Assembly (NCBI GenBank): GCA_964035545.1
Contig: OZ037770.1
Location: forward strand, 15,242,642-15,306,641
Source of the DNA: Bugula neritina
Taxonomy: Eukaryota; Animalia; Bryozoa
Length of the DNA stretch: 64,000 nucleotides
Direction of reading: 5' to 3'
In this document: piece after piece, positions 1 through 64,000 of the stretch
How the letters are laid out: each line of letters starts with the position of its first letter
Numbering within the stretch: position 1 is the first letter of the stretch
Notes under the pieces: generated by a model
The model's database searches: none
Seen by the model: only the letters and a program-made list of their open reading frames with translations
What the model was told of the DNA's origin: nothing
Made by a program: the position numbers and the translations under genes

Positions 1-1081
1 TTGTATGATCACAACTTTGGGTTTTCCTGTCATGGCAGGAAAATTCTTCGGGGAGATCAAACTCAACAGATCATCCATGGAAACCTCGTCATCTGGTCCA
101 CCACATCCGCCAATCTTATCTTTCCTTCCATGACTCATTAAGACCAGAAAGAACATTTTGTATGACTCATGCTCCTGGAGGCGACTCTCTTGAATGATTG
201 CTTCTTTCATCTCCTGTAAAGATTTAAGTAAGTAGTGTTGGAAACTCAAGCTCATGCACTATATTGGTTTATAAAAACAATGGTCTCAGTCTCAACCTAA
301 AATAGCATTATACCGTAAAATACAAAATTTTTCACTTTTTTTAGTGTTGAAGGTTTTTAGTGTTTGTGAGTGCAATTACTTTAAGAATACTAAAATAGTA
401 TTATTGATGATCGTTCTTTCTAATTATCTACCAGACAATTGTTAAAGATCGCAGCAGCTTGTCAACAATGAAATATGCTTTAACCACAAAGAGCATGTGT
501 GTCATTGATTATATAAATTCCTTACTTATATAGTAATACGTAAAATGATGGTTATATAATAGTTTTGCTAAACAGAAGTGGTGTGGTGGTTCGTGGAACT
601 ACCAGCAGCACAACATGTAGGGTCGCGTAATTGACCCGGAACAATGGATAGCCAATTAGCGTATTCGATAGTTAGCAGCAATTATAGTTTCCTGCTGCTA
701 AGTCAGTCGAAGCTAGAGTGTCAAATAGATTAGATGTGTAAATTGTCTGAATATATTGTATCGTTTTTATAATGTATAATTGTGTGTAAAATATACTCGT
801 TCACTCGACTTATCCTGGTGCAGTTCTATAGCGAATAAGTAGACTCTCTGGATAGCATATCAACCCTAAATCTGGAAAACATAACAGTACTACATAAACA
901 ACCTTGTGCTCACCTCAGCAGTGTAGTCTTTGTGTTCTCCTGTGACGACAAAGTCCAGCTTACTCAGCATGTTCTTGACATTCTGAAAGTCAACTTCAGA
1001 ACCAACTCTGGTGTTGCTGGAACTATTAGAGATGATTAGTGCCCTCCCTCTGGGTGAAGACATGGGGTAAACTTGAGGCAT
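1..1081 (-). CDS. Caspase (peptidase C14A) p20 domain exons of the fusion gene (1081-914 and 213-1)
   Basis: MPQVYPMSSPRGRALIISNSSSNTRVGSEVDFQNVKNMLSKLDFVVTGEHKDYTAE|EMKEAIIQESRLQEHESYKMFFLVLMSHGRKDKIGGCGGPDDEVSMDDLLSLISPKNFPAMTGKPKVVIIQ. Catalytic His (SHG) is present; the QACxG cysteine would lie two codons beyond the window edge. Confidence 0.92.
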
Positions 1082-4000
1082 CTGCAATTTTAGAAAAAGT
1101 CAAATATTAGTCCTAAAGTCTTTCTCAAGTAGTTCAATTACACAAATTACCTACAACATATGACTTAGATTTACCATTCTAGCATCTACTTCTAAATCAT
1201 CTTCATCTAGTTTTCTCTTTCTTTTCCTAGAATAAAAATCTTTTGGTTCCATGATGATTTCAGCCGTGTTCTCATTCTCAGCCAGCCATCCTGCAATCTT
1301 TTTGATAGCTGTGCCTCGGGCAGTGTACTCGTTAGCTTCATCTACAATTCATAATCGCGATTCAGAAAAGATTTTCTAGCTGCATTTTATATTTTATAGC
1401 TGAAGTATTTGGAATTTAGTGGATTAATACAATTTAACTAGTACTACTACTACTGCTTAAATGTCCATCTTGTATGTCATATCATTACAATAAGAAACTT
1501 TGATATTGAAGAGGTATTAAAATTTGAAAGATATTATATGCATGAGTTGTTCAGCCAGAAACTCACATTTCTCCAGAAACTGGTACAGCTTTTCTTGATC
1601 TTCAAAGCTCAGATCTTGGCCTGAACATAAAGTTATGTATTTGTTATGCTAATGTTTTAATGACATGCCATTTATATATGCTGTTTTGTCATAATAATAG
1701 TATCTAGATGCTAATTCTGCTATACCCAATATAAATTCAAACAGTCTATGACAGGAATTTGATAAAAATACTAACACAATTTTCTATGCAGCTGTAAAGC
1801 TGCTGTTGTTGCACCAATCATGCATTGATTTCAATTCTAGAAAGTTGCACAGCTTCAATGCAAGGAAAACGAATGACAAGGTCTTCTCACGTAGAGAAAA
1901 TCATGACTCATCAAACAGGTCATCAGTAATATTGGTGCAACAAAGTTTAAAAAAGTTCCAAATTTTATGGCAATACTCACAAGGCCACACCAGGACACTC
2001 GGGACATCGCCAACTCCTGAAAAACATGTCACGCTGTAGAGCGGATCTGGGGAGAATGTCACACCTATAGACTCAGACAGAGAAATGTTCTCCATCAGAC
2101 TGTTTAGGAAACAAGCATTGCTGACTTCTTCTAGCTTGTGAGGATGAACCAGGAGACAATGAGGGCAACAGAACCTACATCGGCTGACTACAGAAGGACA
2201 AAGTTTCCGGAGTGTTTGAATCACAACCTTAACTGAGCGAAGAAGCCGTTTCCATGTGTTATGCATACTTTCTACATGAATTGAGCTCAATAATGTTATG
2301 TAATTATGGTTCCAGTCGTAAACAGCTTGAAGCTCCCACAAGTGGCCTTTCCGAATTGTCAGGCCATTGTGAAAAAGATTTAACGAGTTATCTGTATGAT
2401 GAAGCGTTTGTAATATAGATTGACCTAACGAATAATACATGTGTTTCAGCAGAGGGATATTATCAAAGAAGACATCTATGCGGAGTGATGGCTTTTCAGT
2501 AACCCAATCTTTGGAAGTCTTTGAGGGTAGCAAGGAGGGAATCACGTACTGCACTAAATTTTTATCTTTTTCAGCTCGGCTATCTTTCCTAATAATTAGT
2601 TCTAATACTATTTCCAACTCCTTCAAAAGTTCAATAGCCACTTCGGTTGGGAAATCAGATTCAGAGTTGATGATATGCTCAAGAAGCTGAACTGGCATCA
2701 CTCCTGTCTTTTGAAACATTTCAATTGATCTTCTTATCTTCCTGTCAAAAGTAGCTCCTTCATTGTCTGAGTCGCAGTAAATTGCTTCCAACATTTGTTC
2801 TGAATTAGGAGAGAAGAAAAGTTTTATTAACTTATCAACAATCTGCAGCCTATGAAAGACATGAGTAGAGAGCTTTGATCTGTTAGAAAACCACACCAAA
2901 AATCCAGCACGCTGAGCTACTTTTAATGCTTCTTCAACTTTACTCAGGCGAAATTCGGAAAATCTTTTCAGCAGAATTATGAGCTCAATACTAGTTGCAT
3001 GGCTGAAACTTTCATCGGTAACGAAGTTGACTATGTCTTGAGCAAGCAATGGAAGCTGGCAGGAAGCAGCTTGATTCACTCTTTGTTTGATGGCGCATGT
3101 CAATTCCAACGGCGGACTCATTTGCTTATTTAAAAGAAAGACACTGTCATCTGTAAACATGTGCTGCGAAGTGCTAGCACCAATAAAATTTTGCTCTAAG
3201 CTTGTGCAGCACTCTAGCAGTTTGTTTGCGTACATGGTGAATTCATTGTGACAAAATCTTCCTTTATTTGTCATAACCAGAATGGGCGCTATAGTCAGTT
3301 TACTTGATTGCCTCAAGAAAAACCAATATTTCAGCAAAACATGTTTAGCTGCTTCCTCATAACCTACCTGGAGAGATTGTTTATGGTACTGGCCGATGTC
3401 TACTACAAGAAGTGTTAAACATGAGTCATGGTGCCATAACTTTCTGTAGGCAGCATAAATGTCATCCGATATGTTGAACGCTCGAATTGGGCAACCGTTA
3501 ACTTCCCAGCGCTGCTCCTGAAAACATTCTTCTATGCCATCAAACAGCAGCCTGTTTTCACAAGCAAAACTTTGCCTTAGCAAGTTTATTACCTCTATTC
3601 TTTCTGAATTCTCGAGTCCCAATACAAAGATAGATGTGGTTACCGGCCTTTGACTAATGACGAGTCTTTCAAAGTGCTGTCGGATTCTCTCCCAACCATC
3701 AGAAGCTGACTGGTAAGGTGGCTCTTTGAGTTGGGGACACTCTCTGCAGTCCAGCTCTGTTAAACATGTTAGCTGCAGAATTTCTGAGCTTAAAGACTTC
3801 AATTGACTGTTGGCAGTGAGTACTAGTCGCTGTAATCTGGTCAGCTGGTACACAACTGGTGGTAAAACTTGACTGAACAGGTTATTCTGAAGTTGAAGAA
3901 CCTTGAGAGTGCCAGCACTAGCTTGTAAGCTGAAAGCAAACCGCATTTCTAAGTTTTAAAGCAAAATATCAGTTTTTGAAACCAGAAAAATTCATTAAAA

Positions 4001-6507
4001 TACCATGTTTTGATCATTGATCTCAAAACATTTTATATACATTCAGATGCACGTACTAATGTACACGCGTATACACGTGTATACTAGTAATTTTCATAAG
4101 TCTACCTGCTTGGCAATGTTTCAAGCTCGCAATTCTCTAAATACAACTCGGAAACTTGACTGAGCTTTTTGAATGCATGCTCTGGCAGTTCTTTCAGAGG
4201 ATTGCTCCCAAGGTGAAGGATCTTTAGACTTGTCAGATTAAACAAACTACAAATGTTTCAAAGAAATCATAATTAAAATTGCTAAAAGTGAATTGTAAAG
4301 AAGTAACAATGGACTCGGTTTCTGACACTGTCCTCTAGTGATAATGTTTAAATAGTAGGTGTTTTCAACTAGTAATTACTAAGGCTCAAAACTATAGTCA
4401 GATAGAGAAGGGAAAGCTTCAATCGGTTCAGACTGGTTGTAGCTTATAGTTAGAATTTGCTATATACTGTAATTTAGTTGATTATAGCTACTTCAAGCTA
4501 AACAAGATCCTATGTTGATTTTAAACCACAGCATGTGAGTATGCCCACAGTATGAAGGTAAACTTACCTCTCAGGTAGTGTAGTCATCCCGTTAGAAGTC
4601 AATTGCAGACTTTTAAGAGAGTTCAAATTTGAAAAGACTTGATGAGGCAAACCAGATGAGAAGTTATTGTTGCTCAATGAACAAAATTCTAAGAGATGTA
4701 ATGAAGATAAGCTAAAAATAAATTAACAGACACCATGTTTTATAGAGTCCTGCGCACTTCTGTTGTGAATTAAAGTCTTCAATTTTACTAAATTCAATTA
4801 AAAAAGTTTAAATTGAATATTAGATACTATATTATACTGGACAATTTTGTTGCTAGAGTAGTAATAAGAATAATGACCTTGATGGAAGGACACGGAGCTG
4901 GCAGCTATCTAAATATAGTTTCTTCAGCGACTTCATTGAAAGAAATATGTCATCTGGGAGACCAGAAGAGAATGAATTGTGTTTAACATCAAGCACTTCT
5001 AGTTGGCCGAGGGGACTGAAACTAAAACACAAATTGCTCAATTAGAAACGATTAAAACATTTAGTGACTTACTATTCGGGATTTGCATCAGTCATCATAA
5101 CCATAAGGAATTTATTATACAATTCTTTGGAAAAACCAACGCAACTTTTTCGAATTATTGGAACACAGAAGTTAACATGTACCTGTGAGGGAGCTCTGTT
5201 AAAGAGCAACCCTGCATGTTAAGCTTCTTCAACCCCTTTAAACACTGAAAGATTCTCTCCACAGAGTTTACTGACAAAACGTTTTTCTCCAAATTAAGTC
5301 TCTCCAAGAAGGAAAGCTCTAGCAGACTGTAAAGAATACAAAGAAAGGTTGCTATGCAAACAATCATACACAAATGGTAAAATCAGCAAGCTAAAAAAAA
5401 ATCGTAAGTTGTTTTCTGGCATTTGATACTGTGATAATTTAGTAAGCTATTTGATAATTTCTATGGCTAAAATGCAAGCTGGAGATTCAAACCGAAATGG
5501 GAGATGCATTTACGCTGAAGTTTAGGAAACTGTGTAAAGCTACAGACCTTGCCGGAAGCTCCATAAGTCCGCAATCATTCAGGTTAAGAGTTGTCAGACT
5601 TTTCAGACAGGATTTGAAGGTGTTTGGTGGAAGTCCAGCTGACAGATTGTTACTCTCTAAATCAATATTTTCTAAGCTCTTGAACTTCTGGAGTCTGAAA
5701 AGTTTAAAATCGGTAGGATTGTTATTGTCTATGGTCAATGCTAAATAACATAACTACGTTTTCATAGCTGAATTTACAGTGGAATAAAATGCATGCATCT
5801 TAAACGAAGTTTATCTTTCTGGGAATATCTCGCTGAATATATAGGACTGCATTAAATGTATCAACCTTGGTTAATTTCAAACCAACTAATGGTCTTTTCC
5901 TCTTTGAATAAAAAATTGAAATCTATTTAAGAGTAATTACTACACATTGTATGATAGTGATACATCTTTTTACTACTATATATAGCTACTCACAACCATT
6001 CAACATGAAAATAGTATTTGCTTGCAAGCAGGCACGCTCAACCGTTACACCATAGGGCAACTGGACAAACTTAGCACTATACAATATCAATTTACTACAG
6101 CTATAAAAATCTGCAAAAGCAAACTAGTTAATGAAATGATGTACCAAATTAGATCTAATAAATCCTGATTCATGAAAATCAAAAGTATCACAGAGGAGAT
6201 AACTTCAGAATTGAAGGGGAAACTGTTGTCATGTGATTAGAGATGGAGATTACCTTTTAAGGACGCCGACACTGGATATTCCTCTAACACAGATCTCTCT
6301 CACAGTCCTGGTGACGGCAGGAAACACCGGTATGTCACCCATAACCAGTATGTGTGTGATTTCATAGTTCTGTCCGTCTCCTTTCAAACTCTCTTTGACC
6401 TCTGACCTCGTGAGATTGCTGCATTTAGCCAAGTAGTTGGATATGTGAAGCACAGGCTCCGGCTCTCCGGTGTGTATGAACCAGATCTTGTAAACGTCTT
6501 CTTCCAT
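1..6507 (-). CDS. Multi-exon LRR-ROC(degenerate)-COR-caspase fusion protein (ROCO/MFHAS1-like with C-terminal caspase p20); 3' end outside window
   Basis: Phase-compatible GT-AG exons (minus): 6507-6254, 5694-5548, 5326-5183, 5021-4878, 4711-4568, 4246-4106, 3929-1981, 1620-1567, 1341-1175, 1081-914, 213-1 = 3525 nt = 1175 codons without a stop. LRRs (e.g. LENIDLESNNL, LKILHLGSNPL), pre-ROC LKEPPY..SDGWERIRQHF, COR motifs (GFLVWF..L.THVF, YVIPSLLP, CPHC), caspase motifs YPMSSPRGRALII, RVGSEVD, LMSHG, GKPKVVIIQ. Start at ATG 6507 is provisional (in-frame TGA 9 codons upstream). Confidence 0.85.
1981..3929 (-). CDS. Large exon: last LRRs + degenerate ROC + COR domain
   Basis: Core of ORF 1901..3946; acceptor tttcag|C at 3929 and donor CCT T|GTGAGT at 1981; ROCO-type motif order. 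Confidence 0.8.
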
Positions 6508-6647
6508 TTCACAGCTTTCAATATAATGTATTCATAGTTGAACTTCTCTGAAGAATTAGTAAGAGATGCAGAAAAGAGGAGTGCAAACACAGCAAGTAAG
6601 TGATCGCTCTAACTTATAAATATGTACTTTTAAAGCAAAGCATACAT

Positions 6648-9600
6648 CTCTCTTGCAGTCAGTCGATACGACTATGACTGTTTTATGGATTAAGCTTAGA
6701 TTTGGTTGCAGCTCTCCACGCAGCTCTGTTGTCAGCTGTTTGCTGCCATGAACTCAAGTTTATTGCTCTCCATTTCATATTCCTCTTAGCAACATCTTTA
6801 AGTCTGAGTCTAGGTCGCCCTGTATTTCTTTTACCCTCTTTCAGCTGAGAGTAGAGCAATTGTCTTGGTAGCCGGCTATGTTCCATCCTGTGCACATGGC
6901 CTAGCCATCTCAAGTTCTTTTCTATAAGGATGTCGGCCATGCTTGGCAAATTGGCACGTCTTAATATTTCTTCATTCGTAACTTTGTCATACCATTTTAC
7001 AGCCATTATGTCTCTCAGTTGTCTCATCATGAAAGCGCTTAGCTTCTTCACCTGTGTCCTGTATATTGTCCATGTTTCTGCTCCATACAGCAGGCTTGAG
7101 AGCACCACCGCTCTGTAGACTTTACACTTTACCCTGATGGATACGTGTCTGTTGTTCCAGAGTCTCTGCTGCAGCTTACCGTAAGCCGCACTTGCTTTGC
7201 CTAATCTGTTCCGTAGCTCTTTATCTATTTTTGCCGTACAGGAAACAGTGCTTCCTAGATAAGTAAAGTCTGAGGCAAGTACAACTGGTTTTTGATCTAT
7301 CATGACAACTTCAGGTTCAGGTGGAGGGTGGATGAGTTTGATTGGCTGGTACATGCATTCTGTCTTTTTTATGTTGATTTTTAAGCTAAACTGAGATGCT
7401 GCTTTTGCAAAGTTGTTCACTGGCACCTGCATATCTGCAGCGCAATGTGCCACCAAAGCACTGTCATCAGCAAACAACATCTCTCTGACTAGGTGTTTGG
7501 TAGTACGGGTCTTAGACTTGAACTGAGCCACATCAAAGAGGTCAGCCCCATGTCGAGTTTGAATATAAATCCCTTCATTTACATTTTGAAATGCCACCTC
7601 AAGCATAGCGGTCAAGTATAATGAAAATAGTGTTGGCGCAAGAACACACCCCTGCTTGACACCATTGGTTACTGCAAACTCATTTGAAGCATCTCTACCT
7701 TGCACTACCTTGGCTTGCATGCCTGCATGAAGAGCTTTTATCAGGTTGGTGACCTTCTCAGTTAAGCCAAACTTCTTCAGTACCCTCCAGAGGCCATCTC
7801 TTGATACTGTATCAAAGGCTTTTGTAAAGTCTATAAATACAGCATACAGCTCCATGTTTTGTTCAGCACATTTTTCTTGAATTTGGCGAAAGCTAAATAT
7901 CATATCAATGGTGCTCCTGCTGTTTCGAAAGCCACACTGTGTTTCTGGAAGTATTCCTGGAGTTATATTTACATTGATTTTGTTGAGGATGATACGGGCC
8001 ATAATCTTTCCAGCTATAGACAAAAGCGAGATTCCTCTATAATTACCACAGTCCTTCCTACTACCCTTTTTAAAAATGGGCACAATGTTCGCATTTTTCC
8101 AGTTCTGTGGCATCTTCTCATTACTCCATATATAAGCAATCAGATCATATAGTCTCTCTTTAAGCCTGATTCCACCGTACTTTCACACCTCAGCTGGAAT
8201 GCCACATTCTCCAGGAGATTTATTCTCCTTGGTTGCATCTATAGCATCCAGAAGCTCATCAAAACTTGGCATATCATCTAGGCTTAAATTGGGTGGCATA
8301 TTTGTGAGACTATTGAGAGCTTCCTGATCCACTTCCCCTGGTACATTCAGCAACAGGTCAAAATGTTGGGCGAACCTTTTTAAGGTATCATTCTTTGCTG
8401 TAAGTACTGTTTTACCACTTTGGTCCAGCAATTGGGCGATTCCCCTGTTCTGTGGCCCATAGACTTCTCTAAGGCCATTGTAAAATGCCTTCATGTTGTT
8501 TTTATCAGCTGCCTGTTGGAGTGATTCTGCTTTTTCCTCCCACCATTGAGACTTTTTCTCTCGAGTGTATTTTTGCAGCTTGCTGCGTGCTTGCGCTAAT
8601 CGGTCAGTGCTACTTCTTGTTCTTCTCTGTAGTGCTTTTGATTTAGCCTTATTTCGTTCATTAAGTAATGCATTCAGCTTTGCATCATTGTCATCAAACC
8701 AATCTTGATGCTTTCTTTCTGCTCTACCTAAGACTTTGGTAGCTGTGTTGAAGGCTGAGATCTTTAACCTTCCCCATCTCTCTTCTAAGGTTACACCATC
8801 ATCATCTCTATAGTCCATTGCCTTATCCATCTGTTTCTGAAACTCCTGTAGCATATCCTGATTTTGTAGTTTCCCCACATTGAGTTTGCATGCGGAGTTC
8901 CCTCTTGTCTTGTTCTTTGCTTTCCTTAATGCAAATGCTAGCTTGGACCTGATCATGGTATGGTCAGTTGAGCAATCAGCACCTCTCATTGCCCTAGTAT
9001 CTAGCACATCATTCTGGTCTTTCCGTCTTGTAATCACATAATCGAGGAGGTGCCAATGCTGAGAACGTGGGTGCATCCAGGTGACTTTATGATGCTGCCT
9101 GTGCTTAAATACTGTGTTCGTGATAACAAGCTGATATTCAGAACAGAATGCCAGTAGCAGCTCTCCATTTGTGTTACATTTTCCAATTCCTTGATTACCA
9201 ATAACGCCTGGCCAATTTTGAGCTTCACACCCTACTCTTGCATTAAAGTCACCGGCTATAATCAGTTTGTCTGTGATGGATATATTCTTTACTGTTTCTC
9301 TCAATTTATTGTAAAACTCCTCCTTCTTTTCTTCCGTATTTGTCATTGTTGGAGCGTAAGCACTCACTATTGTCACATAATGATTCTTTTTCAGTGGAAG
9401 TCTCATGCTTATAATTCTATCACTTATTGCTGTTGGTTCTTGCTCTAGATAAGGCATAATTGTATTCCTGATAGCAAACCCCACCCCTGATTCTCTTCTT
9501 TCTTCCTCGCCTTTTCCACTCCAAAAGAATGTGTACCCATTATCAACAAGGCTATCATTCAGGGCAAGCCGAGTTTCACACAAAGCTGCAATGTCGATAT

Positions 9601-10010
9601 CATATCGGCCCAGCTCTTTTGCAACAAGTGCTGTCTGCCTCTCTGGTCTTTTTGAATTATTTCGGTCTAGTAATGTTCTAACATTCCATTCTGCTAGTCT
9701 CAGAACTTTTCTGAACTTTCCATTGCGTCCTAGCTGACTTTTCACTGGCTGCCGGAGCGGGAGCAGACCAGCGCGAACCTTGTTAACCCGGGCGACGTTC
9801 GTGCCGGTATCAAATACTGTTTCCATTGTCATAGTCCATAAAACTGCATGCGAAGTGGTTAAGTGAACTTGGCTTTCGCGTTACCATGTTCTCTCTCTCG
9901 GCAGGGTGTAAATGGGATCTAGCGGCAAGAACAGGTCAAGACATGCTAGCATTTACAACCTGCTGCAGTGGCTGGCCGTTATACACGTTTGTCTGTACAC
10001 GCCCTTGAGG
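6648..10010 (-). mobile_element. Full-length RTE-clade (BovB-like) non-LTR retrotransposon
   Basis: Single APE-RT reading frame 9832-6683; 8-bp direct repeat GCATACAT at 6640-6647 and 10011-10018 (putative TSD); short GA-repeat 3' tail; ~3.36 kb as typical of RTE. Confidence 0.9.
6683..9832 (-). pseudogene. RTE ORF (apurinic endonuclease + reverse transcriptase) interrupted by one in-frame TGA
   Basis: APE motifs WNVRTL, ALCETR, SAYAPT, GDFNARVG, LDYV, STDH; RT motifs YRGISLL, QCGFR, FIDFTKAFDTV, GVKQGCVLAPTLF, FADD, YLGS. ORFs 8183..9832 and 6683..8113 are in the same frame, separated by TGA (8183-8185, likely from TGG) plus 23 open codons. Confidence 0.92.
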
Positions 10011-11327
10011 GCATACATATTGGCACAGAATATATTATATCTTTATTATAACTCTGCAACTCAAGGGTTAGTCATTTGCATTTAGAAAGACATTAAAAAA
10101 GGTTTGTGTAACTAGAAAACAGCTTAAGATAAATAGATGAATAAGCAACACAAATACTGAGTAAAAATGTATGTACATTTCCTTAAACTTAAAGTAACCA
10201 GACATGTATTTGAACCTACCACTATGCTAGACTTTGCACTACGTACTGGTATTATAGACTTGAATCAATAGTCGAACTGAGTGTTGACAGTAAATATTTA
10301 GAAACTTTCAAACTGCAGACTTATAGATATGTTGCTACGGCTAAATGTACAGCACTCTAATGTACATCACTTTAACACCCCTTAAAGTTACTATAATATA
10401 ATGTTTAGGCTAACTTCTATGTAAAAATATAGTATTGTGATAAAGTAATGTAGCAACAGTAAGTACTAAAATTAACAAGATTTATTGGTCACTCAACTAA
10501 ACTGATAAACTTAGACTTCATATAGCAGAGTGTCTGACAAATTAAGTCATAAAAACAGAGAAGATTGTCTGTCAGCCAGATATTGAGCTGCTAGATAAAA
10601 TATTCACCTGCAGTGTAATAAGGCTGCCCATAACTCGCTGTAAATCCCGAGTAGTCACTAGTATTGAACCCATTTACTAACTGAATATTCAATTGATTAA
10701 ATATGATAATTCAATATAACTATTGTGCAGGGCTTTTGAACAACAAAGACTGTTTGCATTTCTATACAAAGTTGAAGCCTGCGTTTTAATTAGATATAAC
10801 AGGGTACTATAGTATTTCGACCCACAGCGCTGTTATAATATAAAATAGCACACAGGCACATTTGTATTTAGCTTTATATACTAGCTGTTTGATTTGGCTT
10901 CTTTATTTACTCAAACACCTTTTGAATGCATTTTACTGCTATAAAATATTACTTTCAAATTCTTACAAAGCAAAGAAATACAAAAAATAGCAGTTTACAA
11001 TAACTATAATATAAAATGTTTTACAATAAAGTCTACAAGAAACAATAAAATATATTACATATCATGTTTAATATTATAAATTGCATATTATGTTAAGGAA
11101 TTAGGTTTTACCTTATTTTCTCACCCTTATCATGGAAGTTCACAGTATAGTTGTAAGTATATTTTCTAGTCAATTGAGAACATGGAGAAAGTTTAACACG
11201 ACTTTTAAACAGTAGCTTGAGATCATAAAATAAAAACATAAATTAATATCTTCTTATATGATAATCATTGAGCAGTGTAGCACAGAAAATATAAACAATA
11301 TAATAGTTATATAATGCTATAGAATGG

Positions 11328-14300
11328 TCACAATTTTAGTGTTTGCACGATTCCATTTTCTTCATTTTTGACAGGAAGTTCTATCTTTTTGATGACAGGT
11401 TCATACTCTGGCTCCAGTTCAACTGTGGCCAACATGTTATCTAGTCTAATGTCTTCTTCGCTATCCACTAGCTGGTCTTTGGTCAGGTACCACTTGGAGT
11501 CGTGTTCCCTTCTCCTTTTATATACCGTGTCTGCCCTACAACAATACATTCTGCTGCTAATTTAAATAACTCAAACTTTACTTTGAGCGTCTTATGCCTT
11601 TGTGTTTGAGGGATTGTGTACAAAAGTAACTCTAGGAAGTATGAACAAGATAGAATATATGTTTCTATATAAACTGTTGATAGATTATTCATAGACTGTG
11701 TATAGACTGTGAATAGACTGTGTATATACTGTGTATAGACTGAGAATAGACTAAGAATAGACTGTGTATAGACTGAGAGTATAGACTAAGAATAGACTGA
11801 GAGTATGGACTGTGTATAGACTGAGTGTATAGACTGTGTACAGACGGTGCTTAGCGGTTTTGGAGTTATTTTTTTTAAGAAACTGGTATTATGTTTGATG
11901 AAAAGAATTGCATCATTATTTGTATTTAGCATAAAAAATATCTAAAATCTCACCAAAAAACATAAACATTTTTGAACAGTGACATCTCAAAAATGCAATA
12001 ATTATTATATAATCATATCTAACCATCTAATTTTCTAATACTGTTTTTATATTTGCATTGGAAAAGAATTGTAACTTTGAAGTTATCTCCTCCTATGAAT
12101 GACATTTATTGCATGTGCGGGGAAATTTTTTCAAGTTGTAATTAGATAATGTTGTGGCTGTCAAATAAATTTGTTGAGAGAAACTAACTTATTCCTAACA
12201 ATATAATATGCAGACTCATGCTTTTTCTTGCAAATGGCATAAAAGTAAAATCAAGCTTGTGGCATAACCTATATGTATTTTACCTACGCACTAGTATTCG
12301 ACACTGTAGATTTCATTGAACTACAACTATAAATAATGAAATTTTAGTTTATTGGTGGATATATTACAGTGAAAAAATTGTTAATAGCTATAAGAATATA
12401 AAAGTTGGATAGGTGTCATGGTAGGATTTTGCAAACAACCATAAATGATGAAAGTTAAAGAATTTGTATTATGTTAGAACTGCGTGTTGCATGTATAGCA
12501 GCTATATACAATTATGACTTTTACATGAAGAAATTTCATATTTGAACAAAAAAATATATCCTTTCCAATTTCACATGACATCTGGTTACTATAGTTGCTT
12601 ATTATAGAAGTAATCTAAAAGTATGTTGATTTCTAATTTTGTAAAGTTTGCTGAGAAATCAAACTTTTTGTTAAGTATTTAATTTCTTTAGAAAAAAAGA
12701 GATATGGAGTTATTAAGTCAACCCACTTTAAAACAGTTACATAAGTAAAGGCCTTTTAGCATTTGCATGCAGTTGGTTCAAACGTGCAAGACTCACGCAA
12801 ATAACTATAAATCGGAAGTATAATTTGTGTTACCGACATATACTTTACTCTACTACACTTTGCTATACAAATCACTTTTAAGAGGAAACTGACATTTGAA
12901 CCTTAGATATAACTTTAAAACCTCTTCCCATTTATAACAACTTTTATTTTAATTATTTAATTATTGTAATTAGCATTAGATTATAATATTGTGACCAAGG
13001 AGAAGCCTAATATGGAAAAGCTTATTAACCCTAAATATGCATTAAAATATAGCCTTAATATCTATAGACTTCCCTTGTAATTATGTTTTAATGATATTTT
13101 TCTATTTTTAGAACTTCCTTCTAGATTGTGATTGGTCGCTATAAATAGAATATCAATCTGAAATACATTATACAATTAAAACTATATATTGCTACAAAAT
13201 AAGATTAACTAAAGCTGATGCAGAGAATTGCTTTACGCCGTGTAAAATGCTACACAATTTAGCTATTTTTAATTTTAAATAGAGGAGAGATTTGGGTGCT
13301 GTCAGCTGTCTAACAACTTGATTGTGATTGGGTGCTGGAATGTTTCGGTTGAAAGAATTTATTAAAGCTTTTTGTAAGCTATGAAAAATTTAAAAGAATT
13401 ATAAATTAGATGACAAAAGTTTACTGTTTATATACTGAGGTAGTGCTACGCCTAGATGTTAAAATACTATGTTTAGGTGCTATAGACGTATAAATTTTCA
13501 TAAGCAATAAACATAGGGTAACCAAAGCAATAGACATAGACCAGCTAGTATCTCGTCTCTAAACTCACTGGCCGTCTGGTCTAGTTAGCAGCTAAATTTA
13601 GCAGTAGGGGGAAGGTCAAGGGTTCAATAATTGACTTACATAAGAGCTTCAATTGAACACACTGTGTCTCTACTTTTCTCTTGATTGGCTTTCTTCATGG
13701 CCAACCCCATTTCATAAAGTCGGTTTTCACCTTCTAGCATCTGTAAGTATCTCTCAAACTCTATTGCTACAGAAAACAAGTTAATGAGAAACTTAGAAGC
13801 AATGTAATGTAATAGATACACATGTGGGAATATCTATTCACCAAGTAAACTAGTACAGATGTGAGAAGGTTTAATGGTCTCTATTACTGATAATTATTTT
13901 GATGGTGTATAAAATTAAGAAAAGCATGCATGGATCTGGGAAAACAATTGCAATTTTGCAAAGAAATGTAAAGCTCTCAAATTCAAAATAAGTTTTTTGG
14001 ATAAAAATAGGTTGAATTCAAAAATTGTAGTTTTCACCACTTAACCATGTCAAGTATCGTACTAATTATATTAAATATGCATGTTATATATAGTTATAAG
14101 AGAAGAAGGAATGTAAAAGTTTTGCAAGAAAATTATGGAGATGAAGAATTTCAAAGGAGTTATATATAAGCTTGGGAAAAATTGGAAGGAATTAGAAGAT
14201 CCGAGTAATTTATGAGTTTATGTATAAATTTAACTGAATTAGTTAAGCAATTACATATTACATGGGATGGGTGTTACTCCAGCATAAATAATTTTAGGAA

Positions 14301-14655
14301 ATTATTCAACATAGTGCACTAATAAGACCGAATAAATTCCAATTGTTTTCTACATCAACCATCTTTCCACAACTTGTTGTGGTGTAACTGCAATACTATA
14401 TTAGCATATTAACCAATTCCTTACTAGTTTGCACCATAATTAGATATTGAAAACCAAGATTTAGCCCTGTGCCCCTCTCCCTTCTCATATGCACTGCAGC
14501 TCCCACTACTGCTAAACATGACTTCAAAGTGAAATTGTTACTCATTTACCCTCTTTTGACGGGATGTTCTCCTTGTGTATTGTATCGGTAGGCTTTAACG
14601 TCTGCCAGTATTTATAATTCACAACTTCTCCATTGATCTGATGTCCCATCTTCAT
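11328..14655 (-). CDS. Three-exon gene, ~146-aa protein of unknown function
   Basis: Exons 14655-14550 (phase 1), 13766-13640 (phase 2), 11535-11328 join in frame: MKMGHQINGEVVNYKYWQTLKPTDTIHKENIPSKEAIEFERYLQMLEGENRLYEMGLAMKKANQEKSRDTVCSIEALMADTVYKRRREHDSKWYLTKDQLVDSEEDIRLDNMLATVELEPEYEPVIKKIELPVKNEENGIVQTLKL*. Further upstream exons possible. Confidence 0.7.
11691..11843. repeat. ~12-bp minisatellite (TATAGACTGTG/AGAATAGACTG variants), intronic
   Basis: Tandem degenerate atagactgtgt units visible directly. Confidence 0.85.
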
Positions 14656-17582
14656 CAACCTTTGCCTTTACATATAAAAACTTGAATTAGATGAAAATTT
14701 GTATGAAATGTCTTGAGACAGACAGACAGACAGACAGTCTACTGTTGAGATATACAGAGTACATTGATAAGTTTGACTGCATTATTAAACTCAAAAACAC
14801 ATTTTACACTATATCAAATAAAATAAAAATGTTTTAAAACTTACTTCTGCCTTCACAGTTTATATTAAATGACAAATTAAATTTAGGTGCTGAAAAAATT
14901 GTATATTCTTGTGTTATGTTTGATTAAAAACTCAGTTTTACCTGTTTAAGGTGAAGTTATATAAACTCTTCGTGTTTTTTGCTATAGTCTTAGGACTGAC
15001 TAGGCTACACAACTGATAAGCAACTCATTTGTAATATAATTGTATTTGAATACTTGACCTGAACAATGGCCTATTGATCACTCAGTGTATATTGTCAGGG
15101 CAATATTGACATTCTATGATAAGCCAAATCAAACAAACTATTTACAAAAACTATAATCGTTGAGTAAAAGTTGAAAATGACTCCAGTATTTAGTTAGTAG
15201 GCTGCTGACCTTCTATGGCAGCATTTATTATTTGCATGTTCTAAGTTCATGCTAATGACCAAGTATACTCATAAAGTATTGATATTCTATTACATTGTCA
15301 TATTATAACATAGTACGTTGTATTTTAGTAAATTGTTATATTGTATTTTATTTTCTTTCTCTATATTTCATATCAAACACTATATTACATTGTGATATAT
15401 AATATTGTATTATATTTTGATGTAATACAATAAAATGCATTATATTACATTGTATAATGGTTAAAACAACACCACATTCTAACACAAATGACTTTCATTA
15501 AACATTATTTTTCACTGCCACATCTCTTTGAGTTTTGAAGAAATGTAAGCAGTCTATAATTAGTGGAACGTTGACTTAGGATAGACTAAGCTCTCACTAA
15601 GCCCATGCAGCATGATGGGAAATTAGGGCGAGGCCCCATGCTAAAGTTGGTAGCAAGAGCATGGGAAGGTTTACACCCCACCCTAAACCTAACTAGATTA
15701 ATTTCACATGAGTTGTTACTACAAACAACTGAGTTGTACTCAAGAAAGGGGGGGTAAGGGGGGTGGTAAGGGGTGTGAAGACGGAACTGTTGCATAACAA
15801 TACATTCCAATCTAATAACTTAATTTAGAAATATTGACCTCCTTAAACAGATGGAATGTAATAACACAAAACGCATTATATATGCAAATTATTCGGTGTC
15901 TAATGTGTCAACGTTTACTTTTTAATAGGAATTTGGAAAAGCATGTGTTCTAAATAAAAAATACATTTCCAAACATGCTAGCTTTTAGACACAAGTGAAA
16001 AACTTAGGCTAGTCACTTAATTTTCAATGCACCTGAATGTGTTTGAATTAAAGTCAAGTGAAGCATCTGCATTGCTTTGTGCAATCAGCAAAGTAGAATG
16101 AAAACCGTTAAGTAAGCATAGAAACGAATGATATACCAGAACATTGAGTTATATAACTGTAGACCTCAGTGTTCTACAAAATGAGTCAAAGGCACTTGAC
16201 TGGATATTCCAGATGCTTCTTTTTACATGCAGGTAGCAACATTTAGTCAACCAATCGGGTTAAATAGGAGCTTCTACCCTGCAGCAAGATGTCTCTGTTT
16301 AAAGGCCAAGGTACTTGGAAATGTGGACTTACAAAACATTTTCCAGCCTTTTTCAAACTTAAGCTACTGTTTTTTTTGTTCAAGATCTATATTTCATTAC
16401 TTTGTTAAATATCTATAGCATAAGAATATGAAATAATTCAACCCAAAGCCCTTATCTATAGTGACTATCTAAGCTTTAATCCATGCAGCACCAGCTTTCC
16501 GAGGAAAAACAATTATTTCAGCAGCTAATAAGAATATACTAAATCTCACCGTAAACTCCTGAGCTACTATAACTTAGTTGCCTTGTTGCTAGAAGTCATG
16601 CTAGTAATACTACATCTTAATAGCTGCCTTAGTCTTACACTTAAAGCAAACTGCTTAATCTGATTATAACATATCAAGTTGAGTGGATACTTCAAAACTA
16701 AACTCTATTATCCGAATGCATTTCCTACAAGTTTATGTGTTTGTAAGGTTGACCAGCTGGCTGTATTAACATTTTATTATGTGAAGTAACCGACTGAATG
16801 AACACAACTATTCAAGTATTGCACTTGATTAGCTGTTAAGAAATATAATCTAGTCTATAGGTTATAGCAGCTTGCATGCTTTTACTTTGGTGTATTATTC
16901 AATTTGCTTTGAAGAATAGAGTTAATTAGCCAGTATAAATGGAATGCAAGAATATGCTGCGTTGCTTTTACATGTGATAAATGAAAAAGTCAATTTATGC
17001 GTGCACCTCTATAAATATTGACGGCTGAGCAATCCAATGGGCAAAGGGTGTGTGTACAAAGTAACATATTTTCATGTCATTTTGCCATTTTCCCAATTAG
17101 GTTTCATCCTTTAAAATGATTATCATAAATTAACTTCCTTTGTACGTCTATGCCTGCACCACCATATGAAAGATGTGTAAATACTCAATTGAACAAGCAA
17201 AAATTAGTCAATTACACCTCGTGATTCAAAAGGAGTGGATAAAACTACTTTTTCCTTTACATGAAAATTGCATAAGTCTTTTGAAAAAAAGGGAAAAACA
17301 TTGCTTCAAGGTTCAAATTCACGTTGAGAAAATATTTAGAGATTGAAGGAAGTAAACAATTAAGCATACTACTCTCAACAATGTTGAAAAGTAAATGCAT
17401 TTCATTACATAACTAAAAGGTGCATCCTTAAAATGTCTACACCCCTGGTTGCAGCTGCAATGTATTAATTTTGTTTTAAAGAGTTGTTGGAAATTTATTT
17501 TACACAAGTCTTCACTTCTCAAATCATATTGTGAGAGGAAGAGAAACCGACCACTACATGTACAGTCCCCACCAAGCAAAAT

Positions 17583-20136
17583 ATGAAGTACCAAGTTTTC
17601 CTGCTACTAGCATCGGTAGCTGTCAACCACGGAAATCCTCTGACAACCTCGTAAGTTGGTTTATAAATAATAATTATTTAACTATTAATTATTAATTATG
17701 CTATGTATTGCATATTGTTAGCAATTATCGATAATGATGTACATTAGCTGTCACACTGTCAAGTGAATATATCTCAGTGTACTCTGCAGTTATTCTAGAC
17801 TGTTTAAAATCCTAATATGTTTTTAATATGCATATTTTTGCTATTTGTTGGCTAATTTCTAAATGACTATGTAAGAGTTATGTTGGTGATGCAGCAGTGA
17901 TAGATGCTGTATAGTAGGTTAAAAAATCATTAGTTCAATTAAGTGATAGAATTATATAATAGAACATGTTGCGTATCATAATAATATTATGTATATGGCA
18001 ATGTAATGACAAATGTATTAATCCGATATATGATAGACTTATATATCCTAATATTGGAGTTCATATAATAACATTATGTTAGCATAAAATGATGTTATAG
18101 TCTTTTTATTATCGTTAAGCTATTTATATAACCTCTATCTCAGAAAAATAATTTCTGAAAAATAAAAAAACTCGAAAAAATGATTTTTCGAGAAACAATC
18201 TGTCTTTTAACGATTTATAGTTGGCCATATTTGCACTTCCTTTTGATTGTAGAATTACCAGCCCTCAGCCTACAACGAAATATTGGCAAGAATGTCCACC
18301 TTGGGTGAGAGTTCTGATTAAAGACTCCGGAATTGATATTCAGTGTGCTTCAGCAGCTACCACTCCTCTGACACCTGCAGCTACCACTCCTCTGACACCC
18401 GCAGGTACCACCCCTCTGACACCTGCAGCTACCACACCTCTGACACCTGCAGCTACCACTCCTCTGACACCTGCAGCTACCACCCCTCTGACACCTGCAG
18501 CTACCACTCCTCTGACACCTGCAGCTACCACTCCTGTGACACCTGCAGCTACCACCCCACTGACACCTGCAGCTACCACACCACTGACACCCGGAACAAC
18601 CACACCTCCAGCTGTAGGGGATGTGACGGAAACACCAGCAGCAGTAAAGGAAGTAGAGATGATTGGTACCTCGAAGACGAGAGTAATGGAAACAGAACCT
18701 CCAGCCATACTTCCTCTGCAGTTCCCAGGAACAGACATGGGGATGGCTGCCGAGTCAGTGAATATGCCATCAGTTAGCCAATCAGCATTGGAGCCTGCAT
18801 CAAATCCCCAAATGGTGGCATCAAGTATATCTGATGTTACTTTGACCTTAAGTACGACATTGGCACCCGGACCTCCAAATGCACCAGCTGCACCAGCTGC
18901 ACCAGCTGCACCAGCTGCACCAGCTGCACCAGCTGCACCAGAATTACCATCTGCACCAGTTTCAACATCTGCACCAGGTTCAACATCTGCACCAGTTCCA
19001 ACATCTGCACCAGTTTCAACGTCTGCACCAGGTTCAACATCTGCACCAGTTTCGACATCTGCACCAGAATTATCATCTGCCCCTGAAGTAACATCTGCAT
19101 TAGTTTCAACATCTGCACCAGTTTCAACATCTGCACCAGTTTCAATGTCTGCACCAGGTTCAACATCTGCACCAGTTTCAACATCTGCACCAGTTTCAAC
19201 ATCTGCACCGGTTTCAACATCTGCACCAGAATTACCATCTGCACCAGTTTCAACACCTGCCCCTGAAGTAACATCTGCACCAGGTTTAACATCTGCACCC
19301 GAAGTAACATCTGCACCAGTTTCAACGTCTGCACCAGGTTCAACATCTGCACCAGTTTCATCATCTGCACCAGGTTCAACACCTGCACCAGTTCCAACAT
19401 CTGCACCAGTTTCCACACCTGCACCAGGTTCAACATCTGCACCAGGTTCAACATCTGCACCAGAATTACCATCCGCACCAGGTTCAACATCTGCACCAGG
19501 TTCAACAGCTGCACCAGTTTCAACATCTACACCAGTTTCAACATCTGCACCAGTTTCAACATCTGCACCGGTTTCAACATCTGCACCAGGTTCAACACCT
19601 GCACCAGTTCCAACATCTGCACCAGTTTCAACGTCTGCACCAGGTTCAACATCTGCACCAGTTTCAACATCTGCAACAGTTTCAACATCTGCGCCAGGTT
19701 CAACATCTGCACCAGGTTCAACATCTGCACCTGAAGTAACATCTGCACCAGTTTCAACATCTGCACCAGGTTCAACATCTGCAAACCTGCTATCAAAACC
19801 ATTCATCTTCGGGAAGACACCTCAATTTCTGCAACATCCAAACTGTCCAGGCGTTAAAGGTAAGTTTTGCCTTGCATATCTACACCAAACCACTTGTCCT
19901 TGGGCATCCTAAATAGTTATTTATAAGTTTCCAATGATCTGCTTTCACATTACACATCAGTTGCTTACTTTTATGTTGAACTTGCAGTGCTGCTTGGGTC
20001 AAAGTGTAAAGTCTTCAACCGACAAAGATGTGGTCCCTTCATGCTATACGACCTCTTCTACTGTGTCTGCAACTTTATGAGTCGAGTGAATGCGGCTACG
20101 TGCAGCTCCCAACCTCTGAGTCGTCTACAACCATGA
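17583..20136 (+). CDS. Secreted mucin-like protein A (~607 aa) with C-terminal 6-Cys chitin-binding-like module
   Basis: Exons 17583-17650 (signal peptide [17 protein letters not shown], phase 2), 18253-19859 (P/T/S/A repeats, phase 1), 19988-20136; module [44 protein letters not shown]. Confidence 0.88.
18353..19780 (+). repeat. Coding tandem repeats of mucin A: 24-bp (AATTPLTP)x10, 9-bp (APA), 18-bp ([12 protein letters not shown])
   Basis: Directly visible in DNA and in ORF 18221..19912. Confidence 0.95.
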
Positions 20137-20692
20137 CCTTCCAATCGTTGACAACTTTGACCTCTGACCCCTGAATCATTCACAGTTATAATTCAGTCTA
20201 ACTGCCTGAGCTGCAACATTTTTTATGATAGATTTGAAAATTCTTATACTCAATTTTGCTTTAAAAACATCAAGTGTTTGTTACAAAATTTTATCAAACT
20301 TTGTCATGCTTGCGATTGTAAAACTTTTAGTATTTTTTTATTAAACTGATTTTTTAGAAATTTGCTTGTAAATTTGAATTTTATTCAACACGGAGACAAA
20401 TATATGTCACAATTCACACAACTGCATATAACATGCAACTTAGTTTTAAGACCTAATTAATTATTATCCTGTAACTATTTAAAATTGCACCTCATTGAAT
20501 AATGTTATTAAAGCAGTCTTACATACTTCTTGGTAAAGTATTTAGTCTAAACAACGGTAAACATCGAGACTACAATGAAATGCTGAATCGTTACTGTCTT
20601 TTGATTCAAAAGAAATGCAGCTGCATATTACCACATGGAATGTCTAAAAATAGTTTTGATCAAAACACAGTTAAATAATTGGTATGGTAAAT

Positions 20693-20894
20693 AAAACTCA
20701 CGCAAGTCCCTGTGAGAAACCCCTGATAGAAAGGGTTTTTGATAAAGCGGGCTAAGGACTTATTTAAATGAGGCACAGGAGCAATTATGACTGGATGCTC
20801 TTCCTAACATCACCAATGGCCTTTGTCTGGGCTCGAACCCATGACCTCCTGTTTACTAGACAAACGCTCTAACCCCTAGACCACGGCTGCTCCC
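20693..20894 (-). mobile_element. tRNA-derived SINE, copy 1
   Basis: Reverse complement of the element at 39139-39350; A box TGGTCTAGGGG and B box GGTTCGAGCCC; 17-bp TSD TAATTGGTATGGTAAAT at 20676-20692 and 20895-20911. Confidence 0.9.
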
Positions 20895-21281
20895 TAATTG
20901 GTATGGTAAATTTTGCCATTATAGTTGGTAATGCTATTGTATACAGTAGCTTGTCTGAATTAGTAAGAAGATAAATCCATATAATATTCAAAAATAAAAT
21001 TGTTGATTTTAGCAAGCAAAAACTTTTGGTTAGGATAATCCATTAAAAGAAAATATTTATGCAACTAGTATGCATCTGTGCATTTTTATTTACAATAAAT
21101 GTAATTAAAATTATCTATTTATATTACAACTCTGTAATCAAAACAGCATTAATTATGATTTAATAAGTATTTTAAAGCCAACTTTCTGAGTAAATAGTTA
21201 TTAACAAGTTAGAATATTTAATAAGACTTTTAGAATCACAATTTTAAATTGTATGAAAAACAACCCAGTTTTGCTAGCCGT

Positions 21282-21321
21282 ACTGTATCAACTGTATCAA
21301 CTGTATCAACTGTATCAACTA
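21282..21321. repeat. 9-bp tandem repeat (ACTGTATCA)x4
   Basis: Directly visible. Confidence 0.85.
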
Positions 21322-24300
21322 TATAGTTTTGGTATGTTGCCAGATCTTTTATATAAACTCATATGAAATGTTAATTGACACATCTAAGCAGCCTCTGTAG
21401 GTGTTCAGATTCAGAAATGAAAGATACTGCTATGTTAAGCCTCCCTCTAATAAAATGAAACACCCAACACTGATAGAACCCCAGCTGCTTCAATTAAAGT
21501 TTAAATAAAGTTTAAATACCATTAGAGATCATCATTCATAGACTTCTACTGTTAATTATGCAAATATTTATTATTTAGAGATACATGCAATAAATAATTT
21601 GACAAAATTGTTTTTTTAACTGATTTATATTTTGTAAAATCATGAAACTATAAAACAAAACCTATATGCAGTAACAGTGGATAAATTATTTCAGCCTGAT
21701 TAGGGTAGACCTATAGTGAGTGTGTTAAAAGACAGGAGCTTCTTCAGCTGACTGAGAAAGCAATTTGCTGTCAATCAGGTTTCAGCTACTGCTGCTATCA
21801 ACTGCCTAATAAGTAGAATAAAATCTATAGCTGAAAGATTAAAATCTTGCTGTTTGATAAAATATAATAGAGTAGTTTGCCACAGCAGGAGTATATTCAA
21901 ATACAGGAGTTTCTTCTACATATTTCAAAACGAACCAAATATATTAATGACTGGTTTTGTTTTCATAACATTTATAGAACTGCTATAACTGAGCTGCTAA
22001 TAGCTTAGGTCTCTTAAATGTATTTTTGATTGATAATCTATAGTCTAGTTCAATTAATTTACTATTTTCATAACCACTATAGCTAAAAATAAAAACTTTA
22101 TGTAACTTACTAATTAAGAATGTGTCTAACTGAAACAAAACAATAACTTTATTATCAAAAATTGCAAATTCTTGAACGTTTGGGCAGTTGATTATGATTT
22201 TTATAATCTGTTACTTTGAAAATGCAAAAATAATGAGTCATGGGAATAATATGGACCCGACCTTTATACAGCAAGCTGTCCGCCCAAATGAGTGGAACTA
22301 TAGAGGCATGGAAAGCTTCATTAGTCACGTAATTAGTATCATATTTAAATTTCAGATGCTCCATTTGAAGTACACTTAATTAGCATCACTTATATACAAA
22401 TTCAGTTTTAAAGAGCAATGCTACATAATTATTGAGGTCAATTTCAGTTCTTCAGACACTCCTCTCATTTTCTAGCCAAGTAAACTGTTAATATTATGCA
22501 TACCATAACAAGGGCATGAGAAAAGCAGTGCGTCATCAAATTGAAGAAACATAACATAACATTTGGGTGTATTAAACATTACTATGGCTTATATATCAAT
22601 TAGATTAGGAATTAAACAAAGAAATCGTCAATGGTTTTGTAAAAACATATAATATAACATACATTTATCCAAAGTTGTGGTTATTTATAAAGTTATTAGA
22701 TAATGGGAAGGTTTTGGCAGTCGCAAAAATCAATGGTAACGCCCCCAATCATTCTCTTCAGCATACCTTAAGTAAAGAGATATCGCCACGTGAATAATGC
22801 AATGCTAACTGGTTAGACTACGTATGAAGCAGCATAAATCTTACTGTTTAATGTTATAAAGAAACTGATATATACTCAGGTTATGACCTCAAGTAATACT
22901 TTGGTTAAGATATTAACATGAAACTGTTCAGCTTAAACAACCCGGAAACATTTAAACTAATGCTGCATGAAAACATAAACCAAACTTCAAAACAATATAT
23001 AATTAATTCCTATTTGACAAAGTCCATAAAAGCAAAATTGATAAGTAAGAAAGAGCATGACTTTTATCTTAGTCCTAATGCCTTTCCTTTATTAAGAAAA
23101 TTTTAATGATATTTACTTACGTAAAAACTCGGTGCCTTTTCTTTCTCTTTGAAAATTCTGACCAGAATAATTTTTTTGGCTCAAACTATGCTGGCGCTGT
23201 ATAGCGTTATTGTTATAGGAATAATAATCTAATGTTCACCGTAACATCATGTTCACTGCAAGTATTGTATATGTGTGACACTGAGCAAGTGTCTAGTGGT
23301 AGAAGCTAGCCTAATGGAAGTATCTTAGGAACTGTATATATACGCTCTGTTAGCCTGTAAGATGTCACATGGGGCTTCCATTGCATCTTAGTCCTACATA
23401 AGGTTGTCTTATTTTAGACAAAAAATTTAGTAATTTTCATATGAAAATACAACAATAAAAACAATTGAAATGAACTTCTTTTGATTTTAAAAATTAAGCA
23501 CAAATATTATCATTTGTATAAAATCAAATCGGTACAAACATGGCATAAAACTAGTTATTGCGTTAAGGGTTTTACAAAAAAATTATATTGTTACAAATTT
23601 GGGGAACAAATTGCAGAAATAGAATGCAAACTAGTATCTAAGGAAACCAAATGTAATTTAAAAACTATTCAAAAATGTTAAAAATAATGGCAATAAATGT
23701 GTTAGTCTAGACTCTAGTGTGTATTGGATTTGAAATTTCACAGAGCTTGTATTGCCAGCTTCATGTCAAAATAGCCACATACGGCTTGTTTAATGCAATG
23801 AGTTTACTGTTTAGGGAACCCTTAACTTTGACATATTCATGCTTTTTCTTTCCTTGAGCATAGCTAAACATGAGGTAGAACATACGATTAAGCACACTCT
23901 GTGTAAGAAGTTGTCATCTCTTACTCATTTTCACTCTGTTATATCATACTACCTGTTTGTATGTTGTTATATCATACTACTTGTTTTTATGTTGTCATAA
24001 AACTGTAACGTTGATTGAATTTTACATCCTAAGCAAGAAAGTGTTTGAGAGAGACAGGTGTACCCAGGAGGCAGCCTATACCAATCTTCTACTGTAATGT
24101 GATTACATGGCTGACAAGAAGTTGGTTTTCAAGTATATAGAATACATGAGTAAATTAATTTAAACATGATGCTAGGCTGTACATTGCCCTTCTGCTCATT
24201 AATAATTACTTTAGCTCTCAAATGCCTAATCGACTTATTTAAATTCCATGCATAATTTATGTGGTCTTTCATTCATACTAATTTACCAACAAATCATTTA

Positions 24301-25720
24301 AATTATGGTGCCACAAAACCCCAGCATAGAAATTTTTTGCCAACATTTCCGAAGGAAAAGGGCATTTTTGCAATGTGCAAAACCTGCACTGTACAGTGGA
24401 AACCTAAAGAACCAAAATAATTCAACATGAAAATAATTATGGTTACAGATTAGAATAAATCACAATGAACTAAGTTGGGAAATGCATTGTGAATTCTAAT
24501 ATCATTGTTTACTTTGCATAAATAATACGTTTTTATGCTGATCTACCCTCCTCATCATGCCCTGTCCTCCCAGTTCCAATGCCAGCATATGCTCGTGCAT
24601 TCATTGTTTGTGTGCAAAAGAAACTATTTCATTGAGGCGGTGGTTGCATTACATATTTAATTATTATATTACAATAACCAAATAAATAATATATGGGATG
24701 GTAGCATCTCAGATTATGTTAATAGTATGTACAGTGTCAGTTTTTCACAATAGCGCATTTATTAATATAAACTATTACATTTGGGAGTAAAATTAGAAAC
24801 GTTTTATAGAATGAGACACTTTTGAATTTACGTCAGTTTCAGTTTTTTTTAGTAAATTAGGCTTTTGCATTCACCGTTTTTTGCTAATTTAAAAAGTACA
24901 CTTGCAACCACTCCTAGAGGGGTTTAACTACAAACTGCATATCATTTAACACAAAAATAAGCTTTTAAGTGCTTTTGTAAACAGCTGAAACATGTTTAAA
25001 GCTCAAACATTAACTGCAACTAAAAATAACAAATTAAGTTCTCTGATCCTGCTGAAATTTGGCGCACATCCAAAAAGAACGATTTCTCTGCCTAAAACTA
25101 ATATACCAAGTAGTTGCAAAGAACTCAGAGATTTAAACATACTGCATGGTTTATGGCACTTTGCCCACTCGAAGTATGTCATGTCAATTTAGAATACATA
25201 CAATAGTCATGCTGCCACTCTTAGAAAAGTCAGCTAATAGACTTTCAGAGGAGTGGCTGCCACTTCTCAATCTAGAGAGAGTGCTTCTACTAACTAGACA
25301 CTCTCTGATTGGCTGCAACTCTAATATTAGTATTATTGACAGCTTTTGCAATACTCTCACAAGGCATGTTTAACTGTGATTCGAATTGTACTTAAGCAAG
25401 TGTGAAATATTTGATCTACAATTTTATTTGAATTCTTTTAACTAGAATTTGTTTGTTTCTTCTTTGTTTAAAGTAGAATCAATATTGAACGTACCATGTT
25501 ATTCTGCATGGGTTTGACCAATAATACAGGAATATTTAACCCTAATTTAGGTTGATAAATTAGTACAGGCTTAAATTCATTTACAATAAAAACATCTGCT
25601 TGTTTATTAGTACCAGTATTCTACGTTATTTATAACAAAGATTTGTTTATATTATTTACTTTAATTTTCTAATGGAACTGTGCTATGGTGGGTGCTAAAT
25701 GCAGTTGAATACACACATTT

Positions 25721-25912
25721 GATTGGCCAATTAAAATGATGTTTTAAAAAGCAACCAATCAAAAATCAGATACAATTACTAGTAATTAACAAATGCAACT
25801 AATTTAAATTTCGACTCAAAATAGCACTTAAGCATATTTCTTACCCGCCCAAGAATGGTAGTATCCTTCCTATAAGATATAAATATAGCTTACGCTGCCC
25901 TTCTGTCTCAGT
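25721..25912 (+). promoter_or_regulatory. Core promoter of mucin B: CCAAT boxes, TATA box, Inr
   Basis: ATTGG/CCAAT at ~25722-25731 and ~25755; TATAAATA at 25878; Inr TCAGT at 25908-25912 (A is 32 nt after the TATA start); ATG at 25943. Confidence 0.65.
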
Positions 25913-25942
25913 GTACGACAGAAAGGCTTACTGGAAACTACC

Positions 25943-28900
25943 ATGGACTCTCTGAAAATACTCATTACGATTTCTGTGCTCTGTACTTGCAGTGGACACC
26001 CTATTACCGGAGGGCAACATGCTCACCAAACGTATGTATTCTAACCTGTATTCACTACTCTCTTGTGGTTAAGTTATTTTTAAAACAATAAAATAATAAA
26101 TTTTGTTCAGTAAAATAATCAGTGAAATAGGTAACAGCTAGTAGCATATTACAAGCATTTTTTGTATAACTAGCTAGCTTTTCATTTCTTTCTTTTATTT
26201 ACTAATTTTTTTTATACTTTCTTAAAGTATGGCAAAATACAAAGGTAGTTGTCAGGATTTAGCATGGGTTAATTATGTTTCACGTGGTCTAGCTGTAAAC
26301 ACCACAATGCACGTTAAATTTATTTTCAAGTTTGCTAAAAGCAACCGCATAAAAACAATTAACATAGATAGTATTATTTTAATTATGTGCAGAAATCATG
26401 TGTAATAATAGAATGTCAGTTAGCACCATATGCAAATTATGTTTTATACAATAGGTATCTAATAATATATTATTTTACTACCAAGATAAGTTGTGAGGTG
26501 TCACAATTTATTTTAAATACATATGCAAAAGTTAACAATTGATGGGTTCAGTTATCAATGTTAAAATTGGTAAAATTTGCTCTTACAGATCGTATATGCA
26601 ATCTTAAATAGAAACAGAAATGAAATAAGCTGCTGTAAAACAGATAGAGATACTTAAAATTGTCTTTTAATTTAGGATAGCATAGAAATTTAAAAGTTAT
26701 GTATTTTAAAATTTAATATGATTGATATTTCTATAAAATTAATTTTGTTTTTATAGCCCCACTGCTACCAACACCCATGTGAATGAAGTTAACAAGGTGG
26801 ACTGCCCGGGTCCAGTAAGACAGCTGTTTACCACGTTGGACATCCTTTACATGTGTAAGCCTGAAGTGGCTATCCAACCACACTCCTTACCTCCATCTCT
26901 ACCAGGTGAACCCACTTCAGTTCAGCTAAACTCTGTCAAACCAGTCAGTGGTGGGTTGGAGCCAGGAGTGGTTGCAGCCACAGCCCCCCAGGAGCCACTT
27001 CCAGGAAATCCAGTAGAACAACCAACACCTGTAGCTGCTAAGGCTGCAACACAGCCAACAACTGTAGCTGCTAAGGCTGCAACACAGCCAACAACTGTAG
27101 CTGCTAATGCTGTAACAGAGCCAACAACTGTAGCTGGTAACGCTCAAACACAACCCACAACTGTAGCTGCTAATGCTGCAATACAGCCAACAACTGTAGC
27201 TGCTAATGCTGCAACAGAGCCAACAACTGTAGCTGCAAATCTACCAACAGAGCCAACAACTGTAGCTGCTAATGCTGCAACAGAGCCAACAACTGTAGCT
27301 GCAAATCTACCAACAGAGCCAACAACTGTAGCTGCTAATGCTCAAACACAACCCACAACTGTAGCTGCAAATCTACCAACAAAGCCAACAACTGTAGTTG
27401 CAAATGTACCAACAGAACCACCAACTGTAGCTGCTAATGTACCAACACAACCCACAACTGTAGCTGCTAATGTACCAACACAACCCACAACTGTAGCTGC
27501 AAATCTACCAACAGAGCCAACAACTGTAGCTGCTAATGCTCAAACACAACCCACAACTGTAGCTGCTAATGTACATGTTCAGTCCACAGCTCATCCTACA
27601 AATATACCAGCTCAACCAACAGTACTGCCAGTTCAACCAGCAGCTAGCCATTTGGATCCAGCTCAGACACATACAGCACCAGGAGATCCAGGAGTTCTTG
27701 CCATAAAGATTATGGAAGGACAGTTTTTTGGTACCACCGCTGCATCTGGCAACCTGCCAAAACCAGTAGACGCACCATCCAAGCCAAACAATAATGCTCC
27801 ATCGCAAAAAGCTAACCAGTCTAACAAGGGAGCATCCGCTAAGTCAGGGCAGACCATGGCAACCCAAGAAACTATCAAAGCTAACAAAGAATGCCCATTT
27901 TACATTTTACCATTGTATCAGCACTTAGGGATTGCTAACTTATGCCCAACAGGCGCTAGTCCAAAAACTACTACCTCTGGTGTCTCAAAATCTGCTACAC
28001 TTACTACAGCTTCTCCAAGTAGTTCAACAACGACGCTATCATCAGCTCCACCTGCGCCAACAACTGGACAAACCACAGCTGTTTCATCCCCAACAGCAAC
28101 TGGACCAACTACAGCTGTTCCATCTCCAACAACAACTGGGCCAACCACAGCTGTTCCATCCCCAACAGCAACTGGACCGACTACAGCTGTTCCATCTCCA
28201 ACAACAACTGGGCCAACCACAGCTGTCCCATCTCCAACAACAACTGGGCCAACCACAGCTGTCCCATCTCCAACAACAACTGGGCCAACCACAGCTGTCC
28301 CATCTCCAACAACAACTGGGCCAACCACAGCTGTTCCATCCCCAACAGCAACTGGACCAACTACAGCTGTTCCATCTCCAACAACAACTGGGCCAACCAC
28401 AGCTGTTTCATCCCCAACAGCAACTGGACCAACTACAGCTGTTCCATCTCCAACAACAACTGGGCCAACTACAGCTGTCCCATCTCCAACAACAACTGGA
28501 CCAACCACAGCTGTTCCATCTCCAACAACAACTGGGCCAACCACAGCCGTACCTTCTTCAACAACAACTGGGCCAACCACAGCTGTTCCATCTCCAACAA
28601 CAACTGGGCCAACCACAACTGTTCCATCTCCAACAACAACTGGGCCAACCACAGCTGTTCCATCTCCAACAACAACTGGGCCAACCACAGCCGTACCTTC
28701 TCCAACAACAACTGGACCAACCACAGCTGTTCCATCTCCAACAACTACTGGGCCAACCACAGCTGTTCCATCTTCAACAACAACAGGACCAACTACAGCT
28801 GTTTCATTTGCACCAACAGATATGACGACCACACCTGAACCATCCACCATGTTCCCAATACTTGCTTTAAAATTTTCGGGCTTGGATCCATCAATGGGAA

Positions 28901-30131
28901 TAACAAAGACTCATTCTAATCCAGTTGCACCTGCTGATCCAACAACAGCAGCAGCTACTACAGCAGCAGCTACTACAGCAGCAGGCACTACAGTAACAGG
29001 CACTACTGCAGCAGCTACTACAGTAACAGCTACAACAGCAGCAGGGACTACCACTACTGCAGCAGCTACTACAGTGACAGGCACTACAGTGGCAGGTACT
29101 ACAGTAACAGGTTCTACAGTAACAGGCACTACAGTCACAGGAACCACAGCAGCTGGAACCACGGCAGCTGGAACCACAGCAGCAGGAACCACGGCAGCTG
29201 GAACCACTGCAGCAGCCACTACTGTAACAGGCACTACAGTAACAGGCACTACAGTAACAGGCACTACCTCCGCAGGAACCACAGCAGCTGGAACCACGGC
29301 AGCTGGAACCACGGCAGCTGGAACCACAGTAGCAGGAACCACAGCAGCTGGAACTACAGCAGCTGGAACCACGGCAGCTGAAACCACGGCAGCTGGAACC
29401 ACAGTAGCTGGAACCACAGCAGCTGGAACCACAGTCACAGGAACCACAGCAGCTGGAACCACGGCAGCTGGAACCACAGCAGCTGGAACCACTGCAGCAG
29501 CCACTACAGTAACAGGCACTACAGTAACAGGCACTACAGTAACAGGCACTACCTCAGCAGGAACCACAGCAGCTGGAACCACAGCAGCTGGAACCACGGC
29601 AGCTGGAACCACCGCAGCTGGAACCACAGCAGCTGGAACCACTGCAGCTGGAACCACAGCAGCTGGAACCACAATAGCTGGAACCACGGCAGCAGGAACC
29701 ACAGTCACAGGAACCACAGCAGCTGGAACCACGGCAGCTGGAACCACGGCAGCTGGAACCACGGCAGCTGGAACAAACAAGGCGTCATTGAAGAAGGCAA
29801 CTCCTCCCATGAAGTTCCACAAGAATGTTTGTAACGTTCAAGGTTAGTTTTACTATAATTTACTATTTTCAATATTCTTACATTTTATTGATGTGCAGCT
29901 TTTGTTACGCAAGGCACTATTTTATTGCAAAATGAAGCAGGTTTTACCTGCTTTTATCTATTCAATCTTCTGTTGACAGTTCCGGCTGGCCATGACTGCA
30001 AGAAGTTCAACAATAAGCGATGTCCACCACGGACTAGGTACGACGTCAGACTTTGCATCTGCAATCACGAACTCAAAGTTGACCCACAAACCTGCACAAG
30101 TTATTCTCATAATAGTAAGTATCACATCTGA
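25943..30131 (+). CDS. Secreted mucin-like protein B (~1108 aa) with C-terminal 6-Cys chitin-binding-like module
   Basis: Exons 25943-26031 (signal MDSLKILITISVLCTCSG, phase 2), 26757-29842 (phase 1), 29980-30131; module CNVQVPAGHDCKKFNNKRCPPRTRYDVRLCICNHELKVDPQTC. A GTAAGT donor at 30115 may instead splice to a short last exon (30539-30561, NNLLPRL*). Confidence 0.88.
27019..29772 (+). repeat. Coding tandem repeats of mucin B: 33-bp (PTTVAANxxTE/Q), 36-bp (PSPTTTGPTTAV), 15-bp (GTTAA/GTTVT)
   Basis: Three separate arrays at ~27019-27570, ~28060-28805 and ~28945-29772. Confidence 0.95.
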
Positions 30132-31440
30132 ATAAAGGTATTAAGTTTGAAAGTTAGTATTACAATTAAAAGTAATCATTTTGATAATTATTCAATTTTA
30201 ATTTTTTTAATTATATCTGTTATTTTTTCTAGCTTAATTTGAAATAGTAGCACAGTTACCACTTTTTTCATTTACTATTTTTTTAGCATTATTATTTAAA
30301 ACATTTTATTCTTAGAAAAATATGTTAGCCTTTTTTCCACACTTATAAAATTTACCGTACATGCTTTCAACATTTGTAGGAGTGTGAATTTCTCCGAAGT
30401 TACGCTAACGCTTGAGAAGAGGTGGAACAATGTAATTAGGCGTCTTTTATATATTTACATATCCCAGATGTGCTACAGAAACCTCAGTCAACATGCTCTA
30501 GACTTATATTTAAGTATTTTATATGCCATAACTTGCAGACAATTTACTTCCAAGGTTATAAACATAAAGCCTCTCTAGACAATACTCTTTACCAAAACAC
30601 ATCCAGTCACTCACCAAACTACTACCTGACCCAAGGCATCCTGTACTTGGCATCTACTGTTCAAAATGTTCCATATAAACGATTATTATTGATTTTGATT
30701 TTTAGAAAAGATTATTATGCTTAGATATAAAATAATTATTGTGAGTTGTGTCGATTTTCATTAATTACTTCAGTTTGTACATTTTGCTATTGCTGCTGTT
30801 TTTTTACAAAATGACTATGATTTTGGAATTGTAGTTGCTAATTTTAAAACACCATTTTTCTAACTTTTATGTTACCAGTCTTTGTTGTATATTATATCTA
30901 ATTTTTAAAATTTCAACAGTTGGTGCTTCATATGCTGTAATAAACCACTGATACAACACATTTTATGGAGTATGTTTCAATTTTCACTGCCCTAGCTCAT
31001 TGGAAGCTTAATTTTAAAATGCAACAATAATTTATTTAATTAAATGTTTGAACGCCCTTCCGATAGGTTACGCACCCTGTTTACTCTTATTTATAAATAA
31101 TTACCAGCAAAAAAACATTAAACTATTAAACTACTATTAAACTGTGTTAGCAGGAAATGCACTGTCATAGCTTATAATCTAATAGTAATAGCACTATAGG
31201 GTGGGAGCTGTTGCACTCCACCCTTCTATAATTATGTCACAGGAACCCTGGGCAAGATACGCCTAATTTCTGTTAATAACTATTCATTATGCCAACTAAA
31301 TGAATAATGAGATGATTAACCATGCATTATTTTAAGTGAAGTGCAAGAGCAGGCAGTGCAGCTGTTATATGTATATTATAGCTATAGCTAAAAGTATAAC
31401 AGTCGCACATAAAAACAACAACCTGCAAGGACTTACTTCC

Positions 31441-31661
31441 TAGACACATTTTGCCGAACATAAGATAGTAGCCATTTTCCAAATATCCGAGCTTCGTGTA
31501 CGATGTTGCAGTACGTTAGGATTAAACACTGCTTGATTAAAAAAGTTGCGGCGGGCACCTATTGGACGGGAAGACGTTGGCATCAATTTAGTAGATGTAA
31601 ATGAGCCTTAAAAATAGCTGTCATTTTACGTTACGGCCTTTGGTGTGGCAAAATGTGTCTA
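31441..31661. mobile_element. MITE with 15-bp perfect terminal inverted repeats
   Basis: TAGACACATTTTGCC ... GGCAAAATGTGTCTA; interior similar to the elements at 41770 and 46644 (e.g. GTACGTTAGGAT-AAACACTGCTT). Confidence 0.75.
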
Positions 31662-34458
31662 TATATATAGGGGGTTAACCATTTGACATACACTGATTAG
31701 ATAATACACTGCTTGTGCCTTGTATTACAAGCTGGTACAAGTTCAATGGTTACATAATTAGTTTTTACAAATGCAGCTATTTAGACAGTTGTGTGACAAG
31801 TTTGTTATACAATCTACATAAAATGCAAAGTAACTATTCCAAAGTAATAATTAAAATAATAATGAAACTAAAATGTGTTCAAACATTGCTTGAGCTGGTA
31901 TATATATAAAGATAACATCTCCTGGCAGAAGAAACCTGACTTCTAAATTAGAAACTTTGTGCCTAAATAAATTAAAAAAATTGTATATTTTATATTAGAA
32001 AATAATGATATAAATACTATTCATGCAAAATAATAATACACGTTGACTGGGGTTTGTACTACATATAAGTTGTGCCGACATTAGTTGTAGTTTTTCTCAA
32101 TCTATTTTTAGCATTTGTTAAGTGAAATTTAAGTCTGTACTAGCTGAAGTTAAAAGTTACACCTGACTAAAATTGTGACAAACTGAAACTCAGCTCTGCA
32201 TGTGTGGTTTGCTGTAAATATTTAATTTACTTAGTAAAATTTACAGTCATACGTTTAAATTCAAGTAAGGTCAGTGGTGATGGTTTTAGTTTGCCTAATA
32301 ACCCCTTGGGGTTCTCGCAGCGGTGGAGACGTAGAAAACATAAGTAATAAATATATAAGCATGTGTCCAGTATATGACTATAATATATAGTAAAATATTA
32401 GCAAAGTTTATTATTATAATATGATAGTGTAGCCCATCTATTGAATCTAGTTATTTGAAGGTAGAGTTATCTTCTCACTAAACTTCATTTTATTGTAAGT
32501 ATTGTGTATAGAAGCCAATCATAGCTCTTTTAATTGCTAAGAAATGAAAAATAGAAAAGTATATATTGAGAAACTTGTGGATATTTAAGAAAAAAAACAA
32601 AGTAGATTAAGCAAATTGTGACTTTAACAAGAATTGCAAATAGGTTATTTAAAAAACAAATTAAACTAATATTTGGCTAGAAAGAATAAATGACGGACAC
32701 ACTTACAAACAAAAATTTACCTATTTGATGTATTTGGTAGTCAAGAACTAACATTTGTTTTGTTTTGACAATTACCATTTCACTGTCTCTAATTATTGTT
32801 TGTTTAGTTTAAAATTTTGGCCACAAAGCACTTAGTTTAGTCAACCCTGACTACTTTAGAAAATTTTAAAAGTAAGGCCAAAAGTATGTTTTGGGCTTTC
32901 TTCAGAAATAATGCTAAAATGTTTTTATACCATTATCTTTGCTATTATTTAAACGTAAACTTGTCTAATAGAAATTATAATATACATCAATATAATTGTT
33001 TATAATACAAATGTGATTGAAGTAGCCATGTTAATATATGTTACCATTCAAAACACAGGTAGCTTTCTTGTTCCCATAGCAACCACCAGCTGTTTGTTAT
33101 TATAATAAGGGAAACATACTTTATATAATGTATAAATAACAACTTGCATACTAATGCGATGTTGGGTGTGAGTGGCATGCAAACAAAGTTTATCTTCCTG
33201 CACTTTAACTTTCAACAGACTGGAAGGGAAGGCACAGAATAACAATATGAGGATAGTCTACAGGGCTTGTCTTTGCTATAACTGGGAGTATAATTCGTAC
33301 AAAAAAATGAATGACGATAGCAATGATATTAAACCCACATCAAATATGCTTGCAGTAGCTCCACAAAATGCTAAACCTAAATTAATGTACCATATTTAGA
33401 TAATTAAATGAAGAAGTATACGATTTAAAATAACATTATAATTATCTTGCTTATTAAAAGTTATGGCATGACTAATTTTAGACTTATCTATGACGTAAAG
33501 AATGTTATGCATGCTGGTACACAATTTTATATTGAACATTCTTAAGTTTAGAGAATTTGGTTCTGTTATAGTTGACACTAGTTATTAATTGTATATAAAA
33601 TCACCATGTGTTTGGGTGACTATAATTCTTAAAATAACTCCTGCAATTCTAATACAGTGAATGTCTTTTATAGTTTTCAAAAACTCACCCAACTCAGAGC
33701 TATGAGATATTAACTCAAATCAGACTTAGAAGTTTCTAGAGTCTGGCTACTGAGGAGATACAACACAAAATGTGTTACACTAAATCAAGTCTTAATCTAA
33801 AAATCCATGATGTGGCCACTTGTTCAGAATCATTTCACAGTTTATTTTTCTTTACTGAAGAAATTCTAGAAAAATATTGTCGGCAGATTTTACCCAGATG
33901 TTTTGGTGGCTGATAGATTTGTGAGGGGAAGGCAATTAGAGTTCTCAATTTCATTAATATTTGACAGCTTTTCTCATGTAGCTTAGAATGAACTCTTCAA
34001 ACTGCTATGGCTGTAGTAGTTTTCTTATAGCTGAATCTTTTGTTAGGTTTTGCTGATGTGCAATTTTATATGTTTATAAAGAATTCAAGTAATTAAATAT
34101 TTTTTAACTTCACATAATTAAAAGAAGATACAACACTGTATATATAGGAACAACACTGCATAAGGAAAACACTGAATAAAAAAATTAGATAGCTACAGTA
34201 TCTGTTCATCTAGTATAATTAGTCTACCTCAATAGTGAAAGAGTTACCATGGCAACAGCTCAGAATATAAATTGTATAAATACAGCTTTTTTTATTTGAA
34301 ATTTATTATTTCAAAATAATTTTCTAAAAGTGGGAAAATATGCATGTACTCGACATTTTTTCACACAACACCTCAAATAAGTGAACTGTGAAATTATATT
34401 TTATAAGAAGAGCAAACGAAACAGTTCTATTAATAGGAAATAAAAACCCCCAGCTGGA

Positions 34459-34517
34459 TCCACCCATCTAGAGTTTTATTTATATAAGACCCTCTCAAAT
34501 TCCTTCCTTATATTAGT
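34459..34517 (+). promoter_or_regulatory. Core promoter of mucin C (CACCC box, TATA, Inr)
   Basis: ATCCACCC at ~34458, TATATAA at 34481, TTAGT at 34513-34517, ATG at 34559. Confidence 0.55.
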
Positions 34518-34558
34518 CTCTTTAACTCAGGTCTAGAAAGACTAAAAGTTTCTACAAT

Positions 34559-36119
34559 ATGAAAGAAGTTTGGTTGGCCAACTTCTGCTTGGTTGCAGTG
34601 GTGTATTCACAGATACCACCGTGAGTATTATAATATTATTCTCAAACATATTTACGATTTGCATAATAATGATAATGCAAATTTGTCACTCTTTGATGTA
34701 TTATCAAGAAGCAGGAGGTTGACGTACTACAAACAAGGTCTAACAACTGAAATTATAGCAATTTGCTGTAATTTAAATTACGCATTTACTAATAAATCAA
34801 ACCAATGTTATTTTAGTTTTATTGATAAACTATCAGTAATTTAATTTGTGCTTTTTTAAAGTATTAAAGCATATTAGGCTTAGATTTCGAAACACAAATA
34901 GTTGTTGCTATTGGGAATCATGCAATCATATTTTACTCTATTCTTAATAAACAACTGCACTTTTAAAGGTATATTATTGCCTCTGCACACCACATTGAAA
35001 AGAGCATATAGCTTTCTGAGTTAAATTCTTGCAGTTTTGTTACTTATTCAGCAGCATTGAGTGATTTAACAACAGCTTCTAATATAGCCTACTGATTTTT
35101 AGCATGACCCCAATAATGGTTAGCTTTCTTTGTTGAAGTTGGCCTAGTAGTCCAGCTAGTATAAGAACTTAATCCGAACTCAAAGCTCAAAAGCTTCAGA
35201 TTTCAGCATCAACATTTATTATTTTCTGTAACTATAATTTATTTTCAATTTAGTGATTCAACCAATAGAGCAGCTGCAGCAGCAAGGCAAGCAACTCCAG
35301 CTACAGTAGCAATCCATGCAAAAGTTACAACAGCTAAGGCTGTCCAAAGTCCTACAGCATCAGTTACTACTTCAGTAGTACCACCAGCACTAACTGCTAC
35401 ACATTCACCTGTTGCTACAGGTACACGTGTTGCTACAGGTACACCTGTTGCTACAGGTGTACCTGTAGCAGAAGGTTCATCTGCTGCTACACATTCACCT
35501 GTTGATAAAGTTGGTAGCCGAACAAATTCCAAGGTCATGACACCAACAACCTCTGCTAAGGACTGCAAAGTTTCAGGTAAAAACTTGCTGCAAAGTAACT
35601 TAAATATAATGACCTTCTATTTGAATTATTATACATAATTGCAGTAGAAAAATTCTATGAAACTCATTTGTATTTATATGTTGCATACTATCTTATTCCT
35701 TGCTATAAACTTTGCACCTGGTAAACAGTTGGAGTCGACTGCAAGACCTACGATGGAATGCCGTGTCCTCCAGGCACCAGATATGATGTCAGAACCTGCA
35801 TGTGTAACCACCACAAGTCGGTGGACCTCTCAACTTGCACTAGCTTACCAGAGTTCATTCCAAACTTGTGTGATGTTAAGCGTAAGTCTTATTACTAGAC
35901 CAGGTGTAGCTTCTTTATCTAGTGTGTATATTAGGTTAATAAATTAAACTACGTCGCAGAAAGGATAAAATTTGCTATACTTATTTTTTCACAGTGAGAG
36001 CGAGATCAGGGTGCTTGGAGTTTGGAACTCAGAAATGTGGGAATGGCACAATATATGACATAAAGCTCTGTATCTGCAACCACGCACCACTGGTTAATGA
36101 GACAACTTGTAGCAGCTAA
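34559..36119 (+). CDS. Secreted short mucin-like protein C (~220 aa) with two tandem 6-Cys modules
   Basis: Exons 34559-34620 (MKEVWLANFCLVAVVYS, phase 2), 35254-35576 (T/A/P/V-rich, phase 1), 35729-35881 (phase 1), 35995-36119; modules CKVSVGVDCKTYDGMPCPPGTRYDVRTCMCNHHKSVDLSTC and CDVKLRARSGCLEFGTQKCGNGTIYDIKLCICNHAPLVNETTC. Not represented in the correct frame in the ORF track. Confidence 0.88.
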
Positions 36120-39100
36120 GTGTCTGGTGGGAGTTGTGCTCTCTACTAGCATTCCTAGCTACAAAGTAGGTATATCATTATACAAAGAAATTCTTGATGT
36201 TTTGTAAAATTAGACTAATTAATTAGCAATTGATTACCACACCTGATTGTTATTATTTGCTACGCCCTGAACTACAAAGGCTTGGTTGATGACATTGTAT
36301 TGAAATCTTAACGTTTCATCTGTATAGGTATAATTAAATACAATGCAACTTCCATATTCTGGTCTCATAGTCAAATTCACTGCGTGAGATCCCTAATGTT
36401 AGCATGACAACAATATAAGCTACTAAAGTATAATTATAATTGAAACATAACTTGACAGTCCATGACTCTTTGTGTCAAATATTCATTAGGATTACATCTC
36501 TTGGGGCATTTGCTGTGTCATTTTACACTCAATTATCATTAAATTAATTTGACAAATTAGTTTTTAATAGCTATATGGGCTGTCTAAATAGCAATATCAA
36601 GCTTAGCAGTTGTAGCACTTGGAAAAATGTAATTTTCTTTTTTGCTAATTATTAATACCTCCAGGGAGAGGAACAGCAACTAAAGATTATGGTTATTGAT
36701 TCTGAGGAAAATTAGATAACGAGAGTTGTAAGAAATGGGCGTGAGCCTGCTTCCTATATCTAGACTCTAGTATGCCGAATGCTTAGTCCAGTTTTTTTGT
36801 TATGTACTCTATTATATTTTATAGACAGATAAATATCTAACAGCAGAAGAAACTGAAATATATGCCAGAGCAAGAGATACTATAACATTATTACATTTAT
36901 TAGTATATCGTCAATTTATCATATATTATATATCATTGTTATCATTTCAGCATTGCAATTTATTTAATTGTTTTGTAAACAAAATCAAGAATTGACCCAT
37001 GCTGAAGCTTTTAATTAGGAGTATTTTTCATGTTATGAAACTACTATATATAGTTGTTTGTTGAATTTATAAGTTATTTAATGTTTGCAAACATTATTAT
37101 ATCTTTTGTAATTTTAATTAAATTCAAAACTATAATTTATCATTTACGTTTAGCATAACATTAGAAAAAGAAAAACAACTATAGTTAATATTAGATTATA
37201 TAGGTATAACTATAAATAGTTCATTAATAAATCTGCAGAGAAATGTTAAATTGGTGTGGTTAGAAACTTTGAGTAAACCCATTTAATTTTTGAAGTCTTT
37301 TTTCAACTAAATGGTTTGTTGACAAAGTTCATGTAGCTTTGGCACCCGTTATGTCTTGTTTTAAGATTTCAAAAATACTCAAAATATTCGATTTTTGTCT
37401 GTTTGTAGAATTGTGTTGCCGTTTGCATTCAAAGTACATGGTGCAGATTATATAATATAATAACGTCTCCATAATTATTTTTATCTTGTACCTACTTTAC
37501 GTTTGATGCTCGTAAATTTCACATTCTATACTATATAGTTTACTTAGCCTATATGTTAAATATATAACATAAACAATAGAATATATACTCCATATCTCGA
37601 GTATAACATATTTGCATATAGTACGACATATATTTTATAATATATAACGTATGTATCATAAATTATACATATATTCGTTATGATGTGCTACATATATATG
37701 AGCTGATGGCTTGCATTTCTTATTTATAAAATATGTTTTAAATTGTTGTAGTATAATTTTACTTATTACATACATATGCTATATATATACCGTACTTAGT
37801 TTATATTTTATATTATATATAGTATACGTTAATTTTTATAAATAATACTAACTTTTATATATATATATATATATAAAACCTGCTATATATTTATACTCTG
37901 TTATATATTTTCACATATAATATAACAAATATGTAATATAAACTATAAAGTATACGCTGAATTTTAAATATAATATATTTTGCATATAATGAGAATTATA
38001 TTCTATATTTAGCATTCATCATAATAATGCCTATATTTTTATGTTGCTACATATTTGAGCTATTTTTGTCACATTAAGATTTTTAAAAAATATTTTTCAT
38101 CTCTTAGTAGTTGATTAAACTTAGCTATCAGATATACTAAATACACATATATTGAAGATAATTTTAATATAACATAAATATAATATAACATAACAATTAT
38201 GTAATATATAACATAAATGTATTATATTATTGTATAATATAAAAAATACCACGTATTACAGAAAACGAATATAATAAAACATAATAAAATATAAATTGAT
38301 ATAATTGAGAATGTTTAATAATAATTTTATTTGAGCTTTGATGGTGGTCCTAATTGTGCTGTTTTTCTGTAATGAAACTCAATCAAGTGATTCATGTAGT
38401 TATATTAAGGTGCAGGTCACAGTTTGTAAGCTAAGCAATTATTGTTGCAATACCGCTCCTAGTCAGTGAACTCAAAGTGGCCTTGTTTGTTTGAACTGAT
38501 CAGAATGTAACGAGTATCAATTGCTATAGCTTAAAAATAGAGCTTCTTATATAAAACATCTTTTGTACAGCAAAAGAATAAAGCAAAGATTTAAGCTTAA
38601 ATAGAACAGTTGGTTGCTAATTATTGTATTTGGCAAAATGCTTTACGTAATGCAGAATAACTTAGAATAATGAATACTATTCTAAGTGATTGAAGGCCAA
38701 TGTAGGACAATGCATGGGTATATAATATGCTTAATATTGTTCGGGCTAGCCTACTTGGGTGGTAGAAGAAATGGAAAATGTGTGCCGAAAAATCAATTTA
38801 TCAATTCAAGCTGCAAGTGTTATACATATCAGCAATTGCATGCGATGCTACACTATATACGTTTCCTCTGACAGAGTACACATCATTGCCTAATATAGCA
38901 ACTATTTACTGCTGGTTGTGATCCTCATCTAAGAATATCAATTCAGGAAAACTCTGTTTAAATATCTATAGCGGAATATTGAATTTATTGCAATATTATA
39001 ATGCATCCATGCTTAGTTATTTTTACCATCAGTTAGTGAATGCACAAACAAGAGTTTGTTTCTACTAGTATAATATGACTATATGTCTGATTATATATAA

Positions 39101-39138
39101 TATAATATAATACAATATAATATATGTTTAAATAGATT

Positions 39139-39350
39139 AGAGAGCAGCCGTGGTCTAGGGGTTAGAGCATCTGCCCAGTAAGCACAAAGTCATGGGTTCG
39201 AGCCCTGACAAAGGCCATTGGTGATGTTAGGAAGAACATCCAGTCATAATTGCTCCTGTGCCTCATTTAGATAGTCCTTAGCCCGATTTAACAAAAACCC
39301 GTTCCATCGTTTCCTTACAGGGATAGTGACTATAAACTTGCGTGAGTTTT
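39139..39350 (+). mobile_element. tRNA-derived SINE, copy 2
   Basis: GAGCAGCCGTGGTCTAGGGG (A box) ... GGTTCGAGCCC (B box); central GGAAGAACATCCAGTCATAA; T-rich 3' end; TSD ATATGTTTAAATAGATT at 39122-39138 and 39351-39367. Confidence 0.9.
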
Positions 39351-39615
39351 ATATGTTTAAATAGATTGCAGCATCCTTTAAATACTTGCAATTGCTTTTC
39401 TCATGAACTTACAAACTGCCCACGTAAAACTTTTATTTAAAACTCACAAATGAGATGTTCAATTTAAGTAATTTTCAGCCTCTGCTGCCGTGTAAGTTTG
39501 ATAAACGTAAACCTTATATAGTCCTGCGTTTTAGTAGACAATGAGGTTCGTAATATGTACCATATACAACATTAAGGCTAAATAAATTAAATTAAAGTAA
39601 TAATTATAATTAACC

Positions 39616-39617
<2 letters not shown>

Positions 39618-39655
<38 letters not shown>
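39618..39655. repeat. (TA)n microsatellite
   Basis: Directly visible. Confidence 0.9.
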
Positions 39656-39658
<3 letters not shown>

Positions 39659-41311
39659 TACATAGCACCATATATAAGTTAGTTAGATTAATTTAGGTAT
39701 GTAATATAATATATTACAATAAAAATAAAAATGTTACAAAATTTTATAGTAGATTTGAATATGCAATGATAATATATTAATATGTTATTATTATAACACA
39801 TAAATAATGGTAACATAAATTATATCAGTGTGCAATGAATGACGGCAATATATATCATGTTATAATTTACTAAACAATAATATATAATTATGATATATGT
39901 GCCACAATAAAAACGTAATATACTAGTACACAAAATTAATGTTGTAACTATTTAAAATGTTTCATGTATAGCCTAATGGGCCTGTGTTTACAACAATAGA
40001 TCTGCAGAATAATTTATATTTTTAAATGCTTCAAAATAATAAAGGCAAAAGAAATTCAGGCTGCTTTTAAAATATTATGTTAAAAAAATTATTTCTTTGT
40101 AAAATACATTATAATAAAAAACAAGCAAATGTTATTGACCCTGTAGCTCAGTTATATAAATATTGTTAAAATTTTAGGCCAAAGGTACACATCCTGGTAC
40201 ACAAATTCTATAAAATAAACCTGTCTGAAAATCATTTGCGGCTTTAATTTGTCTGAGAATAATTTGAACAAATTAAAATAACGCCTACACTGCTTCTTTA
40301 GACAGACGCTGACCACAAGGGTAATGCCTGATCAATGTACTACAGAATTCCAGACTAGTATTTTATTGCAGGGGGCGTAGACAGGTGCACTTCAAGTGCA
40401 TGAGGGGGGTAAAGGCTTCGATACAATAAAAATATCAAAACTTAATGTTTTATGTTTTTTATTTATTATTTATACAGTGCAAACATATTATCGATGTAAA
40501 GATGGATGAGATAAGGATAAGTATATTAGGTTCTCTCAATGCATCTGACACATTTTTTGAGCTAAAAATTTTAAAGAATGGAAAATGAATAACTAATGTT
40601 ACTATATTTTTTATCATAAAGAAAAAGCTGTTGGTATTTATTACTGAAGAACTTATATATGTATTTGTATGCTTTAATGTAGTTAAATTTTGCATTAAGA
40701 TTTAGGTAATTTATATTGACACAAATTAATGAAAACTAAAACAAATTATTAAAATAAATTGCTTAATTAGACAATATGCTACAGCATTATGTTGTGCTCC
40801 ACCCCTTTGCTTATAACCCTTTGATCCCATTCTATTATAAACACCAATTACCCCCTTCTATAAACAATTTTGAATTCCTACTCTGATATTACTTTAAACA
40901 AGGCAGTTCCGGGTTTGCAAACAAACCAACTAACAAATTAAACAGTTTCTTGTACTTCGCCATCAATTTTTTTGGCCCTTAAGGCCATATTGTACTCACT
41001 AGAGAATATTGTTATTGTTTCTATGATAAGCTTTCTTTTTATTAGTAAATTGGTTTTTTATTAGTGGAGCTATAAACTGGTGCAAAATTGTTTTGTTATT
41101 TTATTAATGAGCTTCTTTTTTATTGCAAAATGCCAGTTTAAATATTTGTGAATCATTCACATAAAATTGTATAATTTGATGTGTTACTTAAAACGGGACA
41201 AAGTAATTATTTAAAATACAAAAAATATATGCTGAAATATGAGTTTGTGCTAAAGAAACAGAGCATATTAATTTTATTCAATATTTTGGTGCGTATATAG
41301 ATTAATACAGT

Positions 41312-41508
41312 GTAATATAATATATGATACAACATATTATAATAAATAATACAATATAATATAATATATAATACAACATATTATAATAAATAATACAACA
41401 TATTATAATAAATAATACAATATAATATAATATATAATACAATATAATATAATAAATAATACAATATAATATAATATATAATACAATATAATATAATAAA
41501 TAATATAA
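41312..41508. repeat. AT-rich degenerate minisatellite (TAATACAATATAATA-type units)
   Basis: Tandem degenerate units visible; source of spurious ORF 41302..41523. Confidence 0.8.
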
Positions 41509-41769
41509 GATGTAATTTGACATGATTTGGGCTGCGTTTCTAATTTTTTGTTGAAAATAAAAACCTTTAGCAATGTTTTATATTGATTTAACCTCTACTC
41601 ATACAATCTCAAAACTCAAGATTCACAAATCCACAATTTTAATTAGATTTTGTAAAGAAAACTCAGAAGCTTGAGTAAAATAGTTTATTCAAATATATAA
41701 ACTATAATAAATAAGTATAAACCAACATAAACCATATTTTCAGCTCTGCATTTCTTGAAGCGATAGCCC

Positions 41770-42062
41770 TACCCCCCTATTCACACTTACTGTATCGTGG
41801 GCCGTAAAATATATAGGCCTAAACGCAAAATATCAGCCATTTTTAATGTGTCCAAGCTGAAATTTTCCAAGTTCACTGTTAGGTACGATCTATGACACTT
41901 CATTGGACAGTTATATTCAATGAGTTGACGCAGAAGTTTTTGAATCAAGCAGTGTTTGATCCTACCTCACTGCAACACACCGTACAGGAAGCTTAGACAT
42001 TTGTAAAAATGGCTAATATTTGCTGTTACGGCTTACGATACGGTAAGTGTGAATAGGTGGTA
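41770..42062. mobile_element. MITE / non-autonomous DNA transposon, ~35-bp imperfect TIRs, TA-flanked
   Basis: CCCCTATTCACACTTACTGTATCGTGGGCCGTAA ... TTACGGCTTACGATACGGTAAGTGTGAATAGGTGG; inverted homolog at 46644-46947. Confidence 0.85.
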
Positions 42063-42519
42063 AGCTCTTAGATTAAAATCCTGTAAGGTTTGTTGATCTA
42101 TGTTTTGGTCCATATGGAAAGCCTGGGGGCATGCTAGCATACGAAAACATCCTATTTTTGATTATATGAAAATACTCTTAACAATTAAGACATAATTTAA
42201 ATTTACCGCAGGCTTACGTCACACAGTCATGTAAACAGATATTAATAATTTGGGGAACTGAAACATTCAATAAATTTTTCTTAAAGTATGTACTTTAACC
42301 TTGTTAAAAAAGTTACTAACATTTCATAGTACTCAGTGGTCAAGAGAAAGGGGGCTTTTTGAGATTTGTAAGTAAAGAGATGACTCTTTTTTAGAGAAAT
42401 GAAAATTTCTTTTTAGAGCTTTGAACTCTAGTATCTAAATACATTGGTAACAAATAGCGACCTGAACTGAAGTCTGAAAAATAAATTTAAGTTTAACTAG
42501 GGGTTTAGATGGCACTCTG

Positions 42520-42565
42520 CATCCACCCCTTTATTGATAGCTCAGACTAGGCAAACTATATAAAG
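42520..42565 (+). promoter_or_regulatory. Putative promoter of mucin D (CACCC box, TATA)
   Basis: ATCCACCCC at ~42521, TATATAAAG at 42557, ATG at 42618. Confidence 0.5.
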
Positions 42566-42617
42566 GAGCGCAGCATTCAGAGAAGTGATTTATTTAATAA
42601 CAATTATCAGATGCGAG

Positions 42618-45188
42618 ATGGCACAGTGGCAGGCAGTGATCGTATGCATTCTACTAACCTTGGAGGGGTGAGCAGTCATTTTTTATGTTGATGTTTTGAT
42701 TTTCTTTTCAAATATTTAAAATTTGAGTTAAAAGTTGAAAAAACATAAAATCATTTGCATGCAGCTGAACTAAGCATATAAAGGAATATTTATTATTGCG
42801 ATGTTTATTAATATAGGGGTAGGTGTTTCCCATTTCGAAAATAGTCATATATAGGCAACTGCTTTTTATTGAAAAAAATTTCAAACTGTTATGGGAATTG
42901 CTGAAAAATATCTTTAAAAAACTAAACTAAAATTATTAACTAGACATTTCAACAATCAAATTTATTTATTGCTTAGAATAAAAACACAGAACTCACCAAC
43001 TCCAAACTCTCCTCAGTCATCCAACCATCAGGGAGAGGCTTTAGCAGCAATTTTGAATGCATTTCTAAACTCCAAACCTAATCAGACTCAACCTACGGCA
43101 AACTCACCTCCTCAAAAAGCTGTAGAGAAATCATGGGTAGATGTCCTGCAGGACACCATGGTGTCGGCTTTGAGACAGCCCCCCAGCCCTGCTGCTCAAC
43201 CTTTACTACCAGGAGATCCACCTGCACCAACTTCTTCCACAGCGCCAGGAAGTCCAACTGCATCAGCTGCTCCCACAACTCTAGCCAATCCAACTGCACC
43301 AGCTGCTCCCACTGCTCCAGGAAATCCAACTGCACCAGCTGCTCCCACAGCTCCAGCAGATCCAACTGCACCAGCCGCTCCCACAACTCCAGGAAATCCA
43401 ACTGCACCAGCTGCTCCCACAACTCCAGCAGATCCAACTGCACCAGCTGCTCCCACAACTCCAGGAAATCCAACTGCACCAGCTGCTCCCACAACTCCAG
43501 CAGATCCAACTGCACCAGCTGCTCCCACAACTCCAGGAAATCCAACTGCACCAGCTGCTCCCACAGCTCCAGCAGATCCAACTGCACCAGCCGCTCCCAC
43601 AACTCCAGGAAATCCAACTGCACCAGCTGCTCCCACAACTCCAGCAGATCCAACTGCACCAGCTGCTCCCACAGTACCAAGAGATCTAACTGCACCAGCT
43701 GCTCCCACAACTCCAGCAGATCCAACTGCACCAGCTGCTCTCACAACTCCAGCAGATCCAGCTGCACCAGCTTCCACAGCAGTCTCAAAAGATCCGACAC
43801 TGAAGTCTAGCACAGCAGCACCAGTAAATTCAGCAACTCCAGTTGCACCCTCTGTGTCTCCTACCGTTACAACAAACCTTAATAATCCACAGACTTCTGC
43901 ATCTGGTGCAAAACCCCCAGCTTCAACATCAACTACACCACTGGTGACGTCAGACTCTGTACCCCAACTTCTGCACACTACAACAGCTGCTGCCAGTCAA
44001 GGCACAACGTTTCAACCTTTACCTTCTAGCCCAGCCTCTCCAACATCTCAATCTCCAGCAACACCACTAACAGTCTCTCCCAGCACAAGCAATAGACAAT
44101 TACGTCAACATTTGCAAAACATCCTTCAAGCTCATGGAATAAACTTACCAAAAGTATCATCAATAATGCAAGTGCCGCCAGCGCAGAGTGTTACTCCAAT
44201 CTCTAACCCAGTGTCAAAGAAAGCCACGACAGTAGCGGCTTTAGAAGGAGTAAACGTACCAACAACAGCACACACTCCAACTACTGTTCACAGTTCACCT
44301 CAAGTAACTGTGATTACTGGTACAGTAGTGGGGACAAAAGCATTGCCTGCAGCAACTACTGCGTCCCAACCTGTAGCTGTAGCAGCAACTTTAAGTTCCA
44401 CACAACCTACTGCTGGAATGACTACAGAGTCACAAGCTGCAGCAAAGATGAAACCGGCAGTTACAAATGCTCCCACACTGGCAGGACTGTCTGAACTTGC
44501 CAACCGTGTTCCAACTCAAAGTGCAAAGACCACAGCGTCAGCAACAGCTGCACAAGTTCATTCTACTGTAGCAGTAGCAACTTTGAGACTAACAACCCCT
44601 GCTGCTCCCTCAGGCACTGCACCTTCAGTGCCAGTCAACCAGCCAACACAGTCCTCTGTGGCATCTCTGCTCAGCATCCCTTCCAAACCTTCTGTGAAGT
44701 TCTCAGTGCAGAACAGATGTGGTGTGATAGGTAAACAGTATTATAATATACTAGTATTATGATAATTTTTTGTGAGCAAAATTTGCCAGCAATTTAAAAT
44801 AAAGATGATAGAATATTACTTTATGTAAATTAAGCATTACTATTTAAAATTAATTGCTAAAGAAACATAAAAAATAAATAAATAATAATTCATAAAGATA
44901 TAAATTATTGAATTAATGATGAAGATGAAAGGTAATGCAAATGAAAATTATAGACAATTGGAACTACTGAATTCTTTCTCAAGTGCTCTTTGTATTTCAG
45001 CGCTATGTATTATGTAATATGCATTATTGCTTATACACTAAAACTTCCATAATTTATTTTCAGTTACTCCTGTAAACAAATGTGCAACCTTTAATGAACA
45101 ACTTTGCCCACCCGACACAGCATATGACCTGACGTTTTGTGTGTGTAATCACATATCTAAGGTGAACACGCAGACTTGCACAAGTTAA
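42618..45188 (+). CDS. Secreted mucin-like protein D (~642 aa) with C-terminal 6-Cys chitin-binding-like module
   Basis: Exons 42618-42667 (MAQWQAVIVCILLTLEG, phase 2), 42977-44730 (phase 1), 45064-45188; module CGVIVTPVNKCATFNEQLCPPDTAYDLTFCVCNHISKVNTQTC. Confidence 0.88.
43240..43770 (+). repeat. Coding 36-bp tandem repeat of mucin D (PTAPAAPTTPGN / PTAPAAPTTPAD alternating, 72-bp higher-order unit)
   Basis: Directly visible in ORF 42969..44762. Confidence 0.95.
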
Positions 45189-46643
45189 TTGGTAAGTTTC
45201 TTCCTTTTGACATAAACCTTATTGTTTCTAGCTACATGTGGTTGGTGTTTTATACTGAGCTGCACGGTTTTATCTCAAATCCTTAAAATGCTGTATTGCA
45301 ACTATTATATAATTATTTCTTTTTTACATTTTAGTAGAACTGCCAACTACAGTGACGGGCTTCATGGCGAACTAATTCCTTAAAAGTATTTTGTGTCAAA
45401 GTCAAATAACTTTTGCTTTCAAATATATTTTATGAGTTTCACATAATTATGTATTTATTTTTTAAATAAAATAATGATTAAAATAAAATTTTACTTTATC
45501 GAGTCAAATCCTTCTACCTACATACAAACACAATTGCAGTTATATTTCTAGCTATTTTATCGGCTTGGATACATGCAACATATGTCTGCAGGCAAAGTTT
45601 CCGCATGGATAAAAGATATGCAATATTACTGAATAATAATATTTGAATAGATTATCTTGAGTTTAAATTAAAAAGCATTTCTTAAAATATGTAAGCTTCA
45701 AGAAAAACAGAAAATCAAAGTCAAGAGCTAAAAACATCTGTAACATTGCTACATTTAAATAGAGTGATTGAAGACATAACTATAGTCTTAGCCTCTCAAT
45801 AGATGCTTGCAATTTTCAAACTGACATTGCAAAGTTGTCTGCACATGTGGCTGCTGCTAATAGGAGCCGATATTATTTTGATGCTGCAGTATAATTGAAG
45901 ATATAGTTAATGCTTTCAACTGTCCCAGTTGTTTGTCTAACAGATAAATTATATATAGTATATCACTAAATGCTAGTTTACAGGCTTTACATGAGAGCAC
46001 AACGATACCTGTGACGTAATTAAATCAAGAGAAAAGGATCTCAATAAACACATTTTGCGTTATCTATAATGCAACGTGGGAATGACTATATTGCTCAGAT
46101 CTGTTAACAATTTAATGAGGAGTTTATCAGGACAAAAGGAGTTCATAATTTCAAAATAAAGAAATTAGTAACACCTAAATAAGTTATGTGAGAAAAACCC
46201 ATAATTTTTATTGTTACAAATCTTATGTTTATAAGCATTTAAATTGGGGTTGAAAATTGTTAAACAGAATCATTGTGACTCTAATGGCCTTCAGATAGCT
46301 ATCATCATTCTACTGGAATAAAATAACGGAATTACGTTAACTGAATTATAATGATCATAATATAATGATTAGAATTTTACACCAAATCCGGCTTCCTATA
46401 GTATAAGCATATAGGCATTCCCTTAGCACCACCCTACAGCATTACGTAAATTGGGATGATAGTTATTGGGAGTGTAATGTAAATTCCATTGTGTCAATTT
46501 AATAAAGTAGTATTTAAATGTTGTTTTATCAGTTTAATTAGTGCTTTGGATGTTAGTGCTTTTTATGCCATTATTGTAGCAATTCACATGATAGATAAAA
46601 GCATTGTAAAGCTGGTATAGAAGGATATGGAAAGCATTCCATA

Positions 46644-46947
46644 TACCCCCTCATTCACACTTATCGTACCGTAGGCCGTAACACCAAATATCATCCATTT
46701 TTACAAATGTCTGAGCTTCCTGTATGGCGATATGGTACGTTAGGATCAAACACTGCTTAATTCAAAAATGTTGCAGAGGGCTCCTATCTGACAGAAAACT
46801 TTTGCATCAACTCATTGGATATAATTGTCCAATGAAGTGTCGTAGATCTTACCTAATAGCAGACTTTAAAAGCTTCAGCCCGGACACATTAAAAATAGCT
46901 GATGCTTTACATTAGGCTAATGGTACAATAAGTGTGAATGAGAGGTA
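46644..46947. mobile_element. MITE, same family as 41770-42062, opposite orientation
   Basis: TACCCCCTCATTCACACTTATCGTACCGT ... TGGTACAATAAGTGTGAATGAGAGGTA; interior is the reverse complement of the 41770 copy (CAACTCATTG-ATATAA-TGTCCAATGAAGTGTC). Confidence 0.85.
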
Positions 46948-47967
46948 CAGCTCATAGCTGTTACTACTAAGTATGCATCAGCAATATACTGTAATTGATC
47001 TCAAGTCATGATATATACCACAATTCAAATAGTTCTCTTTCCTATTTTACAAGAGACTGATTTCACACTTATAAGAACGCAAGGATTGTTGTTTGTAGCC
47101 CTAATTACCACCCCCTGTGAGACACCCTGGGACTGAAGGCATTGTATTAATTGTGGGTGATGTAATAAATTCTTAGTTTGAGGCAACAGAGCACCTGGAA
47201 ACTTGTTTATCATGGGTAATAATTTATTGCCAAACTGATTATAAATTATTAAAACATACAATCTAGCTACAACTACCTTTGAGTTAAAATATTATATTAC
47301 TTATTAAGGCTTGTGCTGTTTAAGAAGTAATACCTGTTCACAGTGAAGTCTTGAAATGGCATTACAATTTAGAACTATTGACCCAATGCCCTTAAATCAT
47401 GAAATTAACACATGAAATAAGTTTAGATTTTTCAATAGAAGAGGAGTTTTCTTTCCTTAACTAAACTCATAGAAGCTTGAAATTAGTAGTTCATATTCAA
47501 GTAAATGAGTTTTGGTGATCTACAAACCATCTAGAACTTTCTTTAGAACTTATATTATACATACATACTATTAGCTTGGTTTATATATATTGTCAGCTAA
47601 AATTGTTAGTATTTTTACTACAAGCATTACAAAATTTCGAACATTTATAGTGATATTATAATTATTACAATTTATTATTATAAAAAAATTCATTTACGTA
47701 AAATCTTAGTTTGTTGTCTGCTTAGAAAAGATTTTTACGCAAAGCATTGGGAGCAAACCAGCATTTATTATGGTTGTCTTCTCTTGCACTATTAGAGCAA
47801 GAGTAGACAACTTTAGCTCTTTATCTCAATTTCTTTACAAAATGACTAGAAAAAATTAACAGATTTAATTACAAAAAGAAACTCTATCTTGAGTAAATGT
47901 AAATATTAAATAAGTAAAATTTGTTCAGCTTCATATGATAGCATATCAAGGAGCTTTTTATACAACT

Positions 47968-47975
47968 AATATATA

Positions 47976-48055
<80 letters not shown>

Positions 48056-48087
48056 TATAATATATATAATATATATATATTATATAT
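47968..48087. repeat. (TA)n microsatellite
   Basis: Directly visible. Confidence 0.9.
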
Positions 48088-49047
48088 TCAACACAGAAGA
48101 ATACATATCCTTGTTTTTTTGCAATATGCTATTAAATTTATAGGAATATGCAACTTTAATTATTATATGAAATAGCTTATACTTCAAAAGTTTGATGTGA
48201 GTCATTCTATTACTATATATATACTTTATATATTACTGTTTAAAACATTCAATATAAACTAGTTACAGCCCTAGCTATAGCTGTTTACTGTACAACAAGA
48301 TGCAATAACAAGTCTAAATATAGCTCATAATATACAGATCATCTCTCTCACATCTCACTGTGTATCTGAAGGGTACAGGCATATTCAGCACTCTCAGTTC
48401 TCATAAATCATTCTAATAACGTAATTATAGTATCATCTCCTTCTAAAACCCTCTTCCTGAATGATTCATACTATTTTCCACTTCATAGCATTGGCTATTT
48501 CATGCTTTATTAGAATGTTGTCATGGAAACGGAAATTAATTACCTGGCATTTATACTAGTTAAGCTGTTTATGCTCTTCAAGGAGTGTATGAAGATTTTT
48601 AACCCTTTCATGCACAGGGTTCACGTAGCAAAAAACTGAGTGATTTTGAGATTTGTGTTAAATTAACTTGAACTAAAATAATTTCTTGTCATTAGTTTTA
48701 CTAAATTTCTCATATTTCTTCATTACTTTTACAATGTTTTATACGAAAACATGTATATTTAAACTATAACAATTAGTTATACTGCTTATAAGAAAAAAAT
48801 CATTGTGTTTTTAAGTGATCCCTGAATGTTTTAAATTTAAAAAGAGTGTTGTTTGTTATAAAATAAAAACTAATTTACTGATGTGTATTGAAATTGTACA
48901 GGAGGATTATAAAATGAGTTCTGAGCTAATAGGGGTTCATCATGTAAAGCTATACGCTCCTGTCTAAAAGATGATGGCAATTATTATATATATATATAGA
49001 TAACTAGCTAATTATAACTTTGTTACTTGACTACTAGTTATTACAGG

Positions 49048-50253
49048 ATGAGTAGGAAAATGGTGAAAACTGTGCTCTGTATTGCCATAGTTCTGAGTGT
49101 TATATTCTCTGTAGATGCAACCAATGGATTTGGTAATGGCGGAAACAGAGAGACTAACGGACAGGGGTAAGTTTCAATAATTCTTTGAATTTATATAATT
49201 TTTGATATGTTTGTTCATTACGTATTGTTATAAAACTAAATGGTTTGTTTTGAACAACACATAGAATTAGAATTACCGCAAGTTTATCAGAAATGTATTT
49301 GACAAAGAACGTTGAAGCTTAGGTCGTGCAGCAAACAAAATTAAAATTGTTATTTGTAGTAACACAAATGGAAAGGAAGAGTTCGATTGCAATGCATTTA
49401 TGGGGTCAATAAAGAAAGTTCTCCCTAATTCAAATAGTCTTGGGGACATCCTCACACTCTCCCGGTGTAGGGATCAACCAACTGGATCTTCAGCTACCAC
49501 CACACCTACCAGAAGTGCTAGAACCATCAGAACTACCAGACTACCAACATCTACTGCTACCACTACAACTACACTAAGATCACCTACTACTACAACTACT
49601 ACAACAAAATTATCTACTGCTACCACTACAACTACAACACAATCACCTACCACTACAACTACAACACAATCACCTACTACTACAAGAACTACATCAAGGT
49701 CATCTACTACAACTACAACTACTACAAGAAACACACCACAACCACCCACTTCTACAACCACAACACAATCACCTACTACCACGATGACAGCTGATTCAAC
49801 AAGAACAAGTTACATTCCAAACAAATGTGGCTACAGAGGTACAGTTAATACTCTCTATAATAATTTACTAATTGCTGTATTTTACAGAGTCTGCTAAGAG
49901 GAATAAGAAATCATTTTCAATCCTATCTTTTAATTGATCTCAGAATTTCTCTGCTTGACTAAGCTGATAAGAATATACATTCTATTAGCAATGATACCCT
50001 AATTAATCATTTTTATTTCGGATTAGTCTGTATTCTATACATATAGCTATATATTTACATATGACATCTAAATGTGCAGTAAATTAAAATACTATATAAT
50101 TGTATTGCGATTCTAGTGCCAAGCCAAGAAGAGTGTAAAGTATTTGGACCGTTCCGCTGTCCAGGCTTGTTGGTGTTCAATGTACAGAGCTGCAGCTGTG
50201 ACTACAGATCCTCAGTGAACCTTTCAACCTGCCGGACAATTTCTCAAGCATGA
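49048..50253 (+). CDS. Secreted Thr-rich mucin-like protein E (~207 aa) with C-terminal 6-Cys chitin-binding-like module
   Basis: Exons 49048-49166 (MSRKMVKTVLCIAIVLSVIFSVDA, phase 2), 49471-49838 (poly-Thr, phase 1), 50117-50253; module CGYRVPSQEECKVFGPFRCPGLLVFNVQSCSCDYRSSVNLSTC. Confidence 0.88.
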
Positions 50254-51098
50254 AAACTTTGGTGAGTGAAAATTACCATCACCGATAGTTGAAGGACAAT
50301 TAGAGTGCTTTATAGTGAACATACCCTGCATGTATATGCATGTATACATACTTATTAAATATTGCTACATGTCTCTATTGATATTGAATTAAGGTTTCGG
50401 TATGCGAAATCTATTTTAATTCTATAGCAGTTAAGCTGAATCTTTAAATCATGTTTATATAGTTTTAAGCAACCATTGTTTGCTATTTTGTCATTCAAAA
50501 TTTACAAAAAAAACAACATATTTTCAAGTTAGGAAAAAGTTTGCTTATAGCTATTTAAATCTGTTTCTCAAAGGCTTGCAAGACTAATCTGTAAAGAATA
50601 CAATGAATAATAAGTTTGCATTCTTTTTACAGACTTGAAAAGGCACCCAGAGCAATCACTAACTGGTGTATTTAAGAAGCTGTATCTTCCTTAACCTTTG
50701 CCAATCAACCTAATTATATAAGATATTTTGCTCAATTATAATGGCCATGTTGTCATATGTATGTTATATAGCTTGTATCATATTACACTAATTATACATA
50801 GGATTGCCACAGGACATCCTATTTTTGTATTATCTACTCTTAACTTACACCTTTTCAATTCTTTAGCTTTATTATATGATTACAATTTTGTAGAAAGTGC
50901 CTGTTACATGATTAAACATAATTTATAAAATGAAAGATTAATTTCTATTTATATAATGTTTTCTGAAGCTAAATAGGATAGTATCAGTTAGTACCAGTCG
51001 ACACAGTTTGCTCGTGGACACTGACTGTCCAATTTTGTATATAAATGAATCAACAGTACCTCTTGGTGATTGACGCTAGTACATTCATTAGAAAGATC

Positions 51099-54000
51099 AA
51101 TAATTTGATGATGTCAGCTAAATTCTTCAACAAATGTTATTAAATATAAATAAATTTAATTTTGGAAAAACTTCAAAAAATTTCCAGTGCACTGCTTCAT
51201 GCTAGAGTGATTGTAAAGAATGCCAGATTATAGTTTACTAGAGTAACCAATTACAGTTTGATATGACATTGCGTAATATAGTAAACATCAAAACTAGTTG
51301 CTATGGTTACAATAAACTGTTCAATAAAATGTTTATTGACGCAGAAACAATAAAAATATGTTGAATAATTTAAGATTCATCATTGCATTTCATATGAAAG
51401 CATAATATATTATGCATGAGTAGTTATTGGATTGATAGTAAATCATTATCCAGCAATTGATATCTCTCTCAAGTCCACTCAGTGTAAAACTTTTATCCAC
51501 CAACTATTAAATACTAGATGATTTTATTGTGCTCAACAAGGTGTATGGACAATGAATTCCAGCACAGCTATAACAGAGCATGGGAAGTGATAGGGCAGGA
51601 TAGTCATTGTGAATAGATTGTGTATTTTGTTAGATTGATATGATTACTATCAACCTTTACTCTACCATAACAATTGCTAAGTGTTTACATTAACCTATAA
51701 ATAAGTGTTATCTAATTCATACCATATATAACTTTAGGCAAAATTGAAATATCTTTATTTGAAAAATGTAAATGTTGTTAAAGTATTTGAATGTTTGAGT
51801 TATGTGCCCCTGCATGGCTATCTAAAGGTTTAGAGTAAGCAGAAAAGAATGTAAATTTTTAAAGCTTAACACCATTTCTCACACAGTGAGCACATCTCAA
51901 TGCTTTATATTACAAAGAGAAAAGTGACTGGTCTTCTCTCTATCTACACTTTAGTAAGTAAGCAGCTTAAATGGACTCACCTCCTTGTATTATAGCCTTA
52001 GGCTTTCAGCGTGAGATGAGGGCAGAATATGGGACACTATAGCCAATAATAGACGGTTAAACATCACTTAGGTGTTGGCTGAGACTTTATTGGCCAACTG
52101 AATATTCACATCTTAAACTACTGCATCAGCTCTTTCTAATTAGACCTATAAAAGCTGCTTAATTTTTATCTCAAAGTATAATTAAGAAGCATTTACAAGT
52201 GTGACCAACAAATACTACTAATCAAGCAAAGTGTTTCTATATTTGCTTCAAATTATGATTTGCAAGTATATAGTGAGTTCTAATCAAAGCTAGAAATTTG
52301 CTTTCAGAAAGCTATAAAATATCACTCTTAAAGCACAGTTTGACTTTTGTCAAAACTTTACATTGCTTACCAGGAGAACATAATTGCTCAACAGTTTGAA
52401 TATTTTTTACATTCATTTTTGGTCATTGGGATGGAATGCTGAAATTACACATTCAATATTAAGAGTTGTGTTACTTTTTACAACTTAGAGACCGTACTAT
52501 GATGTAATTCAGAATTACGATAATTCAACATGAGAAACAATTTAGTAATACTAAAGTATGTTGCATTTTCATAATATATAGCCCATTAGCCCATTACTTG
52601 TTTATATAGTGCAGCTAGTAGCTATGTTAGTGCTATGTAGTGCATGTCTGGTACAAATCATATAATATTCACTGTAATGTTTCTCTTTGAAGGCATCATA
52701 CTCTTGTTAGCTACTAGTGTGTTTGAAGTAATAAACTTTGAGCAAAACCTTTTATAAAGAATGCATAATATATGCTTCTGTAACTGATAATTTGTGAGTG
52801 AAAGAAATCTTCAGCAATGTTCATGCACAGTCAATTGCACAATATTGATAATAAAAGTTACAAAAGTTCAAAGATGAATCACAGTTTCTTTTAAATAAGC
52901 AAACTTTAAGAGTTAAAACACCTGTCCACAGCTAGTAGCTTCTATACAATTAAAGAATGCACAAATTCACCTTGAATACGCAGATTGTTACGCTGTAACT
53001 GATGCCTTATAGCTGACTGTAAATTGCATGGATGTGTCCTCAACTACTAGGCAGCTATCACAGTGTGTCAGGGTCAAAATGAAAGACAAGATAGATAACC
53101 CGATATCCAAAGTTCGATATATATACACTATCAGAGAATAAACAGGTAAAGTGCAAGTTATAAATACGTATTCACATAGAGGAACTGATGCCTCTATCAT
53201 GAGCAACCTCGTAGCTTCAGCTTTGTTTTGTCTTTGTGTTGGAGTTATGCCCCTTAAAAGTTTATTGTGATGATTGTGGAACCCTGCTAAAGCCATCAAA
53301 ACAAAATGAAGGGTTATTCAGATGCAATGCTATGTTTTATAGTACACTTATAACAATCATATAAATAAATACATATATAAACTGAAACTCAGTACAATCA
53401 TTGATTATGAAATTCTTTTAAAGAGGAAGTATTGACAATCAAAATGTGCAACACCATATAATATCGCATGTTGGAGACTGAAATGCCTGCTTGACGTAAG
53501 AGTTTTAATAGAGCTATAGTTATGTACTGATGTTAACATTCTATTGACTCAGAGTAAACACTCTACGTCTTATTAGCTTATAGATGCATGGTTATTAAGA
53601 TGTGGACGTGACTGTAAATTATCATAATGTGAGATTAGCTTAACATGTTATGTTCTCTAATAATCATTCATTTCACATCTTCAGATAATGCTAAGGATGT
53701 AAATTGATGAGACCAGTCAATGGCATGGGTTAGTTTTATAAAAATTATGCATTTGAATTTTTTTCTCAGTATTTCTTTGATCACAAAGAAAATGAGTAAA
53801 AATATTGATAGCGCTAATGGTTATAATATTACAATGCAATGTATTCGTAAATTATTGTTACATATTTTGATAGTGGTAATAATGCCAATGGTGATAGTAC
53901 TGGTAATGTAACATTAATGCAGTAGGAATTTAATGTTTATTGCACATGCTTCCCCATAACAATTCCAAAATGTTTGCAGTTGTGTGCCCTTTACAATGCT

Positions 54001-54853
54001 CTCAATACTTGTGGTGAAATGTATTAATGCATATAGATAGTGCACACTGATATATCCCTGCATTAAATAAAAATAGTTATAATATTGTAATAGGTGCATA
54101 TGTTTGACCTCATTGTCTTCTCCGGGACATGTTTTATTGACTGCTGTTACCATAGCAACTAACTGCCTTTCTAAACAAATTGCAGTTATTCATTGAATTA
54201 TTTTTTATTAAATGATTTGCTATATATATAAATATACTGGCAACTTTCCAACACCTCAAATTATTTAAAAGTTTAAAAGTTGAAAAATAAGTTCTAGTAA
54301 CACTGTAATATTTGTGAAGATATTCAAAAGATAAATTTTTTATACAAGCTGCATTTTCCCGAACAAAATAAATCAAAATTCAGCTTCAGATCACAGTAGG
54401 CCCTATTTATGCAAATTATAATACTCATTGCTGATGAAATGGACTAATATTTATGCATTGCCAGTTCGTTGCTTTCTATTGAAATCTGTATTGTTTTGCA
54501 CGCGGCATCAGGCAATGGGTGCAAATAGAAATTAGCATAATGCATTGTTATTAGCTCACGGTGGTCCAATCAGAAGGCCAGGATTAAATAATATTAGCAT
54601 TCCTAACAACAATGCTACGGCACATGTGTTTCTCATTATCTACTGTTTAGTATTCATTGCGAATTCAACTGTAAAATCTCGTTATGAGTCTTACTGATGC
54701 AGGTTAGTACGGGTGCTGTCTTTGAAATGTTAATTACTGTGCATAAAAAATAGGTTAGTAGACATTGAAATTATAGCTTTGAGTTAGATCTTATACAATT
54801 ATTCATTTTGAATATTGTGTTATACTTATTAGTTGATTTTCTATTATAAAGTT
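51099..54853 (+). repeat. Segmental duplication, copy 1 (direct repeat of 59293-62176; carries ~780 extra bp at ~51186-51962)
   Basis: Colinear shared blocks, e.g. AATAATTTGATGATGTCAGC, TAAATGGACTCACCT, CTACTAGTGTGTTTGAAGT, ACTCATTGCTGATGAAATGGACT, AATAGGTTAGTAGACATTGAAATT. Confidence 0.9.
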
Positions 54854-55436
54854 ACTTATGACATTATTATATATTATTACATAATACTTATACTTGAAGA
54901 TATAATTCTATTGAACAAAAAAATAACTATTACTTTACTTATCTGATAGCTGCATTTCTTTAGTTAGAACAATTTTGAAATATGAAATTGTATAAAAGTT
55001 TCTTAAATCCAAAGTTACACCTATAAGTTTCTTATTCTTCAAGCTAAACTATGGTATTTGCATACTGATAGTATCTTATGCTTTTAATTTGCATCAACCA
55101 ACTTACAATGCTATAATAATGTGTAGTAACTAATTCTAAGACTTTAGTAGTGGAAATTATTGACTTTAAGTACAAATCTTTCAGTAATTCAATCTGGTGT
55201 TTGCACTTTTCCAACTCCCCTAGCACATTATTATTCTTAACCTAATACTTCTTTGTTTCAGTTTGATTTAGGTACTAGAAGCTAGGTAGTAATATTGATT
55301 GTTTAAGAAAATTAGCTAGCCTCATGAATGATAGTAGCATATCTAGCACTTATTAGTGAAGATTTTCACTTTTCTCTGCCACCCTAAGCACTATGTTTAA
55401 CCTATACTATCTGCATGGAAAGTTTTTTTTGTTAGA

Positions 55437-57717
55437 ATGAACACTTCAAGTAAGAGGTCTTTAGGTTTGCTTATAGATATAAGTAGGTGTGTAAGTAAGT
55501 AATACAACAATACGAAAGGTAGAACGCCGGCTTTCTTACTTCTACGAATTTTTAAGTGGAATCTTCAGTCAAGTTGCTATTGATGCAGTTGCAAACCTCA
55601 ACTACATACCATCATTTGACAACAGTTACTATTTTTTGTTAAAAATTAACTGCGTACCATCTATTGTTGATTAGAATATAATTTATTATAGTGTTATTGC
55701 CATGCATGCTATTATAATATGTGTATCTGAAACTTGGCAACCTTATATCTAGTTTTATTCCATTAAAATGTTTAGAATTTACTAAATTTCTTACATACAA
55801 GTATATATTTTATAGTCTTTGAATTCACTTTGAAAAGTTAAATGATGCCAAAGCTGTATGGCATTTCCTTTCTAAGATTACCAAATATTTTGTCAACCAA
55901 AATGAGGCAATCCCACATTTTCTATAAGGAAAATTGAGTGCATGCCATTGAAGTATACAATTGTGTGATTTTTACCTGTTGGTGCACATGTACTCTATTG
56001 TTTACAAGTACAACTATCTTTCCTTATCAGCTTATTATCTATTTATGTTTTGTATAACTGCATACATAAATAGCATCTGATACACGACCTTTATCAGTTG
56101 AACACGGAAACTAAACCCTTTAACCTTCACCCCAACCTTGACCGAAATAAAGGATAAATAAGGGGAGATAACTCTCCTGTAATAAAATTGACAGCATTCT
56201 CTCTTTTCCCACTCCGAAAAATGAAGAATTGAATAATTTGATTACTGAATGAGTCAATAATTATTCTTGTATATGTTTTAGAAATTCAGTCTTTAATTAA
56301 ACAAAGTTTTGAGGCTAAGAAGTTTTCCCACTCTCCTTACAGCAAGTTTCCTGTCGGAGCCGCTTTGCTTTGTCAAGACGGGACAGTTATTACCGGTCAG
56401 TTTCTAACACGGGCAGACAACTTCCATAATATAACCAATAGTTACATAGGTCATGCTGTGAAATGAAAATAATGGGAAGGTTTTCTAATCCTATAATGTA
56501 GCTATTTGCTTCAGTATTTTCAAAATCTCCTTATTCACTTTATATCATATATAACACAATTAGACCAGTTTAATGTGTACCACCAAACTATGCATTACAT
56601 GCAAAAATCCCATATTTTTTACAGAAACAATCAAAAATCAATCAGTTTTATCAAGTATCACTGCTGAATTTTAATTACATTTGTAAAGTCGCCATGTATA
56701 AAGAAGATCATAAAGTAAGACTTAGTAATATAATGCTAATATACTGTGATCTATGATATCACAGGATGTAATGTTGAGAACGCCGCACATGCACCAACTG
56801 TCTGTGCAGAGAGGTGCGCCTATACTAAAGCTATCTCTATGGGTCAAAGAGAGTTTAAAGCTATAGCCATTTCCAGGTGAGCACTGCCGGTTCTAATAGT
56901 CTCACACAGATGTAGGTATACTCACTCTTGGTGTTGCTTGCTATACTATAGCAATAATGATCCGAGGCTTTTATCTTTTATGTCATTGATTTAATTTCTG
57001 TGATATTTTAAAATTGTTCATTTACAATACTTTTGTCAAGCTAAGCCTTACTTTATTTGACTAGTTTTTTTAAAATATCAGCAAGGATGTTGCAATCATC
57101 TTTAGATACAAAGTTGTTGTTTTTTATTTCTATTTAGTTATTCACTAATCAGAGTTTTTTGTTTTGTTGCAAATATCGTCCGACATAAATACTGAGTAAA
57201 ACTATAGATAAAAGGCCTCTTCATCACTCCTCTTGTCTATTTGTTTAGCAATTTGGATGATTTTATTGCACCTTGCGGAGTATGCAGACAGACCATGGTA
57301 GAGGTGAGTATTAACAACATTTCATCTTACTGTGTTGATGGGCAAATCATTCAATTTCTTATAGTCAGTTCACAAATACTTGCTATGAAAGAATGATGGC
57401 TGGCTTAATTATTTAGCCAACAGTAGAAACAAATGCGTAACAACAATATATATTTTTCAAAACAATCAGTGTTGAAAAAGTCTTATAAATTAGTCTAAGA
57501 GTAGAAACATAGCATTTTTATATTGTAATACAAATACTGCTAAAAATATTTTCGTCTATCCTCAAATGCTTTACATTTCTCAGCCATGATATATATTCTG
57601 CATTTACAGTTTAGTGAGGACATAGACGTGTACATGACTAAACCTGACGGAACTTTCCGAATGATGAAAATTGCAGAACTTCTTCCACACAGTTTTAGAC
57701 CTTCTAGTCTCCTTTAA
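55437..57717 (+). CDS. CDA: Cytidine deaminase (homotetrameric type), ~133 aa
   Basis: Exons 56282-56395, 56765-56876, 57249-57303, 57610-57717 join in phase: IQSLIKQSFEAKKFSHSPYSKFPVGAALLCQDGTVITGCNVENAAHAPTVCAERCAYTKAISMGQREFKAIAISSNLDDFIAPCGVCRQTMVEFSEDIDVYMTKPDGTFRMMKIAELLPHSFRPSSLL*. Zn motifs CAE and PCGxCRQ. First coding micro-exon 55437-55449 (MNTS) is tentative. Confidence 0.93.
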
Positions 57718-59292
57718 TAGCCCCAAATATATTCTGACTTGTTATTGCATACATAAACTACAATAATTACGAATAACCAAAGATATACTATGCTGCATGT
57801 TATACATTGATGAAGAGAATTACTATGAATTATAAGTAAATAATTGTTTCATTCAACTCTTATTATTCACACTTGTTTAGGAATAGTCAATGTTTTGAGC
57901 TACTGCCTCAAGTACTTAGTTCAGTACTTGAAGTGTCGTGGTCTCTTTCAACAAAAGTTTATACTTTTGTAAGACTCTTTGAAAATTTTCGTGCATATTT
58001 TATACAATGTAGATGCCACAGAAATATTGGATAAGTTAAGCCAAAGTTTAGTGTTATATATACAGTCATGCCAAAATTTTGTTTTGCAATAACAAAATAG
58101 TAGTTGTATTAGAAATTTCAAAAGTTAGGGATAATAATAATTGTGTATTTTATTTTTTGATTTTTGAATCTTATAATATCATGGGCCTCGGTTTAAATCT
58201 TTACTTCAGTTTTGTTTGTTAAATAAATTAGCTTTTACACAAAATGGTGTGTTTGTTTCATTTTTCAATCAGTTCAGGCGTTTATAGGACTCAAAGTATG
58301 AGTTCAATAGATTGGTAGACTGAAGTGCTAGCTGCAAACACTATATGATATAAACCCTATGTACTATGCTAGTGATTTAAGAAAACAATTAATCTTTAAA
58401 ACTTTTGATATAAATTCATTCCAGCAATTACTTTGGTGTAATTAATCATGCAGCATCCAGAGTGAAAAGCCATATTTTTTCTGCTTGCAAATACAATAAA
58501 AATTATAAGTTTATTTGTAATATATAAGTAACTAAAGTTTTAGTTTTACTTTCACATTGCAAATTTCATAAAAAGTTTAATTAATCTTTACTCTGTTGAA
58601 AATAGACTACCTTTCAATGCGTTGACATGGGCCTGCAGGTAGTTTGACTGCTAAAATTAATAGTGTGACACATAAATAGCTTCATAGTCACGACACGTGA
58701 GGTGCTAGTAGCAACTTAGTATAGTACCAGCATGCACTCGATTTCAAATGTCACTCATAGTATTTTAGATGACTGGACAAAAATTTGCATTATAATTAGT
58801 TTATATATGTATTATTAGCATGTCATTCATTGACAGGTGGTTGTAAGGTACCAGCATATGGTGATTTTAATTAAATACACTACCAGTAGAAATTTTACTG
58901 AAATTCCTGGGTTTCATGTGTGCTACACCAATATAGGAGAATATAATTAAGTTTATTTTTGGAGTTATGTTCCCTAATTCACAAGTGAATAAAATGTGAC
59001 CTCATTTTATGAACTACTGTCTGATGAGAACTACGCCTACCCCCTGCATGGACACCAATTAGGTTCATACTGTTTACACCTCCTGCCAGCTAGCACTAAA
59101 TGAAATAATAGCAAAAAATGCATATTATTTTTGTTTTAAGACATATGAATAAAAACCAACTAAAGTAATCAATAATGAAATCGATTGATTATAATGTGAT
59201 CATGCTTGTAAATGAAGTAATTATTTCTAAACATATAGCAAATCATGAGATATAATTATTTTATTTTCTATTCTATTGATCAGTTTCTGTAT

Positions 59293-62176
59293 AATAATTT
59301 GATGATGTCAGCAAAATTCTTCAACAAATGTTATTTATTCTAAATAAATCAAATTTTGGAAAAACTTAAAAATATTTTCAGCTTTAAATGGACTCACCTT
59401 CACGCATAGCCTTAGGCTTTCAGTGTGAGATGAGGGCACAATGTGGGACACTAGCCAATTATGGATGGTTTACATCACTCATGGGTGTTTGCTGAGATGT
59501 AATTGGCCAACTGAATATTCACACCTAGAGCTACTAAATCAGCTCTTGGCAATTAATTAGCCTGAAAATCTGTCTTAAAGTGTAAACTCTAAAAAAAGAA
59601 TTAATTGTAAGTGTGACAAACACAACTAACAAAGCAAAATATTTGTATATTTGGTTCAAAAGAGAGATAGTGAGTTCTAACTATAGAGCTATAGAAAATT
59701 TGCTTTCAATTGGCTGTATAATATGTGCTTCTTCAAGGACACTTTGGCTTTCATCAAGAACCTTTAATTGCTCATCAAGAGAGCATAATTTCTTATCAGT
59801 TTGAATGTTTTTTATTTCATCTTTTCACTTCATTTTCTGACCATTAAGAGATAGAATGTTGGAAGACATTCTATATATTCCATATTATGACTTAGAAACT
59901 CTATTATGATGTAATTTAGAATCACAATAATTCAGAATGAGAAACAATATAGTAATACTACAGTGTGTTAGAAGTTTCGTTTAGCCCATTACTTTATTAT
60001 ATACCAGTGTAGCTGGTAGTTATTTTAGTGCTATATATTGTCGCTGTGACCCATGCAAATCATATAGAATATATTCACTGCATATGTTTTTCTTTGATGT
60101 TATCATACTTATGGTATAGCTACTAGTGTGTTTGAAGTCATAAACTTTGAACAAAACCTTTTATAAAGAATGCATATGCTTCAGCAACTGATAATTCGTG
60201 AGTGAAAGAAATCTTTAGCAATGTTCATGCACAGTCAATTGCACAATATTGATAATAAAAGTTACAAAAGTTCAAAGATAAATCAAAGTTTCGTTTAAAT
60301 AAGCAAACTTTAAGAGTTGAAACACCTGTCCACAGCTAGTAGCTCCTATACAATTAAAGAGTGCACAAATTCACCTTGAATACGCAGATTGGTACGCTGT
60401 AATCGATGCCTTATAGCTGACTGTAAACTGCATGGAAGTGTCCGCAACTGCTAGGCAGCTATATCACAGTGTGCCAGGGTCAAAATAAAAGACAAGATAG
60501 ATAACTCAATATCCAAAGTTCGATATATGCACACTATCAGAGAATAAACAGGTAAAGTGCAGGCTATAAATACATATTTACATAGAGGAACTGACTCTAT
60601 TATGAGCAACCTCGTGGCTTCAACTTTGTTTGTCTTTGTGTTGGAGTTATGCCCCTTGTAAGTTTATTGTGATGGATATGGAACTCATGTAATAATAGAA
60701 ATCTTATTACTTAACAATTAAATGAAAGATTATTTAGATGCAATGTTATGTTTATCGCACATTGCAATATCACAACCCATGACAGTCATATGCAAATACA
60801 TATATAAAACAAAGCTCTGTACAATCATTGATTATGAAATTGTTTTAAAGAGCAAGTTTATACAATGAAAATGCCATTACATTATAATATTACCATGTGT
60901 TGAATGATCAAACATGCTTGTTTGACACAGGAGTGTTAACAGAGCTAGTTATGTTAAAACGTACACATCAGTGTTGTTAACTTTTTATTGACTCAAAGAA
61001 AACACTCTACTTGTTGTTAGTTTAGACAAAAGTATTTGGGTCATAGGTGTAATAGCGTGCAAATTGGCCAATGAGAAAAGTAGTATTTTAATGTTGTCTA
61101 ATAATCATACATTTCACATCTTCAGATAATGCTAAGGATGTACACTTATAGCTCAGTTAATCACATGGGTTGATATCTTATAGAAACAATTCATTTTCAA
61201 TTTTTGACAGTATTTTTAGTCATCAAAATTGTGTGGTAATTTATAAAAATTTATAATAAAAATTTCATTCATTTTTAACTTTGACTATGAAAAAAGTTGA
61301 GTAAAACTATTAATAGCTCTATAATGGTTATGATATTGTACTGCAATGTGTTTGCAAATTATCGTGAATGATAGCTGTAATGGAAATGGTAGTATATTTT
61401 AGCAATGTTATAATAACAGTAATTATAATGCTATAGTATTGATATATAGTGTAATATTAAAGGTAATAGTGATAGTAATAGTTATGTTGTCATAGGTGCA
61501 TAAGTCTGACATCGGTGTTTGTTGTTACTATAGCAACTAGATCCCAATCTAAACAAACTGCTATGTTATATAGATACTGGCAACTTTCCAACAACTTAAA
61601 TTGTTGATAAGTTCAAAAGTTGAATACTTATAAATTATAGTAGCACAGCAAAACTTGTGAAGATTTGTAAATATTGAAATTTTACATAAGCTGCATTTTC
61701 AGAATAAAAAAAAATCAAAGTGCAGTTTCAGATCATAGTATTTATGCAAACTATAACACTCATTGCTGATGAAATGGACTGATACTCATGTATTGCAAGT
61801 TCCGTGTTTTCTATTGAAAGCTGTATTGTTTTGCACAATGCGTCAGGCAATGGGTGCAATTAGAATTAGCACAATGCGTTGTTATCAGCTCACGATGGTC
61901 CAATCAGGAGTTCAGAATTCAATAATATTAGGTTTCCTAACAACACGGACTGCGGCACATATGTTCTTCATTTTCCACCGTTAGGTATCCATTGCGATTT
62001 CAGCTGTAAAATCTAATTATGAGTCTTTCTGATTCAGGTTAGTGCGGGTGCTGTCGTTAAAATTTTAATTGCTATGCATATAAAAATAGGTTAGTAGACA
62101 TTGAAATTAGCTTTGGGTTAATAATTTTGAATAGTATTGCGTTATTAGTTAATTTTCAATTATTAATATAAAAGTT
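59293..62176 (+). repeat. Segmental duplication, copy 2
   Basis: Colinear with 51099-54853; similarity ends at ~62176. Confidence 0.9.
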
Positions 62177-63005
62177 GTTCGTAAAAATACCCATTATATT
62201 GTTGTGAATTTACGCTTTCACTAATTAAGGGCTATTTAAAGCTAAAGTAATACTGCCGAGTTAGAATAAGAAAGAATTCATTTACGCATTAAAGATACAC
62301 AAGTTCCTAACTACTACGCAAATAAGAAAACATTACATAATTGATGATAGCAGTAACACGATATAACTACTGCATTGCTGCTACTCAACTGCTTGCCCTT
62401 CAAGCGTGTAGCCTACTAGCCAATTGTCAATAGTGTCCACCCCAATACATTACTAATCGTAGGCCTATAGTGTATAAGATACTGGCTCCGCTGATTGGCT
62501 ATTACGGTTATCAACTATCACCATAGTTGATCTGCTGCAATGAACTCAATAATTATTAACTGGAATGGGTACGATTGTACTTTGTAATGTAACCTCGTTG
62601 CCGATTGGCTTTGTGAGCCCGAGCATGCTCTTTTTCTAGCGGGAGAAAATAGAGCCGGTCGTCCATCATTTCGATTGAGTGAATCTCACTTTTAAACTTT
62701 GTTTTTTGTCCTGCTTTATATCTGAAGCGACTATATTTTTATTTAATTGTGTTTTCTATCACCTCTACTTTGTTAAACATGTCGAATTCTCCGTATCCTA
62801 AGCAAACTAAGGGTCAAAGAAGCAAGACCACTGAGTCTCAGTGTTATGCATACAATTGCCGCAACTACCAGTACAGCAGTTACATGGAGACAAAAAAAAT
62901 CTCTTTTCACAAGTAAGTATATGGCTTTAGTTACAACAATCAGTGAAAGTAATACATGAACTAGCGTAACAGTAGGCTTAATAGTTGTGGTAGCGGTGCT
63001 GCTGC

Positions 63006-63639
63006 CTACTAGTACTAGTAGTACTAGTACTAGTAGTACTCTACTACTAGTACTACTACTACTGTCTACTACTACTAGTAGTAGTAGTAGTAATACTAAT
63101 ACTAATAGCTAAGCCTAAGGCTAATGGCTAATGTTATACTTACAGTATCAGTATGATAGTACTACTACTACTACTACTACTAGCCTACTACTACTACTAG
63201 CCTACTGCTACTACTAGTACTAGCCTACTGCTACTACTACTACTACTAGCCTACTGCTACTACTACTACTACTAGCCTACTGCTACTACTAGCCTACTGC
63301 GAGGTAGGTGCAGTAATGGAGAAATTGAGAAAAGCCAGTGTTCTAGATTAAAATTGTAGCAAAAGAAGTTATGTTCTCACGAGAATTTTAACCCGCGCCT
63401 CAAACCAAAATGTAATGGAATAATTAAAGAACTTGGGCTATCTCAATTTCTCCACTACTGCTCCTAAATGCCTACTGCTACTACTACTACTAGCCTACTG
63501 CTACTACCACTACTAGCCTACTGCTACTACTACTACTAGCCTACTGCTACTACCACTACTAGCCTACTGCTACTACTACTACTACTACTACTACTAGCCT
63601 ACTGCTACTACTACTACTACTACTACTACTAGCCTACTG

Positions 63640-63690
<51 letters not shown>

Positions 63691-63857
63691 GCCTACTGCT
63701 ACTACCACTACTAGCCTACTACTACTACTACTACTACTACTACTAGCCTACTGCTACTACTACTACTAGCCTACTACTACTACTAGCCTACTGCTACTAC
63801 TACTACTAGCCTACTGCTACTACTACTACTAGCCTACTGCTACTACTACTAGTAGTA
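63006..63857. repeat. Compound (CTA)n / (GCCTACTGCTACTACTA)n microsatellite
   Basis: Directly visible; interrupted by a MITE at 63305-63466. Confidence 0.95.
63305..63466. mobile_element. Small MITE with ~30-bp imperfect TIRs inside the CTA microsatellite
   Basis: TAGGTGCAGTAATGGAGAAATTGAGAAAAGCC ... GGGCTATCTCAATTTCTCCACTACTGCTCCTA; terminal TA could be the TSD. Confidence 0.75.
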
Positions 63858-64000
63858 GAGCGCTACTTTGGCAATGCAGTTATAATTGAGTGTTGAACTA
63901 ATATCTTTATTGTGTCATCTACTCAGGTGTCTCTTGCTACCCAGTTGCTGTCAGCTTCAGTGGCTGACTCACTAGATACGCTGAAACAGTTGGGACTCTC

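What the first reader, a model, noticed from the sequence alone, without database searches (positions are those of the whole stretch)
1..6507. Single-polypeptide LRR-ROC-COR-caspase: a candidate self-contained immune sensor-executioner
Seen: eleven exons splice phase-compatibly into one stop-free 1175-codon frame running N-terminal domain -> ~13 LRRs -> ROC-like -> COR (with CPHC) -> linker -> caspase p20 (R of RVGSEVD, SHG, GKPK..IIQ). No CARD, DED or death domain is recognisable. Known: COR domains dimerise ROCO proteins; initiator caspases are activated by induced proximity, normally through CARD/DED adaptors on apoptosome, inflammasome or DISC platforms; characterised animal ROCO proteins (LRRK1/2, DAPK1, MFHAS1) have no caspase domain. 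Inference: LRR ligand binding could drive COR-mediated dimerisation that directly activates the fused caspase, collapsing receptor, platform and protease into one gene. I know of no characterised animal protein with this architecture but cannot search to confirm novelty.
Basis: partly seen in the sequence, partly recalled or inferred. Interest (0 to 1): 0.92.

Follow-up and report, generated by a model that had tools for sequence, protein, structure and literature searches.

The report
Bryozoan Roco-caspase with dead GTPase
This moss-animal gene really joins a leucine-rich-repeat surface, an LRRK2-type Roc-COR module and a complete cell-death protease in one protein; this copy has lost its GTP-binding motifs and sits next to a sister gene that kept them but lost the protease's catalytic residues, which suggests the two work as a complementary pair.

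Summary
Confirmed. All 11 exons are GT-AG and phase-compatible (1175 codons). Beyond the window lie the catalytic Cys (QSCSG) and a full p10. RNA contigs from four studies splice COR to caspase, and an independent Bugula neritina model (KAF6038145.1, 1341 aa) has the same structure. Foldseek matches LRRK1, C. tepidum Roco and LRRK2, then caspases.

The gene is one of at least 88 such loci here, in a genome with almost no NACHT hits. The architecture also occurs in Watersipora and amphioxus. It is not unprecedented: bacterial LRR-AP-GTPase-COR-caspase (Kaur 2021) and amphioxus 'LRRs-caspase' (Zhang 2008) were noted in silico. The scan found this family before on other DNA of this genome.

What this copy adds: it is a pseudo-GTPase (G1 and G3 lost; 28 of 28 paralogs keep them) with an intact caspase. 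Its head-to-tail neighbour 1.2 kb downstream is the reverse: intact ROC, His and Cys lost. Both are under purifying selection, have one-to-one orthologs in another bryozoan, and share a gene-converted p20 exon. Their LRRs are conserved, whereas the expanded paralogs' exposed LRR residues diversify. Best reading: the executioner half of a Roco heterodimer (caspase-8/cFLIP-like). Mechanism untested.

The parts
6254..6507 (-). Exon 1: ATG at 6507, 84-aa N-terminal region of unknown family, probably the N-cap of the LRR solenoid (inference)
   Evidence: no Pfam or Atlas hit; homologous exon in the neighbour gene, E 8e-13; 90% identical in the other assembly
4106..5694 (-). Exons 2-6 (5694-5548, 5326-5183, 5021-4878, 4711-4568, 4246-4106): symmetric phase-2 exons of 141-147 nt, two LRRs each
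   Evidence: dN/dS 0.16 against the other B. neritina assembly
3660..3929 (-). Start of exon 7: last three LRRs and capping helix
3060..3659 (-). ROC domain, pseudo-GTPase. G1 at 3619-3596 reads GLENSERI instead of GxxxAGKT; G3 at 3475-3461 reads NISDD instead of DxGG. Domain borders approximate.
   Evidence: alignment with 28 paralogs, all of which keep G1 and G3; fold kept; dN/dS 0.54; also degenerate in the ortholog on L041
1981..3059 (-). COR-A and COR-B, ending with the CxHC motif (CPHC at 2167-2156); donor at 1981
   Evidence: intron 7 spliced in 4 of 4 runs
1175..1620 (-). Exons 8 (1620-1567) and 9 (1341-1175): COR-to-caspase linker, a two-helix hairpin plus a basic/acidic stretch; not a death fold
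914..1081 (-). Exon 10: start of caspase p20 with the S1 Arg at 1009-1007; about 90% identical in DNA to the same exon of the neighbour gene (gene conversion)
580..904 (.). Solo-LTR-like repeat in intron 10, absent from the other B. neritina assembly
   Evidence: (40 scored copies at 74-98%, many in pairs 7.2 kb apart)
1..213 (-). Exon 11: p20 with catalytic His at 132-130. It runs 13 nt past the window edge and holds the catalytic Cys (QSCSG; Cys at G000:C6:15242638-636). Then follow exon 12 (acidic intersubunit linker, C6:15241586-433), exon 13 (15241214-120), exon 14 (15240661-551, p10 with S1 Arg in 'AFR') and exon 15 (15234929-783, stop).
6648..10010 (-). LINE retrotransposon (endonuclease and RT, one in-frame stop at 8183-8185) inserted about 140 bp upstream of the ATG; absent from the other assembly; not part of the gene

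Best explanation
A real B. neritina gene of about 1345 aa in a large bryozoan LRR-ROC-COR-caspase family. The family most likely works as NLR-like intracellular receptors: the LRR solenoid recognises a ligand, the Roc-COR module controls the dimer state, and the directly fused caspase is activated by proximity, with no CARD or DED adaptor. This member is specialised. Its ROC is dead and its caspase is intact, while the head-to-tail neighbour has an intact ROC and a dead caspase. Most likely they heterodimerise through COR: the neighbour supplies the GTP/GDP switch and a cFLIP-like pseudo-caspase surface, and this protein supplies the Asp-specific protease. The pair would be a conserved core or helper rather than a variable sensor. 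Shown: gene structure, splicing, folds, motif states, selection, synteny between two B. neritina assemblies, and orthologs of both genes in another bryozoan. Inferred: ligand sensing, dimerisation, heterodimer partner, protease activity, cell death.
For: Splicing in 4 of 4 runs and an independent 1341-aa model. Roc-COR fold and caspase fold with residues matching caspase-3 R64, H121, Q161, C163 and R207. At least 88 family loci (union); all 19 ten-kb paralog loci fetched carry caspase exons downstream of the ROC-COR exon. One weak NACHT match and no NB-ARC match in the genome. Between recent paralogs, exposed LRR codons have pooled dN 0.45 and dN/dS 1.4 against 0.06 and 0.23 for ROC-COR. Window copy lacks G1 and G3. 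Neighbour has intact G1, G3 and G4 but SQG and QCLAN at the dyad, in both assemblies. The two are 1158 and 1183 bp apart in the two assemblies and are sisters in the caspase tree (94/93). Purifying selection: caspase 0.11 here; neighbour ROC 0.12, COR 0.14, pseudo-caspase exons 10-11 about 0.2. One-to-one orthologs of both, 38-39% identical, occur in one other bryozoan sample. Exposed LRR residues of the pair are not hypervariable (4 of 60 and 5 of 70 changed).
Against: No biochemical data for any member. Tandem position and sister status also follow from a simple tandem duplication. Adjacency in the third species is not shown (short contigs). Pseudo-caspases occur elsewhere in the family (4 of 22 sampled) and a Watersipora member also has a broken P-loop with an intact dyad (P0044), so such losses recur. 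ROC and COR of this copy are under relaxed constraint (0.54, 0.40). The converted exon 10 is not the caspase dimer-interface strand, and it inflates the sister grouping in the caspase tree. The motif QSCSG departs from QACxG. The dN/dS values are simple Nei-Gojobori counts with no formal test, and one paralog pair was not one-to-one (without it: 0.74 against 0.13 non-synonymous changes per codon). The NACHT search is intron-blind and gives a lower bound.
Confidence: 0.42

Rival explanations
1. Stand-alone single-chain sensor-executioner: ligand binding to the LRRs rearranges or dimerises COR and activates the caspase as a homodimer; the dead ROC is only a scaffold and the neighbour is irrelevant or a loose dominant-negative regulator.
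For: Complete architecture and intact catalytic residues; 18 of 22 sampled family members keep the dyad; artificial dimerisation activates caspases (cited in PMC2575513); COR fold kept.
Against: No GTP switch here. A nucleotide-free Roco is constitutively dimeric in the bacterial model (PMC5714945), which would leave an intact caspase poorly restrained. LRRs are not diversifying. The complementary neighbour is conserved.
Confidence: 0.25
2. Shared downstream helper or guard for the whole family: this conserved pseudo-GTPase pairs with many variable GTPase-active paralogs (as NRC helper NLRs do) or monitors a host protein, and is not tied to the neighbour.
For: Conserved LRRs, deep branch and long retention; variable paralogs show a sensor-like signature and some have lost their own catalytic dyad.
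Against: COR is only 20-24% identical to the expanded paralogs; most paralogs keep their own His and Cys and would not need a helper.
Confidence: 0.15
3. Non-immune role: a developmental or housekeeping protease switch (for example polypide degeneration and brown-body recycling, metamorphosis, or symbiont control), with the pair conserved for that reason.
For: Expressed in all four RNA runs from four studies; strong purifying selection on LRRs and caspase. Regular polypide regression in bryozoans is my own knowledge, not tested here.
Against: Family-wide expansion, clustering and exposed-residue diversification point to conflict-driven evolution; relatives swap immune effector domains at the same position.
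Confidence: 0.14
4. Decaying duplicate or annotation artefact: ROC loss is pseudogenisation, or the LRR-ROC-COR and caspase parts are separate genes.
For: Exon 7 reads on to a stop at 1901 if intron 7 is retained; one intron-7-containing contig in run X4 (depth 14.9 against 110.5 spliced); relaxed ROC constraint.
Against: Spliced joints in four studies; open frame and overall dN/dS 0.27 at dS 0.16; ortholog with a degenerate ROC at 39% identity in another species; the same fusion in Watersipora RefSeq models.
Confidence: 0.04

Closest known systems
Bacterial LRR + AP-GTPase (Roc) + COR + effector conflict proteins (Kaur et al. 2021, PMC8195603; e.g. OQX07365.1, LRR+AP-GTPase+COR+CASPASE)
   Same: Same domain order and same proposed logic (LRR sensor, GTPase switch, variable C-terminal effector including caspase); predicted, not tested.
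   Different: Here an animal multi-exon gene with a metazoan p20/p10 caspase, at least 88 copies all apparently ending in caspase, and a pseudo-GTPase/pseudo-caspase pair.
Amphioxus 'LRRs-caspase' shortcut proteins (Zhang et al. 2008, PMC2575513); e.g. XP_002614028.1 and about 12 Branchiostoma LRR-Roc-COR-C14 proteins found here
   Same: LRR-Roc-COR-caspase in one chain; proposed direct link from recognition to apoptosis.
   Different: That paper's text does not mention Roc or a GTPase, and I could not match its gene IDs. The amphioxus caspase has QACRG, the bryozoan one mostly [QE]ACSG. In amphioxus the caspase alternates with GT4, OTU or Death domains on near-identical scaffolds. Independent fusion is likely but not proven (caspase tree AU p 0.043; ROC-COR AU p 0.43).
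MFHAS1/MASL1-type LRR-ROC-COR proteins and invertebrate relatives with C-terminal CARD (Lingula), Death (Batillaria) or TIR (Aplysia, PMC9334734); brown-algal LRR-ROCO candidate receptors (PMC11378527)
   Same: LRR-Roc-COR core; lineage-specific expansion; symmetric LRR exons and diversifying exposed residues, as in brown algae.
   Different: The effector slot holds the protease itself, not an adaptor; LRR exons carry two repeats each.
LRRK1/LRRK2 and Chlorobium tepidum Roco
   Same: Top structural matches of exon 7.
   Different: No kinase or WD40 domain; this copy lacks G1 and G3.
Caspase-8/cFLIP heterodimer; paired or sensor-helper NLRs (from my own knowledge)
   Same: Active caspase beside a tandem pseudo-caspase paralog; division of labour between linked genes.
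   Different: No DED or NACHT; proximity would come from COR; here both partners are half-dead in reciprocal domains. Analogy only.

Membership tests
ROCO proteins | ROC domain directly followed by COR | tested here: met
   Foldseek full-length match to LRRK1, C. tepidum Roco and 3dpu; Roc in 28 of 29 and COR-A in 27 of 29 aligned members
ROCO proteins (active GTPase) | G1 GxxxxGK[ST], G3 DxxG, G4 [T/N]HxD | tested here: not met
   Window copy: GLENSERI, NISDD, TNKG; all 28 paralogs keep G1 and G3. A ROCO by fold and descent, but a pseudo-GTPase.
ROCO proteins | COR-mediated dimerisation and nucleotide-dependent monomer-dimer cycle | not testable with these tools
   Only single chains can be folded
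Caspases (C14A) | His-Cys dyad (SHG; QxCxG) | tested here: met
   SHG at 135-127; QSCSG just past the window edge
Caspases (C14A) | p20 plus p10 with caspase fold | tested here: met
   PF00656 E 8e-38 over profile positions 1-229 for the ortholog P0160; Foldseek caspase-9, -11, -3 at E about 1e-17
Caspases (C14A) | Asp-specific S1 pocket (caspase-3 R64, Q161, R207) | tested here: met
   Aligned residue for residue with caspase-3
Caspases (C14A) | Proteolytic activity | not testable with these tools
   No assay
Canonical initiator caspases (caspase-2, -8, -9, -1 types) | CARD, DED or death prodomain | tested here: not met
   No Pfam hit in the linker or N-terminus; two-helix hairpin only. The UniRef name 'CASP8' for the ortholog is not justified.
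NLR receptors | STAND (NACHT or NB-ARC) NTPase | tested here: not met
   The central module is Roc-COR. Not an NLR; the family may work like one.
Variable immune sensors | Diversifying selection on exposed LRR residues | tested here: not met
   This gene: 4 of 60 exposed against 16 of 254 other residues changed, LRR dN/dS 0.16. Seen in the expanded paralogs: dN/dS 1.4.
cFLIP-like pseudo-caspase partner (neighbour gene) | Caspase fold without the catalytic dyad, maintained by selection | tested here: met
   SQG and QCLAN in both assemblies; PF00656 E 2e-21; dN/dS about 0.2 in exons 10-11
cFLIP-like pseudo-caspase partner (neighbour gene) | Heterodimerises with and regulates the active caspase | not testable with these tools
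   Inference only

The most novel reading that the evidence does not exclude
Cheilostome bryozoans replaced NLR/inflammasome-type receptors with about 90 one-chain Roco-caspases, and this locus encodes an obligate heterodimer of two reciprocal pseudo-enzymes: one chain brings the GTP switch and a dead caspase, the other a dead GTPase and the protease, so the switch controls the protease in trans.
Probability: 0.3. Interest if true: 0.86.

Novelty: new variant of a known kind. Interest (0 to 1): 0.7.

Why it matters
How the Roc-COR cycle controls a fused effector is an open question for LRRK2. A Roco with a caspase output gives a simple read-out, and a natural pair that splits GTPase and effector between two chains would test directly whether the switch acts in trans across the dimer. 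For immunity, a family of about 90 copies with diversifying LRR faces, in a genome nearly devoid of NACHT hits, would be an animal alternative to NLR inflammasomes that parallels predicted bacterial systems. B. neritina is a tractable species with a known bacterial symbiont (own knowledge).

Tried and rejected
Pfam on exon 7 alone gave no Roc or COR hit; paralog profiles and folding were needed. My first exon-3 borders were wrong and were corrected. One search failed on a frame slip. The N-terminal 84 aa found nothing in Pfam or the Atlas. A hidden death fold in the linker was rejected. The AU test (p 1e-75) was invalid because two Watersipora fragments were left outside the tested clade; redone. 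The neighbour LRR count had an offset error; redone. The pooled 'nb casp' value is invalid (exons 14-15 mapped to the wrong gene). The search for stand-alone donor caspases returned only Watersipora fragments and weak caspase-4/11-like hits, so the donor family is unresolved. Huang et al. 2008 was not retrievable under the id I tried. Zhang 2008 gene IDs were not readable. The joined spliced model was neither built nor searched; full-length work used the database protein P0160.
Full report
OBSERVATION. Eleven minus-strand exons from 6507 to the window edge have AG/GT ends, matching phases and no stops (exon 3 corrected to 5326-5183 and read open), 3525 nt in all. The window is G000:C6:15242642-15306641 of a 216-Mb genome. 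Past the edge, exon 11 continues to QSCSG, so the catalytic Cys is present. An acidic linker exon and three p10 exons follow, the last behind a 4.3-kb LTR element.

SPLICING. Contigs of four RNA runs from four studies, roughly 93% identical to this assembly, skip introns 7 to 13. Single contigs span exons 7-8-9-10, and others span exons 10 to 14. Exon 9 is 18 nt shorter in those animals, in frame. One weak contig retains intron 7 (depth 14.9 against 110.5). Introns 1-6 and 14 were outside the stretch laid. They are supported by an independent gene model from another Bugula neritina assembly, KAF6038145.1 (1341 aa), which has the same exons through to the same C-terminus. The organism is therefore B. 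neritina or a cryptic sibling (inference from these matches and the genome size).

DOMAINS. There are 13 LRRs. Exon 7 has no Pfam Roc or COR hit by itself, but 28 of 29 aligned family members hit Roc and 27 hit COR-A. The AlphaFold model (pLDDT 74) matches LRRK1, C. tepidum LRR-Roc-COR and LRRK2 over its length. The caspase matches PF00656 nearly end to end, folds like caspase-9, -11 and -3, and keeps the residues of caspase-3 R64, H121, Q161, C163 and R207. The COR-caspase linker is a two-helix hairpin, not a death fold.

FAMILY. The union of three genome searches gives at least 88 loci with the ROC-COR exon, clustered on C1 and C6. All 19 ten-kb loci fetched have caspase exons downstream in the same order, and most show LRR exons upstream. 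Of 22 sampled genes, 18 keep His and Cys and 4 do not. The genome gave one weak NACHT match, no NB-ARC match and four CARD matches; these intron-blind counts are lower bounds. Between recent paralogs, exposed LRR codons evolve far faster than ROC-COR (pooled dN 0.45, dN/dS 1.4, against 0.06 and 0.23; one pair was not one-to-one, and the contrast holds without it). No formal selection test was run.

OTHER TAXA. Watersipora subatra RefSeq holds at least nine long proteins with this caspase, most with LRRs, two shown to span the whole architecture. Branchiostoma species hold about 12 LRR-Roc-COR-caspase proteins, beside siblings ending in GT4, OTU or Death. Lingula siblings end in CARD and a Batillaria one in a weak Death match. 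In the ROC-COR tree bryozoan and amphioxus sequences form separate clades, and amphioxus caspase-bearing members are interleaved with the other effectors. One origin of the fusion is weakly rejected by the caspase tree (AU p 0.043) and not by ROC-COR (p 0.43), so independent fusion is likely but unproven.

WHAT IS SPECIAL ABOUT THIS COPY. It is the only one of 29 aligned B. neritina members whose G1 and G3 motifs are destroyed. Its best match in the genome lies head-to-tail 1158 bp downstream. That neighbour has intact G1, G3 and G4, but Gln for the catalytic His and Leu for the catalytic Cys. The pair, the spacing (1183 bp) and both defects are the same in the other assembly, where the neighbour is modelled as a 1348-aa protein, KAF6038146.1. 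At dS of about 0.16-0.27 both are under purifying selection: window gene caspase 0.11, LRR 0.16, COR 0.40, ROC 0.54; neighbour LRR 0.07, ROC 0.12, COR 0.14, pseudo-caspase exons about 0.2. One further bryozoan sample holds a one-to-one ortholog of each at 38-39% identity, the first again with a degenerate ROC; its caspase exons and linkage are not on the short contigs. Exon 10 is shared by conversion: the paralogs differ at 8 to 16 of 156 nt, the same range as the orthologs (10 to 14), while exon 11 is about 60% identical between paralogs and 94-96% between orthologs. Exposed LRR residues of the pair are not hypervariable.

MECHANISM. Known: initiator caspases are activated by dimerisation (own knowledge), and the C. 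tepidum Roco is dimeric without nucleotide or with GDP and monomeric with GTP (PMC5714945). Inferred: a Roco that cannot bind GTP would be dimer-prone, and with an intact caspase it needs another restraint. The neighbour offers both a working switch and a cFLIP-like dead caspase. I put a COR-mediated heterodimer with the switch acting in trans at 0.42, a stand-alone homodimer at 0.25, a family-wide helper at 0.15, a developmental role at 0.14 and an artefact at 0.04. None of this is shown biochemically.

PRIOR ART AND VERDICT. Kaur et al. 2021 list bacterial LRR+AP-GTPase+COR proteins with at least 24 effectors including caspase, and a sponge AP-GTPase+COR+DED+TRADD-N+caspase. Zhang et al. 2008 proposed amphioxus 'LRRs-caspase' proteins as shortcuts from recognition to apoptosis, without mentioning Roc. 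Brown-algal LRR-ROCOs are candidate receptors with shuffled LRR exons. Nine searches of an open-access library found no description of the bryozoan family and no experiment on any Roco-caspase. Earlier notes of this scan report the same family elsewhere in this genome; none returned by my search described this reciprocal pair. Verdict: real, a new variant of a known (predicted) kind, interest 0.70.

Noticed in passing
L005 484-227 and L006 9932-1340, minus strand (G000:C6 about 15224500-15233625): Tandem neighbour gene: LRR-ROC-COR with intact GTPase motifs and a pseudo-caspase; shares a gene-converted p20 exon with the window gene.
   Followed up: yes
G000 unplaced contigs C66, C101, C110, C230, C160, C42, C204, C307 and others: Rab/Ras-like genes with in-frame TAA/TAG and almost no TGA, the pattern of the ciliate genetic code; these small contigs are probably ciliate contamination of the assembly.
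   Followed up: no
L005 2919-7246 (last intron of the gene): 4.3-kb LTR retroelement with matching LTR ends and a 5-bp target duplication; one 1031-aa ORF (gag, protease, integrase) followed by an RNase H end, with no RT seen (Gmr1-like order by my reading); absent from the other assembly. Observed only.
   Followed up: partly
window 6648-10010 (-) and L040 about 6400-10050: A LINE sits just upstream of the ATG in this assembly; the other assembly lacks it but carries a related LINE (66-71% DNA identity) in intron 1 in the opposite orientation.
   Followed up: partly
window 580-904: Solo-LTR-like repeat of a family whose copies often occur in pairs 7.2 kb apart.
   Followed up: partly
L039 1150-1930 (intron 11): RNA contigs of 280-890 nt lie inside intron 11 in all four runs; repeat-derived or a separate transcript.
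   Followed up: no
P0194 (ENA, 916 aa): An LRRC8/pannexin-like TM domain + LRR + complete caspase fusion, organism unknown; a channel-caspase architecture worth its own look.
   Followed up: partly
P0162-P0193 (Branchiostoma): Amphioxus LRR-Roc-COR scaffolds with exchangeable C-terminal caspase, GT4 glycosyltransferase, OTU or Death domains, paralleling the bacterial effector swap.
   Followed up: partly
window 18221-19909, 26743-29844, 42918-44759 (+): Long low-complexity, Thr/Pro-rich repetitive ORFs (mucin-like).
   Followed up: no
window 6535-6518 (-): Five-codon upstream ORF ending 11 nt before the main ATG.
   Followed up: no

Follow-up and report, generated by a model that had tools for sequence, protein, structure and literature searches.

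Insect intestinal mucins, mucin-like peritrophins and CPAP1-type cuticle proteins combine a signal peptide, a Pro/Thr/Ser region and one or more CBM14-type domains, by which the glycoprotein is tied to chitin. Herein, a window of 64,000 nucleotides from a Bugula neritina chromosome was analyzed, in which five mucin-like genes of one common design stand in tandem on the same (+) strand at positions 17583-50253. Like the insect intestinal mucins and peritrophins, their predicted products have a putative signal peptide, a long Pro/Thr/Ser region and CBM14-like domain(s); unlike in the insect proteins, the module is shrunken and found only at the extreme C-terminus, and the family is bryozoan. A mucin joined to CBM14 is already a known design, and the cluster adds no new principle; it varies this familiar design in an unusual way and does not introduce a new kind of domain. 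The body wall of bryozoans, a major group of fouling animals, has a cuticle that is chitinous, in many species calcified, and poorly described at the protein level; conserved, tandemly expanding mucins offer specific candidates for its overlying glycoprotein layer.

The first-pass annotation had described five same-strand genes of one design with phase-2 and phase-1 introns, which was borne out by inspection of the open reading frames and of the donor and acceptor sites. In each of the five genes, a signal-peptide exon is followed by a phase-2 intron, a large Pro/Thr/Ser/Ala-rich exon, a phase-1 intron and an exon encoding a module of ~40 aa (Table 1). All five leader exons consist of an ATG and a hydrophobic leader and close with a phase-2 GT donor matching the phase-2 acceptor of the large exon; hydrophobicity was the sole criterion for the predicted signal peptides. 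Open reading frames of 107-1028 codons span the large exons, which have a P+T+S content of 38-65% (58-70% with Ala); in genes 1, 2, 4, and 5, these exons contain tandem repeats of 15-99 nt. These leader exons and PTS-rich repeat exons support the reading of the genes as secreted mucin-like paralogues. Two short Cys-bracketed helix motifs accompany three repeat arrays (33/99, 36, and 15/45 nt) in the large exon of gene 2, and that of gene 4 consists of 36-nt repeats and an S/T/A/P-rich half without repeats. Gene 3 has two modules, like the Watersipora subatra proteins P0001 and P0002.

According to a six-frame motif scan, the window contains exactly six modules, each encoded on the + strand. 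The large exons close with C-x3(4)-G directly before GT (in gene 1, C-P-G-V-K-G/GTAAG, holding Cys1 and ending in phase 1), and the exon before each module ends with TG[TC], three or four codons and one base ahead of the GT. All six module exons begin behind an AG acceptor preceded by a pyrimidine run, and their first two bases complete the split codon. Because both the acceptors and the TG[TC]-type exon ends are uniform, the phase-1 intron was placed at the same position in the six modules, and the Cys1-Cys2 spacing becomes 7-10 once the predicted junctions are spliced. The junctions were derived from the sequence and from the gene models of the Watersipora orthologues, which have the same intron position. 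Complete modules including Cys1 were studied in the Watersipora proteins only. Transcript, proteomic and expression evidence for the cluster genes was looked for, and none was found. In gene 2, an additional exon after M2 may exist, since a GTAAGT lies 14 nt ahead of the M2 stop.

Table 1. Exons of the five mucin-like genes (positions in the window; a slash marks a predicted exon end; reference, in-frame reference of the module)
Feature	Position	Strand	Reference	Description
Gene 1 exon 1	17583..17650	+		ATG, hydrophobic leader (22 codons), phase-2 donor TC/GTAAGT
Gene 1 large exon	18253..19859	+		535 codons, 53% P+T+S, 24-nt and 18-nt tandem repeats
Gene 1 module exon M1	19988..20136	+	19990-20133	Cys2-Cys6, stop
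Gene 2 exon 1	25943..26031	+		Leader peptide, phase-2 donor AC/GTATGT
Gene 2 large exon	26757..29842	+		1028 codons, ends C-N-V-Q-G/GT
Gene 2 module exon M2	29980..30131	+	29982-30128	Module, stop
Gene 3 exon 1	34559..34620	+		Leader peptide, phase-2 donor CC/GTGAGT
Gene 3 short T/A/P-rich exon	35254..35576	+		107 codons, ends C-K-V-S-G/GTAAA
Gene 3 module exon M3	35729..35881	+	35731-35895	Also holds Cys1 of the next module (PEFIPNLCDVK-C/GTAAG)
Gene 3 module exon M4	35995..36119	+	35997-36116	Module, stop
Gene 4 exon 1	42618..42667	+		Leader peptide, phase-2 donor GG/GTGAGC
Gene 4 large exon	42977..44730	+		584 codons, ends C-G-V-I-G/GTAAA
Gene 4 module exon M5	45064..45188	+	45066-45185	Module, stop
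Gene 5 exon 1	49048..49166	+		Leader, then GFGNGGN..NGQ; phase-2 donor GG/GTAAGT
Gene 5 Thr-rich exon	49360..49838	+		Ends C-G-Y-R-G/GTACA
Gene 5 module exon M6	50117..50253	+	50119-50250	Module, stop

The motif scan and the alignment of the six modules agreed with the earlier claim of an invariant cysteine spacing, as 7/10/1/10 was found without exception. The framework is C-x7-10-C-x7-C-x10-C-x-C-x10-C over ~45 residues, with a terminal T-C and, in nearly all modules, H, F, Y or a similar residue behind Cys5-[ND]. The conserved positions of the CBM14 chitin-binding hairpin are present, namely [FY] after Cys2 and [YF][DN] five residues past Cys3. A sixth gene, located on the minus strand 8 kb after the end of the window (G000:C6:15314866-15314991), encodes a seventh module of identical exon design, which was recovered at an E value of 2e-8 by a model built without it.

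The modules are not ordinary full CBM14 domains by the Pfam test. None of the six reached the gathering cut-off of CBM_14 (PF01607; 22.1 bits), the best scores being 17.6 and 14.9 bits. The sub-threshold matches of two modules cover profile positions 28-49 only, which correspond to the C-terminal half of the domain and support the earlier suggestion that this half is CBM14-like; the other four modules and the seventh gave no CBM_14 match. Both CBM14/peritrophin-A (PF01607, SMART ChtBD2) and the module have six cysteines, [FY] three residues past the second Cys, and a Cys-Pro-x-Gly-x-x-[FY]-[DN] hairpin followed by Cys-[DN]-aromatic. However, the module is shorter (~45 versus ~53-60 residues), with an 8-residue deletion between Cys2-x2-F and the Cys-Pro hairpin. 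The canonical close Cys2-x5-Cys3 pair is absent, the third canonical Cys being replaced by an extra Cys two residues before Cys5 (CxC). Besides, the Cys5-Cys6 loop has 10 residues, versus about 6-7 in the CBM14 domains of this genome, and a phase-1 intron interrupts the module after Cys1-x3.

The same genome holds forms that connect the two. CxC occurs in place of the canonical third Cys in many of its domains that pass Pfam CBM_14, and canonical CBM14, a CxC form, a CNHW form and the compact form make up a graded series, in which the intermediate forms score 16-19 bits on CBM_14. The CxC-type arrays and CNHW modules (G000:C2:27.39 Mb, C3:28.33 Mb, and C6:13.83 Mb) share CxC and Cys2-x2-F with the module, and the CNHW form also shares a Cys-Asn-His motif and a last loop of 10 residues. 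Unlike the module, both have a long Cys2-Cys3 loop and lie in a single exon; Pfam CBM_14 recognizes the CxC arrays, whereas the scores of the CNHW forms do not exceed 16.5 bits. In a profile-profile comparison by hhalign, the module matched the CBM14 domains of this genome with a probability of 95.4% (E 1.7e-8, 23 columns) and the CxC-type subset with 96.5% (E 8.5e-10); the 32 columns of the latter alignment extend over Cys2-Cys5 and are broken by a single deletion of 8 residues. Cys2, Cys3, Cys4, Cys5 and the x2-F element are paired.

The predicted structure was compared with 48,161 PDB representatives, using the AlphaFold model of Watersipora P0002 (pLDDT 74-91 over the modules). Six chains had Z ≥ 2, and all were CBM14-type: Aplysia EHEP (8IN3; Z 3.4), Avr4 (6BN0/4Z4A; 3.1 twice), Der p 23 (4ZCE; 2.7), Blo t 12 (2MFK; 2.2) and tachycitin (1DQC; 2.2). 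These matches align 36-47 residues at an rmsd of 2.4-4.3 Å, with Z scores that are low (2.2-3.4) and come from a predicted model. In Foldseek searches with two independent models, the same CBM14-type structures stood among the weak rows, with no significant E value. Thus, the structural comparison that had been proposed did return CBM14-type folds including tachycitin, but at Z scores of 3.4 or less and without Foldseek significance. No significant match of the module to PDB sequences was found, an Atlas feature search gave no usable match for it, and a wide structure search with the P0006 model was uninformative on the module, as a helix filled the list. Because CxC also occurs in many CBM14 domains of the same genome, the hhalign alignments are as described, and the PDB matches at Z ≥ 2 are CBM14-type only, the module is best read as a compact CBM14 derivative. 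The terms "non-canonical" and "possibly undescribed domain" used in the first-pass annotation were therefore overstated.

Across 1.84 billion proteins, full-length matches to the module profile came only from Watersipora subatra and four environmental contigs, so the family looks lineage-specific, as had been proposed; the remaining matches that were checked were mostly ordinary CBM14 proteins passing Pfam CBM_14. The Watersipora orthologues P0001, P0002, and P0006 lie close together at 5.96-6.11 Mb of a single chromosome and have the signal-PTS-module design of the Bugula cluster, and mapping by tblastn placed both module introns of P0002 at the same phase-1 position. The family is thus conserved in a second cheilostome family. 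The Watersipora proteins had no Pfam match at E ≤ 0.01. Pfam assigns no domain to the Bugula proteins or to these annotated orthologues, which marks a blind spot of domain models.

We consider it probable that the genes encode bryozoan-specific secreted mucins with a miniaturized, CBM14-derived C-terminal module, which likely anchors them to chitin. In each protein, a leader that can be cleaved off would precede a fast-evolving stalk of Pro/Thr/Ser/Ala repeats, which presumably carries dense O-glycosylation, and the extreme C-terminus would be formed by one or two six-Cys modules of ~45 residues. The module probably descended from the CxC form of CBM14 common in this genome, by the loss of ~8 residues between Cys2-x2-Phe and the Cys-Pro hairpin and the stretching of the last loop to 10, while the aromatic positions of the hairpin were retained. 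It could then fasten the glycosylated stalk onto chitin fibrils, either in the cuticle of the zooid or in a different chitinous lining, and the anchored stalks might form a hydrated brush with a protective or lubricating role; gene 3, with its two modules, could bridge fibrils.

However, chitin binding could be altered or lost, since the deleted segment belongs to the core sheet of CBM14. It is possible, though less probable, that the module descends from CBM14 but binds no chitin, and serves instead as a C-terminal disulfide knot for mucin dimerization or cross-linking, comparable to the cystine-knot domains of gel-forming mucins, or has a different glycan or a mineral surface as its ligand. 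The loss of ~8 core residues, the rewired Cys pattern and the invariable position at the extreme C-terminus are consistent with this, as is the His, Phe or Tyr after Cys5-Asn, a position at which W predominates in the remaining CBM14 copies of this genome (CxWP consensus). Other ligands are also known for the CBM14 fold; EHEP, the best structural match, was crystallized with tannic acid according to its entry title. Nevertheless, the hairpin residues Cys-Pro-x4-[YF]-[DN] and the [FY] after Cys2 are kept in all 12 complete or partial modules, and a seventh, unpaired Cys, which would point to intermolecular disulfides, is absent. That the compact module represents a minimal domain of new function, either among the smallest animal chitin-binding units (~45 residues, with part of the CBM14 core missing) or with a hairpin retooled for another glycan, a mineral or a partner protein, appears doubtful; if true, these cuticle or adhesive mucins would form a class specific to bryozoans, with relevance to biofouling. 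The locus offers a natural experiment on the extent to which a chitin-binding domain tolerates shortening and the rewiring of its disulfides, and the graded series from canonical CBM14 through CxC and CNHW to the compact form could reveal the way in which small disulfide-rich domains become smaller.

An independent, new small disulfide-rich fold, whose likeness to the CBM14 hairpin is convergent, would fit the sub-threshold Pfam scores and the lack of significant or usable matches in the Foldseek, PDB sequence and Atlas searches. It is very improbable, as the hhalign values of 95-96.5% with four cysteines and x2-F matched, the graded series within one genome and the structural matches, six of six CBM14-type, all argue against it.

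Hardly credible is an assignment to another named Cys-rich repeat, either CXCXC (PF03128, VEGF-C/Balbiani-ring CX10CXC), which is suggested by the C-x10-C-x-C spacing of the module and by a VEGF-C cluster among low-TM Atlas rows but matched none of the six modules even at E ≤ 10, or the six-Cys tail of AA15 LPMOs, whose Cys framework differs. The latter tail is, like the module, a small six-Cys unit attached to chitin-related secreted proteins; it ends in CxC and is also present in this genome, and its spacing is x3/x4-9/x4/x1, versus x7/x10/x1/x10 in the module. In insect LPMO15-1, the repeat is C-X15-C-X3-C-X6-9-C-X4-C-X1-C and is stated to be unrelated to CBM14 (PMC9156745). The exon adjoining the one PF03067 (LPMO_10) match of the Bugula genome encodes C-x7-10-C-x3-C-x4-6-C-x4-C-x-C and did not match the module profile.

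For the second exon of gene 5, a start at 49360 is more likely than one at the alternative acceptor 49438. The GFGNGGN..NGQ stretch encoded by the first exon of this gene is similar by eye to the start of Watersipora P0006.

A six-frame motif scan found exactly six module copies in the window, all on the plus strand. Alignment of the six (M1-M6) revealed five invariant cysteines with 7/10/1/10 spacing and a mean column identity of 46%; [FY] three residues past the first aligned cysteine, [YF][DN] after the second, [ND] after the CxC and a terminal T-C were common to all modules. All six module exons start at an AG after a pyrimidine tract, with two bases completing a split codon, and every exon upstream of a module ends with TG[TC], three or four codons and one base before a GT. 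These patterns indicate a phase-1 intron at the identical module point in 6/6 copies and imply that splicing brings a sixth cysteine (Cys1) to a position 7-10 residues ahead of Cys2. The 11 splice junctions predicted for the cluster were derived from donor and acceptor reading and from orthologues. The large upstream exons have open frames of 107-1028 codons and contain 38-65% Pro+Thr+Ser (58-70% including Ala), with tandem repeats of 15-99 nt in four of the five genes. Every gene has an ATG exon encoding a hydrophobic leader, whose phase-2 donor matches the phase-2 acceptor of the large exon. Scan, alignment and exon boundaries together confirmed the five-gene, same-design cluster with a module of invariant cysteine spacing described in the first-pass annotation.

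Individual genes vary on this design. Two module exons are present in gene 3, and Cys1 of the second module is encoded in the first of them. For the large exon of gene 5, the acceptor at 49360 was preferred to that at 49438 because it retains a cysteine-bracketed helix motif that was also found in the counterpart from the bryozoan Watersipora subatra. Near its end (window 30100-30131), the module exon of gene 2 carries a strong GTAAGT, 14 nt ahead of the in-frame stop and, as in the module introns, in phase 1; judging from this site the gene may have an additional downstream exon or may have lost a second module; the motif scan revealed no further module between the gene 2 module and gene 3.

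When the six module exons were scanned against Pfam at E<=10, only sub-threshold CBM_14 matches were obtained, and no CXCXC, EGF, TIL or other family. Two of the six modules scored 17.6 and 14.9 bits at CBM_14 profile positions 28-49, where the cut-off is 22.1. Alignment of 16 CBM14 exons of the source genome revealed two forms, a canonical form and a CxC form in which the third cysteine is replaced and a new cysteine stands two residues ahead of Cys5, indicating that the CxC is already present in accepted CBM14 copies of this genome. In profile-profile comparison, the modules matched the source-genome CBM14 domains with 95.4% probability (E 1.7e-8, 23 columns), and the complete Watersipora modules matched the CxC-type subset with 96.5% (E 8.5e-10). 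The latter alignment covers 32 columns, starting at Cys2 with its x2-Phe and ending at Cys5, and is interrupted once, by an 8-residue gap on the module side. Thus the module, though below the Pfam cut-off for PF01607, is a CxC-type CBM14 with three changes: about 8 residues are lost between Cys2-x2-F and the Cys-Pro hairpin, the first loop is somewhat shorter, and the last loop is extended to 10 residues. The first-pass annotation had considered a possibly new compact domain; the lineage restriction proposed there is supported, but the profile-profile match and the CxC in accepted copies argue against a new domain class. The family combines a known architecture with a shortened, lineage-restricted variant of a known domain, and its significance is moderate to low beyond bryozoan and chitin-binding-domain specialists.

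Structural comparison was carried out with P0002, a W. subatra orthologue. Its AlphaFold2 model, built from a 14-row alignment, consisted of small beta-hairpin units with pLDDT of 74-91 across both modules. Foldseek gave no significant match, and its weak rows included Aplysia EHEP, Avr4 and tachycitin, the last being the comparison suggested at first pass. In a Foldseek-independent search of 48,161 PDB representatives, only six chains reached Z>=2, all of them CBM14-type: EHEP 8IN3 (Z 3.4), Avr4 6BN0 and 4Z4A (both Z 3.1), Der p 23 (Z 2.7), Blo t 12 (Z 2.2) and tachycitin (Z 2.2). The aligned 36-47 residues spanned the whole second module. Z values this low are expected for 45 residues, and the result gives the predicted CBM14-type fold specific but weak support. 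The model of P0006, a gene-5-like W. subatra protein, had pLDDT of 79-94 in the module; Foldseek placed Avr4 first and tachycitin eighth, neither significantly, and the wide search was uninformative for the module, its list being occupied by matches to a long predicted helix. When the module profile was run against PDB sequences, no match was significant; C-terminal regions of two chitinases were among the weak rows at E~1. An ESM Atlas feature search gave no usable match, and the low-TM structural rows mixed CBM14 clusters with unrelated ones.

A profile built from the six window modules was searched against all six frames of the 216-Mb assembly. It revealed a seventh module (E 2e-8) 8 kb beyond the window, in a gene with the design of the cluster: a Thr-rich exon ending in IPNNCGFI-G directly before a GT, followed by a module exon. 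The remaining genome matches left the N-terminal third of the profile uncovered and formed two groups. One comprised domains that the genome scan scored above the Pfam CBM_14 cut-off (C2:27.39 Mb, C3:28.33 Mb), and the other comprised twilight forms with CBM_14 scores of 16-19 bits or no match, including 'CxCNHW' modules at C6:13.83 Mb. The CxCNHW modules share the Cys-Asn-His motif and the 10-residue last loop with the compact module but, unlike it, retain a long Cys2-Cys3 loop, and they appear intermediate between CBM14 and the compact module. The B. neritina GenBank protein KAF6025010.1 had only 68-90% identity per exon to the source genome, whose owner is therefore described here as a Bugula-type cheilostome bryozoan.

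Coordinates of cluster genes and related features (window positions unless a contig or protein is named; G000, source genome; C, its contigs; L, retrieved loci)
Feature	Location	Strand	Remark
Leader-exon ATG, gene 1	17583	+	
Leader-exon ATG, gene 2	25943	+	
Leader-exon ATG, gene 3	34559	+	
Leader-exon ATG, gene 4	42618	+	
Leader-exon ATG, gene 5	49048	+	
Sixth cluster gene, seventh module	G000:C6:15314866-15315600 (L007)	-	opposite orientation to genes 1-5
CxCNHW modules	G000:C6:13.83-13.86 Mb (L009-L011, L024)		CBM_14 <=16.5 bits
CxCNHW module	G000:C7:537626 (L008)		CBM_14 <=16.5 bits
Helix motif, gene 1	~18290-18350		
Helix motif, gene 2	~26800-26860		
Helix motif, gene 2	~27880-27950		
Helix motif, gene 5	49380-49460		
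Helix motif, P0006	residues 57-87		W. subatra protein
Helix motif, L035			environmental contig
LPMO-type exon	G000:C4:2372000-2373300 (L053 ~6822-7217)	+	adjacent to the single PF03067 (LPMO_10) hit of the genome

A seven-module profile was then searched against 1.84 billion representative proteins, yielding 40 matches at E<=1e-3. In this proteome search, which had been proposed at first pass, the seven full-length matches came only from W. subatra and from four exon-sized ORFs on ENA or Logan contigs from ERZ4903308, ERZ4903326 and SRR25569782. The Watersipora proteins were P0001 (427 aa, a PTS region and two modules), P0002 (163 aa, two modules) and P0006 (325 aa), none of which had a Pfam domain at E<=0.01. 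Their genes lie on one chromosome of GCA_963576615.1 at 5.96-6.11 Mb, and tblastn mapping placed both module introns of P0002 at the identical phase-1 position. On the environmental contig L035, a 580-codon PTS-type ORF ends in C-P-W-V-K-G before GTAAG, with a module exon directly after. The other matches that were checked were mostly Pfam-positive multi-CBM14 proteins aligned on profile positions ~11-40 only. A Phytophthora kinase in the same 90% cluster as the module fragment P0007 was set aside as a clustering artefact, since it lacks the module. The profile also matched acidic, Ser-rich proteins with 4-Cys repeats, P0013 from Logan contigs and P0033 and P0038 from the cuttlefish Acanthosepion pharaonis, of the pattern C-x-R-K ... 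Y-[LM]-Q-F-[IV]-E-G-x-G-W ... C-P-x-G-T-A-Y-[SN]-x2-D-C-x-C. P0013, the one scanned, had no Pfam CBM_14 match, and the three may carry a further CBM14-derived repeat, so far undescribed, of lophotrochozoans.

The known architecture of insect intestinal mucins and mucin-like peritrophins comprises a signal peptide, PTS regions and CBM14 domains, the last of which tether the glycoprotein to chitin. By analogy, the cluster proteins most likely coat or interlink chitin, either in the body wall of the bryozoan or in some other chitinous lining, and the C-terminal module would be their chitin anchor; the products of gene 3 and of its Watersipora counterparts would serve as short two-headed linkers. 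Retained sugar binding is favoured because the aromatic and Asp/Asn positions of the hairpin are conserved, although the ligand may have changed, or the module may serve protein contacts, given the deletion in the CBM14 core and the altered residue that follows Cys5. Our literature search on bryozoan chitin-binding proteins or mucins found nothing specific to the module family. In a search for annotated or transcript-derived proteins that cover the junctions, P0002 as a query matched itself only, and the large exon of gene 4 and the gene 5 exon gave no matches, low-complexity words having probably swamped the candidate list for gene 5. Together, the protein and literature searches yielded no RNA, proteomic or expression data on the family.

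Two other six-cysteine or CxC frameworks were considered and rejected. The insect LPMO15-1 motif, C-X15-C-X3-C-X6-9-C-X4-C-X1-C, is described by its authors as unrelated to CBM14 (PMC9156745); this LPMO-type tail has another cysteine framework and is unmatched by the module profile. The VEGF-C/Balbiani-ring CXCXC repeat, suggested by the C-x10-C-x-C spacing, had no Pfam match at E<=10. The exon adjoining the PF03067 hit, likewise unmatched by the module profile, encodes two six-Cys repeats of insect LPMO15-1 type (C-x7-10-C-x3-C-x4-6-C-x4-C-x-C), and a similar second copy lies on the minus strand at ~555-983 in the reverse-complement numbering of L053.

Several large exons begin with a non-repetitive part that encodes a short amphipathic helix, often between two cysteines, with the approximate pattern C-x2-3, a hydrophobic heptad-like stretch and C. 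AlphaFold predicted the corresponding region of P0006 as a helix (pLDDT 53-70). The gene 5 exons gave no significant BLASTP match to P0006, though the same motif aligned. The motif matches no Pfam family and may constitute another conserved element of these proteins, besides the module.

The window, G000:C6:15242642-15306641, is AT-rich, with ~30% GC outside coding repeats, and gave no Rfam matches. Two long minus-strand ORFs at 6683-9832 (549 and 476 codons) resemble the endonuclease and reverse-transcriptase parts of a non-LTR retrotransposon, with the ROCO-caspase gene on one side of this putative element and the mucin cluster on the other.
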